Program-made: the position numbers and the translations under genes | Assembly: GCA_026706895.1 (NCBI GenBank) | Contig: JAPOXW010000027.1 | Coordinates: 72,373 to 136,372, forward strand | DNA: 64,000 nt | From: Gammaproteobacteria bacterium | GTDB lineage: Bacteria > Pseudomonadota > Gammaproteobacteria > Poriferisulfidales > Poriferisulfidaceae | Reading direction: 5' to 3' | Notes under the pieces: generated by a model | Database searches by the model: none | Seen by the model: only the letters and a program-made list of their open reading frames with translations | Told to the model about the DNA's origin: nothing | Part shown: positions 1 through 64,000 of the stretch, piece after piece | Layout: each line of letters begins with the position of its first letter | How positions within the stretch are numbered: the stretch's first letter is position 1

Positions 1-291
1 AAGCCCGGCGAAGTACGGGTCAGCGCGGTGGAGGAAAACGAGGAACTCCTGTTCTTCGTCTCCGGCGGCATGCTGGAGGTACAGCCGCACCAAGTCACCG
101 TGCTGTCCGACACTGCCATGCGAGGAGCGGATTTGGACGAGGCGAAGGCCGAAGAAGCCAAGAAACGGGCCGAGCAGGCACTGTCCGACCGCAAAGCTGA
201 TTTCGACGAGGCCCGAGCCTTGGCGGAGTTGGCCGAAGCCGCGGCACAGCTGCAAATGATCCAGAAACTGCGCAAGACCGGCCGCGGCTGA
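1..291 (+). CDS. atpC: ATP synthase F1 epsilon subunit (5'-truncated at window edge)
   Basis: The ORF runs in from the window start. The C-terminal helical region (LSDTAM...[14 protein letters not shown]...) is typical of epsilon subunits, and glmU-glmS follow as at the end of the atp operon in gammaproteobacteria. Confidence 0.8.
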
Positions 292-339
292 TTCCCGGGG
301 GCGTAAAATGCCCCCGTTACTATAGATATCGGTTATCTC

Positions 340-1707
340 ATGGGAACCGAAGCTGTCATTCTTGCCGGAGGCATCGGCAAACGCCTAGCGCAAGCCGTAC
401 CGAAACCCCTGCTCGACCTGTGCGGGAGGCCCCTGCTCGGGCACGTCATGGAAACGGCCGCGGCCGCGGCGGACAAGATTCATGTCGTGTACGGCCCCCA
501 GTTGGCGGAGCCGCTTGCCGGGCTGGAAGAGACATCTTCGATCCCTTTCGCGTCTCACCTGCAGCCTGAGCCCCGCGGCACAGCCGACGCACTCGGCTGC
601 GCCCTTCCGGCGATAGAAGATTCCGCCACCGTGATCGTGCTGTGCGCGGATGTCCCGCTGCTGCAACCCGACACCCTCGCCCAGCTGCTGTCCGCCCGCC
701 CCGAGACTGGCCTCGCGCTTCTGACCATGCGCCAAAGCGACAGCCAGCTTGGGCGGATCGTGCGCGGCAATGACGGGCAGGTTCTCGCCATCCGGGAACA
801 CGCCGACGCCACGGAAGAGGAACGCCGTATTGACGAATGCAATACCGGCGTGATGGCGGCAAGCGCGGGACAGTTCCGCGAATGGTGCGCGCGCACCACC
901 GACCGAAACGCCCAAGGGGAGTTCTACCTGACCGACTGCATCGCCGAAGCGGTGCAAGACGGAATCCCCATTGAAACCCGGGAATGCAACCCGATTGAGG
1001 GTCTTGGCGTCAACACGATGCGGGAATTCGCCGTGGTGGCAGAACATTGGCAACAGCAGGCGCGTGAGCGGCTGATGGCGCAAGGCGCCCTGATGGAAGC
1101 GCCCGACACGGTGTGGCTGTCGGCGGGAATGGCACTGGAAGAAGGCGCGGTGGTTCGCATCGGGCCGCATGTCGTATTCCGGGGGTCGGTCCAGTTGGCC
1201 GATGGGATCGATATCGGTCCGTACACGCTGCTGAGAAACTGCAAAATCGGCGCCGATACCAAAATTGAGCCTTTCACCGTCATAGAGGCAGCCCAAGTCG
1301 GTGCACGTTGCCGCATCGGACCCTACGCACGAATCCGACCGGAAACCGAGCTGGCCGAAGGCGTGCAGATCGGGAATTTCGTCGAAGTCAAGAAATCCCG
1401 AATCGGTGAGGGCACCAAGGTCAACCACCTATCGTACGTCGGCGACAGCGAGGTCGGCCGCAGCGTCAACCTCGGGGCGGGCACCATCACCTGCAACTAC
1501 GACGGGGCGCACAAGCACACGACCGTGATCGGGGACGATGTCTTCGTAGGGTCCGGCACCCAGTTGATCGCCCCCGTCAGCATTGGCACCGGCGCGACCA
1601 TCGGGGCCGGCTCGACCATTACCCGGGACACCCCGCCCGGAGAATTGACCCTGTCTCGCAGCAAGCAGAAGACGCACCAGGGCTGGAAGCGTCCGCAGAA
1701 AGACTGA
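340..1707 (+). CDS. glmU: Bifunctional GlcNAc-1-P uridyltransferase / GlcN-1-P acetyltransferase
   Basis: 455 aa. N-terminal nucleotidyltransferase motif (ILAGGIGKRL) and C-terminal left-handed beta-helix hexapeptide repeats. Sits directly upstream of glmS. Confidence 0.93.
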   Translation: MGTEAVILAGGIGKRLAQAVPKPLLDLCGRPLLGHVMETAAAAADKIHVVYGPQLAEPLAGLEETSSIPFASHLQPEPRGTADALGCALPAIEDSATVIVLCADVPLLQPDTLAQLLSARPETGLALLTMRQSDSQLGRIVRGNDGQVLAIREHADATEEERRIDECNTGVMAASAGQFREWCARTTDRNAQGEFYLTDCIAEAVQDGIPIETRECNPIEGLGVNTMREFAVVAEHWQQQARERLMAQGALMEAPDTVWLSAGMALEEGAVVRIGPHVVFRGSVQLADGIDIGPYTLLRNCKIGADTKIEPFTVIEAAQVGARCRIGPYARIRPETELAEGVQIGNFVEVKKSRIGEGTKVNHLSYVGDSEVGRSVNLGAGTITCNYDGAHKHTTVIGDDVFVGSGTQLIAPVSIGTGATIGAGSTITRDTPPGELTLSRSKQKTHQGWKRPQKD

Positions 1708-3542
1708 TGTGCGGAATCGTCGGTGCGGCGGCTCGTCAGGACGTGACATCCGCGTTGCTGGAAGGCCTGAAACGTCTGGAATATCGGGGTTATGATTCCG
1801 CCGGAATCGCTGTGCTCAACGACCACGGCCTGCAGCGTCTGCGCTGCAACGGCAAGGTCGCTGAACTGGTGCAGGAAACCGAATCGACCGGCCTGAGCGG
1901 GCAGGTCGGCATCGCGCATACCCGCTGGGCCACCCATGGCGCGCCCTCGGACCGAAACGCGCATCCTCACGTGGCCGGCATGGACGGGCGCATTGCCGTC
2001 GTACACAACGGGATCATTGAAAACCATGCCGCCCTGAGAAAGCAGCAGCAGGATCGGGGAATCGCGCACGACTCAGACACCGATTCCGAAATCCTGGCCT
2101 GCCAAATTGCCGGGCATCTAAGCGCACAGAATGGCTTGCTAGATGCGGTTCGGGCGGCCGTGGACGAAGTGGAGGGAAGCTTCGCGTTTGGCGTGATCGA
2201 CCGCGAGGACCCAGAGCGAATCATCGGTGCCCGCCGTGGCAGTCCACTGGTTGTAGGGCATGGCGACAGCGGTTACTACCTGGCTTCCGACCCGTTGGCG
2301 CTGGCGGAAGTCTCATCCCAGTACTGCCTGCTGCAGAACGGCGACATCGTGATGATCAGCGAAGGGGAAGCCGTGGTCTGGAACGGGAGCGAAACGGTGG
2401 TCCGGGAGTGGCGGGAATTCCAGGGCACGGAAGTGCAAAGCGGGCTCGGCGACTACGAGCATCACATGCAGAAAGAGATCTTTGAGCAGCCGGATGCCGT
2501 GGCGCAGACACTGGAAGGAAGAATCGAAACCGGGCGGGTCGACGACGGGATTCTCGGCCCGGACGCCGGTACCGTCCTCGATGCAACCCGCGCCGTGCAG
2601 ATCGCCGCCTGCGGAACCAGCTACCACGCCGCGCTGGTGGCGCGCCATTGGCTTGAACGGCATGCGGGAATCCACTGCCAAGTCGAGATCGCCAGCGAAT
2701 TCCGCTACCGCCAGCATGCCCAGGACCCCGGCACCCTGTTCATCGCCATCTCCCAGTCCGGAGAGACGGCGGACACCTTAGCGGCACTGGAGATGGCGAA
2801 TCAGGACCCGAACTACCATGCAACCCTGGCGATCTGCAACGTCGCACACAGTTCCATGGTCCAGGAATCCGACCTGACCCTCCTGACTCACGCCGGACCC
2901 GAGATTGGAGTGGCCTCCACCAAGGCTTTCGTCACGCAATTGACTGCGCTGATGCTGGTGGTGATCCTGCTTGGCCGACGCCGGACACTGGCTCCCGAGG
3001 CGGAATCGGACCTGGTCGCGCAATTGGCCAACCTGCCAACCCGGATCGGCCGGGTGCTTGAATTGGATGCGGGGATCGCGGCCTTGTCGAAACAATTCGC
3101 GAACCGGCACCACGCGTTGTTCCTGGGCCGCGGTTCGCACTATCCGATCGCGATGGAGGGTGCCCTGAAACTGAAGGAGATTTCTTACATCCATGCCGAG
3201 GCCTATGCTGCCGGCGAGCTCAAGCACGGTCCGCTGGCACTGGTGGACGAAGACATGCCCGTGGTGGCGGTCGCACCAAACAACCGCCTACTGGAGAAGC
3301 TCAAGAGCAACTTGGAAGAAGTGCGCGCGCGGGGCGGACGTTTGTACGTATTTGCGGACCGACGTTCAGGATTCCAGAGTGACGATTTGATGACCGTGTT
3401 CGAGCTGGATGCGCCAGAAAACGCGGTGGCACCGATACTGTTTACGGTCCCGCTGCAGTTGCTGGCATACCACTGCGCCAAAATCAAAGAGACCGATATC
3501 GATCAACCCCGCAACCTTGCAAAATCGGTCACGGTTGAATAA
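1707..3542 (+). CDS. glmS: Glutamine--fructose-6-phosphate aminotransferase
   Basis: 611 aa beginning MCGIVG (N-terminal Cys nucleophile) with C-terminal SIS domains. Start overlaps the glmU stop. Confidence 0.95.
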   Translation: MCGIVGAAARQDVTSALLEGLKRLEYRGYDSAGIAVLNDHGLQRLRCNGKVAELVQETESTGLSGQVGIAHTRWATHGAPSDRNAHPHVAGMDGRIAVVHNGIIENHAALRKQQQDRGIAHDSDTDSEILACQIAGHLSAQNGLLDAVRAAVDEVEGSFAFGVIDREDPERIIGARRGSPLVVGHGDSGYYLASDPLALAEVSSQYCLLQNGDIVMISEGEAVVWNGSETVVREWREFQGTEVQSGLGDYEHHMQKEIFEQPDAVAQTLEGRIETGRVDDGILGPDAGTVLDATRAVQIAACGTSYHAALVARHWLERHAGIHCQVEIASEFRYRQHAQDPGTLFIAISQSGETADTLAALEMANQDPNYHATLAICNVAHSSMVQESDLTLLTHAGPEIGVASTKAFVTQLTALMLVVILLGRRRTLAPEAESDLVAQLANLPTRIGRVLELDAGIAALSKQFANRHHALFLGRGSHYPIAMEGALKLKEISYIHAEAYAAGELKHGPLALVDEDMPVVAVAPNNRLLEKLKSNLEEVRARGGRLYVFADRRSGFQSDDLMTVFELDAPENAVAPILFTVPLQLLAYHCAKIKETDIDQPRNLAKSVTVE

Positions 3543-3553
3543 TCGGCAAGGAA

Positions 3554-4003
3554 ATGCTGGACACCAAAATCCCCCCACCGATTGTCGCCATATTTATTGG
3601 TGTCTGCATCTATTTTTCACGGGACTGGCTGCCGCAGTTTGAATCCGACCACCTCTTCTATGCGGGACTAGGCTTTGAGCTTCTAGCCGTCGTGATCAAT
3701 CTCACGGCCATTTTTTCCTTCATCAAGAATAAAACCACGATCAATCCAGTAAAACCCCATACCGCGACCTCGCTGGTGACGACCGGGGTGTTTACATTTT
3801 CCCGAAACCCCATGTACTTGGGGCTGCTGCTGTTCCTTTTCGGTTTTGCGCTTCAAGTCAACGTCATCGGGGGGGTCCCCCTGTTGGTTCTTTTCGTCCT
3901 CTATCTGAACGCGTTTCAAATCCTCCCCGAGGAGCGTGCCATGCTGGAGGTTTTTGGAGATGAATACCGGGAATATATGAAAAAAGTCAGAAGGTGGATG
4001 TAA
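3554..4003 (+). CDS. Membrane methyltransferase family protein (ICMT/PEMT-like)
   Basis: 149 aa with multiple hydrophobic segments and a C-terminal NPMYLG...EE...L..FG.EY motif, as in isoprenylcysteine carboxyl methyltransferase-like proteins. Confidence 0.5.
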   Translation: MLDTKIPPPIVAIFIGVCIYFSRDWLPQFESDHLFYAGLGFELLAVVINLTAIFSFIKNKTTINPVKPHTATSLVTTGVFTFSRNPMYLGLLLFLFGFALQVNVIGGVPLLVLFVLYLNAFQILPEERAMLEVFGDEYREYMKKVRRWM

Positions 4004-4222
4004 GGCGGCAACTAATTGTTGCCCGTTTTTCAAATTTACATAGTCTGTGCAACTGAGTTCCGGATCAGCGAATTTCCTACGGAAGAACTACCTTAGTATT
4101 AACTGCTTTTAACAATTGTTGGCGTTGGTGATTGGCCGAAATAGGCAACTTCTACCGCAGATCGAAAAATTGAAGATGTGCTGAATACACGAAGATAATA
4201 CCCCGCTGTGGGGTAGGCTATC

Positions 4223-4489
4223 TTGGAGTTGATACTGGTATTTATGGGATCCTCGAAATCACTTCACACCTCGCGTTACCAAAAGTTTCTTGTCCGTCTC
4301 CGTCAGGCCAGAGCCGAAGCTGGCATGACACAAGTTGAACTTGCGAAGGCTGTGCGACGCTCGCAAACGTGGGTGTCGAAGTGTGAGTTGGGCGAACGCC
4401 GCGTTGATGCCGTGGAATTAGAAGACATAGCCAAAGCACTCGGGAAACCTATGGAGTGGTTTGGGACCAACGCTGGAGAATCTAAGTGA
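4223..4489 (+). CDS. HTH XRE-family controller (C) protein of the R-M system
   Basis: Small HTH protein (TQVELAKAVRRSQTWVSKCELGERR). Its TGA stop overlaps the GTG start of the next ORF as GTGA. Lies in a low-GC context beside a DNA methyltransferase. Confidence 0.55.
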   Translation: MELILVFMGSSKSLHTSRYQKFLVRLRQARAEAGMTQVELAKAVRRSQTWVSKCELGERRVDAVELEDIAKALGKPMEWFGTNAGESK

Positions 4490-5427
4490 AAACTGACCCT
4501 GCTCAAATTGTGATCCAAGATAACGTCCGCAATATAAAGAAGATGCTATTAGAGTTGATGCTCTATCCACGACGCGATCTGATGAAATGGGCCAGAATTA
4601 CGAAGCAAACACCCAATACGAAAATTGGATACATCGGGCAGCATCTTGCCTCCCTTGTTACGGGTGTTGAGGGAACCAGAACAGGTGCCCGTGGCCATGA
4701 TCTTTCTGATGGTTCCGAAGTAAAATCATGCTCGCGAGTCGATCAACTTGATAAGTGTAATGAGTGCGGTGCCGCAGTGGCTCGTATTGAGGCTGAATGT
4801 CCCAAATGCGGGTCAACTGATGTTAAGCGTAATAACGATTCAAAATGGTTGATCTCCATTAAAAGCCGCCCAGAATTAGATATTTTGCTAAATCATGTTC
4901 CGCGAGTCGTGCTTATACTGAGTGACTATTTGAATTACGAGGAACAAGATTGGGATACTCTACAGTTCCAAGTCTTTGAGATATGGCCCACAGAGGAACG
5001 TCACATCAATTTTAAGAAGCTAATGGAAAATTATTTGTATCGAATATATGAACCGCACATTGAACAGGACCCAAGTAAGACTCCCGCCCCCAAAAATCTT
5101 TGGCCCTATTCATTCCAGTTTTTCATGTGTAATCCCATACGCACGTTCCACTGCATAGCGAAAAATGTTTTGGAAGATCCCCAGCTTGAGGTTTTGGAGT
5201 ACGTTGAACCTTTGACAGACCGAACGACAATTGAACCTATACTGATGCCTTTGTCTGCGCTCAATGACGGCGAAAAAGAACATCTGCACCAATGTATGGG
5301 CGATCATGCTTATGCTTTAGCTGAAAAAAATGGATTGAGCGCTCAACAGCGCTTGAGTTTACTGACACTTCGCGATACTGATTATGCTTCACCCCAGCAG
5401 TCGTCATACCAACGCGGCGTCCGCTGA
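4486..5427 (+). CDS. Putative type II restriction endonuclease
   Basis: 313 aa, translationally coupled to the C protein and convergent with the N6-adenine methyltransferase. Contains a C-x2-C...C-x2-C zinc-ribbon (CNECG...CPKCG). AT-rich codon usage. No family recognised by eye. Confidence 0.4.
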   Translation: MKTDPAQIVIQDNVRNIKKMLLELMLYPRRDLMKWARITKQTPNTKIGYIGQHLASLVTGVEGTRTGARGHDLSDGSEVKSCSRVDQLDKCNECGAAVARIEAECPKCGSTDVKRNNDSKWLISIKSRPELDILLNHVPRVVLILSDYLNYEEQDWDTLQFQVFEIWPTEERHINFKKLMENYLYRIYEPHIEQDPSKTPAPKNLWPYSFQFFMCNPIRTFHCIAKNVLEDPQLEVLEYVEPLTDRTTIEPILMPLSALNDGEKEHLHQCMGDHAYALAEKNGLSAQQRLSLLTLRDTDYASPQQSSYQRGVR

Positions 5428-7311
5428 TTTCAGCAATTTTGAAGCCTCTGTAGTCACCGAGTTCAGTTGAAATGCGAGATCTGCTTCCTTGCGTAGTAGA
5501 TTAGCCACTTCAGTTAGGTCCCGGTGTGGAGATCGTAGATCACAAGGAACTGCGACCTGTAGCAAATCACTTGGGTTGAGGTGCGCGGTTTGCCCACGCA
5601 CACATGCCTGTATATATTTGCGTATGTTTGGATGGCGTAGAACTGCAAGTAAAACAAAAGGATCAACATCTCTAGCTGGCCGAAGTCTAATCATCTCACC
5701 CACAAATGTCACTTCTTTGTAATTCTTTGGAATGTGGGCAACAATGTCCACTTTTTTGGCAATATAGCGCGCCGCATGAGCAGACGAAGTAAGCAAAATA
5801 TCTCCCTTCTGCAAGCTTAAGTTTTGACTCCTGCTACGTTTCGCGCCCTCTACATGCGAGACAAAATTTCGGTCCCGGGGTTCCCAATCAATACCGTGTC
5901 CAGTTAAATTGCCTACCTTCAGTATAAATACTCCATCATCAGTGTATGCGCTTCTACTGGGTGTCCGACCAGTATTTGCCAAATCAACGTATTCCTGCAG
6001 TTCCTTTCCTGCTTGGTTATCATTGCGTCGAAACAAATAGTCGGCGGCGCGTTGGAGGGTTTCCGTCGGTGAAATGTCCGAATAGGTGCTCAACGCTGGT
6101 TCACTAGTTGAATCTATTTCAGTTAATTTTGCCGCTAGTTCGGGCAATTGGCTTGATTCTCTATGCCGGCCAGTTGAGTCAAAGCCAACGTTTGTTATAT
6201 GGCATACGCGGACAGAAACGGCTTTATCCGACCGTTTCTCTGAATGTTTTCGGAAGAATGCTGCAACGGTTGTAGTTTGAGCCCCCGTAGCCGCAAAAGT
6301 CTCAGATGGAAGATCAATGATTGCTGTTAGGTAACCAAGTTGGTCGATTTCAGCTCGTTGTCTACTAATTCGTTCATTCGTGATTACACTTCTAGGTAAT
6401 ATGATTCCAAGCCTACCTCCAGGGCGAAGCAGTCGCAGACATAGTTCAATGAAAAGTATCTCACTAGGGATTTTGATTCTTTCTTGAGTCGCGCCTACCC
6501 CACCAGCATCAAAAAGATCTAAAGTTCCAGAATTGCGAGTTATCGTTACGCCAAATGGTGGATTCGTCAGAATTACATCAATTGAATTTGGTGCCAAACC
6601 TAGGGGAGATGCTTTAGGCCTGCCAAGTTCCCGAAGAGAATCGGCACAGGTTCTATGAAATGAAAGATCAGATCTGTACCCTAAGTTGTGGTCAGCAAGA
6701 AGAAGCATTCGAGGGTTTTTTTCCACACCATATATGGTTGGTGGCTCTTGTGGCGGCTGTCTGAGTGAAAAAAAACGTGCCACTTCAAGCAAGAATGTCC
6801 CTGTACCGCACGCTGGGTCCAGTACAGTTTCATATGGCTTCGGTTCTAGAATCTCAACCATAGAGCGTGCAACTTCTTCAGGGGTGGTAAATATACCTAG
6901 ACCTTTCCGTGAATCAGGGCTTAGGAAAGTTCTTAATGCAGCACTACGGACATCAAGAGATAGGTCGTTCAATTGAACATCAGAAAATAGTTTCTGAAGA
7001 TCCAACAATGTTGTGTCGGATATATTAAATTTCCCTCCCGGCCAAAGTTGCAGAGCCCAAGGCGCGTGAGTAGACAATTTTTCTGAAAAAATCTCGCGAA
7101 TCGATTGAGCAATCTCTTGGGTTGGTTTTCCCAACTCACCCACATCTCTTTGTGTTACCGCATCCGCATGATCTTTATAAAAAAGGAATTTTAGAAGTTC
7201 ATCAAATGCTTCTTGGGGCAGGAGACCTTCAATATCACGCATACGATCGTGGGCTTTCCTATAAAGTAGGCCAAGCGCGCGACTATTCATTTTTGGACCA
7301 CCATAATCCAA
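5404..7311 (-). CDS. N6-adenine DNA methyltransferase (gamma-class, type II R-M)
   Basis: 635 aa. Motif I is LDPACGTGTFL (AdoMet binding) and motif IV is ILTNPPFG (NPPF catalytic). The C-terminal ~300 aa would be the target-recognition domain. AT-rich. Confidence 0.85.
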   Translation of the reverse strand: MDYGGPKMNSRALGLLYRKAHDRMRDIEGLLPQEAFDELLKFLFYKDHADAVTQRDVGELGKPTQEIAQSIREIFSEKLSTHAPWALQLWPGGKFNISDTTLLDLQKLFSDVQLNDLSLDVRSAALRTFLSPDSRKGLGIFTTPEEVARSMVEILEPKPYETVLDPACGTGTFLLEVARFFSLRQPPQEPPTIYGVEKNPRMLLLADHNLGYRSDLSFHRTCADSLRELGRPKASPLGLAPNSIDVILTNPPFGVTITRNSGTLDLFDAGGVGATQERIKIPSEILFIELCLRLLRPGGRLGIILPRSVITNERISRQRAEIDQLGYLTAIIDLPSETFAATGAQTTTVAAFFRKHSEKRSDKAVSVRVCHITNVGFDSTGRHRESSQLPELAAKLTEIDSTSEPALSTYSDISPTETLQRAADYLFRRNDNQAGKELQEYVDLANTGRTPSRSAYTDDGVFILKVGNLTGHGIDWEPRDRNFVSHVEGAKRSRSQNLSLQKGDILLTSSAHAARYIAKKVDIVAHIPKNYKEVTFVGEMIRLRPARDVDPFVLLAVLRHPNIRKYIQACVRGQTAHLNPSDLLQVAVPCDLRSPHRDLTEVANLLRKEADLAFQLNSVTTEASKLLKSADAALV

Positions 7312-7599
7312 GGATACTTCATTTCGTAGGACAATTTATGCGGATATGTATTTTTGGGGCCGAAAGACAAAAAATTAAGTATCAACATCCAACTCGTTGG
7401 GCGCCCAACCAAAAAAAACAGCAATTTAATCCAACTTTTGTCTATCATTATGGGTCCTTTCTCGTGCCCGCAGTAGATTTATGGCAGAAAAGACGTAAAC
7501 ATATCAAGTATTGTAGTACGCACCTTATTTTTAGCTCTACATAACACCTAGAAAGGAAAATAATTGCTGGCAAATCAGATAAATAAACAAAAATCAGTC

Positions 7600-8283
7600 T
7601 CAAGGCATTGGCACATATTCCCAATTGTTAGATTGTTCTGCAGCAGCAGCTCTCTCCTCATCGGTCATCTCTTCTTCTATGCCCCGGATCAAATCTCTGA
7701 TCTCTTTCCGCGTAATCGCACACTGCGCATGGCTCGTTTCGCGATAAAGCGTCCGAGAATCCGTATCACATGCCTCGATCATCTTGAATTCCGAGAGTTT
7801 CCGCACATTGTCGGCAAGCAGCCAGGCGCGAACGATGTCGTAGCGTACGCCGCTGCCTTTCCAGTAATGGCGGGCAAGAAAATAGCGGGCAGCCAGAGCA
7901 TCGTCCCACTGCCGGAAGAACCCGCGCCGATCGGACAATCCAACCAGAATTGCAAGACCCATGCCGTCCCGTTCGGCAAACTGGGCCGCTGCCTTCCGGT
8001 ACCAGTCGACCGCCACCGTATCATCCCGCGCCACGCCTTCACCTAGTTCGTGGAACATGCCCATCCGCAACTGCGCCCACGGGAACCCCTTTTCCGCCGC
8101 TTCCCGGGCAATCACCAGCGCCGACTCCATCTCGTCCTCACGCCACAGGATATCGACCTCCGCCTCGCCGGGATTGGCTTCCAGCGCCCGCGCAGGCGCC
8201 TCCATGACTCCGGCGGTGCAACCAGCCACCAGTGACGCCCAAAGCATCAGGAGGATTGTTCGAGATCCTAAAGACGCGGACAT
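7600..8283 (-). CDS. Sel1/TPR-like repeat lipoprotein
   Basis: Signal peptide with lipobox LVAGC. Repeated W/Y..A...G motifs typical of Sel1-like repeats. Confidence 0.5.
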   Translation of the reverse strand: MSASLGSRTILLMLWASLVAGCTAGVMEAPARALEANPGEAEVDILWREDEMESALVIAREAAEKGFPWAQLRMGMFHELGEGVARDDTVAVDWYRKAAAQFAERDGMGLAILVGLSDRRGFFRQWDDALAARYFLARHYWKGSGVRYDIVRAWLLADNVRKLSEFKMIEACDTDSRTLYRETSHAQCAITRKEIRDLIRGIEEEMTDEERAAAAEQSNNWEYVPMP

Positions 8284-8322
8284 GATTGTTCGGGCAGAAA
8301 ACGCCCGGGGCCGAAAGGAGGG

Positions 8323-8751
8323 CTAGCTCCGGTAGGCCTGTTCGATGGCTTCTTGCCGGTTCTTCTCTTCTGCGCTGAATGCGGCAGTGGGGCGAAGCAG
8401 CAAACGTTCGATCCCGATCGGCGCGCCGGTCGCCTCGCAATAACCGTAAGAGCCGTCTTCGATCCGTCGAAGCGCTTCTTCAATCTTTGGCAACAACTTC
8501 GAATCCCGATTGAGTGCGCGCACCTTCAGGTTGATGTCTTCCTCGACAGAGGCACGATCCAGCTCGTCGCATTCCCGGTGCTCTTCGGACAGCTCCGCCT
8601 TGGCGCGTTCCAGCCGAACGCCCAATTCCTTGCGCAGATCAAGCAGGCGCTGCCGGAAGAATTCCAGCTGCTCGCCGTTCATGTAATCCTTGCGCGGCGC
8701 ACGAAGCAGTTGCTTTTCGGTAAGCATTTTCAAGACTCTTCCTGTGTTCAT
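8323..8751 (-). CDS. dksA: RNA polymerase-binding transcription factor DksA (Cys-poor variant)
   Basis: 142 aa. Aligns with E. coli DksA: DYMNGEQLEFFRQRL matches EYMNEAQLAHFRRIL, and the coiled-coil tip (DELDRA) is present. Only one of the four zinc-finger cysteines is retained (GYCEATG...AFSAEE). Confidence 0.8.
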   Translation of the reverse strand: MNTGRVLKMLTEKQLLRAPRKDYMNGEQLEFFRQRLLDLRKELGVRLERAKAELSEEHRECDELDRASVEEDINLKVRALNRDSKLLPKIEEALRRIEDGSYGYCEATGAPIGIERLLLRPTAAFSAEEKNRQEAIEQAYRS

Positions 8752-8831
8752 GTGATTCAGGTGTTTTGCTGGAAGCCTATTTTACTTCTTGCCGCGATCC
8801 GCGCAAAACACCGCTTGGCAGAAAATACTTC

Positions 8832-9404
8832 TCAGGTCACCGCTTCTGCCGCCTGTGGCCGCAGCAGCGCAGCTTCCACTTCGGCACGCACCTCGGACCC
8901 CTTGAGCGTCTCGATCAGGGTCAATGCAAAGTCAAGCGCCGTACCCGGCCCGCGCGAGGTGATGACCGGACCGTCGACTTCCACCGGCGAACCGGTGAAC
9001 ACGACCTCGCCATAATCTTCCGCATTGATACAGCCCGGGTAGCAGGTCGCCCTGCGTCCGTCCAGCAGGCGGCTGCTTGCCAGGACTTTCGGAGCCGCGC
9101 AGATTGCCGCCACGGCACGGTCCTGGTCGACCTGGCTTCGAAGCAATTCGTGAATGCGGGGATCCGCATCCAGGTGATCAGCCCCGGGCAGGCCGCCGGG
9201 GAGCACCACCATATCAAAGGTTTCGCCCATCGCCTCGTCCAGCGTCGTATCCGGGACAAGTTTGGTCCCGCGCGAGGCCGTTACCGCGCCATCGCTAAGG
9301 CCGGCAGTGACGACTTCGACCCCCGCACGGCGGAGAAGGTCGATCAGGGTGACCGCTTCAAGTTCTTCGCAACCATCCGCCAGCGGAATCAGGACCCGGC
9401 TCAT
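8832..9404 (-). CDS. DJ-1/PfpI family protein (YajL-like)
   Basis: 190 aa with AICAAP nucleophile-elbow cysteine. Start ATG overlaps the ctp stop. Confidence 0.8.
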   Translation of the reverse strand: MSRVLIPLADGCEELEAVTLIDLLRRAGVEVVTAGLSDGAVTASRGTKLVPDTTLDEAMGETFDMVVLPGGLPGADHLDADPRIHELLRSQVDQDRAVAAICAAPKVLASSRLLDGRRATCYPGCINAEDYGEVVFTGSPVEVDGPVITSRGPGTALDFALTLIETLKGSEVRAEVEAALLRPQAAEAVT

Positions 9405-10654
9405 TGGGAGCGGGCCGCCTGCTTGGCTTGTCTCAATTTTCCGTACTTGAGCAACTCGAGCGCAGCCTGCACCTGGTTATCCTCAAGAATCGTCTCTTTA
9501 ATCGACTGGTTTGAGTTTTCCGATTCGTCTTTCTCCGGCGCGACGAATTCCACCTCGTAGTCCGGCTCGATCCCCTCCTCATGGATCGTCTGTCCGGACG
9601 GCGTGTAGTAGCGCGCCGTGGTCAGCTTGAGTGCAGCATTCTGGTTGTTCAGCGGCACCAGGGTCTGCACCGATCCCTTGCCGAACGTGCGTGTGCCAAG
9701 CAACTTCGCCCGCCCGTTGTCCCGCAAGGCGCCAGCCACGATTTCGGAGGCCGAGGCCGACCCCCCGTTGATCAGCACGACGACCGGCACGCCACCCGTC
9801 TGATCGCCGCTGCCAGCATGTTCCTGGACATTCGACTTCTCCGTGCGCCCTCGGGTGGAAACAATCAATTGCTTATGACTTAAGAAAGCATCCGAAATCT
9901 CGATTGCCGCAGTAAACAACCCTCCCGGGTTATTGCGAAGATCCAGGACGATTCCTTGCAGTTCGTGATCCGATTCGTCCTGCAGCTGCTCCAACTGATC
10001 CATGAAATCAGCGCTGGTGCGGAGCTGGAAGTTGCTGATGCGGAGGTAGGCGTAACCGGGTTCCAAGACCTGCCCGCGCACGCTCTGCACTTTAATGATG
10101 GCCCGAGTGATCTCCACCTCGAAAGACTCCTCGGCATCCTCGCGGGAAACGGTCAGGGTAATGGTGGTCCCGGGCTTTCCGCGCATGATCTGCACGGCAT
10201 CATGCAGGGTCAGGTCGTGCACCGGCTCCCCGTCCAGTTCCAGAATCATGTCGCCGCTGAGGATTCCCGCGCGCTGAGCCGGCGTGTCGTCAATCGGCGA
10301 GACGACCTTGACCGCGCTGTCGTCCTTGTCCTTGGTGACCACGATGCCGAGTCCGCCGAACTCCCCGGAAGTCGTGACTTCCCAATCATCCAGTTCCTCG
10401 CGGTCCAGGTAAGTCGTGTAAGGGTCGAGCTTGGAGGCCATGCCGCGCACGGCGTTGCGCATCAGGGTGCTGTCGTCGACTTCATCGACGTACTGGCGCT
10501 TGATCAGTGCGAAGGCCTCGGAAAAGTTGCGCAGTTCCTGCAGCGAGACGGATGCCTGACTGTCCGGCTTCGCGATAACTGCATGACCCAATGCGCCCGC
10601 AACCACCAACAACAGGGCCGGAATTAGCAGTCCAGAGGGGGGAATTTTGGGCAT
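9401..10654 (-). CDS. ctpA: Carboxy-terminal processing protease (S41)
   Basis: PDZ domain plus S41 protease core (GGLFTAAIEISDAF...SASASEI). Start chosen at MPKIPPSGLL, followed by a signal peptide. Confidence 0.85.
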   Translation of the reverse strand: MPKIPPSGLLIPALLLVVAGALGHAVIAKPDSQASVSLQELRNFSEAFALIKRQYVDEVDDSTLMRNAVRGMASKLDPYTTYLDREELDDWEVTTSGEFGGLGIVVTKDKDDSAVKVVSPIDDTPAQRAGILSGDMILELDGEPVHDLTLHDAVQIMRGKPGTTITLTVSREDAEESFEVEITRAIIKVQSVRGQVLEPGYAYLRISNFQLRTSADFMDQLEQLQDESDHELQGIVLDLRNNPGGLFTAAIEISDAFLSHKQLIVSTRGRTEKSNVQEHAGSGDQTGGVPVVVLINGGSASASEIVAGALRDNGRAKLLGTRTFGKGSVQTLVPLNNQNAALKLTTARYYTPSGQTIHEEGIEPDYEVEFVAPEKDESENSNQSIKETILEDNQVQAALELLKYGKLRQAKQAARSQ

Positions 10655-10827
10655 AATCCCTGAAAAAATAGCGGAAAAGGCATTGTAGAGCAATACTTGA
10701 ATGCGTCAAACCTCCACTTATCGGCCCCAAGCGATAGAGAAAGCCGGTTACAGGCCGGGATGACGGCCTGTAGCCCAGATAAAACTAATGGTATGTGCGA
10801 ATTTTCTAATGTTAGAATGTTTCGGCC

Positions 10828-11154
10828 ATGGCCGCCCGGATCCCCGTGCCCGAACCCCTACATGCGCTTGACGACGATATCGAACGCGCCTGCCACGCGG
10901 TCAAGGGGCTTTCGCATCCGATCCGGCTCAAAGTCCTCTGCGTGCTGGGCGACAGCGAAATGTCGGTCAACGATCTGGCGGCCGCCTGCGAAACCTCGCA
11001 AAGCAATATCTCGCAGCACCTGAGCATCCTCCGACAATGCGGCATCCTGTCCACCCGCAAGGAAGCCAACTTCGTGCACTACCGGATCAACGATCCGCGC
11101 ATGATCCAGTTGATGAACCTGATGCGTGACATGTTCTGTTCTCAGGCACACTGA
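10828..11154 (+). CDS. ArsR/SmtB family transcriptional regulator
   Basis: 108 aa winged-helix HTH (HPIRLKVLCVL...SQSNISQHLSILRQCGIL). Confidence 0.8.
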   Translation: MAARIPVPEPLHALDDDIERACHAVKGLSHPIRLKVLCVLGDSEMSVNDLAAACETSQSNISQHLSILRQCGILSTRKEANFVHYRINDPRMIQLMNLMRDMFCSQAH

Positions 11155-11165
11155 ATATCGGCTTA

Positions 11166-11591
11166 ATGCAGGAATATTTAGACTTCGCGATGCGCCACCC
11201 GTTCCTGATGGGAGCGGTCACGGCATTGATCGCCATGATTGCGGTGACCGAAATACGCCGCTTGTCGCGTCGATACAAGGAGATTACCGCCGCGCAAGCC
11301 GTGCAACTGATGAACCGGGAATCGGCATGGCTACTGGACGTACGGGAAGACCAGGAAGTCAAGGGCAGCGTCATTCCGAATTCCCAGCACATCGCGCTCA
11401 GCGAACTGCCTAAGCGTATCGGGGAGCTGAAAGGACAGGAGGGGCCGGTGATCGCCTATTGCCGGACCGGGATGCAGGCGCATCGAGCCTGCAAGATGCT
11501 GGTGCGAGAGGGATTGGACCCCGTCTACAACCTGAAAGGCGGGATTGGCGGCTGGCAGGAAGCCGGGATGCCGCTGGAGGCCAGTCCGTGA
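11166..11591 (+). CDS. Rhodanese-domain membrane protein (YibN-like)
   Basis: N-terminal TM segment plus rhodanese domain with active-site loop CRTGMQA. Precedes grxC-secB-gpsA as in E. coli. Confidence 0.8.
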   Translation: MQEYLDFAMRHPFLMGAVTALIAMIAVTEIRRLSRRYKEITAAQAVQLMNRESAWLLDVREDQEVKGSVIPNSQHIALSELPKRIGELKGQEGPVIAYCRTGMQAHRACKMLVREGLDPVYNLKGGIGGWQEAGMPLEASP

Positions 11592-11860
11592 GTCGGCCCG
11601 AAGTCGTGCTTTACACGGGCCCCGCCTGCCCGTACTGCGACCGCGCCAAGATGCTGCTGGAACGCAAGGGAGTCTCCTATCAGGAAATCCGCGTGGATCG
11701 GGACCCCGGGGAATTCTCTACCATGCTGGAGCGTAGCGGCGGGTGCCGGTCCGTGCCGCAAATTTTCATCGGGGACTACCACGTGGGCGGTTTCGACGAC
11801 ATGTCCGCACTCAATTTGGAAGGCAAGTTGGATCCATTGCTGGCGGGAGAGCCGGCGTGA
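11588..11860 (+). CDS. grxC: Glutaredoxin 3
   Basis: CPYC active site (YTGPACPYCDRAK). GTG start overlaps the rhodanese stop as GTGA. Confidence 0.85.
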   Translation: MSRPEVVLYTGPACPYCDRAKMLLERKGVSYQEIRVDRDPGEFSTMLERSGGCRSVPQIFIGDYHVGGFDDMSALNLEGKLDPLLAGEPA

Positions 11861-11910
11861 CGAAGAAATCTGCCTCCCTCTCCGGCAAAGGCGCAACCCG
11901 GACGAGACGC

Positions 11911-12384
11911 ATGCAATTCGTAGAACACCATGGCAGTTCGACGTTTGCGGTCGAGCACATCTGCCTGCGCCACGCCGAGTTCAAGACGGTGCGCGAACCC
12001 GGGGAGCTTGTTGAGGGCCAGTTCGAAACCAAGGCGCGGATCAGCAACGAAACGGTCTCGTTGGATGACGACCGCCATTCGGTCTCCCTGATCGTCAACG
12101 TGACGCGGCTGGAAGATGAGACGGAGGTATTCAGTTGCGAGGTCTGCTATACCGGCGTTTTCCTGATCCAGGGCTTGTCCGAGGAGAAAGGTCATGAACT
12201 GCTGATGACCCGGTGTCTGGACATGCTCTACCCTTACATCAGTTCGACGATCGCGCAACTGGCAAGCCAGGCCGGTTTCCAGGGCCTGCAACTCGTTCCC
12301 ATCAGTTTCGGGGCGTTGTACCGGAGCGAGCAGCGCGAAAAACAGCAGTGGGAAGACATCCAGGACAAGGTGGTTCGCCACTGA
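11911..12384 (+). CDS. secB: Protein-export chaperone SecB
   Basis: 157 aa from the ATG at 11911. Aligns with E. coli SecB: TFAVEH.C...EF with TFQIQRIYTKDISFE, ETEVFSCEVCYTGVFLIQG with ETAFLCEVQQGGIFSIAG, and LYPY/VPISFGALY. Confidence 0.8.
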   Translation: MQFVEHHGSSTFAVEHICLRHAEFKTVREPGELVEGQFETKARISNETVSLDDDRHSVSLIVNVTRLEDETEVFSCEVCYTGVFLIQGLSEEKGHELLMTRCLDMLYPYISSTIAQLASQAGFQGLQLVPISFGALYRSEQREKQQWEDIQDKVVRH

Positions 12385-12394
12385 CATTCCCGGC

Positions 12395-13387
12395 ATGAAA
12401 ATTTCGATTCTGGGGCAGGGCGCATGGGGCACGGCGCTCGCCTTTCACGTATCCCAGGCCCATGCGGTGCGCTGGTGGGGCCGCGACTCGGCCCGATGCC
12501 GGACACTGGCGAGCACTCGATTGAACGAGGCCGCCCTCCCGGGTTGCGTCATCCCGGATTCCATCCAGATCACGGAAGACATCCAGGCCTGCGTGGAGGA
12601 CTGCGACTGGGTCGTCATGGCCGTACCGGCTGCGGCAACAGCCGAAGTCGCCGCACAACTGCAACCGGTCTCCCGGTTCGGGCTGATCTGGACCTGCAAG
12701 GGAATGGATCCGGACAGCGGCCGGATGCCCGGTGAGATCCTGGATGACGTCTTGGGTCCGGGAACGCAGCGCGCCATCCTGTCAGGGCCTTCTTTCGCGG
12801 ACGACCTTGCGGCAGGGCTGCCGGCAGCCGCGGTCATGGCAGCGACAGACCCAGAGGTCGCCGAGGCAGCCGCCACGGTGTTTCATCATGGCCCGTTTCG
12901 AATCTATCCGGGAACGGACCCGGTCGGTGTCCAACTCGGCGGCGCAGTGAAAAACGTTCTGGCGATCGCCGCCGGCATTGCGCACGGACTGCGGCTCGGC
13001 GACAGTGCCCGCGCCGCGTTGATCACCCGCGGCATCAACGAAATGATGGTGCTGGGCAAGGCACTGGGAGCGAATCAGTCCACCTTGTCCGGCCTGTCCG
13101 GTCTGGGTGATCTTGTGTTGACCTGCTCCAGCGCCCATTCGCGCAATTTCCGCTTGGGCCAACTGATCGGCGAAGGTCAATCGGTTGAACAGGCCAGCAC
13201 TACAATCGGGCAGGTCACCGAGGGGCGGCACACCGCCCTCGCGTTGTCTCGGCTAAGCCAGGATCATGGACTGGAACTGCCCATCTGCGAACAGGTTCGG
13301 CAGGTGCTGGCGGGGGCTATCCGCCCAGCCCAAGCGGTCGAGGCCTTGCTGACACGTCCGGCCAAGTTCGAGGTTCTGCATGCCTGA
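12395..13387 (+). CDS. gpsA: NAD(P)H-dependent glycerol-3-phosphate dehydrogenase
   Basis: MKISILGQGAWGTALA Rossmann N-terminus. Conserved position after secB. Confidence 0.9.
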   Translation: MKISILGQGAWGTALAFHVSQAHAVRWWGRDSARCRTLASTRLNEAALPGCVIPDSIQITEDIQACVEDCDWVVMAVPAAATAEVAAQLQPVSRFGLIWTCKGMDPDSGRMPGEILDDVLGPGTQRAILSGPSFADDLAAGLPAAAVMAATDPEVAEAAATVFHHGPFRIYPGTDPVGVQLGGAVKNVLAIAAGIAHGLRLGDSARAALITRGINEMMVLGKALGANQSTLSGLSGLGDLVLTCSSAHSRNFRLGQLIGEGQSVEQASTTIGQVTEGRHTALALSRLSQDHGLELPICEQVRQVLAGAIRPAQAVEALLTRPAKFEVLHA

Positions 13388-14333
13388 CAAAGACCCGCTT
13401 TCCATCGATTTTTCCGGCCTGTCCCTGAAGACCCCTCTGGTCCTGCTCTCGGGCTGCGTCGGTTTCGGCGACGAGTACACCCGGGTCGAAGGCTTTTCGC
13501 ACGACGAGATTGGAGCGATTTGTCTCAAGGGAACCACTCTCGAACCCCGCCTGGGCAACCGGCCGCACCGATTGGCGGAAACCCCGGACGGCCTGCTGAA
13601 CTCGATTGGTCTGCAGAATCCCGGCGTGGATGCGGTCATCCGCGATGTGCTGCCGACCCTGGATTTCTCCGCCACCCGCTTCCTCGCCAACGTGTCTGGA
13701 GCCACCGTCGAGGAATACGCTGAGGTCACACGGCGCTTCGACGACTCCCCGATCGACGGCATCGAGGTCAACATCTCGTGCCCCAACGTCAAGGCCGGCG
13801 GCATGGAATTCGGCAATGACCCGAAAATGTCGGCGGTCGTGGTTGATGCCTGCCGAAAGGCGACCCCCAAGCCGCTGATTATCAAAATGTCGCCGAATCA
13901 GACCGACATCCGTGCCAATACGCGCGCCTGCCTGGAAGCGGGAGCTGACGCATTCGCGGTCATCAACACGGTCTCCGGCATGGCCATCGACGCCGAGTCC
14001 CGTTCCGCCGTGCTGGGTGCAAAACAGGGAGGATTATCCGGGCCTGCCATCAAACCCATCGCCCTCCTCAAGGTGCATGAGGTCTACCAGGAAACCGTAG
14101 CCCACGGCATTCCGATCATCGGTCAAGGGGGCGTGGTTTCGACAACGGACGCGCTGGAATTCCTGATTGCTGGCGCTTCGGCGGTGGGGATCGGCACCGG
14201 GCTGTTCTACGACCCGTTGGCCTGCCGTTCGATCAACGGGGGTATTCGCGACTACCTGCTGCGCCACGACCTTGGTTCGGTTGCGGAACTGACTGGCACC
14301 TTGGATTTCAGCGACGCTCAGTCTTCCGAATAG
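13380..14333 (+). CDS. Dihydroorotate dehydrogenase family protein (class 1-like)
   Basis: SIGLQNPG, NISCPN and GGL TIM-barrel flavoenzyme motifs of the class 1 DHOD/DHPD catalytic subunit family. Confidence 0.65.
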   Translation: MPDKDPLSIDFSGLSLKTPLVLLSGCVGFGDEYTRVEGFSHDEIGAICLKGTTLEPRLGNRPHRLAETPDGLLNSIGLQNPGVDAVIRDVLPTLDFSATRFLANVSGATVEEYAEVTRRFDDSPIDGIEVNISCPNVKAGGMEFGNDPKMSAVVVDACRKATPKPLIIKMSPNQTDIRANTRACLEAGADAFAVINTVSGMAIDAESRSAVLGAKQGGLSGPAIKPIALLKVHEVYQETVAHGIPIIGQGGVVSTTDALEFLIAGASAVGIGTGLFYDPLACRSINGGIRDYLLRHDLGSVAELTGTLDFSDAQSSE

Positions 14334-15178
14334 CCAAGCCGCTCAAGCAGACCCTGCAGCGAATCATCGCTGCTGTAATGCAGCACCAAGTTGCCGCCTT
14401 TTCTCCCGGGACGGAGGGTGACCGGGCACCCCAGATGATCTGACAGCCGTTGCTGGAGTCGCGTTAAATCCGGATCCGGCTCCGAATCGCTGGAAGATTT
14501 GGTTTTCTTGGTTTTCTGCGCCCGGCGCTCCGTCGCCCGAACCGACAAGTCCTCGTCCTGAATGGCTTGCGCCAGTTTTTTCTGGCGATTGACCGGCAAT
14601 GGCACTAAGACCCGGGCATGCCCCATGCTGATCTTGCCGTCCCGAACCAGCTGTTGGACTTCCGGGCAAAGTTCGAGCAAGCGAATCAGGTTGGTGACGG
14701 TGGCGCGCGCCCGGCCGACCTGCTCGGCGACTTGCTCGTGAGTCTGATCCAGGCGTTCGGCCAACCCGCGCAACGCCTGGGCCTCATCGATGGGATTGAG
14801 GTCTTCCCGCTGGATGTTTTCGATCAGGGTAATCGTCGCGGCCTCGTCGTCGGACAAGTCGCGGACGATCGCCGGCAGGGATTCGAGTCCAGCGGCACGG
14901 GCGGCGCGTAGCCTCCGCTCTCCCGCCACCAGTTCGTATTGCCCTCCGACCCGGCGCACCACAACCGGTTGGATCGCGCCACGCTCTTTCAGCGAGGCAG
15001 CCAAGGACTCGATCGCTTGATCGTCGAATTGAGTTCGCGGCTGGTACGGACTCGTACGCAACCGACTCAGCGGGATGTCCTGAAGTTCCGAATCGTCGCG
15101 TTTATCAACCGGCTCGGGCCGAGAACTCAGCAGGACGTCGACCCCTGCTCCCAAGCGGCGTTTCGGAGGATTGCTCAT
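14318..15178 (-). CDS. parB: Chromosome partitioning protein ParB
   Basis: ParB box GERRLRAA and HTH region. Lies downstream of parA. Confidence 0.9.
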   Translation of the reverse strand: MSNPPKRRLGAGVDVLLSSRPEPVDKRDDSELQDIPLSRLRTSPYQPRTQFDDQAIESLAASLKERGAIQPVVVRRVGGQYELVAGERRLRAARAAGLESLPAIVRDLSDDEAATITLIENIQREDLNPIDEAQALRGLAERLDQTHEQVAEQVGRARATVTNLIRLLELCPEVQQLVRDGKISMGHARVLVPLPVNRQKKLAQAIQDEDLSVRATERRAQKTKKTKSSSDSEPDPDLTRLQQRLSDHLGCPVTLRPGRKGGNLVLHYSSDDSLQGLLERLGYSED

Positions 15179-15954
15179 AGGGTGAAACCGGATTCGGAGC
15201 GTTCGCGGCGCAGGATTTCGCCTGCCAACATCAGATATGCGACAGCACCCCGGCTCGACGGGTCGTAGGACGAGACCGGCCGCCCATGACTGGGAGCTTC
15301 GGCCAACGTGACATTGCGAGGGATCATGGTGCGATAAACCTGTCCGCCAAAATGTTCTACAAGTGCTTCGGAAACTTCGCGGGATAGTTTGTTGCGTGGG
15401 TCGTACATGGTACGCAGGATTCCCGCAATGGCAAGTTTCCGGTTCGCTTGACGGGAAATCTGGGTGATGGTGTCAAGCAAAGCGCTCAACCCCTCCAAAG
15501 CGTAGAACTCGCACTGGGTCGGCACGATCACACGGTCGGCAACCACCAGGGCGTTGATCGTCAGGATGTTCAACGACGGAGGGCAATCGACGAGAATGTA
15601 GTCGTCCGTGCGATCAACCAGCGCCTCACGCAGCCGGTACTCGCGCTGGTCTTCCGCCACGAGCCGCACTTCGGCTTCGGTCAGGTCGGGTCCGGCCGGC
15701 ACCAGGTCGAATCCCCCGTGGGGCGCAGCCATGCGCACTTCGGCAATCGAAGCGCCTTCCAGCAGAACATCCGCGCAGCTTTGCGCCAAGTCGTTCTTGT
15801 TCAAGCCGCAACCGGTCGTGGCATTGCCCTGGGGGTCCAGGTCGACCAGCAAGACCTTTTTGCCGGCAGAGGTCAGCGAAGCCGCCAAGTTGATGGCAGT
15901 GGTGGTTTTACCGACTCCGCCTTTCTGGTTGCAGATGGCGAATACCTGGGTCAT
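15175..15954 (-). CDS. parA: Chromosome partitioning ATPase ParA/Soj
   Basis: Start chosen at MTQVFAICNQKGGVGKTTT (deviant Walker A). Its ATG overlaps the rsmG stop as ATGA. Confidence 0.9.
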   Translation of the reverse strand: MTQVFAICNQKGGVGKTTTAINLAASLTSAGKKVLLVDLDPQGNATTGCGLNKNDLAQSCADVLLEGASIAEVRMAAPHGGFDLVPAGPDLTEAEVRLVAEDQREYRLREALVDRTDDYILVDCPPSLNILTINALVVADRVIVPTQCEFYALEGLSALLDTITQISRQANRKLAIAGILRTMYDPRNKLSREVSEALVEHFGGQVYRTMIPRNVTLAEAPSHGRPVSSYDPSSRGAVAYLMLAGEILRRERSESGFTL

Positions 15955-16613
15955 GAGCCCTCCGCGGCGGCATCCGAAGGGCGAAGCACAACCACCGTTC
16001 GGGTCGAAGAGCCGGCAGTCGATTTCTCCAGCTTCATGACCGAAGCGTTCCACCCTTGCGGAAGCTCATGCAGTTCCCGTTCGACGTTCAGACCTTTTGG
16101 AAACAAGTAAACTCCCTCTGTACCGATCAGGTGTTCGCTGCATCGGACAAGTTCCCCCAGCGAACCCACTGCCCGAGCCATGATGCATTCGAACGGGGCG
16201 CCCTGGTAATGCCCAACTTCGCCCGTGACGACCTCGACATTAGGCAGATCCAGTTCCAACTTTACCTGTCGGACGAAGCGGGTTTTCTTGCGGCTGCGGT
16301 CGAGCAGCACGAATTGACGTTCGGGATGGACCACGGCCAGTGGCAAGCCCGGCAACCCGGCGCCAGTGCCAAAATCCAGAATCCGGCATGCATCGGGCGG
16401 AAGAAAATTGGAAAGCACGAGAGAATCCAAGAGGTGCCGCGGCACGATTTCCGGCAGGGTGCGAGCGCCGATCAGGTTGTAGGCCCGGTTCCACTGCGCG
16501 ACAAGCCTACAGTAAGTCGACAGGGTCTTGATTTGCGACGAGGAGAGATCCAGCTCGGAGATTCCCCGAATGCCTGCCTTCAATTGGCGCTCTAATACGC
16601 TTTCCGACGGCAA
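15951..16613 (-). CDS. rsmG: 16S rRNA (guanine527-N7)-methyltransferase RsmG (GidB)
   Basis: Aligns with E. coli RsmG (WNRAYNL, DxGxGxGxPG AdoMet motif in DFGTGAGLPGLPLA). The start is uncertain: I chose the TTG at 16613, while the ORF extends in-frame to 16700. Confidence 0.8.
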   Translation of the reverse strand: MPSESVLERQLKAGIRGISELDLSSSQIKTLSTYCRLVAQWNRAYNLIGARTLPEIVPRHLLDSLVLSNFLPPDACRILDFGTGAGLPGLPLAVVHPERQFVLLDRSRKKTRFVRQVKLELDLPNVEVVTGEVGHYQGAPFECIMARAVGSLGELVRCSEHLIGTEGVYLFPKGLNVERELHELPQGWNASVMKLEKSTAGSSTRTVVVLRPSDAAAEGS

Positions 16614-16701
16614 ACCGGAAGTCGCGGAAACGGTCCGAGAACGGCGCGTTTGACGAGAAGGCTCCCGGGCACGGGAAGGAAGGGCCCTGCCTTCCCCCAT
16701 G

Positions 16702-18534
16702 TCAGAGAACCTGTTGCCGGGTGCCGTCGGCCTTCAAGTGGATCTTCAGGATCGCGACGGCGGCAGGCGTCACTCCGGGAATACGTGCAGCCTGCCCTAG
16801 CGTGGCGGGCCGGCAATGGCTCAACTTTTCTCGCGCCTCGTGGGACAAGGCGGTGATCGACCGGTAGTCGATTCCTTCCGGCAAGCGGCGGGTCTCATCC
16901 TGCTTGAGCCGTTCGATCTCGTGTCGATGCCGACGGATATATCCTTCGTAGCGCAGTTCGATCTCCGCCTGACGACCGATCTCGGGGCTGGCCGGCTCGT
17001 ATGCCGGAAGCATCGAGACGGCTTCCGCATAGTTCGTTTCGGGACGCCGCAGAACATCGGCCAAACTGTCTTCGCCCAGCCGAGTAGCCCGCAATCGTCC
17101 CAATTCCTGCTCCAGCGAATCACGCCGCTTGCAGAAAAGATCCCAGTGCGCGTCGCAGACCAAGCCCAACTTGCGCCCGGTCTCGGTCAGGCGCAGATCG
17201 GCATTGTCCTCCCGAAGGGTCAAGCGGTATTCGGCGCGGCTGGTGAACATGCGGTACGGCTCATCCACGCCCCGGGTAATCAGGTCATCGACCAGAACGC
17301 CGGCATAGGCCTCGTCGCGGCGCGGCCACCAAGCCTCGCGGCCCAAGCTTTGGGTCGCCGCGTTATAACCTGCAAGCAATCCCTGCGCCGCTGCTTCTTC
17401 GTAACCGGTTGTGCCGTTGATCTGTCCTGCCAGATACAGGCCGGGCAGGGCCTTGCACTGCAAGGTCGGGCGCAATTGCCGCGGATCGAAGAAATCGTAT
17501 TCGATGGCATAGCCGTAACGTGTCAGCTGCACTTCCTCAAACCCCGGAATGGTCCGGACGAACTGTTCTTGCACTTCGGCAGGCAGGCTGGTGGAGATCC
17601 CATTGGGATAAATCACGTCGGTATCCAGGCCTTCGGGCTCGATAAATACTTGGTGGGACGGTCGTTCGGCAAAACGAACCACTTTGTCCTCGACCGAGGG
17701 ACAATAGCGCGGCCCACGGCTGTCAATGGCCCCCGTATGCATCGGCGACTGGTGCAAATGTGCGCGAATCAGTTCGTGAGTAGCCTCTGTCGTCCGGGTC
17801 AGATGGCAGGACACCTGCCGCGGGTGCACATCCGGCGGGCTGAACCGGGACAAAGGCGGCGGCGGGATTTCGCCTGGCTGGACAGAAGTCTTGACCCAAT
17901 CAATGGTTTGGCCGTCCAAACGGGGAGGGGTTCCGGTCTTGAGCCGCCCGACATCGGGCAACAGTTCACGCAACCGGTGCGCGAGGAGCAGGGACGGAGG
18001 GTCTCCGGCCCGACCTCCCTGAGTCTGTTCAGCCCCGATATGAATCGCGCCATCCAGGAATGTGCCGGTGGACAACACCACCGCAGACGCCTCGATGCGG
18101 TCGCCTTCTTCGGTGAGAATACCGCCTACCTTGCCGTCCCGCACGATCAGGTCGCCAACCGCAATTGATCGAACCTCCAGGTTTTGGGCTTCGGTAACGA
18201 AGCCCTGGATCGCCTCGCGGTAGAGCTTGCGATCAGTCTGAGCGCGGGTGGCGTGTACCGCGGGGCCTTTTCTCCGGTTAAGCACTCGGACATGAATGCC
18301 GGCACGATCCGCTGCCTGCGCCATCACCCCGCCCAGCGCATCAATTTCACGCACCAGATGGCTCTTCCCGATACCGCCAATCGCCGGGTTGCAGCTCATT
18401 TGTCCGATTCCGTCGAAACGGTGAGTCAAAAGCAGGGTGCGCGCGCCGGTGCGCGCAGACGCAAGCGCCGCCTCCACGCCGGCGTGGCCGCCGCCGATGA
18501 CTAGAACGTCCCAAATGCGATTTGTGGCTGTCAT
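16702..18534 (-). CDS. mnmG: tRNA uridine 5-carboxymethylaminomethyl modification enzyme MnmG (GidA)
   Basis: 610 aa with FAD-binding N-terminus ([15 protein letters not shown]) and the conserved MnmG core. Upstream of rsmG-parAB. Confidence 0.95.
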
Positions 18535-18651
18535 TGCGCCACTTAATATACTGCCAATCCCGAAATGGAAGGCGTTGATTTTGGCTTTTGCAAAAAGTAC
18601 GCAACGAAGTTACTCGAATTCCCGGATGTTTTCCAAGAAAATTGATAGAAG

Positions 18652-18718
18652 AGTGTCAATAAGTGTCAACAATCCAGTTTCTGACAGATTTTGACAGATA
18701 AGTGTCAATAAGTGTCAA
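18652..18718. repeat. Iteron array: four copies of GTGTCAA (as two GTGTCAA-TAA-GTGTCAA units) flanking two TGACAGAT copies
   Basis: Read directly from sequence. AGTGTCAATAAGTGTCAA occurs at 18652-18669 and 18701-18718. TGACAGAT occurs at 18682-18689 and 18692-18699. Flanking AAAATTGATAG repeats lie at 18638-18648 and 18727-18737. Confidence 0.7.
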
Positions 18719-18719
18719 A

Positions 18720-18748
18720 TTTATAAAAATTGATAGTTATGGTATAAT
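18720..18748 (+). promoter_or_regulatory. Sigma70-type promoter for the Fic gene with extended -10
   Basis: -35 TTTATA (18720-18725), a 17-nt spacer, TGG then TATAAT (18740-18748). About 35 nt upstream of the Fic ATG. Confidence 0.45.
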
Positions 18749-18783
18749 GTGGCCATCAGTCACAGTAATAACCATTCGACTCC

Positions 18784-20136
18784 ATGAAAAGACCTGAAAA
18801 GGCCCCCTCAATAGAAGATCTCGTGAAGAAGATTCAGCCTGAGGACATGAATAGGCTGTTTTCTCAAGGAAATATTGCGGTCCTTCCTACTATTGCCGGA
18901 AAATACCTGCACTGGTCCGAACTGAGACACAGAACACCACCCGAAGGGCTAGATCACAAGCTTTGGTGGCTGAAGATAAAAGTCGCGCGGGGGCATGCAA
19001 GGAAAGAAATACTCCTGAAAGACGCAGGCGGAGTACATTTCAGTTTTTGCATCCCCGATTCAGTATTGGAGACGCTGCACAAAATCGACGGCCAGGCGGC
19101 AGGTCGAATCGCTATACCGGAGCAAGTCACCAATCCGGAAACAAGAGATCGTTACATCATAAATTCTCTTATTGAAGAAGCCATAAATTCAAGTCAGTTG
19201 GAAGGAGCCTCGACCTCCAGGAAAATCGCGTCGAACATGCTGAGGTCGGGGCGCAATCCCAAAAGTCAGGATGAACGAATGATTCTGAACAACTACATGG
19301 CTATGAATTTTGTCCGGCAGGTTAAAAACGAAAAATTAACGCCGGAACTAGTCTTGGAACTGCACAGGATTGTCACCGACCGGACGTTGGAGAACACTGA
19401 CGCAGCCGGAAAGCTGCAAACGAGCGACGATGTGAGGGTCGGTGTTTACGATGTCAAAAGTGGGCGCCGATTGCATGCACCCCCTCCCGCGAGCCAGTTG
19501 CAAAGTCGGTTGGAGGAATTGTGTGAATTCGCGAACGAGCAACATGTGGATTCAAATTTTCTGCATCCTATCGTCAAGGCAATCATCCTGCACTTCTGGA
19601 TCGGTTTTGATCACCCATTTGAGGATGGGAATGGAAGATTGGCACGCGCATTGTTTTATTGGTGGGTGCTGAAGCAGAATTATTGGCTATTCGAATTTCT
19701 ATCCATATCAAGAAATATCAAGGAGGCTCCTGCACAGTACGGATATGCCTACCTGTACTCGGAAACTGATGAAAATGACTTGACGTACTTTATCGTCCAC
19801 CAGTTAAAAGTCATCATGTCGTCAATTTCGGATTTAGAAGAATACCTGAACAGAAAGATTGAACAGGTACATGCCTTGGAAAATAAACTGAAGAACGCTG
19901 GCCAATTCAACCATAGACAATTAGCGTTGCTCAGTCACGCGATTCGAGGAAATAGTGATGGATACACCTTTAGGTCTCACCAAACAAGCCACAACATAGT
20001 TCGTGCAACGGCACGCGCAGATTTACTCTCTCTAGAGGAGCACGGGCTGCTCTTCAAAGGAGGCAAAAGGAGCGGAGCAATCGTGTTCTACCCAGCAGAA
20101 GATATAGATGAAAGAATCGACAGTTTGTCAGACTAA
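18784..20136 (+). CDS. Fic family protein (class II, auto-inhibited AMPylase-type)
   Basis: 450 aa. Fic motif HPFEDGNGRLAR matches HPFx[DE]GNGR. An N-terminal inhibitory-helix-like motif SSQLEG matches [ST]xxxE[GN]. Strongly AT-rich relative to flanking genes. Confidence 0.85.
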   Translation: MKRPEKAPSIEDLVKKIQPEDMNRLFSQGNIAVLPTIAGKYLHWSELRHRTPPEGLDHKLWWLKIKVARGHARKEILLKDAGGVHFSFCIPDSVLETLHKIDGQAAGRIAIPEQVTNPETRDRYIINSLIEEAINSSQLEGASTSRKIASNMLRSGRNPKSQDERMILNNYMAMNFVRQVKNEKLTPELVLELHRIVTDRTLENTDAAGKLQTSDDVRVGVYDVKSGRRLHAPPPASQLQSRLEELCEFANEQHVDSNFLHPIVKAIILHFWIGFDHPFEDGNGRLARALFYWWVLKQNYWLFEFLSISRNIKEAPAQYGYAYLYSETDENDLTYFIVHQLKVIMSSISDLEEYLNRKIEQVHALENKLKNAGQFNHRQLALLSHAIRGNSDGYTFRSHQTSHNIVRATARADLLSLEEHGLLFKGGKRSGAIVFYPAEDIDERIDSLSD

Positions 20137-20250
20137 GATCCCCGCAGGTTTCTATATGCCGCATTTTTGCGAATTTTGGCGCCTCAATAGATTTCGGAGC
20201 ATCAACTATCGACCTAAAAAAATGTCCAATATAATATATTTTATAATTAT

Positions 20251-20275
20251 ACTTTTATCGGACTTTTATCGGACT
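20251..20275. repeat. Tandem 11-bp direct repeat ACTTTTATCGG x2.3
   Basis: Seen directly, immediately upstream of the ORF starting at 20282. Confidence 0.6.
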
Positions 20276-20281
20276 AACTAA

Positions 20282-20767
20282 ATGCGCCAGGAACGGCATA
20301 AATTATTGTCTAGGCTTGAAAAGCTAGGGCGGCCTGCACTAATTTCAGAACTGCGTGAAGGATTCCGTGTCAATGATCGAACCTTGCGCCGTTGGTTGCT
20401 CGCGCTATGCGACGAAGGAGAGGTCGAGGCGACCGGGTCCAACAAGGGAAGGCGGTACCGACTCGCAGCACCGCCGAAGACGGATCCGCAAATCGAGGAT
20501 GGGACCCTTGATGGACTGCAGCAGGAATTGCTGCGCGAAGCAATCCGCGACACCGTCTACGGACGCACCCTGACAATCCTCCTCACGGAGCGTATTCGGA
20601 CCCTTCTTCCGGCCCCGGTCCGCCCGGGTTTCATCGATAACACTCTGCAACGCCTTCAATCGGTGACAAGCCGGGAAGCAGAATCCCTCGGAATCTCACC
20701 GGAGACATTCGAACGCTGGCGCCATCTACAATGCTCAATCGAATCCGGGCAACAAGCCGCGGATTGA
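20282..20767 (+). CDS. Hypothetical winged-helix DNA-binding protein
   Basis: 161 aa. N-terminal segment LISELREGFRVNDRTLRRWLLALCDEGEVEATG resembles a wHTH. No family assigned. Confidence 0.4.
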   Translation: MRQERHKLLSRLEKLGRPALISELREGFRVNDRTLRRWLLALCDEGEVEATGSNKGRRYRLAAPPKTDPQIEDGTLDGLQQELLREAIRDTVYGRTLTILLTERIRTLLPAPVRPGFIDNTLQRLQSVTSREAESLGISPETFERWRHLQCSIESGQQAAD

Positions 20768-20780
20768 CCCGAATCCCACC

Positions 20781-21485
20781 ATGACTCTCCGCTTTCTCTC
20801 TATCGAGCACGTGCCACAAGAGGGAGTGGGCACAATTTCTTCATATATTCAAGAGCTTGGTGGAAGCCTAGCCCGGCACAGGCAATACCAGCGACAATCC
20901 CTGTCCGCTTCCCACGACGACTACGACGTGCTGGTGGCAATGGGAGGACCGATGGGTGTATACGACTCCGATCAGTATCCCTGGCTCAAAGGCGAACTGC
21001 GCTTCATCCGCGAAGCGGTTGACCAAGGCAAACACGTCCTAGGGATCTGTCTCGGCGCCCAGATCATCGCCAGAGCCTTAGACGCGGAGGTTCGAAAGAA
21101 TCCCTGCACGGAAATCGGTTGGTTCCCGGTTCACTTCGAGGACGCATTCCTGAAAACCCGGCTCGGGCAGGGACTTGATCGGCAAATGGACGTCTTGCAC
21201 TGGCACGGAGACACATTCTCCATTCCTCCGAGCGCAGTACCTGTTGCGAACAGCGAGGCCTGCGCCAACCAGGGATTTCTGTACGAGGGGAGAGTGCTGG
21301 GGCTTCAGTTCCACCTGGAGATGGGAACGGAAGAAGTGGGCGTGATGATTGAGCATTTCAAGGATGAACTGGTGCCCGACAAATTCGTCCAGAGCGGTAA
21401 AGAGATTCGGGCACGAACCGAGGAATGCGCCGCGCCAGCACGGCAGGTCTTATTCTCTATCTTGGATGGATGGTTGGAACGTTAG
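20781..21485 (+). CDS. Class I glutamine amidotransferase-like protein
   Basis: 234 aa with GICLGAQ nucleophile elbow and downstream His (HWHGDTF). Confidence 0.7.
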   Translation: MTLRFLSIEHVPQEGVGTISSYIQELGGSLARHRQYQRQSLSASHDDYDVLVAMGGPMGVYDSDQYPWLKGELRFIREAVDQGKHVLGICLGAQIIARALDAEVRKNPCTEIGWFPVHFEDAFLKTRLGQGLDRQMDVLHWHGDTFSIPPSAVPVANSEACANQGFLYEGRVLGLQFHLEMGTEEVGVMIEHFKDELVPDKFVQSGKEIRARTEECAAPARQVLFSILDGWLER

Positions 21486-21568
21486 ACCGAGAAGTCTTTG
21501 AAAGAGACTTTTTCATCAACAAGTCAACTAGCTTTCCCGCGCATCCTTTTCTCTGCACGGGATCCAAG

Positions 21569-21605
21569 AAAAACGCCCAGCCGAAGCTGGGCGTTTAATT
21601 TTTGA
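21569..21605. terminator. Bidirectional rho-independent terminator
   Basis: AAAAACGCCCAGC-GAAGCTGGGCGTTTAATTTTT. A GC stem flanked by an A-run and a T-run, between convergent genes. Confidence 0.55.
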
Positions 21606-21628
21606 GGCTAGTTTTACGTTCGACTGAA

Positions 21629-22168
21629 TTACTCCGATGACAGCATTCCACCGACTTTACCGGAGATCATGCCAAAGACGGCGCCAACGACAACGGATAT
21701 CGCGACGACGACCAAGGCGTTTGAAGTACCAGCAGAGCTCAAGGCTTCCATAGTGAATGCGCCCTCAGTCTGCAGCGCATAGGCTGCAACACTTGCATAG
21801 CCCAAAACACTTGCCGGGATTGAGGAGAAGTACTCGACATGAGCCAACAGGCACATAACTAAGACACTTCCAGCCACTACGACTCCTGCCCAGATGGGAA
21901 CAGTCAACGTTTCGCCTAGTGGGATCGATAGGATAACGAGTAACGCTACCCAAGCGACTACTGCACCAAGAATACCGCACACAATTGTGTTTTGCAGTGC
22001 TTTTTGGTCTCCCCCTATTGCGAAATAACAGGCCCAAGCTATGAAAGCTACCCAAATGAGGACGATTCCGGATAATGGACCCAAACTTAGTGCCGTTGCG
22101 ACACCACCTAAAACACCAATGCTGACCGATAATGCGACAAGACTTGACATGGTCATACCTCCTGTCAA
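21629..22168 (-). CDS. Inner-membrane protein (DUF1097/YcdZ-like)
   Basis: 179 aa, almost entirely hydrophobic helices. The family call is tentative. Confidence 0.45.
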   Translation of the reverse strand: MTGGMTMSSLVALSVSIGVLGGVATALSLGPLSGIVLIWVAFIAWACYFAIGGDQKALQNTIVCGILGAVVAWVALLVILSIPLGETLTVPIWAGVVVAGSVLVMCLLAHVEYFSSIPASVLGYASVAAYALQTEGAFTMEALSSAGTSNALVVVAISVVVGAVFGMISGKVGGMLSSE

Positions 22169-22456
22169 ATTGTTTTATCGACCGCGTCCGGCTAGATCTA
22201 ACGTACAGCCGAACGGCGATCTACCCCGTATTGTACATGGTATGGATTTCCGTAAGTACCACTTTCGAAAGGGTCAATTCGGACGTCAATCGTGCCGGGA
22301 AAAATCCTAAGCGCAACTCTCTGGTTTTCCCGTTTCGCAATACCGATTACAGACCAAAACCTATCAACATCCCCATCTCTCTAGGCACCGGAAAAAGTGT
22401 GTGGTTGACATTGGCGGCAGTTGACCTATGATGCGCACCCGGTTGCAATTCCGACC

Positions 22457-22591
22457 ATGAAACGAACCTTTCAGCCCAACAATTTGCGCCGCAAGCGGAC
22501 GCACGGATTCCGTGCCCGCATGCGGACTCGTGCCGGGCGCGCCATTCTTAACGCCCGGCGCCGCCGCGGTCGTGCGCGACTCATCCCCTGA
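22457..22591 (+). CDS. rpmH: 50S ribosomal protein L34
   Basis: 44 aa: [44 protein letters not shown]. Not in the ORF track because it is under 60 aa. Upstream TTGACA-(16/17)-TATGAT promoter at ~22411-22439. Confidence 0.9.
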
Positions 22592-22952
22592 GCCGGAAGA
22601 AGCCCCCGGGCGATTCTCTTTCCCGCGCAGCCGTAGGCTGGTTCATTCGCATCAGTTCCAGAATGTCTACCGGCACCGGAAGGCTAAGCGTGCGCATGGC
22701 CGCATCGTTTCTTGCGTGTGGATGCCGAACGGACAACCGGCAGCACGCCTGGGGCTCGCCGTCTCGAAACGCGCGCTGCGACGCAGCTCTGCCCGCAACA
22801 CGTTCAAACGCCTGGTACGGGAACACTTCCGGCTCCACCCTCTGTCCGGGATGGACTTGATCGTCAGCTGCCGCCGAGACGTTCGCCCCCCGCTTGACCG
22901 GCGGGCGATCCGTCTTGAACTTGCCGACCTTTGGGACAGGATCAGGCCATGA
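22572..22952 (+). CDS. rnpA: RNase P protein component
   Basis: Aligns with E. coli RnpA ([32 protein letters not shown] matches [24 protein letters not shown]). The start is uncertain: I chose the GTG at 22572, overlapping the rpmH 3' end. Confidence 0.8.
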
Positions 22953-23182
22953 CCCGTCTTCTCATCGGCCTGTTGCGCGCCTACCAGTACCTGCTTAGTC
23001 CGTTTTTCGGACAGCATTGCAGGTTTACGCCAACCTGTTCGCAATATGCCATCGACGCTTTGCGCGAACATGGCCCCTGGCGCGGCAGCATGCTCGCGGC
23101 AAGGCGCGTACTGCGTTGCCATCCCTGGCATCCGGGCGGAATGGATCCAGTGCCGGAACGGAGGCGTACCCATGGGTGGTGA
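22931..23182 (+). CDS. yidD: Membrane protein insertion efficiency factor YidD
   Basis: 83 aa: [30 protein letters not shown], the canonical YidD sequence. Confidence 0.85.
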
Positions 23183-24866
23183 TCCCCGGCTGTTCCTGTA
23201 CGGCGCCCTCGCCATCATGCTGTTCCTAGTCTGGCAGACCTGGGAACTGGAGAAGGCTCCTCCTTCTGTGCCCTCGCAAGCTTCGCAGCAGCAGCCGGCT
23301 CCGGCGGAAGGGACTTCGGACATGCCGGCACCCCGAGCGGAAGACATGCCCGAGGCCCGGCAGGCCGAGCCTGCCGACGATCTTCCAAACGAAGCATTGC
23401 CCGAGCGCCGTGACTGGATCAAGGTGCGTACCGATGTGCTGGACCTGCGGATCGATACCGTGGGCGGAAACGTCATGCAAGCAGACCTTCCCCTGTACCC
23501 GGTCTCTCTCGAAAAGCCGGACGTTCCCACGCGGCTCTTGTATGTCGGCAATGAAAAATACGTCGTGCAGAGTGGGCTGACGCACGACACGAGCGGCGAT
23601 CTGGATCTCAGCCACCGGGCACCCAGCCATCATTCGCCCTACCAGGCTGACCGGCTGCGATACGATTTTTCCGAGGCGACCGAACCGGAAACCGTCACCC
23701 TGCGTTGGGACGGACCGGACGGCATCCAGGTGCTCAAGCATTTCCACTTCACGCCGGGTCAATATCTAGTCGACGTCACGCACGAAGTACGTAACCAGGG
23801 AGCGGAAGACTGGGTCGGGCGGCAATACCGCCAGTTGCGACGCAGTGCCGGTCGTGCGCCGGACCGAACCTCGCTCCTGTTCGGCAACACCGAGGCCATT
23901 TCCTTCATTGGCGCGGCCTATCACGATTCCGAGACCTATCACAAGTTGTCGTTCGAGGACATGGACGAGGAGCCGTTCAGTGCAAATCTGATGGACGGAT
24001 GGGTGGCCATGCTGCAGCACTATTTCGTTTCCGCCTGGGTGCCTCCGCGCGGGGATGTCGAACGGTACTACACCCGGGTCGTGCGCGGAGGACGTTATCC
24101 TGAATACATCATCGGCATGCATTCGCCTGCCCAGCGCATCGCGCCCGGAGCCAGCACCCGATTTTCCTCGCAACTGTACGTCGGACCGAAAGAGCAAAAC
24201 AAGCTCAAGGAGATTGCCGATGGCCTGGAATTGACCGTAGACTATGGCATCCTCACGATCCTGTCGAAACCCTTGTTCTGGGTTCTGGACAATATCTACT
24301 GGCTGACCGGCAACTGGGGCTGGTCGATCGTGCTGCTGACGGTCCTGATCAAACTCGTGTTCTACAAACTGTCCGAGACCAGTTACCGATCGATGGCGAA
24401 AATGCGCAAGTTCGCACCGCGGGTGCAGCAGTTGCGCGAACGCTACGGCGGCGACCGCGTGAAGATGAACGAGGCGATGATGAAGATGTACCGGGAGGAG
24501 AAGGTCAACCCGCTGGGCGGCTGCTGGCCGATCCTCGTGCAGATCCCGGTCTTCATCGCGCTGTACTGGGTGCTTCTGGAAAGCGTGGAGCTGCGGCAGG
24601 CTCCGTTCATCGCCTGGATTCATGACTTGTCGGTGCGCGACCCGTACTATGTCCTCCCGGTGCTGATGGGTGCGAGCATGGTCGTACAGACCAAGCTCAA
24701 CCCGACCCCCCCGGACCCGTTTCAGGCCAAGTTGATGATGGCGTTGCCGATCGTGTTCACGGTCTTCTTCCTGTTCTTCCCGGCCGGGCTGGTCCTGTAC
24801 TGGCTGGTCAACAACCTGCTCTCGATTGCCCAACAGTGGTTCATCATCCGGCGCATGGACGCGTAG
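23172..24866 (+). CDS. yidC: Membrane protein insertase YidC
   Basis: Start at [11 protein letters not shown] (TM1). Large periplasmic domain, then the conserved C-terminal five-TM core ([20 protein letters not shown]..., [17 protein letters not shown]). Confidence 0.9.
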
Positions 24867-24879
24867 TGCCGCAACCGGC

Positions 24880-26214
24880 ATGAATTCCGGCGACACGATC
24901 GTCGCTTTGTCCACCCCGCCCGGGCGCGGCGCACTCGCCCTGATCCGTGCGAGTGGCCCCCAAGTTCCGGACCTGACCCGCCAACTCAATGATGGGGTGC
25001 TTCCCGCACCTCGTGCCGCTTCTCTTCGGGTGCTTCATGACACCGAAGGCCGCACGTTGGATCAGGGCGTGCTGACGTTCTACCCGGCCCCCGCTTCGGC
25101 CACCGGCGAAGACGTATTGGAAATCTCCTGCCATGGTGCACCCGCAGTAGTCGAGGCTTTGCTGTCCCGGTTGCGTTCGTTGGGCGCGCGCCCGGCCGAA
25201 CCCGGCGAATTCAGCCGCCGGGCATTCGAGGCCGGAAAGATGGACCTGGCTCAGGCCCAGGCAGTCGCCGATCTTGTCGCCGCAACCACGGGGCGGGCGG
25301 CTCGATGTGCTGCAAGGGTGCTAAAAGGCGATATTTCACGCGAAATATCATCTATCTTGCAGGAAATAGTCGATATCAGGGTCTATATTGAAGGAGCTTT
25401 GGATTTTCCCGACGAAGACGTGGACTGGTTGGCGGAATCCGATTTCGGCACCCGGCTATCAGCACTTTCGGACAAGGTGGAACAATTGGTTCGTCGGGCA
25501 CGGCAGGGGCGGACGGTCGCCACGGGAATTCGCCTGGCGCTGCTCGGCCCGCCCAATGTCGGCAAGTCCAGCCTGCTTAATCATTTCACCGGTACCGACA
25601 CGGCAATCGTAACCGCGCAACCGGGCACGACCCGGGACGTGCTGACGGCCTCGTTCCAGATCGATGGCATTCCATTGATCCTGGCCGACACCGCGGGCAT
25701 TCGCGCGGCGGAGGCCGAAGCGGAGGTCGAAGGAATCCGCCGCAGCTGGCGCGCCGCCGAGGAAGCCGACCTGATCTTGCAGATGTTCGATGCCCATGCC
25801 GGCTGGAGCGAAGACGATGAAGAAATAAAGAATCGCTTGCCGGAACTCCCTGCTTTAACCTTGGCCAACAAGTGCGACTTGCTGCCCGACGGAATCCCCA
25901 GGTCCGGGCCCAAAGAAGCCATCCGCCTGTCGGCGAAATTCGGCCATGGGATCGAAACGCTTAAAGGACAAATCATCCACCTGCTGGAACTTGAAAATGC
26001 GCTGGAGGAAGACGAGTTCATGGCGCACCAGCGGCAGATCGACGCCCTGCTCGAAACCGGCAAAACACTGAAGCGCGCCACCCAGGCCCAGGGCGGCGAA
26101 CTGATTGCGGAAGAACTTCGCCTCGCGCAGGAGGCCCTGGGCGCCTTGACCGGCGAATTCACTGCCGACGACCTGCTCGGGGAAATCTTCAGCCGGTTCT
26201 GCATCGGAAAATGA
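24880..26214 (+). CDS. mnmE: tRNA modification GTPase MnmE (TrmE)
   Basis: Start at MNSGDTIVALSTPPGRGA. G-domain GPPNVGKSSLLN and C-terminal CIGK motif. Confidence 0.9.
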   Translation: MNSGDTIVALSTPPGRGALALIRASGPQVPDLTRQLNDGVLPAPRAASLRVLHDTEGRTLDQGVLTFYPAPASATGEDVLEISCHGAPAVVEALLSRLRSLGARPAEPGEFSRRAFEAGKMDLAQAQAVADLVAATTGRAARCAARVLKGDISREISSILQEIVDIRVYIEGALDFPDEDVDWLAESDFGTRLSALSDKVEQLVRRARQGRTVATGIRLALLGPPNVGKSSLLNHFTGTDTAIVTAQPGTTRDVLTASFQIDGIPLILADTAGIRAAEAEAEVEGIRRSWRAAEEADLILQMFDAHAGWSEDDEEIKNRLPELPALTLANKCDLLPDGIPRSGPKEAIRLSAKFGHGIETLKGQIIHLLELENALEEDEFMAHQRQIDALLETGKTLKRATQAQGGELIAEELRLAQEALGALTGEFTADDLLGEIFSRFCIGK

Positions 26215-26367
26215 AAATCTTGTCTCTCGTCATAAGTCGGCAACAGCAAATCTCCATACTCTCCCGGTACCACATCCGCGGCTGGCTGCTTCACAAAGCC
26301 AGCGAGCAGTAGAATACATACCTAATTTTAACGCCTCCGCCAGCGCTGGCGGAGCCTCGTTCTTCCG

Positions 26368-27825
26368 ATGATCACCGGCTCTTTCATTTTCTTCCTCGCC
26401 CTGTTCCTGGGCATCGGGCTGTACGCGCACCTGCACTCGCGCCACAGCCACCGCGACTACCTGCTGGCCAACCAGGAAACCCCGCCCTGGCTCGCGGGGC
26501 TTTCGGCCGGCGCGACCGCCAACAGCGGCTACATGTTCACCGGCCTGATCGGCTACGCCTATCTAGTCGGCCTGCCCTCCATCTGGCTGGGGCTCGGGAT
26601 GATCCTCGGCGACATCGTCGCCTCGTCCTTCGTCCACCGCCGCCTGCGTGCGGTCACGAACATGGGACAAGCCGAGACCTATGCCGGCATCCTGAGCCAC
26701 TGGAACGGGACGGATTTTCGGTTGTACCGTCACCTGGCCGGATTCGTGTCCCTGATCTTCCTGTCCACGTACGCCGCGGCACAGTTCGTGGCCGGCAGCA
26801 AGGCGTTGCATGTGTTGTTCGGCTGGGAGGAATTCGTCGGCGCCCTGATCGGCGCGGGAATCGTGGCGAGCTACAGCTGGGCCGGAGGAATCCGCGCTTC
26901 CATCTGGACGGATGCCCTGCAGGCCATCGTCATGATGGTGGCGATGATCGTGCTGCTCGTGATCGCGCTTGACTTCGTGGGCGGGATATCCGCGGCCTGG
27001 ATTGCGCTGGACGCGGTCTCTCCCACGCACCTGGACCTGGTCCCCCCGGACCTTCAGTTCGGCGCGCTGGGTCCGTTGCTGTTCGGCCTGGGCTGGATCG
27101 TCGCGGGGTTCTGCGTTGTGGGTCAGCCGCACATCATGGTGCGCTTCATGACGCTGGACCGCCCGGAGAACACCAATCGGGCGCGCGTCTACTACTACGC
27201 TTGGACGTTCCTGTTCGGCCTGGTGGCCAATGCCGTCGGCCTGCTGACCCGGATCCTCCTTCCCCCCGATGTCGTGTTCGATGCCGAACTGGCGTTGCCG
27301 ACCGTGGCGCTCGACTTGCTTCCGGGAATCCTGGTGGGGGTCGTGATCGCGGGGATGTTCGCGGCCACCCTGTCGACGGCCGACTCCCTGATCCTGAGTT
27401 GCGCGGCAAACCTGACCGATGATTTTGCCCCAGAAGACCGCCTGCCCCTGGTCATCGTCAGGGGCGGCACGCTCCTGATGACGGGGGTGGCCCTGGCCAT
27501 CGCCCTGTCCGGGGATCAGAGTGTCTTCACGCTGGTGATGCTCGCCTGGTCCATGATGGGGGCGGTGTTCGCTCCCCTGATTACCGTGTACGCATTGGGC
27601 GGGCGACCGAACCAGCCGCTGGCGATCGCCATGCTGGTCTCGGCTGTCGCCTGCGTCGTGCTCTGGCAGATGACCCCGGAACTCGCGCTCTACTACAAGG
27701 GGTTCCTCGGCTTCATGGTCGGCCTGGTGGTGTACCTGATCGGGAGCCGTCTCGGTCTGACCCTCGGAAAGCCCGATACGGCCAGGGATTCTTTCCTGCA
27801 CCATGCCGAAACCGAGAGGCATTGA
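26368..27825 (+). CDS. Sodium:solute symporter (SSS) family transporter
   Basis: 485 aa polytopic membrane protein with an SSS-family N-terminal signature (TANSGYMFTGLIGYAY). Substrate unknown. Confidence 0.7.
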   Translation: MITGSFIFFLALFLGIGLYAHLHSRHSHRDYLLANQETPPWLAGLSAGATANSGYMFTGLIGYAYLVGLPSIWLGLGMILGDIVASSFVHRRLRAVTNMGQAETYAGILSHWNGTDFRLYRHLAGFVSLIFLSTYAAAQFVAGSKALHVLFGWEEFVGALIGAGIVASYSWAGGIRASIWTDALQAIVMMVAMIVLLVIALDFVGGISAAWIALDAVSPTHLDLVPPDLQFGALGPLLFGLGWIVAGFCVVGQPHIMVRFMTLDRPENTNRARVYYYAWTFLFGLVANAVGLLTRILLPPDVVFDAELALPTVALDLLPGILVGVVIAGMFAATLSTADSLILSCAANLTDDFAPEDRLPLVIVRGGTLLMTGVALAIALSGDQSVFTLVMLAWSMMGAVFAPLITVYALGGRPNQPLAIAMLVSAVACVVLWQMTPELALYYKGFLGFMVGLVVYLIGSRLGLTLGKPDTARDSFLHHAETERH

Positions 27826-27846
27826 ACCGAAAGTGCGGCCCTAGTC

Positions 27847-28494
27847 TCACGAAACTGACGCCCCGTTCTCTCCCAAGTATGTGCGCAAGGCGTCGCGAGC
27901 CGCTTCAAGACCAAGGCCGGTGCGAGCCGATACCAGGCTGATCGGCAGTTCGTTCCAATCCTGAAGCGCTTTCCGCAAATCGATCAGGGTACGTTGCGCC
28001 CTGGACCGCGACAACTTGTCCGCCTTGTTCAGCAAGACATGCACGGGCAAACCCACGGCACTGCACCATTCCAGCAACTGCTGATCGCTGTCTCGCAGCG
28101 GGTGACGGATATCCATGAGCAGCATCAGGCGAACCAGGCTTTGCCGGCCTCGAAGATATCCCTCCACCATGCGTTGCCAACCCGCACGCTCGGCCTTGGA
28201 CGCACGCGCGAAACCATAGCCCGGCAGATCCACCAAGCGGCGTGTTTCGTCCACGCCAAAAAAATGGAGCAGGCGAGTTCGACCTGGGGCCGCACTGGTC
28301 CGCGCCAGGGCGCGCCGTTCGCAAAGAGCATTAATCACGCTCGATTTGCCGACATTGGATCGTCCGGCAAAAGCCACTTCCACTCCCTGGTCCGGTGGGC
28401 AGTCCCCCACCCGGGGATGCCCAGAGAGGTAGGCAGTCTGGCGCAGATCCAAAATCCGCGGGGAACCCTTAGTCAACCTGTCACCGCCCTGCAA
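27847..28494 (-). CDS. engB: Ribosome biogenesis GTP-binding protein EngB/YihA
   Basis: GRSNVGKSSVINAL G1 motif. Conserved engB/cytochrome c4-dsbA/polA neighbourhood. Confidence 0.85.
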   Translation of the reverse strand: MQGGDRLTKGSPRILDLRQTAYLSGHPRVGDCPPDQGVEVAFAGRSNVGKSSVINALCERRALARTSAAPGRTRLLHFFGVDETRRLVDLPGYGFARASKAERAGWQRMVEGYLRGRQSLVRLMLLMDIRHPLRDSDQQLLEWCSAVGLPVHVLLNKADKLSRSRAQRTLIDLRKALQDWNELPISLVSARTGLGLEAARDALRTYLGENGASVS

Positions 28495-28506
28495 TTCGAC
28501 CGAATT

Positions 28507-28962
28507 TCACGACTCTGACTCGTGAAGGAATTGTACGATCCTGTCTACCGCCTCGTCGGGCGACAGTTCTACCGTGTTGACGTGCAGCTCCGGGGGCTCG
28601 TAGGGAGAGTCGATGCCGGTGAAATGCGGCAGTTCGCCCCTTCGGGCCTTTGCCCGCTCCGAGCGAAACGGAGAGATGATGGCGACGATGGCAACCAGGC
28701 CGGCGTCCACCATCAGCTTGGCGACTTCGGAGATCCGGCGAATGTTCTCCGCCCGGTCAACAAGCGTAAAGTCGAGATCCCGGCTCAGTCCGAGGCGGAC
28801 ATTGTCCCCGTCCAAGAGGTACGTATGCCGGCCCAGGGCCTCGAGTTTTCCCTCCAACAGGCTCGCAATCGTCGACTTGCCGGCGCATGGCAGGCCTGTC
28901 AGCCAGAGGACGCAAGGCTGTTGATTCAAGGCATGCGCCCGCATGTCTTTGTTGATGCTCAT
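28507..28962 (-). CDS. cysC: Adenylyl-sulfate kinase
   Basis: [13 protein letters not shown]-loop, LDGDNVR, and an ISPF..R segment typical of APS kinases. Short at 151 aa. Confidence 0.7.
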
Positions 28963-29087
28963 CCGAAGCTTTGTCCCCGATCACGGAAAGCCCATTCTAG
29001 CGATATCCCTAGGTCACGCCTCGGTTTCCGAGAGAACGATTTTGCTACAATGGCGCGCCTGTACGGAATACCCTTCCCGCATCACCA

Positions 29088-29717
29088 ATGGCTCGGCACT
29101 GGATCTGGGCGACGCTTGCGCCCAGCATCGTTTTCATGGCATTCCCGGCTTTCGCCGAGGGCAACCCCGTCACTGGGCAGGTCCGTGCGGCAGTTTGCGC
29201 GGCCTGCCACGGCATCGACGGGAACAGCATCAATCCGGAATGGCCCAGTCTGGCCGGGCAGGGCGCTGCTTACATGGTGACCCAGTTGAAACGATTCCAG
29301 TCCGGCGACCGCGAAAACGTTTTGATGCAACCGCAGGCCGCCCTGCTGTCCGAACAGGATATTCTGGACGTGTCTGCCTTTTACGCAACGCAAACACCCA
29401 AGATCGGCGTTGCCCAAGCCGACACCAAAACCTTGGAGTTGGGCGAACTGGTCTATCGCGGCGGCATTCTCGACCGGAACATACCGGCCTGCATCTCCTG
29501 CCATGGCCCGAACGGTGCCGGCAACGACCCCGCCGAGTTCCCGCGCCTGGCCGGCCAACACGCGACCTATACCATCCTGCAACTGAAATCCTTCCGCGAG
29601 GGATTCGAGGCGCATAAGCTTCACACTCGACAGAATCCCATGATGAACGAGGTGGCAGCCAAAATGACCGATGAGGAAATCGAGGCTGTTGCGCACTATA
29701 TTTCCGGCTTGTATTGA
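29088..29717 (+). CDS. Dihaem cytochrome c4
   Basis: Signal peptide plus two CxxCH haem-binding motifs (CAACHG, CISCHG). Confidence 0.85.
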   Translation: MARHWIWATLAPSIVFMAFPAFAEGNPVTGQVRAAVCAACHGIDGNSINPEWPSLAGQGAAYMVTQLKRFQSGDRENVLMQPQAALLSEQDILDVSAFYATQTPKIGVAQADTKTLELGELVYRGGILDRNIPACISCHGPNGAGNDPAEFPRLAGQHATYTILQLKSFREGFEAHKLHTRQNPMMNEVAAKMTDEEIEAVAHYISGLY

Positions 29718-30358
29718 TGACTCCCTTGCGACTCGCCGCGCTCGGTCTGGCGAGCCTGTTGACAGCCACTGCGCCCGCCCACGAAACCGCAGATCACCCC
29801 GACCATAAGTTCGAAGAGGGCCAGCACTACGCTGTGCTGGAAAATATCCCGCCCGCCGAAGTGCCGGAGGGAAAAACCGAACTGATCGAATTCTTCTGGT
29901 ACGGATGCCCGCACTGCTACAGGTTGGAGCCGTTGCTCAAGCCTTGGCTTGAAGAGCGAACCGACACGGTTCACGTGCGGCTCGTCCCGGCCGTCTTCAG
30001 TGCGCGATGGGTGGTGGGTGCCCGGGTGTACTACACCTTGGAATTGATGGATCGATTGGACTTGCACCCCGTCGTCTTCAACCTCGTGCATGAGCAAGAC
30101 CGCCCGCTGCAGAGTGGCGAGGGGATCGGGCGCATGCTGGAAATCTTCGAAATCGATCCGGCGACTTTCGCAGAAACGTTTCGCTCGCAGGCGGTCACCG
30201 ATCGACTGGAAGAGGCGCGGGAATTGCCTAAGACCTACGGCATCGACGGTGTGCCGGCTCTAGCAGTAGACGGACGATACCGGATCACGACCCGAAACGC
30301 GACCAATTACCAGATGCTTCTGGACATCGCGGATTTTCTGATTCACGAAAAGCCTTGA
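29714..30358 (+). CDS. dsbA: Thiol:disulfide interchange protein DsbA
   Basis: Signal peptide. CPHC active site (FFWYGCPHCY). Confidence 0.85.
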   Translation: MMTPLRLAALGLASLLTATAPAHETADHPDHKFEEGQHYAVLENIPPAEVPEGKTELIEFFWYGCPHCYRLEPLLKPWLEERTDTVHVRLVPAVFSARWVVGARVYYTLELMDRLDLHPVVFNLVHEQDRPLQSGEGIGRMLEIFEIDPATFAETFRSQAVTDRLEEARELPKTYGIDGVPALAVDGRYRITTRNATNYQMLLDIADFLIHEKP

Positions 30359-30598
30359 GCCTACGGCTCACCGGCTTCTGAAAAGCAAACAGCCGACCTA
30401 GGCGGCATACTGGCTTCAAAGGGGAAGGTGGCTCCGGCGCAAACAGAGGGCTTTGAACCGGAGCCGGACCGTACCCGACAGGGGATCCCGGATACGGTGA
30501 TAACTATTGAGAGTAGACCCGAACCGAAAGGTTCCGTCCTCTCAGTTCGTAGTGTACCGCATACTCCACTTTCCCCAAAATACTTGCCCGTACTCCGG

Positions 30599-33316
30599 TC
30601 AATGTGCCTGATCCCAGTTGTCGCCGGAGCAAATATCGACCACCATTGGCACGTCCAGTTTGCCAACTCCCTCCATTCTTTCCCTGAGACCGTCGGCGAT
30701 CTCCTCGATTTTCTCGCTCGGGACCTCTGCGACCAGTTCGTCGTGCACCTGGAGAATGAGAGCGCAGTCCGGGTGCTCTGCCTTTAACCATCCGTGCACG
30801 TCGATCATGGCCTGCTTGATGATGTCCGCCGCAGTCCCCTGCATGGGGGCATTGATCGCGGTGCGTTCCGCATACATGCGCTGGTTGTAGTTGCGTGAAG
30901 AAATGCCGTCGACATGCAACCGACGGCCGAGCACCGTCTCCACGTAACCCCGTTCGCGTGCCTGTTCGCGCGTCTGGTTCATGTAGTTGAGGACTTCCGG
31001 GTAACGCTCGAAATAGGTTTTCACGTAATCTTCCGCCTGGTTCCGGCCGATGCGCAGTTGCCGGGCAAGGCCAAACCCGCTCATGCCGTACATCAATCCG
31101 AAATTGATGGCTTTCGCCGTGCGCCGCTGATCTGACGTGACCGCATCATGAGCGATCCCGAATATTTCCGCGGCCGTGGCCCGGTGTACGTCACTTTTTT
31201 CCCGGAAGGCCTGGCACAAGGTCGGGTCCTTCGAGATGTGGGCCATGATGCGAAGTTCGATCTGCGAATAGTCGGCCGCAATCAGGACACATCCCGGGCG
31301 CGCGACGAAGGCCTGGCGAACCCGCCGGCCCTGTTCCGTTCGGATCGGGATGTTCTGCAGGTTCGGGTCGGACGAAGACAACCGCCCGGTCGCCGTGACC
31401 GCCTGGTGGAACGAAGTATGCAAGCGCCCGGTTTCGGGGTTGATCATCTGCGGCAGTTTGCCGACATAAGTCGACAGCAGCTTGGTCTGTTGCCGGTAAT
31501 TCAGAATCATGCCCGGCAAAACATCCAACGCCGCCAGTTCCTCCAGCACGTCCTCCGCCGTGGACGGCGCACCTTTGGGGGTCTTCCGTAACGGCTCCAA
31601 GCCACGTTCTTCAAACAGCACCTTCTGCAATTCCTGGGTCGAGTTCAGATTCAGCTCACGCCCGCACTCGCGGGTTATTTCCTCCTTCAGCGCCTCCAGA
31701 TCTTTTTCCAATTCTTCCGACTGCTTCTGCAAGGTTTCCGTGTCAATCAACACGCCAACCCGTTCCATGTCTTCCAACACCCTGATCAAGGGCAACTCCA
31801 ACTGTTCATAGACTGTCTGGAGAGTCGGGGCTTTCTGCAGGCGGGGCCATAAAGTCCGGTGCAGGCGCAGCGTCATGTCCGCATCTTCGGCGGCATACTG
31901 GCTGGCCTGATCGATCGGCACCTCGTCGAAACCGATCTGCTTCTTCCCCGTTCCCGTGACCTCGCTGTAGCGAATGGTTTCCTCGTTCAGATACATCCGG
32001 GACAGATTGTCCAGGCTGTGTCGGCTGGCCGTCGAGTTGTACACATACGATTCGAGCATGCTGTCGTGCATCGGGCCGCTGACAGTGGCGTCATGACGCC
32101 GCAGGACCGCCAAGTCGTATTTGAAGTGATGCCCGATCTTGGCCAGCTTCGAGTCGGTCAGCAACGGCTGCAACCGCTCCAGCACTTGCTCCTGACCCAG
32201 TTGCGTCGGAGATCCCAGCGCCGTATGGCGAAGCGGAATATAGGCAGCTTCTCCCGGTGCAGTCGCAAGAGAGATCCCGACCAGTGCGGCGCGCTGAGGA
32301 TCCAAGCTGGTGGTTTCGGTATCCAGTGCAAAAGTGCCGGCTTTCCGTGCGGCAGCCACCCATCGATCCAGATCCTCCATGGTCAGGATCGTGGAATAGT
32401 TTCTCCCGCGGCCCTCCTGGGACGCCCCGTTAGGACTTTCGGCAGTGGCATCCTTGGAGGCGTGCAACTCTCGAAGGAACGAGCGTAAATCATGCTCCTT
32501 GTACAAGGTCTCAAGCCGCGCAAAATCGAGAGGGCGACGCGCCAGGTCGCGAGGCGACTGGTCCAGTTCGAGATCGACCCGAATTGTGACCAGCTTTCGG
32601 TACAGCGGCAAGTCGTCCAGGCTGGCCCGTAAATTCTCACCGGACTTTCCCTTGATTGAGTCCACGTTTTCAATGAGATTTTCCAGTGAACCGTATTCCC
32701 GAAGCCATCTGGCCGACGTTTTCGGGCCCACTTTCGAAACTCCCGGGATGTTGTCCACCGCATCACCGGCCAGTGTCTGGTAGTCGATGAATTGATCGGG
32801 GCGCACTTCGAATTTCTCCATCACCCGGGCCGCATCCATGGGCGGACGGTCGATATCGATCAGGGTCACGTGTTCCGTGACCAGTTGCGCCATGTCCTTG
32901 TCGCTGGAGAGGATGAGCACGTCCAAGCCCGCGGCCTCGCCCTTATGTGCCAAGGTGCCGATGACGTCGTCGGCCTCAACGCCCGGCACGACCAGCAAGG
33001 GCAAGCCCAACGCCTCGATGATCTGCTTCAGGGGCTCGATTTGCGCCCTCAGTTCCGGTTCCATTGGTTTCCGGTTGGCCTTGTACTCTGGATATAGATC
33101 GTGACGGAAGTTTTTCCCTGGGGCATCCATGACCACCGCGACATAAGCCGGAGTCGTCAGGCGCAACTGTCTTTGCAGGGTGTTGACTACACCGAAGATG
33201 GCGCCGGTTGGACGTCCCCGGTGATCCGTCAGGCTGGCGTGTACGTGGTAGGAGCGGTGCAGGTAGGCAGAACCGTCGACCAGCAACAGGTTGGGCCGCG
33301 GTTGGGGGTCAGCCAT
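30599..33316 (-). CDS. polA: DNA polymerase I
   Basis: 906 aa from MADPQPRPNLLLVDGS (5'-3' exonuclease domain), then 3'-5' exonuclease and polymerase domains (RRTAKAINFGLMYG, QVHDELV). Confidence 0.92.
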   Translation of the reverse strand: MADPQPRPNLLLVDGSAYLHRSYHVHASLTDHRGRPTGAIFGVVNTLQRQLRLTTPAYVAVVMDAPGKNFRHDLYPEYKANRKPMEPELRAQIEPLKQIIEALGLPLLVVPGVEADDVIGTLAHKGEAAGLDVLILSSDKDMAQLVTEHVTLIDIDRPPMDAARVMEKFEVRPDQFIDYQTLAGDAVDNIPGVSKVGPKTSARWLREYGSLENLIENVDSIKGKSGENLRASLDDLPLYRKLVTIRVDLELDQSPRDLARRPLDFARLETLYKEHDLRSFLRELHASKDATAESPNGASQEGRGRNYSTILTMEDLDRWVAAARKAGTFALDTETTSLDPQRAALVGISLATAPGEAAYIPLRHTALGSPTQLGQEQVLERLQPLLTDSKLAKIGHHFKYDLAVLRRHDATVSGPMHDSMLESYVYNSTASRHSLDNLSRMYLNEETIRYSEVTGTGKKQIGFDEVPIDQASQYAAEDADMTLRLHRTLWPRLQKAPTLQTVYEQLELPLIRVLEDMERVGVLIDTETLQKQSEELEKDLEALKEEITRECGRELNLNSTQELQKVLFEERGLEPLRKTPKGAPSTAEDVLEELAALDVLPGMILNYRQQTKLLSTYVGKLPQMINPETGRLHTSFHQAVTATGRLSSSDPNLQNIPIRTEQGRRVRQAFVARPGCVLIAADYSQIELRIMAHISKDPTLCQAFREKSDVHRATAAEIFGIAHDAVTSDQRRTAKAINFGLMYGMSGFGLARQLRIGRNQAEDYVKTYFERYPEVLNYMNQTREQARERGYVETVLGRRLHVDGISSRNYNQRMYAERTAINAPMQGTAADIIKQAMIDVHGWLKAEHPDCALILQVHDELVAEVPSEKIEEIADGLRERMEGVGKLDVPMVVDICSGDNWDQAH

Positions 33317-33406
33317 ATCGGGAAAGAGGTGTGGCGATGCAAAGGAATTACCCATATCATATAACGGCCTTCGCACCCCAAGGATCACTGTATTCCGATA
33401 CCCGCC

Positions 33407-33823
33407 ATGGTCGCCCCGCCCACCCTGCGCGACATCGAGGCGATGGCCGATCAGGCATTCGCTGAAATCCCGGATGAACTGGCACGCCACGCTACCGCGG
33501 TTGCCATCCATGTGTGTGATTTCCCCGACGAGGAGACATGCCGGGCAATGGAATTGGACAGCCCGTTCGACCTTCTCGGGCTTTACCACGGTGTCAGCCT
33601 GGATCAGAAATCAGTGGACGACCTGCCGCAGGACTTGGATCATGTCTACCTGTACCGGCGCCCGATACTGGAATACTGGGAAGAGCAAGGCGGTGACCTG
33701 GCGGATCTGGTCCGCCAGATACTGCTGCACGAAATCGGCCATCACTTCGGCTTCTCGGATGCGGAAATGGACCACATCTGCGCACAGGCACGCCGGGAAA
33801 CAAAAGGAACAACAGCGGACTGA
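33407..33823 (+). CDS. Zincin-like metallopeptidase family protein
   Basis: 138 aa with HEIGHHFG, which matches HExxH. Confidence 0.55.
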   Translation: MVAPPTLRDIEAMADQAFAEIPDELARHATAVAIHVCDFPDEETCRAMELDSPFDLLGLYHGVSLDQKSVDDLPQDLDHVYLYRRPILEYWEEQGGDLADLVRQILLHEIGHHFGFSDAEMDHICAQARRETKGTTAD

Positions 33824-33904
33824 ACGGATGAACTTCCGGCGTGAGCCGCGTGGCTTTCTGCGCGCGCCGATGCGGTACGATAAAGCGCTCATTCTCAACT
33901 TTCC

Positions 33905-34420
33905 ATGTTTGATTTTCTCGCTGCCATCGACCGGGCGCTGAGCACCTTATGCGCCTGGACGGGCAGGGCCGTGGCCTGGTTGACGCTGGCCATGGTGCTC
34001 CTGACCGCCACCGTGGTGATCTTGCGCTACGGGTTTGGATTCGGTCGAATCTACCTGCAGGAAATCATCACGTACCTCCACGCGACCGTGTTCATGCTGG
34101 CCGCGGCCTGGACCCTGCGTCTTGACGGACATGTGCGCGTAGACGTGCTGTACCGCTCCCTGAAGCCGCGCACGCAGGCCTGGGTGGACCTGCTCGGTTC
34201 AGTATTCCTGCTGCTGCCGACCGCGGGCCTGTTGCTTTGGCTGTCCTACGACTATGCGGAAAAGGCTTGGGAACTGCAGGAAGCGTCGCGTGAAACAGAC
34301 GGCCTGCCGTTTCTGTACATCCTGAAGGCCGTCATCCCGGTCGCGTCGGGACTGCTGGTCCTGCAAGGAGCGGCGGACATCCTGCAACGAGCCAGGCAAT
34401 TGGCGGGAGGTCAGGAATGA
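33905..34420 (+). CDS. TRAP transporter small permease (DctQ-like)
   Basis: 171 aa, 4-TM. Its stop overlaps the start of the large permease. Confidence 0.7.
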   Translation: MFDFLAAIDRALSTLCAWTGRAVAWLTLAMVLLTATVVILRYGFGFGRIYLQEIITYLHATVFMLAAAWTLRLDGHVRVDVLYRSLKPRTQAWVDLLGSVFLLLPTAGLLLWLSYDYAEKAWELQEASRETDGLPFLYILKAVIPVASGLLVLQGAADILQRARQLAGGQE

Positions 34421-35790
34421 CCTGGGCGCTGACGCTGTTCGGGCTGGTCGTGCTGGTGCTGATGGCCGGCTATCCGGTCGCATTCACGCTGGCCGGGGTC
34501 TCCCTGCTGGTCGCGGCAGTGGCCACGGCGGCGGGAGTCTTTGATCCGGCCCTGCTGCTGACGCTGCCATCGAGAGTGTTCGGCATCATGACCAACGACA
34601 TCCTCATCGCGGCTCCTCTGTTCATCTTCATGGGAGTGACCCTGCAGCGTTCGAGAGTCGCCGAGGACCTGCTGGATACGATGAGTCGATTGTGCGGGGC
34701 ATTGCCCGGCGGGCTGGGCCTGTCGGTCATGGTGGTTGGAGTCCTGCTGGCGGCGAGCACCGGCATCGTCGGTGCAACGGTGGTCACGCTGGGCCTGCTG
34801 GCCCTGCCCAGCATGCTGCAGCGCGGCTACGACCCGCCAGTCGCCTGCGGCGCCATATGCGCGTCCGGCACCTTGGGGCAGATCATTCCGCCTTCGATCG
34901 TCCTGGTCCTGCTGGGCGACGTGATGTCTTCCGCTTTCCAGAAAGCCCAATTGGATATGGGCATCTTTTCGCCGCAGACGGTTTCGGTCGCGGACCTTTT
35001 CGCGGGGGCTATGCTCCCGGGACTGGCGCTGGTCGGGCTGTACGTGGCTTACCTGCTGTTCACCGCCTGGCGCAACCCCGAGCGCCTGCCTTCAGGATCC
35101 CAGGATTCCAAGACTCATGAACTCTCGGTCAGCGAAGTCCTGGGCGTACTGGTAGCCCCATTGGCCCTGATCGTCACGGTACTTGGAGCCATTCTGGCAG
35201 GGTTTGCCACGCCGACGGAAGCGGCTTCCCTGGGAGCGGTCGGCAGCCTTCTGCTCGCACGCCGCGAAGGGCCCGTAACCCTGGATATGCTGCGCGGCAT
35301 CACGCGGGATACGGCGCGAGTTACCAGCATGGTGTTCATGGTGCTGATCGGCGCCTCGATTTTCTCGCTGGTATTTCGCGGCCTCGGCGGCGATGATCTG
35401 GTACACGAGTGGCTCTCCAATCTGCCTGGCGGCGTGATTGGCGCCATGGTGGCAGTCATGTTGCTGATGTTTCTGCTTGGCTTCGTGCTGGATTTCATCG
35501 AAATTACTTACGTGGTAGTGCCCTTGGTCGGGCCCGTGCTCTTGATGATGGGACTGGACCCGATCTGGCTCGGCGTGATGATCGCGATCAACCTGCAGAC
35601 ATCTTTCCTGACTCCGCCGTTCGGTTTCGCCTTGTTTTACTTGCGCGGCGTTGCGCCCGACACCGTGGCCACGGTACAGATCTACCGCGGCGTGATGCCG
35701 TTCATTGCCCTGCAGGTACTGATGCTGGCCATTCTCGCGCTATGGCCGGAACTGGCAACTTGGTTGCCACAACAGATTTTCGGATATTGA
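34417..35790 (+). CDS. TRAP transporter large permease (DctM-like)
   Basis: 457 aa polytopic membrane protein with DctM-family architecture. Confidence 0.8.
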   Translation: MTWALTLFGLVVLVLMAGYPVAFTLAGVSLLVAAVATAAGVFDPALLLTLPSRVFGIMTNDILIAAPLFIFMGVTLQRSRVAEDLLDTMSRLCGALPGGLGLSVMVVGVLLAASTGIVGATVVTLGLLALPSMLQRGYDPPVACGAICASGTLGQIIPPSIVLVLLGDVMSSAFQKAQLDMGIFSPQTVSVADLFAGAMLPGLALVGLYVAYLLFTAWRNPERLPSGSQDSKTHELSVSEVLGVLVAPLALIVTVLGAILAGFATPTEAASLGAVGSLLLARREGPVTLDMLRGITRDTARVTSMVFMVLIGASIFSLVFRGLGGDDLVHEWLSNLPGGVIGAMVAVMLLMFLLGFVLDFIEITYVVVPLVGPVLLMMGLDPIWLGVMIAINLQTSFLTPPFGFALFYLRGVAPDTVATVQIYRGVMPFIALQVLMLAILALWPELATWLPQQIFGY

Positions 35791-35807
35791 GGGAACGCGT
35801 CCCGGGA

Positions 35808-36401
35808 TTAGTACGGTGTTTCCAGAATCATCTGCATGGTCTGCAGACCGGTAACCACCAGTACAGCATATATCGCGCCCGTACCCATGATGATTATGCG
35901 CTTTTGCCGAAACATGTCCTCATTCATCATCGGGCCGATCAGCATCCAGGTCGCGGCAGCCAGATTGGCACCGAAGAAGCCGTAATAAGTCGCAAGTTCG
36001 CCAAATGCCGCCTGTTCACTGGCGACTATGTAGGAGCCCCAGACAGCCACAGCCGCTCCAATATAAGTCCCGATCCGGATGATAGTGGCAGAAATCATCC
36101 CGGTCGGCTGCAGCAATACCAGCAGGCCGAAGACCGAGATTATCCACCACCAGATCAGGTTGGTCGCGTGAGGTGCGTATTCGGGGTTCTTGAACATCGA
36201 AATGGCAATCATGACGTACGTCAGTCCGCTGATTGACATGGCCAAACGGAGAATCCATATATCCGTCTCGCGCATGCGGACGAAGGAACTAGCTATCCAG
36301 AGCGCGGCCACAAAATTGAGCAGGCACGACGCATAGTAAATGACAGAATGTACAAGGGATGGGGTCGCCAGAAATTCGTTCATTGCCGGGATTCCGTTCA
36401 A
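35808..36401 (-). CDS. Hypothetical integral membrane protein
   Basis: 197 aa with 5-6 predicted TM helices. No family recognised. Confidence 0.4.
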   Translation of the reverse strand: MNGIPAMNEFLATPSLVHSVIYYASCLLNFVAALWIASSFVRMRETDIWILRLAMSISGLTYVMIAISMFKNPEYAPHATNLIWWWIISVFGLLVLLQPTGMISATIIRIGTYIGAAVAVWGSYIVASEQAAFGELATYYGFFGANLAAATWMLIGPMMNEDMFRQKRIIIMGTGAIYAVLVVTGLQTMQMILETPY

Positions 36402-36426
36402 GCCTCGAAAGCGGACTTATTCTACA

Positions 36427-37521
36427 CTACCGCGTATCCAGATACGCCTGTTCGGAAATGGCCGTCCAGTCCCGTACCCGCGCGTAAAACGACTGGTAAC
36501 TGTCGTAAACCCGCCGGGTGAATTCGCCGGTTTCAGCCACTTCCGCAATGACCGCCTCGGCATGTTCCCGCAGTGCGCTCAGCACTTCCGGGGGGAATTG
36601 GCGGAGCTCGACTTCGTATTTCTCAACCAGCGCCTTCAGCGCATCATTGTTATGCGCAGTGAAATCAGCCATCATGTCTTGGTTGGTGGCCCGGGCGGCA
36701 TTCTGCACAATGGCCTGAAGGTCTTTTGGCAACGCCTCGAACGCCGGGCGGTGAACCAATCCTTCCAGCGTCGTCCCGGGTTCGTGCCAGCCGGGATAGT
36801 AGTAGTACTTCGCCGCACGGTGCAGCCCGAATGCCAGGTCGTTCCATGGGCCAACCCATTCGGTCGCGTCGATCGCCCCGGTCTGCAGCGACACCAGAAG
36901 CTCTTTGCCACTGAGATTCACCGGCGTGCCGCCGACCCGGCGCAATACCTCGCCGCCTAAGCCCGGGATGCGCATGCGCAGGCCCTGCAGGTCTTCGAGC
37001 CCCCGGATCTCACGCTTGAACCACCCACCCATCTGGACCATGGTGTTTCCTGCCGCCAGCGGAACCACGTCGAACGGAGCATATGCTTCCTCCCATAGTT
37101 CCATGCCCCCTCCCTTGTACAACCAGCCGTTCATCTCATTGGCGGTCATGCCGAACGGCATGGTGGAGAAGAACTGGAACGCCGGGTTCTTGCCTTTCCA
37201 GTAGTAGGCCGCGCCGTGGCCCATCTGTGCCGCGCCTTGGCTGACCGCATCGAACACCTCGAACGCCGGCACCAGTTCGCCCGCTCCGTACACCTGCACC
37301 TGCAGGCGCCCGCCGGACATCTCGCCAATCGCCTGCGCCAGGAATTCCGCGCCAGTGCCAAGGCCGGGAAAGTTCTTCGGCCAAGTCGTCACCATTTTCC
37401 AGTGCAGAGGCTCATCAGCGCTCGCCCGGCCCGCCAAGCCCAACCCGGCTGCCGCAACCGCCGCGCCTGTGCCCAGGAACTCCCGTCTTTGCATCTCACT
37501 CTTCCTGCTTCTTCTCGTCAA
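36427..37521 (-). CDS. TRAP transporter solute-binding protein (DctP-like), Tat-exported
   Basis: Twin-arginine signal (RREFLGTGAAVAAAGLGLA), then DctP-family SBP sequence. Confidence 0.8.
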   Translation of the reverse strand: MTRRSRKSEMQRREFLGTGAAVAAAGLGLAGRASADEPLHWKMVTTWPKNFPGLGTGAEFLAQAIGEMSGGRLQVQVYGAGELVPAFEVFDAVSQGAAQMGHGAAYYWKGKNPAFQFFSTMPFGMTANEMNGWLYKGGGMELWEEAYAPFDVVPLAAGNTMVQMGGWFKREIRGLEDLQGLRMRIPGLGGEVLRRVGGTPVNLSGKELLVSLQTGAIDATEWVGPWNDLAFGLHRAAKYYYYPGWHEPGTTLEGLVHRPAFEALPKDLQAIVQNAARATNQDMMADFTAHNNDALKALVEKYEVELRQFPPEVLSALREHAEAVIAEVAETGEFTRRVYDSYQSFYARVRDWTAISEQAYLDTR

Positions 37522-37599
37522 TTGCTCAAGATGAAATTCTTTCCATACATGGTCAGATGGAACTGTGTCAAGGAATCCGTGCCGAGTAGCACATCGTGA

Positions 37600-37821
37600 T
37601 TAACTGGTTGGTATGGAAGCAACCAAGCCTACTTCTTCCGCAACTTTCTCAGAAACCAAGGTTCGTTGCGCCCCGGTGCCCAGAAGTGAAGGATATGAGT
37701 TTTTAGGCGGGCCGTTGCTGCCCGGAACCGAGGTCGCAGAAGCAAGAATTATTTGACCGTTTTTAACTTCCCCCACGAAAGTCGGCATCCCTACACTCCC
37801 TGCGTGGAGGTGGGAACACAC
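37600..37821 (-). pseudogene. Retropepsin-like aspartyl protease remnant (truncated, active-site Asp not preserved)
   Basis: 73-aa ORF with LLGTGAQRTLVSEKVAEEVGL, resembling the bacterial clan-AA DTGA loop but with Asp replaced. It is far shorter than the ~120-aa domain and overlaps the upstream ORF out of frame. AT-rich. Confidence 0.25.
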
Positions 37822-38066
37822 ATCGTGAATATTCCAAGAGATACCGGAGGCTCCCCAATTTTCTGAATTGAGAAGTTTCCTAGGCCATATCTCTCACATC
37901 CAATGTCGTAAGCATCGCCACTGTCGTTATAGACAGCCACCATTTCACCGTCGTGGAGCAACGCGACACGTCCGGGCTCTTTTGATTCCAACCTGCTTCT
38001 CACCGCCTCATATGCCTTGCGGTTTTTTTCAAGCTGATCATCAACATTGGGTTTTGTCTTATTCAT
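37791..38066 (-). CDS. Small hypothetical protein (DUF5678-like), AT-rich
   Basis: 91 aa from the ATG preceded by GGGGGAA. The VALLHDGEMVAVYNDSGDAY segment is reminiscent of DUF5678, but the assignment is weak. Confidence 0.3.
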   Translation of the reverse strand: MNKTKPNVDDQLEKNRKAYEAVRSRLESKEPGRVALLHDGEMVAVYNDSGDAYDIGCERYGLGNFSIQKIGEPPVSLGIFTMCVPTSTQGV

Positions 38067-38178
38067 CAATTCCCCCGCCTTGACTTTAGGATTGTACCGT
38101 AAATTAGCATATGTTTCGGTTGGTTGTTGACGGTCAGCAACCCTTACCAGACAGACCAAACTCAGCCAATCTTCCCTC

Positions 38179-40356
38179 CTACCGGCATTCCAACTTCGCG
38201 TAGTCGTACATGAGCCATTTGACGCCGACGTCCTCGAAGCGTACCTGAACCCGCAAATGCGGCGGCCGACCTTCGTATTCTACGATGACCCCGGGGCCGA
38301 ACTTCGGATGCGCCACCGGTGTGCCCGGACCGGGCACGTCCAGGTTGGCGGGAGGGGTCGGGCGGGTCGCCCCGAATCTGGCCAGGAACGCGGAGGCAGG
38401 CGGAACAAAGTCTCGCGGCACCTCGGTCACTGTGTGTTCGTCGGGCAACTCCTGAAGAAAGCGCGACGGAATCAGGCCCGAGGAAGTTCGCCCAAAGATC
38501 AGCCGTTCGTAGGCATGCGTCAAGACCAACTGCTGCCGGGCACGTGTTATGCCCACGTAACAAAGCCGGCGTTCCTCTTCCAGCGGGGAGTCCTCTCGTG
38601 TCATCGGCAGGATGCCGTCTTCCAACCCAACAATGAACACCAGCGGAAACTCCAGCCCCTTGGCCATGTGCAGGGTCATCAACTGAACCGCATTCCCGGG
38701 CACGCCCTCGCCCCGCTCACCCGCTTCCAGCGCCGTGCTGTCCAAAAATGCTTCCATCAGGCCGGGGCTTTCGCCTTCATCAGGTTCCCAGTTATCCTCG
38801 AACGCCGCGGCGGAATTCACCAGTTCCCCCAGATTCTCGCTGCGCACCTCTTCCAACTCCCGGTCAGTCTCTTGATACATATCCAATAACCCGGATTGAT
38901 CCAGGATGCGTCGGATGGTTTCCGCCAATCCGCGCCCTTCGGTTTCCTTACGCAGAGCCTCCAGGCATTGCTCGAATTCCGCCAGCGCCCGGCCCGCGCG
39001 CGAAGTGGACTGGCTCTTGACCTGCTCCTGCGCCGCCGCAAACAGCGATTCGCCAGCGGCAGAAGCAGTCGTGCGCACGGCTTCAACCGTCCCTGCGCCA
39101 ATACCCCGGGGCGGAACATTGCACACCCGCTGCCAGGCAACATCGTCATTCGGGTTCAGGCACAGTCGCAGATAGGCCAGAGTGTCTTTCACCTCGCGGC
39201 GCTCGAAGAATCGGATGCCCCCGTACACCCGATAGGGGATTTGCCGGTTGTTCAGGTTCGTCTCGAAGGGCTGTGACTGCCGATTCGTGCGGTAGAGCAC
39301 GGCACACTCGTCCCACCGTCCCCCGTCTTCCACCCACTGTTTGATCTTTCCGATGACGTAGTTGGCTTCCGCCCCTCCGGTCGGTGCGCTGAACACGGTG
39401 ATCGGATCTTGTTCGGCCCGGTCGGTCCACAACCGCTTTTTTAACCGGTCGTAGTTGTTCCCGATCAACGCATTGGCCGCCTCAAGCACCGGGCTGGTGG
39501 AGCGGTAATTCTGCTCCAACGGCCAGACCTGGACATTCTTGTGGTTTTTCTGGAAGTCGAGGATATGCCTTGGGCGCGCTCCCCTCCAGCCATAGATCGA
39601 TTGGTCGTCGTCTCCGACTACGAACAACGGGCGTTCGCCGCCCGCCAGCAGTTTCAGCCAAGCATTCTGCAAATCGTCCACATCCTGGAATTCATCCACC
39701 AGCAGGTGGCGAAACCGCCTCTGGTAATACTGCTGCACAGGGGAATGTTCGCGCAACAGTTCGACGCAGCGCAGCAGCAGTTCATCGAAATCTACCAAGC
39801 CGCTCTGTTCGCAACGCCGCTCGTATCGCTCCATAACCGGGAGACGAGCTTGTTCCCGATCGCTTTCGGGCTCGATATGGCGGGCGCGCAGGCCCTCTCC
39901 CTTCTTCAGGCTGATCCACCGAATGGCGTCGGCGACATCGCGCGCCTTGCGCGGCTGGTCAAGGTCTCGAAGAATCTGACGAATCAGGGTTTTCTGATCC
40001 TCTCGATCCAAGATCTGGAAGTTCCCGAGCAACCCGGCCTCGTCATGAAAGCGCAACAGCATCCTGCGGGCCAGCGCATGGAACGTCCCGACCCACAGAC
40101 CGCCCGCGGGCTGCCCCCGCAACCGTTCGATGCGCTCCCGCATCTCGGTCGCCGCCTTGTTGGTAAATGTAACCGTCAGAATTTCTTTCGGCTGGATGTC
40201 CTGCGTCTTCACCAACCAGGCGAAACGGTGAGTCAGCACCCGGGTCTTACCCGAGCCGGCGCCCGCCAGCACCAGAGTGCAGTAATCCGAATCCGATGTG
40301 ACCGCGTTGCGCTGCGCCTTGTTTAAGTCATCCAGGATCGGGTCCGCCGGGGTCAT
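38179..40356 (-). CDS. uvrD: ATP-dependent DNA helicase (UvrD/Rep family; size fits UvrD)
   Basis: 725 aa from [12 protein letters not shown]. Motif I is [11 protein letters not shown], with further SF1 motifs. The C-terminus is UvrD-like. Start overlaps the ubiB stop as ATGA. Confidence 0.85.
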
Positions 40357-41897
40357 CCGCCCCCCCAGTGCAGGAATGCCAACCAGCCAGACATTGCCAA
40401 CGCCGCGATTGCGACAGCTGCCAGCCAGAGGCGGGTGTGTTTGAGCTTGCGCCGGGAAGTTTCGAGTCTCGTTTGAAGCGCCGGCGAAGGATCCGGCGGT
40501 GGAGTGGCCGGAGGATCTCCAAGGAAATGCTCGACCATCTGCGGGAGGCGATGGCGCACAAGCCGAACCAGCGCAAACAACCCGGTCTGCTCGCTCACCC
40601 AGCGATCCATGAAAGGCTTGGCGGTAGTCCACAGGTCTAGATCCGGGTACAGTTCGCGACCGACACCTTCGATATTGACCAGAGTTTTCTGCAGCAGCAG
40701 CAGTTGCGGCTGCACTTCCATCTGGAAGCGGCTCGCAGTCTGGAACAGCCGCAACAGCAGGTTCGCGAACGAAATCTCGGAAAACGGCCGCTGGAAGATC
40801 GGCTCGCATACCGTGCGGATAGCCGCTTCGAAATCCGCGACCCGGGTCCCGGGCGGCACCCAACCGGATTCCACGTGCAATTCCGCCACCCGTCGGTAGT
40901 CGTTGTTGAAGAAGGCCGCTAGGTTGAACGCCAGGTAGCGCTGATCGGAAGCCGACAGCGATCCCATGATGCCAAAATCCACCGCACTGTATTTCGGCGA
41001 CTCCGGAGTCTCCCGGGAGATGAAGATGTTGCCGGGATGCATGTCGGCATGGAAGAAATTGTGGTCGAACACCTGGGTGAAGAAAATCTCCACGCCCCGC
41101 TCGGCCAAGCATTTCAGGTCGACTCCATGACGCACCAATTCCTCGCGGTCCGAGATCTGGATCCCGTAGATGCGCTCCATGGTCATGACGTCCCGGGCGG
41201 TGTAGTCCCAGAACACTTCCGGCACGTAAAGCAGTTCGCTGTTCTCGAAGTTGCGGCGCAGTTGGCTGGCATTGGCAGCTTCGCGCGTCAGATCCAGCTC
41301 GTCAAAAATAACGCCTTCGTATTCGGTCACCAGATCTACCGGATGCAAGCGCCGGGATCCCTCCCAGACTCGTTCGAGAAACCGGGCCAATCGGTACATC
41401 ATCCGGATGTCGCGGCGAATCGTCTTCTCGATCCCGGGACGCAGCACCTTGACGATGACGTCGGTATCACCCAGGCGCGCCGCGTGGACCTGGGCTACCG
41501 AGGCGGAGGCGAGCGGCGTGGTGTCGAACTGGCTGAACATCTCCTGTATCGGGCGTTCCAACGACTGCTCGATGACCTTGCGCGCCGCCTCCCCGTCGAA
41601 TGGCGGCACCCGATCCTGAAGCAGGGCCAGTTCGTCGGCCAAGTCAGTGGGAAGCAAGTCGCGCCGGGTCGACAGCATCTGCCCAAACTTGACGAAAATG
41701 GGCCCCAGGTCTTCCAGCGCGCGCCGAATGCGCTCCGCCTGCGGCCTGCGCAACCGGCGGAACCAGTTCCAGGGCAGCAAATAAAGCAGTGCACGTCCCA
41801 GCCGGAACCGGGACAGGGCGATTTCATCGAGGCCGTGGTGCAGCAGCACCCACGGGATATAAAGCGGTCGCGCGAGAATGCGCCCTTGTCCGTTCAT
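40353..41897 (-). CDS. ubiB: Ubiquinone biosynthesis protein UbiB (ABC1 atypical kinase)
   Basis: 514 aa ABC1/ADCK-like kinase fold ([23 protein letters not shown]) with a C-terminal TM anchor. Confidence 0.9.
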
Positions 41898-42460
41898 GGC
41901 TGGATGCGGTCAATCCGCATTTCAAACCGCTCCAGGTCATCGCGCAGCCGGTCCACCTCGCGCACGAAGCGGTCGAGTTCGGAGGAGCTCGGCAGCAAGC
42001 CCGATTCCTCGTGCAGGTAGTCCCGGGCATTGCTTTCGGCCGCCCCGCCGAAATTACGGGCCACCTGCCGGCATTCCTCAAGGGTTCGCATCATCAGCCG
42101 GGCCGGCACGTCGCCAACGGCGCGCGACAGCAGTTCCTCCCAGTCGATATCCAAGGCGGCCAGAAAGTCGCGCAAATCCTGTGCGATCTCGCCCTCACCC
42201 TCCAGGTGGATCCCGTCGGCCCGGTCGCTGAGCACGTACCGGACGAAGGCCGCCAGATGCCCACGGACCGCAAGGTCTGCCTCTTCTCCCGGAGATTCCA
42301 GAGTCAATTTCCCGTCGTCGATGTGCAATCCGATGGAAGGCAGCGGCAGGAGTTCCAGCCGAATCGTGCGCCGGCCCATCGCACGCAGACGCTTCTGCGA
42401 CTCTTCGTCGGTGCGCAGGGCCTGGTCGATGAGGGCGGAAAGTGAAGCAAACATAAGCAT
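41894..42460 (-). CDS. ubiJ: Ubiquinone biosynthesis accessory factor UbiJ (SCP2 domain)
   Basis: 188 aa sitting immediately upstream of and overlapping ubiB, as yigP/ubiJ does in E. coli. N-terminal SCP2-like region. Confidence 0.65.
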
Positions 42461-42524
42461 ACAGCCGCTCTTGGAGCGACGGTCTCTTGTTTCAGATTAT
42501 AGATTGAGGATTCCAGTGGAGAAT

Positions 42525-43440
42525 TCAGACCACCCTTGGTCGTATCAGAATCTTTTGAGGCGAGGTTCGCGGCTGGCTATCTGTCGCATGACCAGCGTGA
42601 TCTTCTCCGCCTGCGGGTAGGCTGCGGCAAGCTTCTCCAGGAATCGGGCCCAGTCTGTTTTCGTCCTGCGCACGGTGACTTGGGTCATCCGCTTTCCCGC
42701 CAAGGGTTCGGTGGCCAGGAACACGGTGCCCGTGCCGAGACGGCGGTACTCGTAGTCCTGACGGGCATCCCGGCCCGGGCTCATCGGTATCGGCACGCGG
42801 GTCTCCCCGATCAGCTGGCGTGGCGTCTCGTCCATGCACACCACCGGAAAGGCCGGATCGTACGGACGACGGTACACCTCGAGCACCCGCTCCATGGCCG
42901 CCACGAAATGGCCATTGCCCTGCGGCGGAATCACCCAGCCGACCCGTCGCCAAGGCTTGAGTTCGTTTTTTTTAGCACGCGACGCACCGTCTCGTAGGAG
43001 ATGCTCTCGACATAACCCAGCTCCACCGCCCGGTCCGCCAACAGCCGCAAGGACCACTGGGCATGCCCCGAGGGAGGCGCCGTGCAACTCAAGGCCACCA
43101 GGCGCGCCTCGAACTCCCCGTCCGCCTTGCGCAGGTAAGTCGGCCGCTTGCCTTGGCGACCGCCCAGGGCCGCTTCCAGTCCCTCTTCGACAAAGCGCTT
43201 CTTCACCCGGTCCACCTTGCGAAGGCTGACCCGCAGGATGCCCGCGATCGATTCCCCGGTCGTCTGGCGTTCATTGAACTTCCCTGCATCGCAGTTCAGG
43301 AGAATCAAGGCGTTGATCACTTTCTGGGAAGCGTGAGAACCCTTGCGCGTCATCTCGCCCAGGTCCGATCGCTCCGACTGATCCAGGGTTACTACATAGC
43401 GTTTCATGGCTGCCCTTCCCTCCATGCAGGATAACACGGC
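42525..43440 (-). mobile_element. IS630-family insertion sequence remnant (two-ORF transposase, 3'-truncated)
   Basis: OrfA (42931-43437) has an HTH N-terminus. OrfB (42545-43087) carries the start of the DDE domain but ends prematurely. An A8 slippery run on the coding strand (T8 on plus at 42966-42973) falls in the orfA/orfB overlap, as at IS630 programmed -1 frameshift sites. Confidence 0.75.
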
Positions 43441-43520
43441 GGGATTTTAGCACCAACTATACGACATTAGATAGATGACATGACACTAGGTGTTATCTGT
43501 AGTATATTTACCCACGATCT

Positions 43521-44711
43521 GTGCACATTTCCCCCCGAACAATGTACTTACAAAGAACAGAGGATTTGAGAAACGAGATTGTTGGCATCCTCCGCCTACA
43601 GGGCTATACCGTTACTGACCATGCCTTTCACTTAGTCGATCCTGGCAAGGAAAAAATGAGGAACCTTCATTCTAGAGCCCGAGCAGAAAAAATCTGCCGG
43701 CACATCAATTTCATGCAGTCACGTGCCTGTAAAGTCAAAGAATTCATGCTTAACAGCGATGAGGTACAGATTGACAAGATCGCCCCCCGGATTATTGAAG
43801 TTCGTGCCAACTCAATCTATGTAGATTTGTTTCGATGGTGGAACCTAGCTTGGTGGAGCCTGCCATATGAACGGACTTATGGAAGACAAATGCGGTTTAT
43901 CGTCTGGGATGAATATCATAATGCGCCAATCGGGTTGATTGGATTGCAAAGTCCGATTTTGCGCTGGAACGTTCGAGACGAACATCTTGGCCTCGCTCCG
44001 GACAAAAGGGATTATTGGATTAACCAATCCATGAATGCGCAACGATTAGGCGCGTTGCCCCCATATAACAAATTCCTCGGCGGAAAACTCGTCGCTTATC
44101 TCATGATGTCTGATGAGATTCGTAAACAGTATCGGGAAAAATACAAAAACCGTGAAACAATCATGATGAAAAGGATGATCCCCCCTCATTTGCTGTTTAT
44201 TACCACAACTGGTGCATACGGGAAAAGCAGTGTTTATAACCGGTTGCGATTCAATGAGAGTCGAGTCTGTGAATTCATCGGCTACAGTCGGGGAAACGGT
44301 TCTTTCCACATACCTGACACACTATATGAAAGTTTGATACATCATCTCGATAAAAATGGGGTCAAAGTAGGTCGGGCTTTCGGTAGCGGTCCTTCTGCAA
44401 AGATCAAAAACATAGACCGGTCAATGCGTCTTTTGGGCTTTAGAAAAGGTAGCAGTCACGGCATCAAGCGCGCTGTCTACTTATTTTCTTTCGTCCAGAA
44501 CCTCCAATCAGTGATTCAGCACAATGAAACACCAATTTGGGAACAGCGTAATATCGATGAATTGACGCAATATTGGAAAGACCGGTGGGCGATAAAAAGA
44601 AATGGTGGCTATCCGAAGGAAAAACTAAGATTCAGGAAGGAAGAGTTCATGTGCTCAATGAAACAGGATTGGGAGCGTTGCAAAAAGTTAATTGAGAGCA
44701 ATCTACCATGA
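43521..44711 (+). CDS. Hypothetical protein, first gene of an AT-rich three-gene module ending in NurA-like and HerA-like genes
   Basis: 396 aa, AT-rich, with no TM segments or signal peptide. No family recognised by eye. Its stop overlaps the next ORF's start as ATGA. Confidence 0.5.
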   Translation: MHISPRTMYLQRTEDLRNEIVGILRLQGYTVTDHAFHLVDPGKEKMRNLHSRARAEKICRHINFMQSRACKVKEFMLNSDEVQIDKIAPRIIEVRANSIYVDLFRWWNLAWWSLPYERTYGRQMRFIVWDEYHNAPIGLIGLQSPILRWNVRDEHLGLAPDKRDYWINQSMNAQRLGALPPYNKFLGGKLVAYLMMSDEIRKQYREKYKNRETIMMKRMIPPHLLFITTTGAYGKSSVYNRLRFNESRVCEFIGYSRGNGSFHIPDTLYESLIHHLDKNGVKVGRAFGSGPSAKIKNIDRSMRLLGFRKGSSHGIKRAVYLFSFVQNLQSVIQHNETPIWEQRNIDELTQYWKDRWAIKRNGGYPKEKLRFRKEEFMCSMKQDWERCKKLIESNLP

Positions 44712-45898
44712 CGCAGGAAAATAAAGGCTATGCCTACCTGCCCGAAGATCTTCTAGTGCAAATACTTGGGAAAATCCCTGAAACCGCCGACCGGTTGGCA
44801 ACAAGTATTGAATTAAATAATGAGCAGGCAACCGCCGCCCGGAGGGTTCTGAAGGAAAGGGATCTGATCAGAGTCTGTCCCGACGGAAATCATACGGAAT
44901 CCATGATGGCAGCTGATGGGGCCTGTATCGTAGAACACAAAACCAGCGCAGACATTTTGCTTGCCATTGCGGTGGGAGTGGATGGCCTTTCTGATGAAGA
45001 TTCGTCAACATGGCCAGAAGGAGAAAGGCAATATCAGCACTGGCAAGCGGTCTTGCCCCATCATGTTGCCAATCCGAGATTGTCACAGGGGATTATGTTC
45101 TTGATGGAACTCAGCATACTTGCTGGAAATGATCGCGAAGTCAAAATCATGGATGGGTCGCATTTGACTTCCATACTCAAACTCAACAGCCTCTTGAGCG
45201 CCAATGATCAGGATGCGGCAGATCAACCATATGTCCAAGCACTTTCGGATTTCTTACACGAGAATTACGAAAAAGTGATTCCAGACATTCCGAATATAAT
45301 TCGTGACGCTTTTTCCGATAGTGCGGTGGTTGGATTGACCAAATATTCTTCTTCCCGCGAGATTATTGATACAGTTTTACGAGAGACACAAATCGATATG
45401 GACGATAAAGTGTTTATGTCAATCGTCCTGAATGAGAACGAATATACGAAACCGCTCACAGTTGGACAATGCCGCAAGGAACGAGGTATGTGGAAAAACG
45501 TACACATGAAATGCAATCTGGAGATTGAGGGGGTAGACAATGACTCGGAACTAAATCCATGTCTGGAAGAGGCTATTGCCCCATTCAAGATAACGGATAA
45601 TCACGAATCAGAACTTTACTTTTGCTATTACAAGCCGAATTCATACTCATCAGCTCACAGGATTGAAATCAAACAGGAACTTGCGCTTGATTCAGGAAAA
45701 TTGGAAAAAATGTTCCGGAGTGTCAAGCGTCAAATTATCTCTCCAGAAATCAGGGAGCCATACCCCCAGTACCTAGCAGACATCATAGCCAAAAACATCT
45801 CTTTCGGTATGGAAGCGATAAATCAGGCTATCAGCCACAACCCGACTCTTAATACCCAGAAGAATTTTGATTTGATTTTTCCTTACCGCACTAACTGA
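44708..45898 (+). CDS. Probable NurA-family nuclease
   Basis: 396 aa. Assigned mainly by its conserved pairing immediately upstream of a HerA-type ATPase, plus DG[SL] acidic motifs (VGVDGLSDED, KIMDGSHL). Fold not verified. Confidence 0.4.
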   Translation: MTQENKGYAYLPEDLLVQILGKIPETADRLATSIELNNEQATAARRVLKERDLIRVCPDGNHTESMMAADGACIVEHKTSADILLAIAVGVDGLSDEDSSTWPEGERQYQHWQAVLPHHVANPRLSQGIMFLMELSILAGNDREVKIMDGSHLTSILKLNSLLSANDQDAADQPYVQALSDFLHENYEKVIPDIPNIIRDAFSDSAVVGLTKYSSSREIIDTVLRETQIDMDDKVFMSIVLNENEYTKPLTVGQCRKERGMWKNVHMKCNLEIEGVDNDSELNPCLEEAIAPFKITDNHESELYFCYYKPNSYSSAHRIEIKQELALDSGKLEKMFRSVKRQIISPEIREPYPQYLADIIAKNISFGMEAINQAISHNPTLNTQKNFDLIFPYRTN

Positions 45899-45920
45899 AA
45901 AACAAACGTTCACGACTAAC

Positions 45921-47627
45921 ATGAATATTATTTCTATTCTTGAAAGCGATAATGAACCGCTGGGAGTAGTCGGTTCTCCGAGCAGTTCTTTTGAGGCAAT
46001 TGTTGATATAAAAGAAGTGAGCGAGTCAAGCAAACTGTTGGGAGAACTGGTATGTTTTCAGGTCCCAGAAGGCGACAATCAAGTGCTTGTCCTCGGCCAG
46101 ATTACTGAAATCGAGACCAGAAACAGATGGCATGAGGAACCGTCATTTAAGGGAATCATCAAGCGGCACGGGAATCTGCCCAATCTGAGCGGTGTTGCCG
46201 ACAATCGAATCGCCAAAATTAATGTCCAATCCAGTTTCATCCTGGCCGGTGATTCTCCGCAGGCACATAAACTTGCAAACTCTCCTACAACTGGCACTCC
46301 CGTGAAGAAAATAAGCAACACCATCATGGAAGAACTCATGAGGCAATATGAGGGCCATCTTGTCTGCCTTGGGACTGCCTACGACACGGATGTCAAAGTG
46401 CCATTCTGGTTCAGACATTTTGGCAGTCCGAGTGATGGAGGAGGGGGCGACGCTTATCACATTGGGGTTTTTGGTCGAACCGGGTCCGGCAAAACAACAA
46501 CTGCCGCTAACATGATTCTAGGATACGCCCGGAATAGGGAAAACATGAGTATTTTGATACTTGACCCACAAGAGCAATTTTATGAAGACAACAATGTACT
46601 ACCCGGAGGAAACAAATTCGAGGATGCAATAAAGCAAACCGGGATGCAGTTCAAAAAGTACAAGGTCCCAGAGGATATCGCCTTGCCCAATGATGAAAAA
46701 TTGTTCAGCGAACTGCTTTTGAATTACAACTTTGTAAGAAGGGCATTCAGATTGCACTCTTCGGAGAAACAGACGCTGATGGCGGAATCGATACAAGACT
46801 ACATTACAGGAAGAATGAATGATCCCAGTTTCATAATCGGAGATGAAAATAGTGATACTCTTCTTGCCAAGATGGTTCAAAAATTCAATGACGATGAAAA
46901 ATATCTTAAAAATGTCTATTCAAGCGGCCAGTACTTCAACAATCTAAAGAGACGAATTGAGAGCATGGTGGGGGACAGTGTAGATTCTGAAGCAAAGCAA
47001 ATATGGGCGCATGTCTGTAGCCTATTTAAATCTGATGGGAAAAAGGGGCTAGCTCAAGTGGTCGAATCAGTGGTAGGCAAGCCAAACAATCTTATTGTGC
47101 TCAACATCTCGGGAAGGCATGCCACAAGCGGGATGGAGTCCCTCCAAACACTCTTCATCAAGATTATCGAAGATGCCGTGAAGAAAAGGGGGGCAGATCT
47201 ATATGCCCAAGGAAGCCAAGCAAACTGTCTAGTCGTGCTAGACGAGGCTCACCGGTTTATCAGCACATACAGCTACGACCAAGAACTCAAGGACTTGACT
47301 ACTAGCATCGTTGATGCTGTCCGGACTACGCGGAAATATGGAATTGGCTATATGTTCATTACACAAACCATTGATTCGCTCCACGAGGAAATCAGAAGAC
47401 AGATCAGAATTTTTGCATTTGGGTATGGGCTCACGAGCGGTTCGGAGTTTCGCAAGATACAAGACACCATCAATGACGATACAGGGGCTAAATTTTACCG
47501 GTCCTTCATTGATCCATCGAGTAACAACAAGTTTCCGTTTATGTTTTATGGTCCGATTTCCCCTCTTTCCTTCACGGGAACACCTCTTTTTCTGGAAGTG
47601 GGCAAACAAATCAAGGACTTCCCTTAG
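45921..47627 (+). CDS. HerA-type (FtsK/HerA superfamily, DUF87) ATPase/helicase
   Basis: 568 aa. N-terminal HAS-barrel-like region. Walker A is GVFGRTGSGKTTTAANM and Walker B is CLVVLDEAHRF. The RKYGIGYMFITQ arginine-finger/sensor block is typical of HerA/VirB4-like ATPases. Confidence 0.8.
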   Translation: MNIISILESDNEPLGVVGSPSSSFEAIVDIKEVSESSKLLGELVCFQVPEGDNQVLVLGQITEIETRNRWHEEPSFKGIIKRHGNLPNLSGVADNRIAKINVQSSFILAGDSPQAHKLANSPTTGTPVKKISNTIMEELMRQYEGHLVCLGTAYDTDVKVPFWFRHFGSPSDGGGGDAYHIGVFGRTGSGKTTTAANMILGYARNRENMSILILDPQEQFYEDNNVLPGGNKFEDAIKQTGMQFKKYKVPEDIALPNDEKLFSELLLNYNFVRRAFRLHSSEKQTLMAESIQDYITGRMNDPSFIIGDENSDTLLAKMVQKFNDDEKYLKNVYSSGQYFNNLKRRIESMVGDSVDSEAKQIWAHVCSLFKSDGKKGLAQVVESVVGKPNNLIVLNISGRHATSGMESLQTLFIKIIEDAVKKRGADLYAQGSQANCLVVLDEAHRFISTYSYDQELKDLTTSIVDAVRTTRKYGIGYMFITQTIDSLHEEIRRQIRIFAFGYGLTSGSEFRKIQDTINDDTGAKFYRSFIDPSSNNKFPFMFYGPISPLSFTGTPLFLEVGKQIKDFP

Positions 47628-47636
47628 CACAAAACA

Positions 47637-48416
47637 ATGCCTATTTACAACCGTCTGCTTCTTCTGGGTCTGCTGGCTTCACTCGGTGGAATCATACATG
47701 CCGCAGATTTGCCGTTCTCCTTGGGCGCGGACTCCGGGCTGCAGATCGCCGTGCGACTGATTCCGGACAAGACCCCAGAAGAACCGTCATCGGACGGCAG
47801 TATCGAGGAAGAGGGCGCGGAATCTCCGGAACAGGCGGAAGAAGGTGCGCCTTCCGCACAAACTCCCGGTGTCCCGGCCTCACAGGAGGACCGCGGCGAA
47901 GATCAAGGCCTTTTGGAGAGTCCGGAAGAGGGTCAGCCGGCCGCAGGCCAGGAAACCGCCGGTGAAACCGAAGGTCCCGGTATCGAAGACGGGCTCGAAA
48001 GGGAACCGGAACTTGCGGAACAGGCCAGTATCGAAGAAGGGCAAGAGAAGGATCTGTCCCGAATCGAGGCCGTGTTGAACCGTGTTGACCAGATCCTGCT
48101 GGACGCGCGAACCCGAGCCCGCAAAGAGCGGGAAGGAACAGTCGATGGCGAAGGGACAGCAGAAGAAGATTTGCCGGATTGGGAGACACAGGGCGAAGGC
48201 GAAGGGGAAGCTGCGGAGGAAGGAGCCGAACGCGGCGGAGTCGCCGAGGGCCAGGTCCCCGGCGATGTCCCGACCGGCAAGACGCGTCCGACTCACGGCT
48301 ACGAGGGTGACGACGACATCGTGACCCGGCAGGTCTGCGAACTGGCGCAACGGGAGGAAGATCCCGAGGTCCGCAAACAGCTGGAGCAAAAATGCAAGAG
48401 CCTGCGAGACAGTTAA
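47637..48416 (+). CDS. Secreted acidic low-complexity protein (first gene of the envelope operon)
   Basis: Signal peptide MPIYNRLLLLGLLASLGGIIHA, then a Glu/Gly/Pro-rich disordered region and a C-terminal Cys pair. Host-like GC. Its stop overlaps the next ORF. Confidence 0.5.
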   Translation: MPIYNRLLLLGLLASLGGIIHAADLPFSLGADSGLQIAVRLIPDKTPEEPSSDGSIEEEGAESPEQAEEGAPSAQTPGVPASQEDRGEDQGLLESPEEGQPAAGQETAGETEGPGIEDGLEREPELAEQASIEEGQEKDLSRIEAVLNRVDQILLDARTRARKEREGTVDGEGTAEEDLPDWETQGEGEGEAAEEGAERGGVAEGQVPGDVPTGKTRPTHGYEGDDDIVTRQVCELAQREEDPEVRKQLEQKCKSLRDS

Positions 48417-49576
48417 CCCTGATGGCCTTGCTGCTGGCCTTCGCCAGCGGATGCCAGACCGGCATGTCCGGCATCACCGGGGGCCTGTTCGAAGCATCGT
48501 CGGAAGAGCCGGCCGTCGAGCCGGTGCCGGAAGAATGGTATCTGGATGCCGGCATTATCCGGTTCAAGGGGGAAGTCGACCAAAAGGAAGTCGCCGAGGG
48601 GGACGTGTTCCCCCAGGTGCGGAAAGCCGAAACCCTGTACTTTCCCCAGCAGTTGCGCCAAGCGATGCTGCGCGGGGGTGGCTGGCGGCATGTGTGGGTG
48701 GTGCCGGAACGCGCCGTTCCGGACCTGCGCATCGAGGGCGCGATCCTGAAATCGAACGGCTCCGAACTGGATCTGAAAATCCTTGCCACCGACTCGACCG
48801 GCGAGCAGTGGCTCGATCGCGTCTATCGCCATGAATTCAGCGAAACCGATTACGCCGGCGAAGATCGGGCCCGGCCGATGGAGGCCCTGTTCGACCAGAT
48901 CGCAAAAGATCTCCTGGTCGAACGCGACCGCAAGGGAGTAGCGGCCATGAAGGAGATCCGCGCCGTGGCGGAACTGCGGTTCGCGGAGGAATTCGCACCG
49001 CAGGCGTTCGAACGTTACGTCAATGAAGATAAGGGCCGCACGCGCTTGGTTTCGCTGCCGGCCGAAGAAGACACGTTGTACCAGCTGGTGCTGCAAATCA
49101 AGGAGCGCGACGACCTCTTCATCGAGACCCTGCAGCAATACTCGGAGGGTTTTTCGGAAAAGATCGATGCGTCGTATCGGGACTGGGCACGGCAGAGCTT
49201 CTACGAACGCCGTGCGCATGACGAGGGAGTTGCCGCCAGCGTAACGCAGGGGCTTCTGAGCGCCCTGGCCATCATTGGCGGAGTCGTGGTGGCGGCCGAC
49301 TCAGGGTCTTCCCCGGAAGCCCGCCAGCTTGGCCAAGTGCTGGTGGGGGCCGGCGCCTACGGCGCCTATGATGCCTACCAGGACTACGAAGCAACGGAAA
49401 TCCACGAGGCCGCGCTCAAGGAGCTCGGGCAGTCGCTCGACCTGGAGGTGGAACCTCAGGTCGTGCAAGTAGAGAACCAGACACGCACGCTTACCGGGTC
49501 GGTCGAAGACCAGTACCAGCAGTGGCACGAAATCCTGAACGAAATCTACCTGTCGGAACGTGGCGCCCTGAACTGA
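48392..49576 (+). CDS. Lipoprotein of unknown function
   Basis: Signal peptide with lipobox (LLLAFASGC). 394 aa with no recognised domain. Translationally coupled on both sides. Confidence 0.55.
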   Translation: MQEPARQLTLMALLLAFASGCQTGMSGITGGLFEASSEEPAVEPVPEEWYLDAGIIRFKGEVDQKEVAEGDVFPQVRKAETLYFPQQLRQAMLRGGGWRHVWVVPERAVPDLRIEGAILKSNGSELDLKILATDSTGEQWLDRVYRHEFSETDYAGEDRARPMEALFDQIAKDLLVERDRKGVAAMKEIRAVAELRFAEEFAPQAFERYVNEDKGRTRLVSLPAEEDTLYQLVLQIKERDDLFIETLQQYSEGFSEKIDASYRDWARQSFYERRAHDEGVAASVTQGLLSALAIIGGVVVAADSGSSPEARQLGQVLVGAGAYGAYDAYQDYEATEIHEAALKELGQSLDLEVEPQVVQVENQTRTLTGSVEDQYQQWHEILNEIYLSERGALN

Positions 49577-50301
49577 TTTCGGTTGCACTGGCGCTGGCGG
49601 CGGGACTGGCCGCAGGAACCGCCGCGGCCGAGAGCATCCAGGATCAGGCGCTTCGTGCCATGCTTGATTCGAACTGGGCCCGGGCGGTCGAGTTGTGGGC
49701 GGAAGTGGACGGGCGACGAGCCCGGGAATACCTTCAGCAGGCTCGGGCGGAACTCCAGTTTCAGCGAACCCGGTCCCTGCTGAACGAGGCCCGTGCAGCC
49801 CGACAGAAAGAAGACTGGGCGGCGGCCGATGCCGCCTACCTCAAGGCGCTGGCCATCTCCCCCCATTTGAAGTCGGCGCACCAAGGCCGAGAACAGGTTG
49901 CCCTGTACATCGAGGCATACCGGCGGCTGGATGCATTGAAACTGCCGGAAGGCCTCTACGACAAAGTCATCCGCGCCCGAGCGAAAGAGTGGCTTGCCTT
50001 CATCCGAGAAAAACAACTCGATGACCGGAAGATAGACAAGGCCCGCACGGGACTTGTCGAGGCATTGAAGCTTGCGCAAACCCCGGTCTCCCTGATCCTG
50101 ACTTCGGACAACCAGTCCGAGATTGAAATTTACGGCATCGGGAAACTCGGACGGCTCGAACGCCAGACCCTGAAGTTGGTCCCGGGCGATTACATCGTCG
50201 TCGCCAACCGACCCGGATACCGAGATACGCGCGCGACGTTGAGAATACGCCCTGGTAAGGCTCTTACCCTGGACATTCGATGCACGGAGTCGATCCGGTG
50301 A
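49522..50301 (+). CDS. Secreted protein with C-terminal PEGA domain
   Basis: N-terminal hydrophobic signal-like segment, a helical/TPR-like middle, and a C-terminal PEGA-type beta-sandwich motif (LKLVPGDYIVVANRPGYRDTRATLRIRPGK). Confidence 0.5.
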   Translation: MARNPERNLPVGTWRPELISVALALAAGLAAGTAAAESIQDQALRAMLDSNWARAVELWAEVDGRRAREYLQQARAELQFQRTRSLLNEARAARQKEDWAAADAAYLKALAISPHLKSAHQGREQVALYIEAYRRLDALKLPEGLYDKVIRARAKEWLAFIREKQLDDRKIDKARTGLVEALKLAQTPVSLILTSDNQSEIEIYGIGKLGRLERQTLKLVPGDYIVVANRPGYRDTRATLRIRPGKALTLDIRCTESIR

Positions 50302-52115
50302 TTCTCGAGCACGAACCGATCCAGGCCAAACCATATCGGCCGCCCAAGCGGGAAAGGCGCCGCAAGCGACCTTCGGCCCCCCGATTTCGCGGGGCGGGAC
50401 TGGCGATTCTGATCCTGGCACTGATAACGGCAGGCGCCTGGTACGCCATGGAACAAGCGCAACTCATCAGCTTCGAGACCGACCCCGCAACCGCCACGGT
50501 GCATCTCGAGAGCCCGCACATGATGATGAACGGGCAAGCCTTGCTCTGGCGCGGGCAACATGTCGCGAATGTGGAAGCAGAAGGCCACCATCCCCGGCAG
50601 ATCGAATTCCAGGCGGGTGGAGACGCGCCGCGCACCGTGCAGGTCACTCTGGACCCCTTGCCGGGCAAACTCCGGGTCTCCACGACCCCTGAAACCGAGG
50701 GGGAAGTCCGGGTCGACGGCGAACACGCCGGGAAGATCGGAGAAATACTGGAGGATTTCTCTCCGGGCCGGCATGTCGTGCAGGTCAGTGTGGAGGGCTT
50801 CGAAATGCACCGGCAAACGGTAGAAATCGAGGGATACGGCCAATTGACCGAGATCGAGATTTCGCTCCAGAAAGTCGCGGAACCCGCCTTGTTGACGATT
50901 TCCAGTACCCCCGAGGCCGCGGACATATTGATCGATGGCACCTGGCGGGGGCGGACCCCGAAACGGGTCGTATTGACCCCGGGGGCCAAGGTGGAAGTCG
51001 CCCTGTTATTTCCTGGCCATACCCCGGATCGGCAGACTCTAGAGTTGAAGTCCGGCCGGCAAAACCACGCAGTGACCCTGACGCCGCGACTCGGCGCCCT
51101 TGAACTCTGGCCGATGCCGGCCAATGCGACGGTCCGGATCGGCGGGCAGGTGGAACTTCGGCGCCAGTTGCAGTTGACGCAGCGAACCCATACCGTGGAG
51201 GTTTCCGCGCCGGGCTATGTAACGAAGAAATACACCGTGGTGCCTCATCCGGACACCCCGAAGCAGCTTTTCGCCGTCTTGCAGTCGCAAGCGAAGGTCG
51301 AACAATCCCGGCGCCAGAAGCATGAACAGGATCTCGGGCTGGTCTTCGTCGAGTTCCAGCCCCGCGACTCGTTCGAACTCGCGACCACGCGCCGCCGAAT
51401 CCCGGTGCGCCTAACCCGACCATTCGCGATCATGGACAAGGAAGTCACCAACGCCCTATACCGACGCTACCGGGCCGAACATGATTCCGGAGAAGTGTTC
51501 GGCAAGCGCCTGGGCCGCCCAAGCCAACCCGTGGTGCGGATCAGCTGGGCGGATGCGGCATTGTTCGCGAACTGGATGAGCGGGCGGGCGGGGGTTGCGC
51601 CGTTCTACCGGGTGCGCGACGGGAAAATCGTGGGATTCGACGCGCAGGCAACCGGATACCGGCTGCCGAGTGAGGCCGAATGGGTCTGGTTGACCCGTTC
51701 CGGAAAGCGGTATGCCTGGGGCGACTTCATGCCGCCCCCGGACCGGTTCGGCAATCTGGCGGACGCTTCCGCCTCCGACATCGTGCAGCCGACGCTGGAA
51801 GGATACAACGACGGGTACGCCGTCAGTGCCGACGTCGGAAGCTTCCCGCCTTCGGGCCAGGGGTTGTATGATTTGCCGGGCAACGTGGCGGAATGGATGC
51901 ACGACGTGTTTCTCGACAAGCTGCGGGTCTCGGCCCGCCCGGAGACGGAGCGAGTCAACCCGCTGGGCGAGGCCAGCGGGCGGTTCTATGTCATCCGGGG
52001 ATTCAGCTGGCGCGACGGCGGGCGCAAGGAGTTGAGCCTGAACAACCGCCGCTACGACCGCGATCCCAAGGACGATGTGGGATTTCGGCTGGCTTATTAC
52101 CTGGACAAGCCATGA
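50280..52115 (+). CDS. Membrane-anchored PEGA-repeat protein with C-terminal FGE-sulfatase domain
   Basis: 611 aa with a basic N-terminus and one TM helix (AGLAILILALITAGAWYAM). Three or four PEGA repeats (e.g. ISSTPEAADILIDGTWRGRTPKRVVLTPGAKVEV). The FGE-sulfatase hallmarks are RISWADAALFANW, YRLPSEAEWVWL, GNVAEWMHD, RVIRGFSW and DVGFRLA. Confidence 0.8.
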   Translation: MHGVDPVILEHEPIQAKPYRPPKRERRRKRPSAPRFRGAGLAILILALITAGAWYAMEQAQLISFETDPATATVHLESPHMMMNGQALLWRGQHVANVEAEGHHPRQIEFQAGGDAPRTVQVTLDPLPGKLRVSTTPETEGEVRVDGEHAGKIGEILEDFSPGRHVVQVSVEGFEMHRQTVEIEGYGQLTEIEISLQKVAEPALLTISSTPEAADILIDGTWRGRTPKRVVLTPGAKVEVALLFPGHTPDRQTLELKSGRQNHAVTLTPRLGALELWPMPANATVRIGGQVELRRQLQLTQRTHTVEVSAPGYVTKKYTVVPHPDTPKQLFAVLQSQAKVEQSRRQKHEQDLGLVFVEFQPRDSFELATTRRRIPVRLTRPFAIMDKEVTNALYRRYRAEHDSGEVFGKRLGRPSQPVVRISWADAALFANWMSGRAGVAPFYRVRDGKIVGFDAQATGYRLPSEAEWVWLTRSGKRYAWGDFMPPPDRFGNLADASASDIVQPTLEGYNDGYAVSADVGSFPPSGQGLYDLPGNVAEWMHDVFLDKLRVSARPETERVNPLGEASGRFYVIRGFSWRDGGRKELSLNNRRYDRDPKDDVGFRLAYYLDKP

Positions 52116-52330
52116 AACGGTTCTGGTGGGTATCCCTGTACGCGGCGACGTCTCTGGCGTGGGCCGAAGAGCCTCCTGCACCGCAAGCGGAAGACGAGGA
52201 GCGCGAAGTCATCGAAGTCCTGACCGAAGAGGACCTCAAGCGGGAAATCCCACAGATCACGCTCAAGCAATTGACCCCGAAAGAAACCATTTCCCTTGAT
52301 CAAGCCGTGGATATGCCCAGTGACATTTGA
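52112..52330 (+). CDS. Small secreted acidic protein
   Basis: 72 aa. Signal peptide MKRFWWVSLYAATSLAWA then an acidic tail. ATG overlaps the upstream stop as ATGA. Confidence 0.4.
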   Translation: MKRFWWVSLYAATSLAWAEEPPAPQAEDEEREVIEVLTEEDLKREIPQITLKQLTPKETISLDQAVDMPSDI

Positions 52331-53201
52331 ATTGAACAATCTGACCGGGCGCTGGCGCGAACACGAAGTGTTCTGGCAATTGCTGGCATTAGCGGTGTCG
52401 TTCGTGCTGGTGCATGCAGCATATGAACTGGTGGTGCGACCCGTCGCCTACGAGGAACTGCAACGTCAGGCCGTCGCCGAGGAACAAGCCGAAATCGCAT
52501 CGCCAACGCTCGGCGCACGGGTCTCCGTGGTCGTCAAGGACTACGAGCAGGAAGCCTGTTTTGTCGCCCTGTTCTGGGCGCTCGCCATCATGTGGATGAA
52601 GCTGATGAAGCTGCGCTTCGCGCGAAGGCTGCTGAGCCAGCGTGGCCGACAAAACGAGGAAAGTTTCCTGGAAACCCGGGAAACCGATCTGGTCCTGCCT
52701 CAGGCGCACGACCGGGCGCGTTTCACCGACGTGCGAGAGCATGTGCGAATGCAAGGCTACGGCAGTACCGTGCTCTATCGGGCTGCCGATGCCTGTCTGG
52801 ATCGCTTCTTCACGACGCATTCCGTATCGGACGCCACTGCGGCCATGAAGGCCAGTTGCGAGATGGAGTCGGACCGGCAGGACACCGAACTGGCGCTGGT
52901 GCGCTACCTGACCTGGGCCATTCCGTCGCTTGGATTCATCGGCACGGTGCGCGGGATCGGTGCAGCCCTGGGGCAGGCCGAAGAAGCCACGCGCGGCAAC
53001 ATCGGACCGGTGACGGAAAGCCTTGGCGTGGCATTCAATTCAACGTTTGTCGCCCTGCTGATCAGCCTGTTCATCATGCTGCTGCTGCACAAACTGCAGG
53101 AAGCCCAGGAGTCGCTGGTACTGGATGCCCAGGAGCATTGCCAGCACCACCTGCTGCGTTACCTGCGGGAGCGGACGCGGACGGATGAGCCTTCTTCTTA
53201 G
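52296..53201 (+). CDS. MotA/TolQ/ExbB-family proton channel protein
   Basis: 301 aa, three TM helices. The C-terminal signature LTWAIPSLGFIGTVRGIGAALG...IGPVTESLGVAFNSTFVALLISLF aligns with ExbB/TolQ (GLFGTVWGI...APGIAEAL.ATAIGL.AAIP). The start is approximate and overlaps the upstream ORF. Confidence 0.8.
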   Translation: MIKPWICPVTFELNNLTGRWREHEVFWQLLALAVSFVLVHAAYELVVRPVAYEELQRQAVAEEQAEIASPTLGARVSVVVKDYEQEACFVALFWALAIMWMKLMKLRFARRLLSQRGRQNEESFLETRETDLVLPQAHDRARFTDVREHVRMQGYGSTVLYRAADACLDRFFTTHSVSDATAAMKASCEMESDRQDTELALVRYLTWAIPSLGFIGTVRGIGAALGQAEEATRGNIGPVTESLGVAFNSTFVALLISLFIMLLLHKLQEAQESLVLDAQEHCQHHLLRYLRERTRTDEPSS

Positions 53202-54096
53202 GATCGACAGCTACGCGCTGGCACAGCCCGACGGCACCGACTGGCGGGTCGAGTGGTGCCTTGCCCATCGGGATTCAAAAGACGGTTGGCGATTCGGTAA
53301 AGACGCCGGTGAACGGCTGCAGCCCCGACGCACCGACAACGAAAACAACGAATACCTGGAAACACCGGAGACGGTAGAAGGCCAAGGCACATCGAATAGC
53401 GACCTTGCGTATCTACAGTTACGGGGATTCCTGCCGGAAGAGGAAAACTCGATCGATCTTTCGGTGAGCGGAGGAATCGACCGGTCCCGGCTCGAATGTC
53501 TGCTGGGTGTTCTGGAAGCCTTGAGCTACACACCCCGAAGTGTATTCCCGACCGCGCTGCTGGCGGCCCGGAACCTTGAGCCCGGACGCTACGGCATTAT
53601 TGAACTTGGACGCAGCCGCAGTTGGATCAGTGCCGTTGACGTCCAGCCGGGTCGTGCGCGACTGGAATCGGTCCAGGATTACGGGGATTTCGGCTTCTAT
53701 CACCTCTTCACCCAATGGGTGGAGAACGCGGCGGAAGCCTTCGCCGCCCAGCACCGTTTCGACATACATCGCAACCTCGCGACAAACCGCGGACAACTGT
53801 TCGAACAAATGTGCCAAGGCTTCGCCGGGAAATCCGGACAGATCCAGCTCAATCTGGATTCCCGGCCCGTGACGCTGGACGAAAAAGTCTTTCAAGCCCG
53901 CTGGCCGAAGTCTTCTCTCGACACGGAGGGGCTGGGCCTCCTGCTGCTGCCTCCTCTGACACGGGCGTTGCCGCTGCCGGAACAGGGGTTGGATCTCCCT
54001 CTCTGTGCCAACCCCGCGCCTCGGGCCGTCTTCAACCTGGACGCCTCCGTGCCGGAAGACGGACAAGCCCACCGTTGCGTGGCTCTCTCCTGCTGA
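53185..54096 (+). CDS. Hypothetical soluble protein embedded between the ExbB-like and ExbD-like genes
   Basis: About 304 aa from MSLLLRIDSY. No TM segment and no recognised domain. Coupled to both neighbours. Confidence 0.45.
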   Translation: MSLLLRIDSYALAQPDGTDWRVEWCLAHRDSKDGWRFGKDAGERLQPRRTDNENNEYLETPETVEGQGTSNSDLAYLQLRGFLPEEENSIDLSVSGGIDRSRLECLLGVLEALSYTPRSVFPTALLAARNLEPGRYGIIELGRSRSWISAVDVQPGRARLESVQDYGDFGFYHLFTQWVENAAEAFAAQHRFDIHRNLATNRGQLFEQMCQGFAGKSGQIQLNLDSRPVTLDEKVFQARWPKSSLDTEGLGLLLLPPLTRALPLPEQGLDLPLCANPAPRAVFNLDASVPEDGQAHRCVALSC

Positions 54097-55140
54097 ATGT
54101 CCAGACGCCGCCGCAGCCGTTTCCTGAACCCGTTCGGCCTAGCTTTCCTGGATGTCATGTCCTGCGGGCTGGGGGCTGCGGTCCTGTTGTTCCTGATTAT
54201 CGACCACAACCTAACCGAACTGGCGCAGGCATCGGAGAGCGGCGAGGGAGATGTGCAACTGCTGGAGCAATCGATCCAGGAACAGGAAGAACTGATCACC
54301 GAGCACCGCAGACAGATGCGGCAACTGCAGCGCGAGCTGGAAAGCCTGGCACAGCAGCGCGTGGCCGCCATCACCACCCAAGCCGAACTTCGCGCCCGCC
54401 AACCGAAGGCGTCCGATACGGCTCGACTTGAACGTGAACTGCGCGAGCGCAAGAAGAAACTCCAAGAAGCGGAGAAAAGCAAGCAACTGAGGGCGAAAGA
54501 AGGAGAAGGGCAACGCCAGTACGTAGCCGGCTTCCGAGTCGAGGGCCGTCGCATTCTGATCCTGTTGGATCGATCGGCCAGCATGCAGGACGAGCGAATC
54601 GCCACGATCATCCGAAACAAGTTTCTCCCGGTGAAATACCAGATCGAGAGCTACAAGTGGCGCTGGGCGCGTTCCATCCTCGAGTGGGTTCTCTCGCACC
54701 TGCCGCAAGAGGCGCAATACCAGGTCTGGGGGTTCAGCACGACGGCAGCGCCAGCGTTGCCGAAGAGCGGGTGGATTCCGGCAAAAGACGGGAAACGGAT
54801 GGAAGAGGTGGTTTCGGCCGTGCAGGGCTGGGTCCCCTCAGGAGGAACCCGCCTCGATACGACCCTCAAGAAGATCGCCCAGATCAAGCCAAGGCCGGAC
54901 GCGGTCTATCTGATTACGGACGGCCTGCCGACGCAGGGAAAATCCTGGTTCAAGAAAAACCGGGTCAGCCCTTCCCGGCGCATGGAGTTTTTCCGAGAAG
55001 CAACGGGAAGCATCGCAGGCCCGCCTTTCAACATCGTCCTGCTTCCGCTTGAAGGCGATCCGGCGGCAGCCGGGGCTTACTGGGGATTTGCGATGAGGAC
55101 GAACGGGCAATTCCTGGCCCCGGCGGAGGACTGGCCATGA
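54097..55140 (+). CDS. ExbD/TolR-like TM anchor, coiled coil and periplasmic vWA domain protein (paralog 1)
   Basis: N-terminus RRRRSRFLNPFGLAFLDVMSCGLGAAVLLFLII matches the ExbD/TolR TM helix with conserved Asp (cf. PLIDVMLVLLIIFM). A long coiled coil follows. The vWA MIDAS motif is LLDRSASM (DxSxS), followed by YLITDG. Confidence 0.7.
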   Translation: MSRRRRSRFLNPFGLAFLDVMSCGLGAAVLLFLIIDHNLTELAQASESGEGDVQLLEQSIQEQEELITEHRRQMRQLQRELESLAQQRVAAITTQAELRARQPKASDTARLERELRERKKKLQEAEKSKQLRAKEGEGQRQYVAGFRVEGRRILILLDRSASMQDERIATIIRNKFLPVKYQIESYKWRWARSILEWVLSHLPQEAQYQVWGFSTTAAPALPKSGWIPAKDGKRMEEVVSAVQGWVPSGGTRLDTTLKKIAQIKPRPDAVYLITDGLPTQGKSWFKKNRVSPSRRMEFFREATGSIAGPPFNIVLLPLEGDPAAAGAYWGFAMRTNGQFLAPAEDWP

Positions 55141-56102
55141 GGCGCGTCCGCCGGCAAGCCGACAACCGTTTGTCGTTCCTTGACGTGGTCAGCTGCGGGT
55201 TCGGGGCCATGGTGTTGCTGATCCTGATTACCAAAAACACCGTGGGCGAGCCGGTCGAAGACCTTCGAGCCCAAATCGAAGCGCTGCAAGAACAACTCGC
55301 ACGCGTCATCCAAGTCCGGGCAAGTCTGGCGGCCGAACAATTTTCGGCGCAAGCCCGGGTACACGCCCAGCAGGAGAAACTGCAGGACGACCGGAGGGCC
55401 GTAGAAGAAGCGCGGCAGGCGAGCGCCAGCGCCCAGGCGCAGGCCTTGATCGAAGCAGACCTGAAGAGCGCTCTGCAGCGCCTCAACGAAGAAATGCGGC
55501 GGCTGAACCTGACTGCATCCGAATCGGACGTGATCGGCGGCATCCCGGCCGACAGCGAATACATCATCTTTATCGTCGACACGTCCGGCAGCATGAAACG
55601 GTTTGCCTGGAAGGCCGCCAGACAGCAGTTGGTGGCCCTACTGGACGCCTACCCGAAAGTGCGCGGACTCCAGGTGATGAACGACATGGGCGCATACATG
55701 TTCAGCGGCTACCAGGGGCGCTGGATCCCGGACACGCCCGCACGGCGGAAGATCCTCCTGCAGCGTTTTGATTCCTGGCATTCGTACAGCAATTCGAGCC
55801 CCGTCGAAGGCATCCTGGAAGCCATCAAGCGGTTCCGCATGAAGTCCGACAAGATCAGCCTGTACATCTTCGGCGACGAATACACCGGCGAGTCGATCCA
55901 GTGGGTCATCGACACGGTCGAGGATCTCAACCACCGGGATGGGAAGCGGCAGGTCCGCATTCATGCGGTCGGGTTCTTCACCCGCGCGCAGATCGAGAAG
56001 ATCGACCCGAAATATGCCGACACGACAAGCCGATTCGCGGCATTGATGCGGGAGTTGACCCGGCGCAACGGAGGGACTTTCCTAGGCGTCGAAGTGGACT
56101 GA
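55137..56102 (+). CDS. ExbD/TolR-like TM anchor, coiled coil and periplasmic vWA domain protein (paralog 2)
   Basis: N-terminus LSFLDVVSCGFGAMVLLILI (ExbD-like, conserved Asp), then a coiled coil. The vWA MIDAS motif is IFIVDTSGSM (DxSxS). Start overlaps the paralog-1 stop. Confidence 0.7.
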   Translation: MRRVRRQADNRLSFLDVVSCGFGAMVLLILITKNTVGEPVEDLRAQIEALQEQLARVIQVRASLAAEQFSAQARVHAQQEKLQDDRRAVEEARQASASAQAQALIEADLKSALQRLNEEMRRLNLTASESDVIGGIPADSEYIIFIVDTSGSMKRFAWKAARQQLVALLDAYPKVRGLQVMNDMGAYMFSGYQGRWIPDTPARRKILLQRFDSWHSYSNSSPVEGILEAIKRFRMKSDKISLYIFGDEYTGESIQWVIDTVEDLNHRDGKRQVRIHAVGFFTRAQIEKIDPKYADTTSRFAALMRELTRRNGGTFLGVEVD

Positions 56103-56116
56103 CTCCTTGAGAATGC

Positions 56117-56192
56117 TGGTGGACCCAGGGGGAATCGAACCCGCCGTTACTGCCGTGAAAGGGCAGTGTGCTAACCGCTACACTATGGGTCC
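56117..56192 (-). tRNA. tRNA-Glu (anticodon UUC)
   Basis: Reverse complement is GGACCCATAGTGTAGCGGTTAGCACACTGCCCTTTCACGGCAGTAACGGCGGGTTCGATTCCCCCTGGGTCCACCA. Cloverleaf with anticodon loop CTTTCAC, T-loop GGTTCGATTCC and an encoded CCA. Confidence 0.85.
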
Positions 56193-56328
56193 TACACAGA
56201 AAGAAACGCCTCCAGAGGAGGCGTCGGGCCAGCGATACTCTCACTAGCGGGGAAGCGTATTGTAGCGCGCTTTTTCTACCTAAATCTAGTCAGAGTCAGC
56301 CTACGCAGTCTCAGCCTAAATCCGAGAA

Positions 56329-57069
56329 TCACGCAGCAAGCGGAACGAAATCTCCGCTGGCCATTGGTTCATGCTCAACCCAGCGGCCGCTCATTTCAAT
56401 CAGAACGTGCTGGCTCAACGGTGCGGGTTGCGGGTTGACCTTTACCACATGTGCGGAATATGTCGGAGACTCGGTCATTGCGTCAACAATATTTTCCATA
56501 AGGTAGCGCGGAATCCAGCCAATCGCGTGGTGGTGCTTCGTTTGAATTTGCACAACCGGCCGAGTCGCCAAGTCGGTCTGTTCCAAGGCGATATGTAGCT
56601 CTTCTCCTTTTTTTAATTGGTCAATCCTCTGAAGAGCCGATGCGCTTGCGTCTTGCAAGCCCTGCAGCAGGAAACGGCATGTGAAACTTCCGTCTTTATC
56701 TTTCTCGATTTTCGGAAAGACTTCATAAAAATCCGTAACGCGACGACCACCATTTACCGACAAAATTTCGACGGAGTCTGCGCTTTCCGGCAGATCAAGG
56801 CAGTCAAGATATTGCGCGCGGGCTGGCCTGCCTCTGGCAATGACCCGGTTCCTGAAAATAGCAAAAAGCTCGGGAGATTGATAGTCCCCTTTCATGTCCG
56901 GAAAGTCGTACAGCGGAGGGAACCCGACTTCCCGGCTCGCCCGTTCTGCGCCAGCCGTGTATCGGAACCGGAACCGGGGCAAATCGGTCTCTGCATCCAG
57001 CCTTCCGATCGGAAACCAGTGCCGACGTTCTTTGTCGCGCCAACCCAGGTACATAGTTTGCTCATTCAC
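56329..57069 (-). CDS. Hypothetical protein between ubiE and tRNA-Glu
   Basis: 246 aa with host-like GC and no TM. No family recognised. Starts 10 nt after the ubiE stop. Confidence 0.4.
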   Translation of the reverse strand: MNEQTMYLGWRDKERRHWFPIGRLDAETDLPRFRFRYTAGAERASREVGFPPLYDFPDMKGDYQSPELFAIFRNRVIARGRPARAQYLDCLDLPESADSVEILSVNGGRRVTDFYEVFPKIEKDKDGSFTCRFLLQGLQDASASALQRIDQLKKGEELHIALEQTDLATRPVVQIQTKHHHAIGWIPRYLMENIVDAMTESPTYSAHVVKVNPQPAPLSQHVLIEMSGRWVEHEPMASGDFVPLAA

Positions 57070-57079
57070 CGGCCAGATT

Positions 57080-57811
57080 TCAGTCGATCCGCGTTCCGCG
57101 GTGAATAGCTACGATCCCGGCGCTCAGATTGAAATACTGGCAGGATGCGAACCCCGCGGCGCGCATCATTTCTCGCAGAGTCCGTTGATCCGGATGCACG
57201 GCGATGGATTCCGCCAGATAGCGATAACTGTCGCGATCCCCGGCCACCAGTTCGCCCAGTTTCGGCACGGCCTGGTGTGTGTACGCATGGTAGAACGGCT
57301 CCAGCCAAGCAGCCGGTTGGGAGAATTCGAGCACGACCGCTAACCCTCCGGGACGCAGCACCCGGTGCATCTCTTTCAGGCAGGCCGAGGGATTCGTGAA
57401 GTTGCGCAGGCCGAACCCGACCAAAACCCGGTCGAACGACTCCGATTCGAAAGGAAGCGCTACCGCATTTCCCTGCACGACCGGAATATCCGTCAAACCT
57501 TCGTCCAGCAGCCGGTCCCGGCCCTGGGTCAGCATGCCGCTGCTGAAGTCGTATAGGACCACCTGTCCTTCCGGGCCGACCTTCGAGCGAACCAGCCGAG
57601 CCAAATCGCCGGTGCCGCCAGCGAGATCCAGCACGTGCTGACCCTCCCGGAGTTGCGCGAGCAGCGCAAACGTGCGTTTCCAGACCCGGTGCAGCCCGAA
57701 CGACATCAAGTCATTCATCAGGTCGTAGCGGAACGCCACCGACTCGAACACCTCGTTTACAAGACGGGTTTTTTCGTCCGGCTCAACCTCCCGGTAGCCA
57801 AAGCGCGCCAT
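57080..57811 (-). CDS. ubiE: Ubiquinone/menaquinone C-methyltransferase UbiE
   Basis: 243 aa. N-terminus VFESVAFRYDLMNDLMSFGLHRVWKR and AdoMet motif VLDLAGGTGDL. Confidence 0.9.
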   Translation of the reverse strand: MARFGYREVEPDEKTRLVNEVFESVAFRYDLMNDLMSFGLHRVWKRTFALLAQLREGQHVLDLAGGTGDLARLVRSKVGPEGQVVLYDFSSGMLTQGRDRLLDEGLTDIPVVQGNAVALPFESESFDRVLVGFGLRNFTNPSACLKEMHRVLRPGGLAVVLEFSQPAAWLEPFYHAYTHQAVPKLGELVAGDRDSYRYLAESIAVHPDQRTLREMMRAAGFASCQYFNLSAGIVAIHRGTRID

Positions 57812-57815
57812 AGGA

Positions 57816-58181
57816 CTAATTCTCCGTGACCTTCCGCTCGACTCCGGCTTCTTTCAAGCGGTCCAGGTAACGCTGCCAGCGCATCTCAAAATCACGGCCC
57901 AGTTCGTACAGGTAGTCCCAGGAATAAATGCCCGTGTCATGGCCGTCGCTGAACACCAGTTTCACCGCATAGTGGCCAACCGGCTCGATCGCATCGATGG
58001 CGACGTCTTCCTTGCCGACCTGCAGGGTTTCCTCTCCCGGACCGTGGCCCATGACTTCGGCCGAAGGTGAATGCACCCGAAGGTATTCGCAACTCAGACG
58101 AAAGCGCTCTTCGCCGAACGCGAGTTCCAGGACCCGGGAACGTTGATGCAAATGCAGTTCTGTCGGAGTGTTTTGACTCAT
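57816..58181 (-). CDS. DUF971 (gamma-butyrobetaine hydroxylase-like N-terminal domain) protein
   Basis: 121 aa from MSQNTPTELHL. Motifs LSCEYLRVHSPSAEV and GIYSWDYLYELG. Confidence 0.6.
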   Translation of the reverse strand: MSQNTPTELHLHQRSRVLELAFGEERFRLSCEYLRVHSPSAEVMGHGPGEETLQVGKEDVAIDAIEPVGHYAVKLVFSDGHDTGIYSWDYLYELGRDFEMRWQRYLDRLKEAGVERKVTEN

Positions 58182-58207
58182 TCGTGTATTCTGCCGGAAA
58201 TTAGAAG

Positions 58208-59137
58208 CTAATCCCGCCGCCTTGCTCGCGGATGCGCGGAATCGTAGGTCTGGGCTAGGTGCTGATAATCGAGGTGTGTGTAAATCTGCGTGGTGCTGAT
58301 GCGGCGGTGCCCCAGCAATTCCTGCACGGCACGCAGGTCGCCGGATGATTCCAGCAGATGGCTGGCGAAAGAATGGCGGAACAGGTGGGGATGCAGGGCC
58401 TGATCGCTCCCTGAAGCACAACCAAACTGGTGCAGGCGCATCTGTACGTTGCGGGCCGACAGGCGTCGCCCCCGCTGACTCACAAACAACGCGGTCTCTT
58501 CGGGATGCGCCATCTTCGGGCGCACATCAAGCCAGCCGCGCAAAGCCTTCAGCGCCATGCGCCCGACCGGAAGCTTTCGCTCCACCCGACCTTTCCCGAG
58601 AACCAGAACTTCCCCTGCCGCCATGTCCAGGTCATTGCAATCCAGCCCCACCAGTTCGGACAGGCGCATGCCACTGGAATACAGGAGCTCGAACATGGCC
58701 AAGTCGCGGTACCCCAGCGGGCCGTTCGGCGTCGAATCCAGCAAGCGCATCACGGCATCGACATCCAGCACTTTGGGAAGCGTCCGGGGCTGCCGGGGGG
58801 CGCGAACCCCGCTCGCTGGATTGTCCGCCCGGCGCTGGGTCGCCACCAGATGATCGTAGAATCCGCGCAACGCCGACAGGACGCGCTGGATTGACCGCGG
58901 GGACCGCCCCTGCCGGAACAAATGCGCGGCATAGCGCTGAACGTCGCCTTCATGCGCCTCGCCAGGCTCGACCGACTGTTCGCCAAGCCAACGGATGAAC
59001 TGCCGAATATCGCTGGTGTAGCCAGCGACAGTATGTACCGAGTAATTGCGCTCCCAGCGCAACTTGGCCTGGAATTCCTCCAACCACTTTTTCGTATCTT
59101 CTGCGAACTCGCTCATGGAGATCTCCGGGGCTCGCAA
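58208..59137 (-). CDS. xerC: Tyrosine site-specific recombinase XerC
   Basis: 309 aa with tyrosine recombinase catalytic residues (R...HxxR...Y, as in LFRHSFASHLL and IYTHL). Sits in the conserved dapF-yigA-xerC arrangement. Confidence 0.85.
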   Translation of the reverse strand: MRAPEISMSEFAEDTKKWLEEFQAKLRWERNYSVHTVAGYTSDIRQFIRWLGEQSVEPGEAHEGDVQRYAAHLFRQGRSPRSIQRVLSALRGFYDHLVATQRRADNPASGVRAPRQPRTLPKVLDVDAVMRLLDSTPNGPLGYRDLAMFELLYSSGMRLSELVGLDCNDLDMAAGEVLVLGKGRVERKLPVGRMALKALRGWLDVRPKMAHPEETALFVSQRGRRLSARNVQMRLHQFGCASGSDQALHPHLFRHSFASHLLESSGDLRAVQELLGHRRISTTQIYTHLDYQHLAQTYDSAHPRARRRD

Positions 59138-59796
59138 AACCGATCAATTAGGGCTGCCGTGAGATCGGCTACGTGTAGAAGCAGAGTGGTATCGCCTTCA
59201 CGGTCGATGCCCGGCGGCAGTTCCCGGCAGAGTATCCCGAAGCGCCGTCTTCGCTTCAGGGGCGCAATGACCAAGGTGTCCGAATCCGCGCTTGATTTCG
59301 GCCATAGCATCAGCACGGTTTCGCGATCCGTCAGGATCTGCGGGCCCTTCCGGAAAACCGTCATGATCGCGCGAATCAGGGGCGGGTGTTCGGGAATCTT
59401 GTATTTGGCGGCAATGCGTGGAATTTCCGGCCGCAGCCGAATTGCCCACCCGGCGTTCGGAAAATGGCGAAGCAGGCGCTTTTCCTGTGCCTGAATCGCA
59501 GCCCCTATGGAGCTTGGACGATCTTGCAGGCTTTCCGCCGCCAAAATCAGGGCATGGTCGATCAACTTCTGGTTGCGGCCAGCCATCTGGAACATGGCTT
59601 CCAGATGTGCATTATGTTCTCGCAGCCGGCGGGCTTGGTACGCCTGAAACGAAATGGTCCCGTCCGAATCCTGAGGCAACTGCATCTGCTCCAGCAGTTC
59701 CGGCCGGCCGGCTAGAAAATTAGGGTGTTTTTCGAGCCAAGCCTGAACCTGTGCCGCGGACAGCTCACGTGACGCAGATTCGGATTTCGGGCTCAT
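59113..59796 (-). CDS. DUF484 family protein (YigA-like)
   Basis: Start at MSPKSESASRELSAAQVQAWLEKHPNFL. Lies between dapF and xerC as E. coli yigA does. Confidence 0.7.
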   Translation of the reverse strand: MSPKSESASRELSAAQVQAWLEKHPNFLAGRPELLEQMQLPQDSDGTISFQAYQARRLREHNAHLEAMFQMAGRNQKLIDHALILAAESLQDRPSSIGAAIQAQEKRLLRHFPNAGWAIRLRPEIPRIAAKYKIPEHPPLIRAIMTVFRKGPQILTDRETVLMLWPKSSADSDTLVIAPLKRRRRFGILCRELPPGIDREGDTTLLLHVADLTAALIDRFCEPRRSP

Positions 59797-60623
59797 AATT
59801 CCACGGAACCAGTATAGGCATACTCCGCACTGCCCCGCAACACCACCGGCTGACCTTCGCCTTCCCAATGCACCTGAAGGTCTCCGCCGGGAAGCGACAC
59901 CACGACATCCTCCTGGAGTTCTCCCGCCAGCCGGCCTGCGACCACTGCCGCGCAAGCCCCGGTGCCGCAACCCGGGGTCTCGCCGACCCCGCGCTCCCAT
60001 ACCCGCAGCCGGATGTGCCGAGGCGTGGAGATTTCCATGAAACCCACATTGGCATGCCGGGGAAATCTCGGATGGGTCTCGATCCGGGGCCCCAGAATGT
60101 TCACCGGCGCACTGCCGATCGCATCAACGGTCAGCACTGCGTGCGGATTGCCCATGGAAACCGCGGCAATCGAATATTCCTTTCCACCCACCTCCAGGAT
60201 GTAAACGGGGTGTCGGCCTCGATTCGAAAAGGGAATTTCGTCCGGTTCCAGCCTCGGAACGCCCATATTGACGCTCACCGAGCCATCATCATGCAGTTGC
60301 AGCATGACTTCTCCCGAAGGCGCGCGCGCGCGCTGGTTCGAGGCATCCGCATACTTCCGGTCGGCGGCATAACGGCCCAGGCAGCGTGCGCCATTGCCGC
60401 ATTGTTCCACTGACTGGCCGTCGGCATTGTAGATCCGGTAGGAGAAGTGGATGTCGGGGTCCGGGTCCGGGGTCAGGAACAACACCTGATCGCACCCGAT
60501 CCCGACACGGCGGTCCGCGAGTCTCCGCAATTGGGCTACCGTCAGGGAAACCTCACGATCCCAGGCATCCAGGACGACGAAGTCGTTGCCCAGACTGTGC
60601 ATTTTGGTGAAATCTAGTCGCAT
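59793..60623 (-). CDS. dapF: Diaminopimelate epimerase
   Basis: MRLDFTKMHSLGNDFVVLD N-terminus. Both catalytic Cys regions are present (CGNGARC, GCGTGACA). Confidence 0.9.
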   Translation of the reverse strand: MRLDFTKMHSLGNDFVVLDAWDREVSLTVAQLRRLADRRVGIGCDQVLFLTPDPDPDIHFSYRIYNADGQSVEQCGNGARCLGRYAADRKYADASNQRARAPSGEVMLQLHDDGSVSVNMGVPRLEPDEIPFSNRGRHPVYILEVGGKEYSIAAVSMGNPHAVLTVDAIGSAPVNILGPRIETHPRFPRHANVGFMEISTPRHIRLRVWERGVGETPGCGTGACAAVVAGRLAGELQEDVVVSLPGGDLQVHWEGEGQPVVLRGSAEYAYTGSVEL

Positions 60624-60750
60624 CGGTGCATTTTACTTGCTTGAGACGGCAAGTTTAGGCATTTCAGGCGATCGGTTGCTGAACTTGACTCAGCATCGAA
60701 CAAAGTGTATCTTACTCTTGTCTTACATTGTTTCAACCTTGTGAACTGCG

Positions 60751-61026
60751 ATGCCCCGGCATGAACCACTCACCACCACCGTCTCGACAAAGGGCCAGGT
60801 CGTCCTGCCCAAAGTCATCCGCAGGGCATTGCGCTGGAGAACTGGAACGCGGCTGATCGTGGAAAACACCACCAAGGGCGTCTTGCTCAGGCCGGATTCC
60901 GCATTTGCCTCGACACGACCGGAGGATGTCTTCGGATGCCTTGCCTTCGACGGCCCGCCCAAATCCCTTGCCGAAATGGAGGCCGGGATCCTGACGGAAG
61001 CGAAGCGGCGCCATGCAGGCGATTGA
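60751..61026 (+). CDS. AbrB/MazE-type antitoxin (VapB-like)
   Basis: 91 aa. SpoVT/AbrB swapped-hairpin N-terminus (VSTKGQVVLPKVIRRAL). Overlaps the downstream PIN gene. Confidence 0.65.
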   Translation: MPRHEPLTTTVSTKGQVVLPKVIRRALRWRTGTRLIVENTTKGVLLRPDSAFASTRPEDVFGCLAFDGPPKSLAEMEAGILTEAKRRHAGD

Positions 61027-61399
61027 CACCAATGTCGTGGTCCGCTACCTGACCGGGGACGACCCCGATCAGGCCACCCGTGCGAGAGGGATTATCGACA
61101 TGGAAGAGGTTTTTGTCTGCACGACCGTCCTGCTTGAAACCGCCTGGGTGTTGCGTAGCGTTTACGGCTTTGCCGGAGAGGAAGTCGCGGTGGCCTTACG
61201 CGCCTTCTCAGGGCTGCCGAGTGTTGCGGTGGAAGACCCCGCCCTGCTCGCCGTGGCACTTGATCGTGCAGAAAAAGGCATGGACTTCGCCGACGCGCTG
61301 CACCTCGGGGCAGCCGCCCACTGCGAGATGATGTTCACGTTTGACCGCCAGTTCATCGAAACAGCGAAAGACGCTCCGGTCAGGGTGGCGGAACCCTAA
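61013..61399 (+). CDS. PIN-domain toxin VapC
   Basis: 128 aa beginning MQAIDTNVVVRYL, with acidic residues at conserved PIN positions. Confidence 0.75.
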   Translation: MQAIDTNVVVRYLTGDDPDQATRARGIIDMEEVFVCTTVLLETAWVLRSVYGFAGEEVAVALRAFSGLPSVAVEDPALLAVALDRAEKGMDFADALHLGAAAHCEMMFTFDRQFIETAKDAPVRVAEP

Positions 61400-61555
61400 G
61401 CTCCGTTTCGGCTGTAGCAGCCGATGTGCCGCGCCGGACAATGAAATGCTTTGGGAACGACACACTAGAAGATTCCCTTTAGTATTCGCACAACAGTTTG
61501 CCAGACCGTCGGGATTTGGCTAGAATACGCGCCCCCTGACGGTTCAATCCTCCTC

Positions 61556-61867
61556 ATGTACGCAGTCATCGAAACCGGCGGCAAGCAATACCGTGTCCAG
61601 CCCGGCGACATCATCCGGGTGGAGCGGCTTGCGGGCGAGCCTGGCGACAAGATCGAATTCGACCGCGTGCTGCTGGTGGCGGACAAGAAAAAAACCCATA
61701 TCGGCACGCCGCATGTGGAAGGGGGACGCGTCGCCGCTCAAGTGACCAGCCACGGCCGAGCGCCGAAGATCGAGGTGGTCAAATTCCGGCGGCGGAAGAA
61801 CTCCCGAACCCGCACCGGGCACCGTCAGCATTGGACCGAACTCGAAATTAAAGACATCCAGGTGTGA
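61556..61867 (+). CDS. rplU: 50S ribosomal protein L21
   Basis: [18 protein letters not shown], the canonical L21 N-terminus. Confidence 0.9.
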
Positions 61868-61874
61868 GGCGACA

Positions 61875-62135
61875 ATGGCACACAAGAAATCAGGCGGCAG
61901 TTCCAGGAACGGACGCGATTCCGAGTCCAAGCGGCTTGGCGTAAAGCGCTTCGGCGGCCAGCAGGTTCGCGCCGGAACCATTCTGGTGCGTCAGCGCGGC
62001 ACTCGCTACCGGCCTGGGTCTTTCGTCGGCTGCGGCCGCGACCACACCCTGTTCGCCAAGGTAGACGGAACCGTAGAATTCCGCTCCCGCGGGCGCGAAA
62101 GTCGCACGTACGTATCGGTCAATCCGGCCGGATAA
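61875..62135 (+). CDS. rpmA: 50S ribosomal protein L27
   Basis: [28 protein letters not shown], the canonical L27 sequence. Confidence 0.9.
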
Positions 62136-62220
62136 TCCATCCGGCCTGGCCTTCCGGCATACCCAAGTGCCGGAATTCCTGAAATAAAATCGCCGGCCGA
62201 AAGGATTTTCGGCGTGGGAA

Positions 62221-63552
62221 TTATGTAGCAGAATCCGCAAGGGATTCTTTGCCCATTTCTTGACGCTTCCCAGGCCGACTGTGGCAGGGTGCCCCGCCGG
62301 TGTCGCCACCTCCACGTCCAGTCGCCCCATTCCCGAAGGCCAAGATATTCAATGCGGCGTTCACGTCCGCATCGTCCGCGTGCCCGCAAGCGGTGCACTT
62401 GAAGTCCGTTTGTTTCCGGCTGTCCTGGTCGACATGCCCGCACTGGTGGCAGGTCTGGCTGGTGTACGCCGGATTGACACGGCGCACTTCCATTTTGTAG
62501 TTCAGGCACAACTCCAAGGTGCCCCATGCGCTGGCCAGAATCTGCCGGTTCAGTACAGACTTTGAACCGACGTTCTTGCCGGGTTTCTCTCTCGTGCCTT
62601 TGGCCGATTTCGTCATGCCCCGGATATTCAGCTGTTCCACGTAGGCGACATCGTATTTGGAGGCGATGTCCTTGCTGACGTGGTGCCCCCAGTTCTTCCG
62701 GGCGAAGCGTTCCGCCGCGCAAGCCTTCTGGTGTTTTATCTGGATCCGCAGATACCGATTGGAGGGTTGGTAGCGGGGCTTGCCTTGAGACCTCGGCCCG
62801 CAGAGATTCTTTTGATCCTTCCAATAGACCTCGCGCTTGCGTGCCATTGACCGCTCATACCGTTTGCGTTTGGCCACTTTCTTCTCCAGGTCCGGCCCCC
62901 CGTGCTTCGTCCCGTCCGACAGTACCGCCAGCCGGCCCTCGGCGATATTCCGGTCGATGCCCACTTCCTTGATGGAATGGGGAAGACTGGCTTGTGCCTC
63001 CACTTCGTACACTAGGTAGGCGTACCAGTTGCCACATTCGTACTTGACCGTGCCGGACTTGAACTCGCCGTCCGGATATGGGTTGTTGCCGGCCATCTTC
63101 ATCCAGCCGACCTTCTGCACGTACAGGCTTCCCCCCGCCACCTTTGCCGAAACATAGTTAATCGGAAACGAAGGCGTGGTTGTCCACTTGCCGTGGAGCT
63201 GCGGAAGCTGGCGATTCAGTTTCCCGCCTGTTTCCAAGTCCTTGAAGAACGCCTGGTAAGTCCTCTCGATGGGTTGGAGCGAACTCTTGACGATGTACGC
63301 CGAATAGCCCTGCAACCACGGGTAACTGTGCTTCCTAAGTACCGTGAAAGTCCGGCCCAATCCCTGCGTGGGGATGGTTTTCGTCGACATGTAATGGAAG
63401 TTGCATTCACCATAATATTCATAGTCATCCCTGAGCTTCCCGACCATGTGGTTCCAGACGAACCGGCAGGCTCCAGCAGTGCCGTGCAGTTGTTGATTCT
63501 TTCTTGCAGAACCCGGATGCAGGCGGTAGCGGACGGTGCGGTGGACGGGCAT
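62221..63552 (-). CDS. tnpB: IS200/IS605-family TnpB (OrfB) RNA-guided endonuclease
   Basis: 443 aa. C-terminal RuvC-III region and zinc finger (CHQCGHVDQDSRKQTDFKCTACGHADDADVNAALNI) typical of IS605 OrfB/TnpB. No tnpA seen. Inserted between rpmA and obgE. Confidence 0.85.
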   Translation of the reverse strand: MPVHRTVRYRLHPGSARKNQQLHGTAGACRFVWNHMVGKLRDDYEYYGECNFHYMSTKTIPTQGLGRTFTVLRKHSYPWLQGYSAYIVKSSLQPIERTYQAFFKDLETGGKLNRQLPQLHGKWTTTPSFPINYVSAKVAGGSLYVQKVGWMKMAGNNPYPDGEFKSGTVKYECGNWYAYLVYEVEAQASLPHSIKEVGIDRNIAEGRLAVLSDGTKHGGPDLEKKVAKRKRYERSMARKREVYWKDQKNLCGPRSQGKPRYQPSNRYLRIQIKHQKACAAERFARKNWGHHVSKDIASKYDVAYVEQLNIRGMTKSAKGTREKPGKNVGSKSVLNRQILASAWGTLELCLNYKMEVRRVNPAYTSQTCHQCGHVDQDSRKQTDFKCTACGHADDADVNAALNILAFGNGATGRGGGDTGGAPCHSRPGKRQEMGKESLADSAT

Positions 63553-63565
63553 GGGCAGATTATGA

Positions 63566-64000
<435 letters not shown>

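Follow-up and report, generated by a model that had tools for sequence, protein, structure and literature searches.

The 14.6 kb that separate ubiE from ubiJ-ubiB in the 64,000-nucleotide stretch of DNA analysed here (the window) very probably consist of three layers of different age, namely an ancestral envelope operon, a strain-specific 5.1-kb insert and a variable junction between ubiE and the last operon gene, e8. A first-pass annotation had read 42461-57079 as a single inserted unit, which does not hold, since its blocks vary independently and most of the interval is ancestral. The insert carries a mobile DruA-NurA-HerA triad that is most likely, from its genomic contexts, an anti-phage module.

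Results

Age of the ubiE/ubiJ split

Profile matches confirmed ubiE, ubiJ and ubiB at their expected positions on the same strand (Table 1). Note that the NCBIfam UbiJ match of ubiJ (1.9e-07) lies under that model's cut-off; ubiJ and ubiB (40353-42460) are collinear with L085, L086 and L091 at 84-91% nucleotide identity. Of 72 informative outgroup loci, 56 have ubiB co-oriented with ubiE and no more than 4 kb downstream of it, in agreement with the contiguity previously stated for other gammaproteobacteria. Because the outgroups have these genes contiguous, something appears to have come between ubiE and ubiJ-ubiB deep in the history of the clade, and it is for this deep history only that the proposed separation stands.

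The nine co-directional genes of the envelope operon, whose presence and host-like GC were correctly recognized from the start, encode secreted, lipoprotein or membrane-anchored products, and their GC follows that of the host across relatives (host range 56-72%). The operon lies between ubiE and ubiJ in the same orientation in L087, L088, L089, L001/L084 and L094, with UbiE identities to the window of 97%, 88%, 83%, 70% and 67%, respectively, and the relatives with this arrangement include Ca. Porisulfidus. In addition, it adjoins ubiJ in L085 and L086, and its synteny is kept in eight relatives; the arrangement is not universal, as ubiE adjoins priA in the clade member L095. Since relatives down to 67% UbiE identity carry the operon there, the split appears to be an old, fixed trait of a host clade that is probably one of sponge-associated gammaproteobacteria. 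The operon would thus have stood inverted between ubiE and ubiJ since before clade diversification, and its description as island cargo fails on any recent timescale. The comparison proposed beforehand, a search for the empty site in relatives, found ubiE and ubiJ still apart without the cargo, as had been allowed for, but the separator is the whole envelope operon and not tRNA-Glu with the 246-aa gene. As cargo-free relatives keep this whole operon, only 42.51-47.63 kb and, apart from it, a 1-kb patch are left as recent insertion.

Table 1. Positions of the features in the window
Feature	Positions	Strand	Remarks
ubiB	40353-41897	-	ABC1 1e-76 (Pfam); native core gene
ubiJ	41894-42460	-	SCP2 5e-05 (Pfam); native core gene
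Native ubiJ upstream DNA	42461-42510	-	Homology with L086, L087, L085 reaches 42509/42510
IS630-family element, 3'-truncated	42511 to about 43470	-	Pfam HTH_32 3e-15 and DDE_3; left end not exactly defined
Promoter-like site before druA, ATGACA-17-TATATT	43480-43508	+	10/12 matches
Low-GC three-gene cassette	43491-47627	+	About 4.1 kb
druA (DUF4338)	likely 43542-44711	+	Start likely
nurA-like	44708-45898	+	
herA-like	45921-47627	+	
herA/e1 junction	47628-47636	+	herA stop TAG 47625-47627; e1 start 47637
Nine-gene envelope operon	47637-56102	+	8.5 kb; Pfam, NCBIfam; signal, lipobox, TM features; synteny
e1	47637-48416	+	
e2	48392-49576	+	
e3	about 49660-50301	+	
e4	about 50298-52115	+	FGE-sulfatase/PEGA
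72-aa gene	52112-52330	+	
e5	52320-53201	+	MotA/ExbB
e6	about 53185-54096	+	
e7	54097-55140	+	vWA
e8	55137-56102	+	vWA
tRNA-Glu(UUC)	56117-56192	-	ARAGORN; Rfam 60.4 bits; 3' end towards e8
Intrinsic terminator past PDC-M03B gene	56205-56225	-	9-bp stem, 6 GC pairs, T-rich tail
Orphan PDC-M03B (HIRAN-like) gene	56329-57069	-	246 aa; PADLOC 6.6e-65; 10 nt downstream of ubiE
ubiE	57080-57811	-	Ubie_methyltran 8e-79; last gene of dapF-DUF484-xerC-DUF971-ubiE block

A strain-specific insert in a divergent promoter region

In relatives, e1 and ubiJ are divergent over a 67-79 bp intergenic region with two back-to-back TATAAT boxes. The insert (42511-47630, about 5.1 kb) lies within this region, exactly between the two boxes, where relatives have 20-45 nt, and on either side of it the window is collinear with L086 and L087 (91-92% nucleotide identity). 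Its cassette encodes DruA, NurA-like and HerA-like proteins and has a GC of 44.6%, against 61-62% in the flanks, which bears out the AT-rich HerA module first described. Also upheld are the proposals that the AT-rich part came in recently from a foreign source and that the region was built by successive hotspot events.

The IS630 remnant is present, with overlapping ORFs for an HTH (42931-43437) and a partial DDE_3 domain (42545-43087; profile positions 1-85 of 146 only), and an A8 run at 42966-42975; its earlier placement at 42461-42545 has to be corrected, as 42461-42510 is native DNA upstream of ubiJ. It aligns with the 355-aa IS630 transposase of L089 up to about residue 266, and no IS630 copy was found at the site in L085-L088 and L091. 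Because in L091 and L092 this site has the cassette but no IS, and because the GC of the IS (63%) is host-like, we infer that the IS630 copy arrived later than the cassette and that its 3' end was then deleted, an order that forms part of the very probable three-layer reading.

Promoters were called from consensus boxes and their conservation. The -10 box of ubiJ (TATAAT, 42501-42496 on the minus strand) lies 36 nt before the ubiJ start and is kept in L084-L088, and the native -35 region is replaced in the window. The need for a new ubiJ-ubiB promoter is not supported, since the conserved box is retained; moreover, an envelope operon inverted between ubiE and ubiJ implies that ubiJ-ubiB would long have had its own promoter. 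In the window, ubiJ would use its native -10 box with a foreign -35, and transcription of the IS transposase gene may also run on into it. At the other end, neither the native e1 TATAAT box nor a terminator nor a promoter-like site was found in the herA/e1 junction, where a small deletion would have taken out the e1 -10 box. Transcription from the cassette promoter probably runs on into the envelope operon, which starts 9 nt past herA. Cassette homology with L090 and L091 starts at 43489/43491, and the -10 part of the druA promoter-like site lies within this conserved left end.

A second hotspot between ubiE and e8

The convergent junction at 56103-57079 (about 1 kb) is a second, hypervariable hotspot with a different cargo in every relative: PDC-M03A and PDC-M03B in L086, an OMP gene in L087, nothing (79 nt) in L088, PMT_2 in L089, McrBC in L001, and ISL3 with UbiK and a polyprenyl synthase in L094. 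The 246-aa gene of the window exists as annotated but is no longer an unknown, as it matches PDC-M03B. Its homologue in L086 (78% identity) adjoins a HipA-like PDC-M03A gene; no such partner kinase gene was found beside the window copy, and the terminator hairpin past this gene is also present in L086. What the window carries at the junction is tRNA-Glu and, with only the B gene left, an apparently degraded PDC-M03 system.

ARAGORN and Rfam agree with the reported position of tRNA-Glu and with its 3' end facing the interval. Its proposed role as a landing site is contradicted, since no relative has a tRNA at the equivalent site and a window-wide search, as the first-pass annotation had suggested, recovered neither a duplicate of its 3' end nor an att repeat; no flanking direct repeat of the interval was found either. 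Between the window and L086, the tRNA is a 90-nt presence/absence difference, and it is itself variable cargo. Note that a tyrosine recombinase gene, xerC (58208-59137, 400 nt past ubiE), does lie nearby, as a member of the conserved housekeeping block dapF-DUF484-xerC-DUF971-ubiE; the absence of an island integrase is upheld.

The DruA-NurA-HerA triad

Six further contexts hold the triad in the same gene order, at protein identities as low as 31-35%, and in one of them it adjoins a siphovirus tail gene and an MmeI/Eco57I-like methyltransferase; a full-length DruA homologue is linked to NurA-HerA in all seven contexts (down to 31% identity). Invariant residues of the cassette are D70, E134, D149 and H152, Walker A and Walker B motifs are present in HerA, and the NurA fold was recovered in a model of moderate quality (mean pLDDT 67). 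The best PADLOC matches of HerA are defence-associated HerA families; PADLOC has no system definition for the triad and gave no match for the NurA-like protein. DruA-type DUF4338 proteins have been read as GNAT-like (PMC10853773). Recurrence in six other contexts makes the triad a candidate anti-phage module, most likely one in which the HerA translocase would feed DNA to the NurA nuclease and DruA would act as sensor or regulator.

Discussion

A single 14.6-kb composite island that recently split an intact ubiE-ubiJ-ubiB at the 3' end of tRNA-Glu, and later lost its integrase, would agree with the contiguous genes of outgroups, the tRNA 3' end pointing towards the interval and the AT-rich part. 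Nevertheless, we consider it extremely improbable: the 8.5-kb operon keeps its place down to the most distant UbiE compared, the tRNA is absent from every relative's site, no repeats accompany it, and the blocks have independent presence/absence patterns. A scaffold misjoined via a multi-copy IS630, with the cassette not truly beside ubiJ, is also highly improbable. In two other samples (L082, L083) the contigs break off within the IS630, which is therefore probably repeated, and no scaffold but the window's own metagenomic one spans the IS-to-cassette junction (about 43440-43490); against this, the other end of the cassette is joined seamlessly to e1 on the same scaffold, the cassette stands between ubiJ and e1 in both independent assemblies of a relative (L091, L092), and the ubiJ-IS junction is repeated at 99.95-100% identity in three assemblies.

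Within the three-layer reading, the site history may consist of one gain with losses, two gains or recombination, because the cassette diverges more than the flanks and the flank tree pairs the cassette-free L086 with L091. A single insertion in an ancestor shared by the window and L091, followed by homologous recombination that returned the empty allele to L086 and L087, with no independent insertions, is a serious possibility to which we give somewhat less than an even chance. Cassette site and orientation match between the window and L091/L092, the window cassette is slightly nearer to L091 (84.3%) than to L090 (81.4%), and the quartet counts hold much conflicting signal, as is typical of recombination. 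On the other hand, the flanks reach 91% identity to L091, both cassette borders differ (IS630 versus a 171-aa ORF; no spacer versus a 350-nt spacer), and low GC kept in a 61% GC host argues for short residence. As to function, a double-strand-break end-resection module as in archaea and Deinococcus, with DruA an unrelated neighbour, has a precedent in the bacterial NurA-HerA end-resection complex (PMC9960219) and fits the NurA fold and HerA motifs. It is unlikely given the patchy occurrence in strains that share about 91% nucleotide identity, the foreign GC, the strict DruA linkage, the prophage genes and restriction-type methyltransferase among the neighbours, the defence-type HerA matches, and Mre11-Rad50 genes that are not adjacent in the contexts examined.

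Integrase-less defence hotspots between core genes are known from E. coli, Vibrio and Pseudomonas pangenomes. The window shares with them two fixed, core-flanked positions with different small defence-type cargoes per strain (DruA-NurA-HerA, PDC-M03, McrBC) and a presence/absence incongruent with the flank phylogeny, but the cargoes here are very small (0 to 5 kb), the organisms are uncultured with reduced genomes, and the 20-nt core of a divergent promoter serves as one of the sites, so that insertion would rewire transcription of the neighbouring operon. Compared with tRNA-associated integrative islands (tyrosine integrase, attL/attR), the common points are atypical foreign cargo near a tRNA and a broken conserved gene order, whereas the window has neither integrase nor att repeat, relatives have no such tRNA at their empty site, the supposed cargo is mostly ancestral, and the real inserts are found in an intergenic promoter region and at a convergent junction.

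With Druantia type I (DruA-E), the cassette shares a full-length DruA, covered end to end by PADLOC model PDLC00002 (2.7e-81), but DruB, DruC, DruD and DruE are missing, DruE being the YprA-like helicase by which every Druantia type is defined; in their place it has NurA and HerA. The HerA-partnered anti-phage systems TdpAB (PDB 8wet), DUF4297-HerA (PMC11291478) and SIR2-HerA (PMC11472057, PMC11514289) have very low sequence similarity to the triad, which adds a strictly linked DruA/DUF4338 gene and has neither nearby dnd/phosphorothioation genes nor a SIR2 or DUF4297 effector. Archaeal and Deinococcus NurA-HerA match in fold and motifs for both proteins and likewise have adjacent, co-oriented genes, whereas the pair of the window is mobile, low-GC, patchy and DruA-linked, without Mre11-Rad50 linkage. 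Altogether, the uncharacterised DruA-NurA-HerA triad is the most interesting part of this locus, the rest being ordinary hotspot biology.

Gene order of the split ubi locus

On re-examination, the gene calls of the first-pass annotation stand. The ubiE, ubiJ and ubiB genes are all present on the same strand of the window, UbiJ being identified from an SCP2 match combined with an NCBIfam UbiJ match below cut-off and a position overlapping ubiB. Between ubiJ and ubiE lie, in order, the IS630 ORFs, a 45% GC block (the druA, nurA-like and herA-like cassette), nine co-directional genes (the envelope operon, i.e., e1 to e8 and a 72-aa gene), tRNA-Glu(UUC) and a 246-aa gene. GC content is 0.61-0.62 in the flanks and the envelope operon, 0.63 in the IS, 0.446 in the cassette and 0.54 in the patch adjoining ubiE.

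Features of the ubi locus, in window positions
Feature	Position	Strand	Remark
uvrD	38179-40326	minus	
ubiB	40353-41897	minus	ABC1, 1e-76
ubiJ	41894-42460	minus	SCP2
ubiJ-side -10 box	42501-42496	minus	
Insertion between e1 and ubiJ	42511 to ~47630		5.1 kb
A8 run (coding strand)	42966-42975		in the overlap of the two IS630 ORFs
Promoter-like site upstream of druA	43480-43508		ATGACA-17-TATATT, 10/12 matches
Cassette	43491-47627	plus	druA, nurA-like, herA-like
herA stop codon	47625-47627	plus	
Envelope operon	47637-56102	plus	
Variable patch between e8 and ubiE	56103-57079		
tRNA-Glu(UUC)	56117-56192	minus	
Terminator after PDC-M03B	56225-56205		strong
ubiE	57080-57811	minus	8e-79; preceded by DUF971 gene and xerC
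xerC	58208-59137		

An ENA metagenome scaffold of 183 kb (ROBB21-1_SAMN13943208_METAG-scaffold_89) is 100% identical to the window, and among the species-level genomes of the species collection a Candidatus Porisulfidus MAG comes closest (UbiE 70% identity, all others ≤60%). Since a MAG of the genus Porisulfidus was reported from a sponge metagenome (PMC12988363), the source organism is probably sponge-associated. Protein searches with UbiJ and UbiE yielded uncultured relatives at identities that grade from 98% to 55%, and the loci of twelve of them were taken for gene-order comparison. In relatives L087, L088, L089, L001/L084 (Porisulfidus) and L094, with UbiE identities of 97, 88, 83, 70 and 67%, respectively, dapF-DUF484-xerC-DUF971-ubiE is followed by a variable gap, the operon in opposite orientation (e8 first, e1 last) and, where covered, ubiJ-ubiB; the e1-ubiJ side is arranged in the same way in L085 and L086. 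In the window and seven relatives, an operon of opposite orientation thus separates ubiE from ubiJ-ubiB, with one exception in the clade (L095, with ubiE beside priA), while among the outgroups 56 of the 72 informative loci have a co-oriented ubiB no more than 4 kb downstream of ubiE, usually with ubiJ between them. The splitting of the ubi operon noticed by the first-pass annotation is therefore real but old: because the relatives keep the envelope operon between ubiE and ubiJ and the outgroups are mostly contiguous, the split is a shared derived character of the clade.

Nor is the envelope operon island cargo, as had been proposed, since it occupies the same place at host-like GC in every relative examined; indeed, the GC of its 8.5 kb follows that of the relatives' locus, which ranges from 0.56 to 0.72. 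In order, and as compared with orthologues in L084-L089, L091 and L094, it encodes three proteins without a family match, a GldK-like FGE-sulfatase/PEGA protein, a 72-aa secreted peptide, a MotA/ExbB channel, a 303-aa protein without a known domain and two vWA proteins anchored by TM segments; a secreted protein and a lipoprotein are among the products, and four of the proteins have no match in Pfam, NCBIfam or PADLOC. The gene order appears reminiscent of the T9SS gldK-L-M-N motor module, a likeness by order alone.

Two variable spots in place of one island

The first-pass annotation had read 42461-57079 as one 14.6-kb island that landed at tRNA-Glu. A tRNA-targeting integrative island was rejected: there is no integrase, no att repeat and no tRNA at the empty site, and most of the DNA is ancestral. 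Within the interval, variable DNA is limited to 42511-47630 and 56103-57079. In agreement with the earlier remark that no integrase remains, no recombinase gene was found within 42461-57079; xerC lies outside the interval and is part of a housekeeping block conserved in relatives and outgroups, not an island integrase. The duplicated tRNA-Glu 3′ segment that had been proposed as an att repeat is also absent, since a 25-nt pattern from the tRNA 3′ end (≤3 mismatches, whole window) matched only the tRNA itself, and a general search for direct and inverted repeats across 42-58 kb returned just short matches at chance level, without flanking direct repeats. Moreover, neither junction (ubiE-e8 or e1-ubiJ) holds a tRNA in L001 or L084-L095, and no tRNA-Glu(UUC) was found near ubiE in 80 other genome loci. 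Given this absence from the site in relatives and other loci, and with no 3′-end duplicate in the window, tRNA-Glu is part of a variable patch and not an attachment site; in IMG/VR it has no exact match that would point to a phage origin.

At the convergent ubiE-e8 junction, collinearity with the relatives breaks off at the e8 stop codon, position 56102, and is restored at 57071-57080, and the content of the gap differs in each genome. It consists of nothing but 79 nt in L088, an OMP beta-barrel gene in L087, a PMT_2 glycosyltransferase gene in L089, a low-GC McrBC pair with a 284-aa gene in L001, PDC-M03A (a HipA-like kinase) with PDC-M03B in L086, and an ISL3 transposase gene with a BMFP/UbiK-type gene and a polyprenyl synthase gene in L094 (10809-13445); in L085, whose locus ends before ubiE, this side holds AT-rich DNA by a GMC oxidoreductase gene. 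Note that L094, a 67% relative, has ubiquinone-related genes in its gap, so the hotspot is not restricted to defence genes. The L001 block (3960-8993 of OZ251520.1; McrB-like AAA_5, McrC and the 284-aa gene) is a 5-kb stretch of ~50% GC in a genome of 70-78% GC, and the same locus carries a gene for an AbiEii-type AAA_21 ATPase upstream of xerC (69-1925).

The 246-aa gene at 56329-57069 of the window, previously listed as unknown, is PDC-M03B (PADLOC PDLC04347, 6.6e-65, profile positions 3-242 of 245) and is 78% identical to the L086 copy. In L086 (positions 1-1350), M03A (7.3e-55) overlaps M03B; in the window, no adjacent M03A or remnant of it was found, and the ubiE stop lies 10 nt from the M03B start. 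The terminator after PDC-M03B is near base-for-base identical in L086, and beyond it the window has tRNA-Glu and 14 nt, both missing from L086. As a side observation, HipA of E. coli acts on glutamyl-tRNA synthetase, the partner of M03B in L086 is a HipA-like kinase, and the window has a strain-specific tRNA-Glu right by an M03 remnant. The kinase-carrying L086 is without the tRNA and the tRNA-carrying window is without the kinase, and the association may be coincidence.

Other short variable segments were observed nearby. In Porisulfidus L084, a HipA kinase gene and an HTH gene lie between ubiB and uvrD (12320-14328), which are adjacent in the window and the closer relatives, making this a third small variable spot. 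Downstream of uvrD (window ~37496-38180), collinearity with L085, L086 and L091 is interrupted by another short strain-variable segment, where the source scaffold has two small ORFs (91 and 62 aa). The 91%-identical L086 also carries an IS605 OrfB/TnpB (Cas12f-like) gene between a Zincin_1 gene and polA (18476-19930), which is not found at the equivalent window position.

Insertion into a divergent promoter region

Using blastn, window segments 38180-42510 and 47630/47652-56102 were found collinear with L086 and L087 at 91-92% and with L085 at 83-84%. In these relatives the empty site is preserved, with only 20-45 nt between the two segments in place of the 5.1 kb inserted in the window. The native e1-ubiJ intergenic region measures 67-79 nt and contains two outward-facing boxes, namely CTATAAT located 36 nt before the ubiJ start and (C/G)TATAAT located ~10 nt before the e1 start; both are kept in L085-L088, and in Porisulfidus L084 the ubiJ-side box is retained and the e1-side box reads TAAAAT. 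The window retains native sequence up to 42510, including the ubiJ-side box. Thus, of the IS remnant previously placed at 42461-42545, only the part from 42511 belongs to the IS, and with the ancestral -10 box in place ubiJ-ubiB would not need the new promoter once postulated. Transcription of ubiJ would then use the old box in a new upstream context, possibly aided by read-through from the co-oriented IS transposase gene.

On the other side, the e1-side box is lost: only CACAAAACA separates the herA stop codon from the e1 ATG. Neither a terminator-like nor a promoter-like site was found in 47300-47800. Together with the promoter-like site upstream of druA, these observations suggest that the envelope operon of the window is probably transcribed by read-through from the cassette.

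The IS630 remnant itself was confirmed as a truncated copy, with the transposase in two overlapping ORFs (HTH_32, 3e-15; DDE_3, 1.3e-10, profile positions 1-85 of 146) whose alignment to the full 355-aa IS630 transposase of L089 ends near residue 266. Its 3′ end is deleted and no convincing inverted repeat was found in the 42-58 kb search, nor was a second copy that would define its ends found in the window or any of the loci. Note that, given the A8 run in the ORF overlap, the two-ORF layout could reflect programmed frameshifting instead of decay; the 3′ truncation holds either way. In two other samples, contigs match at 99.95-100% identity from uvrD onwards and break off within the IS, which suggests a multi-copy element; the IS-cassette junction is backed by one assembly only. 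The copy is absent from the relatives, cassette carriers included. The IS was rejected as the vehicle of the cassette, since it has host-like GC and is missing from the cassette-bearing loci L090, L091 and L093.

The DruA-NurA-HerA cassette

Homology to other cassettes starts at 43489/43491 and ends at 47606-47634, and the shared unit comprises the druA promoter region and the three genes, in identical order in all contexts. Relatives L091/L092 carry it at the same e1-ubiJ site, without IS, with a 171-aa membrane ORF, 350 nt of extra DNA and an intact e1 TATAAT. It also lies between fur and acs in another 61% GC genome (L090), between a small-terminase gene and a NUDIX gene (L093), and at two loci of 39% GC background (L096/L097). 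In five copies (window, L090, L091, L093 and L097), its GC remains at 41-46% compared to 37-62% for the flanks. Apart from the druA promoter region, no terminal repeats, conserved flanks or target motifs are shared across the contexts. Over 400 proteins of the protein collection belong to the NurA-like family, and a JGI metagenome scan with NurA returned two loci only. Viral contigs gave no match in a single-protein scan and one distant locus in an alignment-based scan, i.e., L098, an IMG/VR contig of 66% GC (UViG_3300028104_000061, 4473-12103). There, the triad, at just 31-35% protein identity, has a siphovirus Gp37-like tail gene as a neighbour and is translationally coupled to an MmeI/Eco57I-like N6-adenine methyltransferase gene (1088 aa) that comes after it; L098 may represent a four-gene, modification-linked variant carried by a prophage.

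DruA (DUF4338) was identified end to end (Pfam 5e-63; PADLOC DruA 2.7e-81). It is common to the cassette and Druantia type I, but the latter also has DruE (a YprA-like helicase with DUF1998), DruB, DruC and DruD. Druantia was ruled out because DruE and DruB-D are missing from the cassette; the cassettes of L090, L091 and L093 have the same three-gene content as the window. The NurA-like and HerA-like proteins match no Dru model, and PADLOC has neither a match for the NurA-like protein nor a system combining all three. The HerA-like protein (DUF87/HerA, 1.4e-09) shows weak sequence matches to solved HerA (PDB 8wiv, 2.8e-05) and TdpA, with Walker A GRTGSGKT at residue 185 and Walker B LVVLDE at residue 437. 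PDB sequence searches were empty for DruA and the NurA-like protein, and the NurA assignment therefore needed a fold search. A model built from 20 homologues (pLDDT 67) matched S. solfataricus NurA (score 13.5), Thermococcus HerA-NurA (10.2), TdpB of the TdpAB complex (8.0) and Deinococcus NurA (7.6), and D70, E134, D149 and H152 are invariant. The pair thus combines a predicted NurA fold, whose acidic and His active-site residues are conserved, with a HerA/FtsK-type ATPase. The nurA-herA gap is 23 nt and the adjacency is conserved in seven contexts, the two products being a putative complex for ATP-driven DNA processing.

DruA is not known to have an assigned role, even in Druantia. By analogy and from its context, the triad most likely works like HerA-partnered defence complexes, in which a HerA hexamer would load DNA into the NurA nuclease and DruA would act as sensor or modifier; DUF4338 has been read as GNAT-like (PMC10853773). 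No description of the triad was found in the literature on DUF4338, DruA, NurA and HerA. As a tentative overall reading, which we consider rather doubtful in its full form, the triad would be an undescribed anti-phage system complete in its three genes, in which DruA controls a HerA-NurA nuclease machine; it would be spreading without a recombinase of its own among marine and sponge-associated bacteria and, in this lineage, would have landed (possibly repeatedly) in a 20-nt divergent promoter core and taken over transcription of the envelope operon.

History of the occupied site

Pairwise identity among the flanks of the window, L086, L087 and L091 is 91-93%. For the cassettes, identity is 84% between the window and L091, barely above the 81-82% that either shows with that of L090. 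With L085 as outgroup, informative sites favoured the grouping of L086 (empty) with L091 (occupied): in the operon flank, 74 sites back this pairing and 44 and 52 the two alternatives (bootstrap 977/1000), and in the ubi flank the corresponding numbers are 80, 30 and 42 (bootstrap 1000/1000). The distribution of the cassette therefore conflicts with the flank tree. This could reflect two separate gains at the e1-ubiJ spot, a single gain with later recombinational loss, or homologous recombination that brought the cassette in from a more distant lineage. Within the window lineage, a secondary deletion at the herA/e1 side would fit the data, since the herA 3′ end and the e1 leader have a CAAAAC-type microhomology in common and L091 retains 350 nt that are missing from the window.

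Significance of the locus

Three points go beyond the ordinary, i.e., the conserved and apparently undescribed DruA-NurA-HerA triad, the insertion of the cassette in a divergent promoter core with probable capture of a host operon, and the strain-specific tRNA-Glu; the remainder is ordinary, with two integrase-less hotspots where small defence-type cargo gathers, set in a gene order that is old and specific to the lineage. Comparison with relatives cuts the ‘14.6-kb island’ to 5 kb and 1 kb of truly variable DNA, and emphasizes that a tRNA beside odd-looking genes is insufficient to call an island. It also pinpoints two integrase-less hotspots at which defence genes accumulate in reduced genomes, and makes the split ubi operon a stable lineage marker for this symbiont clade. 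The triad is a testable candidate immune system and a handle on what DruA does. Altogether, the locus provides a natural example of a putative defence cassette displacing a host promoter, through which envelope operon expression may now be tied to that of the cassette.

Follow-up and report, generated by a model that had tools for sequence, protein, structure and literature searches.

A mobile three-gene island coupling a DruA-family protein to a NurA-HerA pair is a candidate anti-phage system

What function is served by three tightly coupled, AT-rich genes set in a region of otherwise higher GC content? Within the 64,000-nt window (the whole stretch of DNA analysed), three same-strand open reading frames (Table 1) follow one another closely, with an ATGA overlap joining genes 1 and 2 and a 22-nt gap separating genes 2 and 3. 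This arrangement had been described in an earlier reading made from the letters alone (hereafter the sequence-only reading), and its coordinates, overlap and gap were all reproduced, as was the sharp drop in GC content (0.447 for the trio versus 0.589 elsewhere in the window). In the composition profile, GC is 0.40-0.49 over ~43.3-47.7 kb versus 0.58-0.66 on either side. The left edge of this island abuts an IS630-family element, and its right edge is the stop codon of gene 3, with the following host-GC gene beginning at 47637. The IS630-family element consists of two overlapping ORFs (an HTH ORF and a short DDE_3 ORF), has a host-like GC of 0.60-0.66 and is outside the module, marking a recombination-prone site. 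Of the proposed position next to a tRNA and an IS element, the second half holds, since the IS630 element lies directly upstream, but the tRNA-Glu is 8.5 kb downstream of the trio with several host-like-GC genes in between. The other neighbours in the window are a ubiB-region gene and unrelated host-GC genes. The promoter candidate matches the sigma-70 consensus at 10 of 12 positions, with shuffled sequences giving more promoter-like sites than the region itself.

Table 1. Features of the trio and its surroundings, in window positions.
Feature	Position	Strand	Description
druA-like gene (gene 1)	43521-44711	+	396 aa; DUF4338/DruA family
nurA-like gene (gene 2)	44708-45898	+	396 aa; RNase-H-fold NurA nuclease
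herA-like gene (gene 3)	45921-47627	+	568 aa; FtsK/HerA-superfamily ATPase
Low-GC island with all three genes	43440-47630	none	Composition profile and junction sequence
Sigma-70-like promoter candidate	43480-43508	+	ATGACA-17-TATATT, just upstream of gene 1
IS630-family element	42545-43437	-	Pfam DDE_3 and HTH_29/32 on public gene calls
tRNA-Glu	56117-56192	-	Sole tRNA in the window

The product of gene 1, previously thought to lack any recognisable family, is a strong full-length match to DruA (DUF4338), which marks the validated defence system Druantia type I, as the Pfam and PADLOC names reflect. It scored 213.5 bits against Pfam PF14236 (cut-off 27; E 5e-63) and E 2.7e-81 against the PADLOC DruA1 profile (residues 11-381 on positions 13-387 of 407), and hhalign aligned it with DruA of the P. 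putida pKF715A Druantia I locus over 368 columns (probability 100%, E 1e-54), while identity between trio-type DruA and canonical Druantia-I DruA is only ~31%. What had been taken for a NurA-HerA pair with an extra uncharacterised protein is thus a DruA-anchored module, in which NurA-HerA occupies the place of DruB-DruE in Druantia I. The protein has the alpha/beta fold of the GNAT family, with the GNAT core at residues ~89-260 and helical extensions at the N- and C-terminus. Its strand 4-helix 3 segment, AQRLGALPPYN..LGGKL, is an inexact fit to the canonical acyl-CoA motif Q/R-x-x-G-x-G/A, and Q174, R175, G177, G188 and K189 within it reach a conservation of at least 97%; acyl-CoA is one candidate donor and aminoacyl-tRNA, which Mom uses, another. 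The conservation pattern of DruA is enzyme-like. Elsewhere, DruA is paired with the SF2 helicase DruE, an FtsK-like translocase or a GHKL ATPase, and such coupling to different ATP-driven motors and ATPases suggests that it acts like an exchangeable front end.

For genes 2 and 3, the families proposed from sequence alone were borne out. Gene 2 matched Pfam PF09376 (NurA) at 29.3 bits (cut-off 21; E 7.4e-7), as did 21 of 24 diverse members of its family (best 1.3e-9), and the public annotation names it a 'DNA double-strand break repair nuclease NurA'. It carries DG motifs at D70-G71 and D149-G150-S, and its structure model, of moderate overall confidence (pLDDT 64.6) and low confidence near some catalytic segments, shows the RNase-H-like NurA fold, with TdpB among the top structural matches; a search of the PDB with the family profile returned no NurA at E <= 10. 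Among 79 homologs, including a divergent subclade, the acidic residues D70, E134, D149 and D358 show at least 97% conservation, and their order and secondary-structure position suggest that they correspond to the catalytic residues of NurAs with solved structures. Gene 3 matched Pfam DUF87, the HerA central domain, at 38.9 bits (cut-off 23.2). Its Walker A (GRTGSGKT; G185-x-T-G-S-G-K191), Walker B (D441-E442), the RKYG...TQ block (R471-K472, Q482) and a further arginine, R468, are at least 97% conserved in 63 homologs, and residues 1-170 are also conserved, including S19-P20-S21, G41, G59-Q60 and W70. The best PDB match was 8wiv, a 'HerA central domain' protein (2.8e-5), followed by TdpA (2.4e-3), while PADLOC returned generic models only (mad8, 7e-16; HerA, 1e-11). 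NCBIfam HerA equivalogs scored far under their cut-offs: HerA_Thermprot 25 bits (800), HerA_antiphage_2 21.5 (850) and helicase_HerA 13.6 (970). Judged by its sequence, gene 3 belongs to a separate, divergent HerA clade.

The three genes recur together. Starting from NurA, we found the full trio in every uncut reference-genome locus, that is, every locus not broken by a contig end (~30 loci from at least 8 phylum-level groups), with gene order and strand constant except in L031, which has DruA downstream and on the opposite strand. Among 80 metagenome loci seeded with DruA, 59 had the full trio; of the remaining 21, 11 were DruA-NurA followed by a contig end and 8 had DruA alone at most 702 nt from a contig end, which leaves insufficient sequence for a NurA gene, so that only 2 of the 80 were without partners despite ample sequence. 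A comparison of ~117 loci found no fourth conserved gene beside the trio. With 310 clusters among 1.84 billion representatives, the family is rare, and it is patchy across unrelated phyla; its hosts include Gammaproteobacteria, Bdellovibrionales, Patescibacteria, Omnitrophota and sponge-associated symbionts. Most hosts are uncultured MAGs, and no relative of the trio was found on viral contigs. Among these hosts, the Patescibacteria and the sponge-associated symbionts have small genomes.

The contexts in which the trio is found are those of mobile cargo and defence islands. Of 68 loci compared with their flanks, 37 had a lower GC content in the trio and 4 a higher one; the insertion site differs in each genome, and the genes flanking the trio in the window were found in no other locus. 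In Arcobacter sp. F155 the trio is cargo of a Tn7-like transposon (TnsA/TnsB/TniB/TniQ), with patatin, Endonuclease_NS, Prok-JAB/ThiF and WYL neighbours. Immediate neighbours elsewhere include Type I HsdR, Type III Mod/Res and Type ISP enzymes, as well as Type IIG Eco57I-like methylases with PLD-SNF2 proteins. This recurrence across many phyla in defence-island and transposon contexts indicates that the trio is probably a compact anti-phage system not yet catalogued; the conserved synteny and these contexts strengthen the defence role suggested by the sequence-only reading. No single catalogued system in PADLOC-DB v2.0.0 recognises all of its components: gene 1 matches only DruA, gene 2 (E <= 1) and 4 further NurAs of its clade (E <= 0.001) have no match, and the HerA-system models do not match the partner proteins. 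Likewise, we found no description of a DruA-NurA-HerA combination in the accessible literature. We put at about 60% the probability that the island works as a defence module against phages or plasmids, complete in its three genes and spread by horizontal transfer, its defence role being assigned through guilt by association.

Among other explanations, abortive infection would make DruA a toxic GNAT resembling TacT/AtaT, with charged tRNA or some other essential molecule as the target of its acetylation and NurA-HerA as a sensor of foreign DNA ends or a second self-destructive effector. This is rather unlikely: no antitoxin-like small gene is conserved beside DruA, the large additional N- and C-terminal domains of DruA are absent from small GNAT toxins, and its constant company of nucleic-acid motors or ATPases is a better fit to a DNA-directed role.

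NurA-HerA is classically a DNA-repair end-resection machine, which counts against the defence reading. The trio could serve housekeeping double-strand-break repair, with NurA-HerA resecting ends for homologous recombination and DruA acting as a regulatory acetyltransferase; this would agree with gene 2 being a true NurA by profile and fold, with its public name and with gene 3 being a HerA. A UvrD-family ORF (38179-41112; 725 aa in the public call) of host GC also lies ~2.4 kb upstream of the trio, with ubiB, one further ORF and the IS630 element in between; it is a housekeeping-type neighbour. However, Mre11-Rad50 genes are linked in no locus, only the three genes are conserved, and their rarity, patchy distribution, new site in each genome and atypical GC, together with transport on a Tn7-like element and proximity to restriction-modification systems, make this an improbable account. 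In addition, the obligatory partner, DruA, is a defence-system marker. Archaeal and Deinococcus HerA-NurA differ accordingly from the trio, to whose proteins their sequence similarity is marginal: the trio is without mre11/rad50 linkage, has DruA as an obligatory partner and shows a mobile, patchy distribution.

Similarly improbable is a function for the mobile elements themselves, in which the trio processes or pumps DNA for a transposon, plasmid or integrative element, or excludes its competitors. FtsK/HerA ATPases power DNA transfer in many mobile elements, and gene 3 has weak matches to VirB4, TraC, TrwB and CedD; besides the Tn7 cargo in Arcobacter, serine recombinases adjoin the trio in 9 loci, and distant NurA-HerA pairs were found on plasmids next to a Rep gene. 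Yet all of the transfer-ATPase matches are far below family cut-offs, no gene for a recombinase, relaxase or replication protein accompanies the trio consistently, and the neighbouring mobility genes come from unrelated families, as cargo would show; exclusion of competitors, moreover, amounts in practice to defence. Finally, a decayed or partial Druantia I that lost druB-druE and came to adjoin an unrelated NurA-HerA by chance, as the full-length match of gene 1 to the DruA models might suggest, is for practical purposes refuted by the synteny data, the same trio being found in ~90 independent loci with reading frames intact and catalytic residues conserved, no large DEAD/DEAH helicase gene recurring beside it, and its DruA being so divergent from the canonical one.

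As a defence module, the trio is most readily compared with Druantia type I. Their DruA proteins agree in length, architecture and motifs; both systems travel as mobile cargo in contexts resembling defence islands, and each links DruA to a DNA motor driven by ATP. They differ in that DruB, DruC and DruD are not conserved beside the trio, its motor is a HerA ring ATPase and its nuclease a separate NurA. Canonical Druantia I loci have 2-3 hypothetical genes followed by DruE, a large DEAD/DEAH helicase common to all Druantia types described in the sources consulted (PMC8565338, PMC12458937), whereas no such YprA-family helicase (> 1,800 aa) adjoins the trio in the window or recurs beside it elsewhere. 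SIR2-HerA and DUF4297-HerA are likewise mobile defence pairs of a HerA-family ATPase and an effector enzyme, and in DUF4297-HerA the complex of HerA and nuclease defends against phage (PMC11291478). The trio differs from these in having NurA rather than SIR2 or the PD-(D/E)xK nuclease DUF4297 as effector and in adding a GNAT-fold component; genes 1 and 2 gave no SIR2 or DUF4297 match in Pfam or PADLOC. The concept of 'HerA/FtsK capture systems' likewise has a translocase pass invader DNA on to a nuclease (PMC10853773, PMC12839542).

In TdpAB of thermophiles, as in archaeal and Deinococcus HerA-NurA, the nuclease is docked on a DNA-pumping ring. TdpAB has been solved as a complex, and its TdpA is the second-closest solved relative of gene 3 by sequence. 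Two articles list TdpABC as a phosphorothioate-based restriction-modification system whose modification is the work of TdpC alone (PMC12914056, PMC13223576); on our own reading, TdpAB would be its restriction arm. The only conserved third gene of the trio is the GNAT-fold DruA in place of TdpC, so identity with Tdp is unlikely, and the chemistry of any putative modification would differ.

Homology to the solved complexes suggests that the HerA ring would pump double-stranded DNA and that NurA docked on it would degrade the DNA fed through the ring. DruA may be the discrimination component that chooses the DNA to be attacked. The version we tentatively prefer is one of restriction-modification, in which DruA would mark host DNA covalently, for example at adenine N6, and unmarked incoming DNA would be resected. 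About the same weight belongs to another possibility, in which a protein or small molecule is what DruA acylates or binds, and DruA thereby senses infection or licenses the nuclease. The uniformity of DruA (~50% identity across phyla, which is unusual) and the lack of an obvious hypervariable target-recognition domain count against diversified sequence-specific DNA marking. Phage Mu Mom is a 231-aa GNAT-fold counter-defence enzyme that modifies DNA adenine N6; it has no detectable sequence relationship to DruA (hhalign probability 0.4%). A more specific form of covalent marking, which we regard as doubtful, is that DruA acylates adenine N6 or another base at host sites, making DruA-NurA-HerA and, by extension, Druantia I a new chemical class of restriction-modification. 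Such a class would be neither methyl-, phosphorothioate- nor deazaguanine-based, with the mark shielding self DNA from the translocase-nuclease.

Few anti-phage systems act as broadly as Druantia type I (10.1101/2024.04.14.589459), and the accessible literature yielded neither a mechanism for it nor experimental work on DruA. The trio offers a natural minimal version, in which DruA is coupled to just two partners, each belonging to an enzyme family that is well understood and has solved complexes, and its role in DNA marking, infection sensing or nuclease regulation therefore becomes directly testable. If the defence role is true, NurA-HerA, known mainly from repair and TdpAB, would have been recruited for immunity with a Druantia component; if DruA modifies DNA, it would constitute a new kind of epigenetic self-mark.

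Two published observations touch on DruA chemistry. A DUF4338 GNAT domain fused to DndF has been read by the Aravind group as a protein-targeting co-effector (PMC10853773), a reading that counts against a DNA-marking DruA. Separately, an adenine PacBio signal at CAGCTGNC has been reported that is confined to cells in which Druantia type I, a system without a methylase domain, is expressed (10.1101/2024.04.14.589459); the signal comes from one unreviewed preprint and is not attributed there to DruA, and a DNA-acylating DruA, if true, would also account for its 'm6A-like' character. As a minor point of annotation, translation of gene 1 begins either from the GTG at 43521 or from the ATG at 43542, and the 351-aa public gene call cuts off N-terminal residues that are invariant among homologs.

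The AT-rich island comprises three coupled genes that encode, in order, a DruA (DUF4338) protein, a distant NurA and a HerA-type ATPase. The identity of the first product is where the sequence-only reading went wrong: this protein, which had been taken to lack a recognisable family, is a full-length DruA, matching the Pfam family at E 5e-63 and PADLOC DruA1 across the whole model at E 2.7e-81. A profile of the gene 1 family aligned with the DruA of canonical Druantia type I from P. putida pKF715A over 368 columns (probability 100%, E 1e-54; 31% identity). Of the three trio proteins, DruA shows the strongest constraint: across 94 sequences, 77 of its positions reach a conservation of at least 97%, and R122, D130, H133, S144, Y182, K189 and H263 are among its invariant residues. 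Its start codon is either GTG at 43521 or ATG at 43542; the public druA gene call (351 aa) begins 135 nt past the likely start, thereby losing window positions 43521-43655 and with them L24, Q27, G28 and F36, which are invariant in homologs.

Features of the window and of related loci (L-numbers denote loci with relatives of the trio proteins)
Feature	Location	Strand	Description
Gene 1	43521-44711	+	ORF, 396 aa
Gene 2	44708-45898	+	ORF, 396 aa
Gene 3	45921-47627	+	ORF, 568 aa
IS630-family element	42545-43437	-	Two overlapping ORFs: HTH_29/32 (158-168 aa), DDE_3 (129-180 aa)
Gene downstream of island	47637-48416		259 aa; very acidic, Glu/Gly-rich; host-like GC
tRNA-Glu	56117-56192		Sole tRNA in window
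Second GC dip	37500-38250		GC 0.49-0.50
Type IIG methylases (Eco57I/TaqI_C) with PLD-SNF2 proteins	L026, L059, L075, L087, L089		Beside druA
Type I HsdR	L018, L048, L123		Beside druA
Type III Mod and Res	L050, L110		Beside druA
Type ISP enzymes	L093, L113		Beside druA
Arcobacter sp. F155 Tn7-like transposon with trio	L127 (GCA_004116455.1, PDJU01000005.1, 121.7-138.9 kb), 1285-16862		Trio is cargo; cultured strain
Haloarchaeal plasmid	L042, 6639-16429		Long DruA, two unknown genes, 1,500-aa FtsK-like translocase
Roseivivax plasmid	L043, 4996-8750		GHKL ATPase, then long DruA (fused or adjacent)
Metagenome locus	L122, 1474-6245		DruA and kinase-ORC/Cdc6-like AAA+ protein
Rhizobium leguminosarum pRlX5	L125, 4644-10874		Distant NurA-HerA between 387-aa protein and GHKL ATPase; adjoins Rep3 initiator gene

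For the other two genes the earlier assignments held. Gene 2 encodes a true but distant NurA: it scores 29.3 bits against Pfam NurA (threshold 21), a threshold that 21 of 24 diverse relatives pass independently, and its residues D70, E134, D149 and D358, which follow the order expected for an RNase-H-like acidic tetrad, are at least 97% conserved. The link to solved NurAs came from Pfam and a fold search rather than from a profile search of the PDB, where the gene 2 family profile found nothing, solved NurAs included, at E <= 10. The family is small: of 1.84 billion representatives searched, 310 clusters match at E <= 1e-3, and tightening to E <= 1e-30 leaves 29. Gene 3 is an FtsK/HerA-superfamily ATPase, exceeding the cut-off for the Pfam HerA central domain (DUF87; 38.9 bits against 23.2) and matching the PADLOC models mad8 (7e-16) and HerA (1e-11). 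The nearest solved sequences are 8wiv, a 'HerA central domain' protein (2.8e-5), and TdpA (2.4e-3). Across 63 homologs, conservation is at least 97% for the Walker A lysine (K191), the Walker B pair D441-E442 and the arginine block (R468, R471-K472, Q482). Since gene 3 falls short of every curated NCBIfam HerA equivalog, we place it in a separate HerA clade.

Comparative analysis indicates that the three genes form a unit. In a set of 38 loci seeded with NurA and drawn from species-representative genomes, DruA, NurA and HerA are adjacent in every locus uncut by a contig end, with constant order and strand; the one exception is L031, whose druA sits downstream of its partners in reverse orientation. 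The hosts include Gammaproteobacteria, Bdellovibrionales, Thermodesulfobacteriota, Omnitrophota, several lineages of Patescibacteria, Ignavibacteriales, Eubacteriaceae and Brocadiales. A second set, seeded with DruA, consists of 80 metagenome loci; the full trio is present in 59 of these, another 11 run from DruA through NurA to a contig end, and 8 have DruA alone with a contig end within 702 nt, which leaves no room for a NurA gene. Partners are thus missing despite enough sequence in only 2/80. The DNA patterns behind the DruA scan pick out the trio-type clade, whose DruA proteins are at least 42% identical to gene 1, so it is inside this clade that linkage is near-absolute. All-against-all clustering of flanking ORFs revealed no fourth conserved gene: the small clusters common to many loci are antisense shadow ORFs within the trio, and neither methylases nor recombinases occur beside it in more than 9 loci, with several families represented in each case. 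In one metagenomic subclade (L051, L055, L074, L076 and L119), identity to the window proteins is about 50% for DruA, 24-27% for NurA and 33-34% for HerA, reflecting either slower evolution of DruA than of its partners or partner exchange. Some trio relatives (L003, L014, L046 and the protein P0180) come from metagenome-assembled genomes whose names point to sponge symbionts (Candidatus Poriferihabitaceae, Candidatus Mycalebacterium zealandia), and many others from Patescibacteria with small genomes.

The presence of DruA ties the cassette to Druantia, yet it fits none of the described types. Canonical Druantia I is ruled out: DruB-E are missing from the window as well as from about 117 related loci, and the trio is therefore not a member of type I. 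Type IV is set apart by its content, DruE, DruF and DruL (PMC8565338), and every Druantia type in the sources compared contains DruE. Nor is the trio an archaeal HerA-NurA repair operon, SIR2-HerA or DUF4297-HerA. PADLOC-DB v2.0.0 matches it to no catalogued system and has no model that recognises any NurA of this clade, though DefenseFinder or later catalogues may already list the trio by another name. In the literature searched on DruA, DUF4338, NurA/HerA, defence islands, Tdp and Mom, we found no description of DruA with NurA and HerA. Overall, what the sequence-only reading had observed proved real apart from the tRNA, and its interpretation was partly right, having missed what gene 1 is.

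Sequence, structure prediction and genomic context together suggest, with a probability of about 0.6, that the trio is a defence module, which would work like other HerA-anchored translocase-nuclease defence systems. Homology gives good grounds for its core, in which a ring-forming HerA ATPase is co-encoded with a NurA nuclease, both with predicted intact active sites; the solved structures of HerA-NurA and TdpAB show the same pairing. HerA would be expected to thread double-stranded DNA using ATP and NurA to degrade it, while DruA would supply discrimination, potentially in one of two ways to which we give about equal weight within the defence reading. The first follows restriction-modification logic: DruA would mark host DNA, and unmarked DNA would be resected. 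There are two precedents for such a role. TdpABC, whose TdpA and TdpB are a HerA-like and NurA-like pair solved as a complex, is described as phosphorothioate-based restriction-modification in which TdpC alone makes the modification (PMC12914056, PMC13223576). In addition, a PacBio adenine signal is reported at CAGCTGNC only when Druantia type I, which has no methylase domain, is expressed (preprint 10.1101/2024.04.14.589459). In the second, DruA would act on a protein or small molecule, by acylation or by binding, as a sensor, adaptor or co-effector. A paper from the Aravind group interprets DUF4338 in its fusion with DndF as this type of component and classes DUF4338 as a GNAT (PMC10853773). 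Comparison of DruA with Mom, the GNAT-fold DNA-adenine modifier of phage Mu, showed no sequence relationship. Abortive infection with DruA as a GNAT toxin is a rival reading that we consider improbable.

The surroundings of the trio vary widely. Of 68 loci, 37 have a cassette whose AT content exceeds that of the flanks by more than 3 points, and 4 have one richer in GC; none of the window's flanking genes is shared with other loci, even those of relatives with 73-80% identical proteins. Immediately next to it lie restriction-modification components whose types are diverse and unrelated; they often share the strand of druA and stop a few dozen bases short of it, and the systems concerned are of different ATP-dependent types. 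Such proximity could simply reflect clustering within defence islands, or the systems could be functionally coupled, their cuts supplying the DNA ends that NurA-HerA needs. Serine recombinases adjoin the trio in 9 loci. In Arcobacter sp. F155 the Tn7-like genes tnsA, tnsB, tniB and tniQ directly precede the trio, in which druA is divergent, and genes for patatin, Endonuclease_NS, Prok-JAB, ThiF and WYL proteins come after it; this transposon carries a cargo defence island. A search of viral contigs (IMG/VR) found no gene 2 relative and hence no sign of phage or satellite carriage. That the trio serves the mobile element itself is a reading we hold to be about as improbable as the toxin one. 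Housekeeping end-resection machinery, which would employ the same translocase and nuclease, is unlikely: Mre11-Rad50 linkage is absent from the trio loci, the family is rare, patchy and mobile, and an obligatory third partner marks a defence system. A decayed Druantia locus is ruled out, as intact trios recur.

Both halves of the defence module also occur with other partners. At canonical Druantia I loci (P. putida and Nitrosococcus plasmids), DruA is followed by 2-3 hypothetical genes and, after these, a DEAD/DEAH helicase exceeding 1,800 aa, and the repeated companions of DruA are ATP-driven nucleic-acid motors or ATPases. Its pairings with ATPases on haloarchaeal and Roseivivax plasmids and at a metagenome locus may represent further uncatalogued DruA-based systems. 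The plasmid search returned no DruA closer than about 30% identity; it also returned two remote NurA-HerA pairs, from plasmids of Rhizobium and Natribaculum, whose loci contain other accessory genes and no DruA. DruA and NurA-HerA thus each form a separable module, and the two have been joined in the trio clade. The pRlX5 NurA has no PADLOC match and no DruA at its locus; the 387-aa protein upstream of it was tested as a cryptic DruA and is not one. At L083, a 381-aa protein encoded between the genes for DruA and a DnaB-like helicase was tested as a cryptic NurA, which it is not.

The window is a section of a 183-kb scaffold from a gammaproteobacterial metagenome-assembled genome. An ATGA overlap joins genes 1 and 2, and 22 nt separate genes 2 and 3. 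GC content falls to 0.40-0.49 over the trio in the composition profile, against 0.58-0.66 on both flanks (overall 0.447 vs 0.589 for the remainder of the window), bearing out the gene arrangement and sharp GC drop noted at first sight. The low-GC segment ends at the gene 3 stop codon, 10 nt before the following gene, and on the left adjoins the IS630-family element, which has host-like GC and whose split into two ORFs reflects either programmed frameshifting or decay of the copy. The island had been placed beside a tRNA and an IS element; only the latter is adjacent. The tRNA-Glu lies 8.5 kb from the trio, a distance that rules it out as the integration site. Flank comparison gave only short, low-identity, chance-type matches and no direct or inverted repeats delimiting the island, and no intrinsic terminator was found on the plus strand 3' of gene 3. 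The downstream 259-aa gene is absent from all other loci examined and is thus unrelated to the trio; its product has a hydrophobic N-terminal segment resembling a signal peptide and no Pfam match. The second, smaller GC dip, between DctP-like and UvrD-family genes, contains two small ORFs, called at 62 and 91 aa in the public annotation and without a Pfam match, and is possibly a small acquired cassette, e.g. a toxin-antitoxin pair.

What the first reader, a model, noticed from the sequence alone, without database searches (positions are those of the whole stretch)
47637..56102. Nine-gene translationally coupled envelope operon combining an ExbB/TolQ-like channel, two ExbD-like vWA proteins and PEGA/FGE-sulfatase proteins; I know of no described counterpart
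Nine consecutive plus-strand ORFs have overlapping or abutting stop and start codons, so they form a single operon. A MotA/TolQ/ExbB-family inner-membrane proton channel sits in the centre. Downstream are two paralogous proteins. Each has an ExbD/TolR-type TM helix with the conserved protonatable Asp (FLDVMSCG and FLDVVSCG), a long coiled coil, and a periplasmic vWA domain with an intact DxSxS MIDAS motif. Upstream are a membrane-anchored protein with three or four PEGA repeats and a C-terminal FGE-sulfatase domain, a PEGA-domain secreted protein, a lipoprotein and two acidic signal-peptide proteins. A soluble orphan lies between the channel and the ExbD-like genes. The layout resembles a proton-motive-force-driven stator such as ExbBD/TolQR/MotAB. 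However, its periplasmic output is a pair of vWA ligand-binding modules rather than TonB, TolA or a peptidoglycan-binding domain. It also recruits FGE-sulfatase and PEGA scaffolds, as seen in the Bacteroidetes GldJ/GldK gliding and secretion proteins. I cannot match this combination to Tol-Pal, TonB, Mot, Agl/Glt, Zorya or Bat systems. Candidate roles are an energised envelope sensor, an adhesion or secretion device, or a Zorya-like anti-phage system.
Basis: partly seen in the sequence, partly recalled or inferred. Interest (0 to 1): 0.9.

Follow-up and report, generated by a model that had tools for sequence, protein, structure and literature searches.

The report
TolQ-like motor with vWA-tipped axle
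This is a real, strongly conserved nine-gene envelope operon that appears to encode a proton-driven TolQ-like membrane motor whose two "axle" proteins end in von Willebrand A binding domains. Its core was predicted from sequence in a 2025 paper, but its accessory parts and its biological role are still unknown.

Summary
All nine are under purifying selection (dN/dS 0.08-0.23). Their order g1-g9 recurs in essentially every one of about 60 related loci with enough flank.

The window comes from a sponge-associated sulfur oxidiser, Candidatus Porisulfidus.

The TolQ-like protein keeps both pore threonines. Both vWA paralogues keep an N-terminal helix with an always-present Asp and an intact MIDAS. 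No ExbD/TolR gene is present.

"No described counterpart" is wrong for the core. PMC12204202 (Mol Biol Evol 2025) predicted exactly this class: a TolQ-like gene plus heterologous pairs of vWA proteins with a TolR-like transpore helix, in Proteobacteria and Verrucomicrobia.

New here:
- g3-g9 form a core conserved across two phyla.
- The "orphan" g7 has an Hsp70/actin fold, with an FHA domain in most relatives.
- The lipoprotein g2 has a PelC/CsgG/TolB-N/FlgT-type fold.
- The FGE-like domain lacks the catalytic cysteines.
- The Porisulfidus operon is a trimmed version of a roughly 12-gene cluster.

A Zorya-like defence role is unlikely. The adjacent DruA-NurA-HerA genes are a strain-specific insertion, and no relative was found on plasmids or viral contigs.

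The parts
47637..48416 (+). g1: secreted acidic low-complexity protein (259 aa). It has a signal peptide and is a lipoprotein in most relatives. Its C-terminal helix motif DDDxVxRQxxExAxxExDPxxR is conserved.
   Evidence: Translation. Family found in 61 loci. C-terminal conservation. dN/dS 0.23. No Pfam, NCBIfam or PADLOC family.
48392..49576 (+). g2: lipoprotein (394 aa, lipobox ASGC at 48443-48454). The N-domain has the PelC/CsgG/TolB-N/FlgT-type fold. The C-half is a long helical hairpin with a Gly-rich hydrophobic segment (aa 284-305).
49522..50301 (+). g3: exported or membrane-anchored protein (259 aa) with a helical/TPR-like middle and a PEGA-like C-terminal beta domain. It is a shortened form of a ~510-aa TM+TPR+PEGA-like protein in relatives.
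   Evidence: Weak Pfam hits: TPR_2 0.013, CarboxypepD_reg 0.0056, PEGA 0.036. Hydrophobic N-segment. The GTG start gives an N-terminus conserved with L003. Found in 73 loci. Its HMM also hits the verrucomicrobial homologue at 1.4e-27.
50298..52115 (+). g4: inner-membrane-anchored protein (605 aa; an alternative ATG start lies at 50280). It has an N-terminal TM helix, about four PEGA repeats and a C-terminal FGE-sulfatase-like domain without catalytic cysteines.
   Evidence: Pfam FGE-sulfatase 6.6e-30 and PEGA 1.6e-18. NCBIfam GldK 4.8e-19, far below cut-off. TM segment. 0-1 Cys in the FGE domain of 64 homologues and no CxxxxC. The relative L047 has 4-5 PEGA repeats, E 1.3e-54.
52112..52330 (+). 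g5: small secreted acidic protein (72 aa) with an invariant C-terminus P.E.IS.D..V.FP.DI-COOH (MPSDI at 52313-52327).
   Evidence: Translation. 62 loci. C-terminal alignment. The verrucomicrobial counterpart ends ..EMPSDV. dN/dS 0.15.
52320..53201 (+). g6: TolQ/ExbB-like channel subunit (293 aa). It has four hydrophobic segments, one more at the N-terminus than TolQ. Pore threonines lie in GTVRGI (52941-52958) and FNST (53034-53045).
   Evidence: Pfam MotA_ExbB 5.8e-12. NCBIfam TolQ 3.2e-6, below cut-off. Alignment to E. coli TolQ/ExbB. Motif counts in 82 homologues. It is the only TolQ-like ORF in the window.
53185..54096 (+). g7: cytoplasmic protein (303 aa) with an Hsp70/actin-type (ASKHA) fold and degenerate phosphate-binding loops. 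Most relatives are ~440 aa and add a C-terminal FHA domain, which is missing here.
54097..55140 (+). g8: basic N-tail, a single TM 'transpore' helix with invariant Asp19 (FLDVMSCG, 54145-54168), a ~110-aa coiled coil, and a periplasmic vWA domain with MIDAS (DRSAS 54568-54582; T274/D275). The C-terminus DWP is invariant.
   Evidence: Pfam VWA_2 and VWA_3. 25-sequence alignment with invariant columns. Coiled-coil-type PDB hits over positions 23-165. Asp aligns with TolR D23 and ExbD D25. 202 clusters at E<=1e-30.
55137..56102 (+). g9: paralogue of g8 (321 aa). It has a transpore helix with Asp16 (FLDVVSCG, 55176-55199), a coiled coil, and a vWA domain with MIDAS (DTSGS 55578-55592).
   Evidence: BLASTP against g8: E 2e-11. 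Pfam VWA 3.3e-6. Every full-length g9 homologue keeps the Asp (one N-terminally truncated ORF cannot be read), and DTSGS is present in 81/81. Spacer lengths co-vary with g8.

Best explanation
**What it is.** The region is one operon for a trans-envelope machine built around a proton-driven 5:2-type motor.

**Motor and axle.** Five copies of the TolQ-like g6 would form the inner-membrane ring. The N-terminal helices of g8 and g9, each with a protonatable Asp, would sit in its pore as a heterodimeric axle, taking the place of TolR/ExbD/MotB. Their matched coiled coils (about 100 residues, roughly 15 nm by inference) would carry two vWA heads across the periplasm. The MIDAS metal sites on those heads would grip an acidic ligand. 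Proton flow would then turn or pull the axle and so apply force to that partner.

**Likely partners.** These are the co-encoded envelope proteins:
- the membrane-anchored PEGA/FGE-like scaffold (g4, g3);
- the PelC/CsgG-fold lipoprotein g2, a fold typical of ring-forming outer-membrane lipoproteins;
- the acidic proteins g1 and g5.

**Cytoplasmic side.** The Hsp70/actin-fold g7 probably docks on or regulates the cytoplasmic face of the motor.

**Role.** The physiological role is most likely envelope housekeeping or control of a surface structure, not phage defence.

**Shown versus inferred.** Shown: gene content, domain identities, conserved residues, folds of g2 and g7, co-conservation, chromosomal inheritance. 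Inferred: 5:2 stoichiometry, heterodimer, rotation, ligand, role.
For: **Motor identity**
- g6 passes the Pfam MotA_ExbB threshold.
- g6 keeps both Thr positions that line the TolQ/ExbB pore. FNST or a close variant is found in 80 of 82 homologues. GTVRGI is matched in 64 of 82 by the strict pattern; the other 18 were not inspected. Both motifs are present in a verrucomicrobial homologue.

**Missing TolR/ExbD replaced by g8/g9**
- No ExbD/TolR/MotB domain appears in the operon or in any related locus.
- g8 and g9 have a basic N-tail followed by a single helix. The Asp is present in every full-length homologue and lies at the same depth as TolR D23 and ExbD D25.

**Paired axle**
- g8 and g9 are always found together (85 loci).
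- Their Asp-to-MIDAS spacers co-vary (Spearman 0.62).

**Binding heads**
- DxSxS is present in 166 of 166 homologues.

**One functional unit**
- The order g1-g9 is conserved in about 60 loci.
- g3, g4, g6, g8 and g9 (HMM hits), plus positional counterparts of g5 and g7, are conserved in Puniceicoccaceae, phylum Verrucomicrobiota.

**Outer-membrane partner**
- The fold of g2 matches ring-forming outer-membrane lipoproteins.

**Housekeeping character**
- All nine genes are under purifying selection.
- The operon is retained in ~1.6-Mb Porisulfidus chromosomes at one chromosomal site.
- No relative was found on viral contigs or plasmids.

**Independent prediction**
- AF3 models of the same class place the Asp pair inside the Thr ring (PMC12204202).
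Against: - There is no experimental datum for any member of the family.
- The similarity of g8/g9 to ExbD/TolR is confined to about 5 residues and is not statistically significant. Pfam ExbD gives no hit.
- Stoichiometry and complex formation could not be modelled here.
- The operon encodes no outer-membrane beta-barrel and no obvious substrate, so the output of the force is unknown.
- g7's nucleotide-binding loops are degenerate, so it may be inert.
- I could not confirm that the window's family is the same orthologous group as the paper's Idiomarina reference. Only the class features and the taxonomic range match.
- The spacer covariation is not corrected for phylogeny.
Confidence: 0.62

Rival explanations
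1. A Zorya-like anti-phage defence system. The MotA-like channel and its partners would sense envelope perturbation during infection and trigger a response.
For: - In the window it lies directly downstream (9 nt) of DruA(DUF4338)-NurA-HerA defence genes.
- It has a MotA/ExbB-family core, as Zorya does.
- There is one marginal PADLOC ZorA hit (E 0.033).
Against: - The defence genes are a ~5.1-kb low-GC insertion found only in this strain. Strains at about 90-94% nucleotide identity across the flanking DNA lack it, as does L003 at the same chromosomal site.
- No other PADLOC family hits any of the nine proteins beyond coiled-coil noise.
- There is no nuclease, helicase or other effector domain.
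- Gene order is fixed across about 60 loci, relatives occur in at least 534 species genomes and two phyla, and composition is host-like.
- No relative was found in 2.9 million viral contigs or 72,556 plasmids.
- The operon is retained in ~1.6-Mb symbiont genomes.
Confidence: 0.04
2. A T9SS/gliding-like secretion or surface-motility device. The motor would play the GldLM role and the FGE-like g4 the GldK/GldJ role, moving or exporting a surface adhesin.
For: - The best named matches of g4's FGE-like domain are GldK/PorK (4.8e-19) and GldJ.
- Both systems have a PMF motor with a long periplasmic stalk, and lipoproteins with ring-forming folds.
- vWA adhesins act in Myxococcus gliding (PMC9946355).
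- PMC12204202 raises gliding as a possibility for the related SHLS-type vWA transducer family.
Against: - GldK and GldJ scores are far below the family cut-offs (68.9 vs 350; 24 vs 383-458).
- g4 is TM-anchored, not a lipoprotein.
- There is no GldL/M/N, SprA/PorV, outer-membrane barrel or CTD-bearing cargo in any locus.
- The motor is TolQ-like, not GldL-like.
Confidence: 0.12
3. A static or signalling envelope complex in which the TolQ-like protein does not act as a rotary motor. Two forms are possible. One is a Bat-like vWA/TPR scaffold. The other is a trans-envelope sensor that reports to the cytoplasm through g7 (Hsp70-like plus FHA, phospho-threonine dependent).
For: - vWA plus TPR membrane proteins without motors exist (the Bat operon; my own knowledge).
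- Most g7 relatives carry an FHA domain.
- One distant locus has a cNMP-binding PP2C phosphatase nearby.
- No force-bearing output is identifiable.
Against: - The two pore Thr and the helix Asp are conserved across phyla. That is hard to explain without ion conduction.
- No MoxR or DUF58 is present, as the Bat operon would have.
- The FHA domain is dispensable in Porisulfidus.
Confidence: 0.15

Closest known systems
TolQ-like / transpore-helix-vWA ('TPH-vWA') putative motors, predicted in PMC12204202 (Mol Biol Evol 2025, Fig. 4c,d)
   Same: - A TolQ-like gene is tightly linked to vWA genes, with no tolR/exbD.
- The vWA proteins have a single N-terminal helix with a conserved Asp and no SHLS motif.
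- They occur as heterologous pairs.
- The TolQ-like protein keeps a conserved Thr ring.
- The range is Proteobacteria plus Verrucomicrobia.
- Function is unknown.
   Different: - The paper's text does not mention PEGA, FGE-sulfatase, the Hsp70/FHA protein or the lipoproteins (0 occurrences of 'sulfatase' or 'PEGA').
- Its reference is Idiomarina, which I could not retrieve for a direct comparison.
- The window holds a trimmed Porisulfidus version.
Tol-Pal (TolQ-TolR-TolA-TolB-Pal-CpoB)
   Same: - A TolQ-family channel with the same two pore Thr.
- A partner helix with Asp at the TolR D23 position.
- TPR and lipoprotein accessories are present, and the logic is trans-envelope.
   Different: - No TolR periplasmic domain, no TolA (SHLS helix), no TolB beta-propeller, no Pal/OmpA domain.
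- The output is a vWA/MIDAS pair fused to the axle itself.
- g6 has an extra N-terminal TM helix.
ExbB-ExbD-TonB
   Same: - MotA_ExbB family channel and a TM Asp partner.
- Relatives outside the window add an upstream TPR protein with a weak TonB_C-like end (E 0.0026).
   Different: - No ExbD domain (Pfam, hhalign).
- No TonB and no TonB-dependent receptor in the operon.
T9SS/gliding core GldLM with GldK/GldJ (PorKLMN)
   Same: - A PMF motor with a long periplasmic stalk working with an FGE-sulfatase-fold protein and ring-type lipoproteins.
- The FGE domain is non-catalytic, as I recall for GldK/PorK.
   Different: - The motor is TolQ-like, not GldL.
- The stalk is a coiled coil plus vWA, not GldM.
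- The FGE-like protein is TM-anchored with PEGA repeats.
- No translocon or cargo is present, and scores are far below GldK/GldJ cut-offs.
Zorya (ZorAB + ZorC/D or ZorE)
   Same: - A MotA/ExbB-family pentamer-type protein with a partner carrying a TM Asp.
- In this window it lies next to defence genes.
   Different: - No ZorA tail, no ZorB PG-binding domain, no effectors.
- It is chromosomal, syntenic and vertically inherited, and is absent from mobile elements.
Myxococcus Agl-Glt gliding machinery with the vWA adhesin CglB (PMC9946355)
   Same: - A TolQ/TolR-type motor with heterologous TolR-like subunits.
- A vWA/MIDAS protein acts as the force-bearing contact.
   Different: - CglB is a separate outer-membrane lipoprotein, not fused to the motor axle.
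- No Glt proteins are present here.

Membership tests
TolQ-like/TPH-vWA putative motor family (PMC12204202) | A MotA/TolQ/ExbB-family gene adjacent to vWA genes | tested here: met
   g6 MotA_ExbB 45.9 bits vs cut-off 22.9. g8 and g9 vWA hits are above cut-off. The genes are adjacent in 82-85 loci.
TolQ-like/TPH-vWA putative motor family (PMC12204202) | No tolR/exbD/motB homologue in the cluster | tested here: met
   No ExbD, TolR or MotB family at E<=1 in any of the nine proteins. None in the related loci. E. coli TolR, ExbD and MotB find nothing in the window.
TolQ-like/TPH-vWA putative motor family (PMC12204202) | The vWA protein has one N-terminal helix with a conserved Asp and lacks the TonB/TolA SHLS/His motif | tested here: met
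   D19 is invariant in the g8 alignment. The Asp is present in all full-length g8 and g9 homologues. The helices FLDVMSCGLGAAVLLFLII and FLDVVSCGFGAMVLLILIT contain no His.
TolQ-like/TPH-vWA putative motor family (PMC12204202) | vWA genes occur as heterologous pairs | tested here: met
   g8 and g9 share 23% identity, E 2e-11. Both are present in 85 loci.
TolQ-like/TPH-vWA putative motor family (PMC12204202) | Conserved pore threonines in the TolQ-like subunit | tested here: met
   GTVRGI and FNST align with TolQ T145/T178 and ExbB T148/T181 (residue numbers from my own knowledge). FNST or a close variant is matched in 80 of 82 homologues. GTVRGI is matched in 64 of 82 by the strict pattern; the rest were not inspected.
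TolQ-like/TPH-vWA putative motor family (PMC12204202) | Same orthologous group as the paper's Idiomarina loihiensis reference; range Proteobacteria plus Verrucomicrobia | tested here: inconclusive
   The range matches: Gammaproteobacteria, and Puniceicoccaceae and Opitutae.
TolQ-like/TPH-vWA putative motor family (PMC12204202) | 5:2 complex with the Asp pair inside the Thr ring | not testable with these tools
   No multimer prediction is available here. The paper reports AF3 models only.
ExbB-ExbD / TolQ-TolR stator pairs | The partner protein belongs to the ExbD/TolR family (PF02472), with its periplasmic domain | tested here: not met
   No Pfam or NCBIfam hit. hhalign of the g8 family vs TolR: probability 0.3%. 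vs ExbD: only the 5 residues FLDVM align.
Zorya | ZorA with a long C-terminal tail, ZorB with a PG-binding domain, and ZorC/D or ZorE effectors | tested here: not met
   PADLOC gives only ZorA E 0.033 for g6 and nothing for the others. g6 ends about 30 aa after its last TM.
T9SS/gliding GldK, GldJ | Full-length match above the NCBIfam cut-off; a lipoprotein; co-encoded GldL/M/N | tested here: not met
   GldK 68.9 bits vs cut-off 350. GldJ 24 bits vs 383-458. g4 has an N-terminal TM helix, not a lipobox. No Gld genes are present.
Formylglycine-generating enzyme (catalytic FGE/SUMF1) | The pair of catalytic cysteines (CxxxxC) near the C-terminus of the domain (feature from my own knowledge) | tested here: not met
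   The FGE-like domains of 64 homologues have 0 or 1 Cys. The single Cys lies in the FCNWLS motif, not at the catalytic site.
Bat (BatA-E/MoxR) aerotolerance-type vWA operon | MoxR AAA+ ATPase and DUF58 together with TM-vWA and TPR proteins (features from my own knowledge) | tested here: not met
   No AAA+/MoxR or DUF58 in the operon or in related loci.
Hsp70/actin (ASKHA) superfamily, for g7 | Two-lobed ASKHA fold | tested here: met
Hsp70/actin (ASKHA) superfamily, for g7 | Intact phosphate-binding loops (DxG..., DLGGGT), which imply ATPase activity | tested here: inconclusive
   D8 is invariant, but the second loop reads ELGRSRS here and HLDxQLHQ in Halieaceae. Activity cannot be judged from sequence.

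The most novel reading that the evidence does not exclude
g3-g9 may be the core of a distinct, phylum-spanning class of proton-driven trans-envelope machine, alongside Tol, Ton, Mot, Gld/Agl and Zor.

- The TolR-like axle is itself the force transducer and ends in two MIDAS-bearing vWA heads.
- It works against a GldK-like/PEGA scaffold and a PelC/CsgG-type lipoprotein ring.
- It is controlled from the cytoplasm by an Hsp70-fold/FHA protein.
- Its cellular job has not yet been recognised. Candidates are outer-membrane tethering, control of a surface layer or adhesin, or envelope mechanosensing.
- The invariant acidic C-terminus of g5 (..FPxDI-COOH) would be the MIDAS ligand.
Probability: 0.4. 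Interest if true: 0.8.

Novelty: new member of a known kind. Interest (0 to 1): 0.58.

Why it matters
Only a handful of ion-driven 5:2 motors are understood: Mot, Ton, Tol, Gld, Agl and Zor. This one would be the first in which the axle protein directly carries a ligand-binding vWA head.

It is widespread:
- at least 534 species genomes;
- about 200 clusters at 50% identity with E<=1e-30;
- two phyla;
- kept in 1.6-Mb symbiont genomes.

No phenotype is known for any member. The analysis here gives experimenters:
- a defined parts list;
- candidate partners: a non-catalytic FGE/PEGA scaffold, a ring-fold lipoprotein, the acidic C-terminus of g5, and an Hsp70-fold/FHA protein;
- cultivable hosts for genetics: Kineobactrum sediminis, Parahaliea spp. 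and Pseudohongiella acticola.

The finding also corrects the idea that the system is undescribed or defence-related.

Tried and rejected
- **Sequence proof of ExbD homology.** Pfam at E<=1 and hhalign against E. coli TolR and ExbD gave nothing beyond FLDVM. I kept it as a functional analogy only.
- **g8 family profile vs PDB.** Only coiled-coil noise (ATP synthase b, keratins). This is useful only as evidence of a long helical stalk.
- **g2 profile vs PDB sequences.** Nothing. The fold search was needed instead.
- **Profiles of downstream lipoproteins d1 and d2 from relatives vs PDB.** Nothing.
- **PADLOC on all nine proteins.** No defence family.
- **Promoter/terminator scan.** Counts equal the shuffled expectation, so it is uninformative.
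- **Retrieving the paper's Idiomarina sequences.** They are not held.
- **The look-up of encoding contigs for Pseudohongiella P0085.** Not on record.
- **AFDB fold search.** The library is unavailable.
- **Literature searches combining PEGA, FGE-sulfatase, ExbB, vWA, FHA and Hsp70.** No paper. Only PMC12204202 links vWA to TolQ-like motors.
- **A GTG start for g3 at 49552.** Rejected: that codon is GTC.

Full report
**1. The observation**

The window is a metagenomic scaffold. By exact protein match it is ENA ROBB21-1 scaffold_89. It is closest to Candidatus Porisulfidus sp. TsSOB: g8 is 96% identical. Porisulfidus is a sponge-associated sulfur oxidiser with chromosomes of about 1.6 Mb.

Nine plus-strand ORFs fill 47637-56102, and the source assembly calls the same nine genes. 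The junctions are overlaps of 25, 55, 4, 4, 11 and 17 nt, then an exact abutment, then a 4-nt overlap.

For g3 the start is the GTG at 49522. It gives an N-terminus (MARNP.R.LP) shared with a 48%-level relative and a hydrophobic export segment.

GC content (0.60-0.63) is that of the surrounding genome. Against a congener (L009) the nine genes have dN/dS of 0.23, 0.13, 0.15, 0.14, 0.15, 0.10, 0.20, 0.08 and 0.08, at dS 0.4-1.1. So all nine, including the low-complexity g1 and the 72-aa g5, are real coding genes.

**2. Domain content**

- g4: FGE-sulfatase (105 bits) and PEGA (66.8 bits)
- g6: MotA_ExbB (45.9 bits)
- g8: VWA_2 (29.8 bits)
- g9: VWA (27.9 bits)

The exception is the PEGA call in g3, which is weak (E 0.036). 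It is backed by cross-hits of the g3 family HMM to PEGA repeats of g4 homologues.

g8 and g9 are paralogues (E 2e-11). Each has:
- a basic N-tail;
- one hydrophobic helix, carrying FLDVMSCG in g8 and FLDVVSCG in g9;
- a helical stretch of about 100 residues that attracts only coiled-coil proteins in a PDB profile search;
- a vWA domain with DxSxS.

In a 25-sequence alignment of g8 relatives down to 36% identity, these residues are invariant: F17, L18, D19, M21, C23, G24, G26; the MIDAS residues D158, S160, S162, T274, D275; and part of the C-terminal DWP motif, W346 and P347 (D345 is nearly invariant).

Across 86 loci the helix Asp is present in every full-length g8 and g9 homologue, and DxSxS is present in 166 of 166.

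**3. The channel**

g6 aligns with E. coli TolQ and ExbB over TM2 and TM3. The two motifs that contain the pore threonines are kept:
- TolQ ..GTVWGI.. corresponds to g6 GTVRGI.
- TolQ ..IATAI.. corresponds to g6 FNSTF.

FNST or a close variant is found in 80 of 82 homologues. The strict GTVRGI pattern matched 64 of 82, and the rest were not inspected. Both motifs are present in a verrucomicrobial homologue.

g6 has one more N-terminal hydrophobic helix than TolQ. In Gammaproteobacteria that helix carries a conserved VHA.Y motif.

No ExbD/TolR/MotB-family protein is encoded in the operon, in the rest of the window or in any related locus.

The resemblance of g8/g9 to ExbD/TolR is limited to the helix. 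The Asp lies at the same distance from the basic N-tail as TolR D23 and ExbD D25. But hhalign aligns only FLDVM, without significance. "ExbD-like" is therefore a positional and functional analogy, not demonstrated homology.

**4. Conservation**

A scan of one genome per species found at least 534 genomes with a g8 relative. They include Halieaceae, Porticoccaceae, Pseudohongiellaceae, SAR92 and the cultured Kineobactrum sediminis.

An iterative HMM search over the 86 fetched loci found g1 and g2 in 61 loci, g3 in 73, g4 in 78, g5 in 62, g6 in 82, and g7, g8 and g9 in 85. The order is always g1-g9 on one strand wherever the contig reaches far enough.

An exhaustive search of 1.84 billion cluster representatives gave 202 clusters at E<=1e-30. 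Some of these are from Verrucomicrobiota: Puniceicoccaceae K14 and Opitutae.

In the Puniceicoccaceae contig the order is g3, g4, a small g5-like protein ending EMPSDV, two extra genes, g6, a 499-aa g7-like protein, g8 and g9. HMM E-values are 1.4e-27 (g3), 3.8e-100 (g4), 3.5e-60 (g6), 4.7e-92 (g8) and 2.4e-64 (g9). A CsgG-family lipoprotein gene lies next door.

So g3-g9 form a core kept across two phyla. That ties the PEGA/FGE-like protein and the cytoplasmic protein functionally to the motor.

The Porisulfidus operon is a trimmed version:
- g3 is 259 aa instead of about 510.
- g4 is 605 aa instead of about 690.
- g7 is 303 aa instead of about 440.
- Three genes common elsewhere have no counterpart in the window: an upstream TPR protein with a weak TonB_C-like end, and two downstream lipoproteins.

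**5. The unknown proteins**

*g7, the "soluble orphan".* It has no Pfam hit. A profile of 42 relatives hits Hsp70 nucleotide-binding domains (7.5e-4 and a long series of others) and, at its C-terminus, FHA domains (KIF13B 2.6e-4, EssC, Ki-67).

The window protein lacks the FHA part. The second phosphate loop is degenerate: ELGRSRS here and HLDxQLHQ in Halieaceae.

*g2.* It is a lipoprotein from a family of more than 1663 proteins. Its AF2 model (pLDDT 79) has an N-domain with the fold of the following:
- PqiC, LpoB and LptE.

Many of these form rings under or in the outer membrane. The N-domain is followed by a long helical hairpin with a glycine-rich hydrophobic segment.

*g4.* Its FGE-like domain has 0-1 cysteines in 64 homologues and no catalytic CxxxxC. 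It is therefore a non-catalytic binding or scaffold domain, as I recall for GldK/PorK. Scores against GldK and GldJ are far below cut-off.

*g5 and g1.* g5 has an invariant C-terminus P.E.IS.D..V.FP.DI-COOH. g1 has a conserved C-terminal DDDxVxRQ..E helix.

**6. Prior description**

Full-text searches found one relevant paper: PMC12204202, Mol Biol Evol 2025, [quoted passage not shown]. [quoted passage not shown] 4c,d describe the following:
- They lack the SHLS motif.
- They occur mostly as heterologous pairs.
- They are found in Proteobacteria and Verrucomicrobia.
- In AF3 models the Asp pair sits inside the Thr ring.
- Function is unknown and no phenotypes are reported.

Every one of these class features was tested here and met. 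I could not confirm identity with their Idiomarina reference locus, because the sequences are not held. The paper's text never mentions PEGA or sulfatase.

The accessory set defined here appears to be undescribed in the searchable literature.

**7. Mechanism**

The best-supported reading is a proton-driven 5:2-type motor.
- A g6 pentamer surrounds the g8/g9 helix pair.
- The two matched coiled coils carry the vWA heads across the periplasm. Their Asp-to-MIDAS spacers co-vary across 66 loci, Spearman 0.62, with g8 usually 12 residues longer. This is not corrected for phylogeny.
- The MIDAS sites bind an acidic ligand on a partner. Candidates are the g5 C-terminus, the acidic g1, the g4/g3 scaffold and the g2 lipoprotein assembly.
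- g7 acts at the cytoplasmic face.

Shown: the parts, the conserved residues, the folds and the linkage. Inferred: stoichiometry, heterodimer, rotation, ligand and role.

**8. Defence hypothesis**

In the window the operon starts 9 nt after a DruA(DUF4338)-NurA-HerA gene set. That set belongs to a ~5.1-kb low-GC insertion (42507-47651) that also carries a transposase fragment. Strains at about 90-94% nucleotide identity across the flanking DNA have only ~47 bp at that site. A more distant relative has the operon at the same chromosomal site (ubiE-type methyltransferase, xerC, dapF) without the insertion.

Three further points weigh against a Zorya-like role:
- No PADLOC family matches.
- There is no effector domain.
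- No relative occurs in 2.9 million viral contigs or 72,556 plasmids.

**9. Verdict**

The finding is a real, well-conserved and experimentally uncharacterised envelope system. Its core belongs to a class predicted in silico in 2025, so it is a new member of a known (predicted) kind.

The value added here is:
- the conserved seven-gene core and the nine- to twelve-gene periphery;
- the fold assignments for g2 and g7;
- the non-catalytic nature of the FGE-like domain;
- the case against a defence role.

Interest is moderate to high, because the function of a widespread new motor output remains open.

Noticed in passing
window 42507-47651: A ~5.1-kb low-GC (0.44-0.48) insertion, absent from strains at about 90-94% nucleotide identity across the flanks (L007, L008). 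It carries a DDE_3 transposase fragment (42545-43087, minus strand), a small ORF, DruA/DUF4338 (43521-44711; PADLOC 2.7e-81), a NurA-like gene (44708-45898) and HerA/DUF87 (45921-47627). It ends 9 nt before the g1 start. It replaces the native upstream region and the first few codons of g1, so the operon may now be read through from the island.
   Followed up: partly
window 4486-7311: A low-GC (0.457) restriction-modification pair: a MamI-type restriction endonuclease (6.5e-41, plus strand) and an N6 DNA methylase (1.7e-28, minus strand).
   Followed up: partly
window 18784-20136: A Fic/DOC-family protein (2.3e-18) in a stretch of lowered GC (0.50-0.53).
   Followed up: no
window ~60700-63600 (L001 16655-19351): The source annotation shows a MazE/PIN toxin-antitoxin pair and a Cas12f1-like TNB (TnpB-type) gene near the L21/L27 ribosomal protein genes.
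   Followed up: no
L047 422-1684 and 12072-14842; L005 510-1742 (relatives, not in the window): Outside Porisulfidus the cluster is larger. It adds an upstream signal-peptide/TPR protein with a weak TonB_C-like end (E 0.0026; 41 loci), two downstream lipoproteins with no known family (63 and 57 loci), and often an M48 peptidase (39 loci). None has a counterpart in the window.
   Followed up: partly
window 52368-52436 (g6 residues ~17-39): The TolQ-like protein has an extra N-terminal TM helix with a conserved Q..(S/A)....VHA.Y..RP motif in Gammaproteobacteria. The His is absent in the verrucomicrobial homologue. It might occupy the peripheral site that TolA/TonB helices use on TolQ/ExbB.
   Followed up: no
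window 53185-54096 vs relatives (e.g. L047 8694-10004): The Porisulfidus lineage has lost the C-terminal FHA domain of g7. It has also shortened g3 and g4, consistent with genome reduction in a ~1.6-Mb symbiont that nevertheless keeps the operon.
   Followed up: partly
L090 4323-7584 and 12982-13944: The verrucomicrobial version has two extra genes (746 and 338 aa) between g5 and g6 in place of g1/g2, and a CsgG-family lipoprotein gene next to the operon. CsgG has the same fold class as the N-domain of g2.
   Followed up: no
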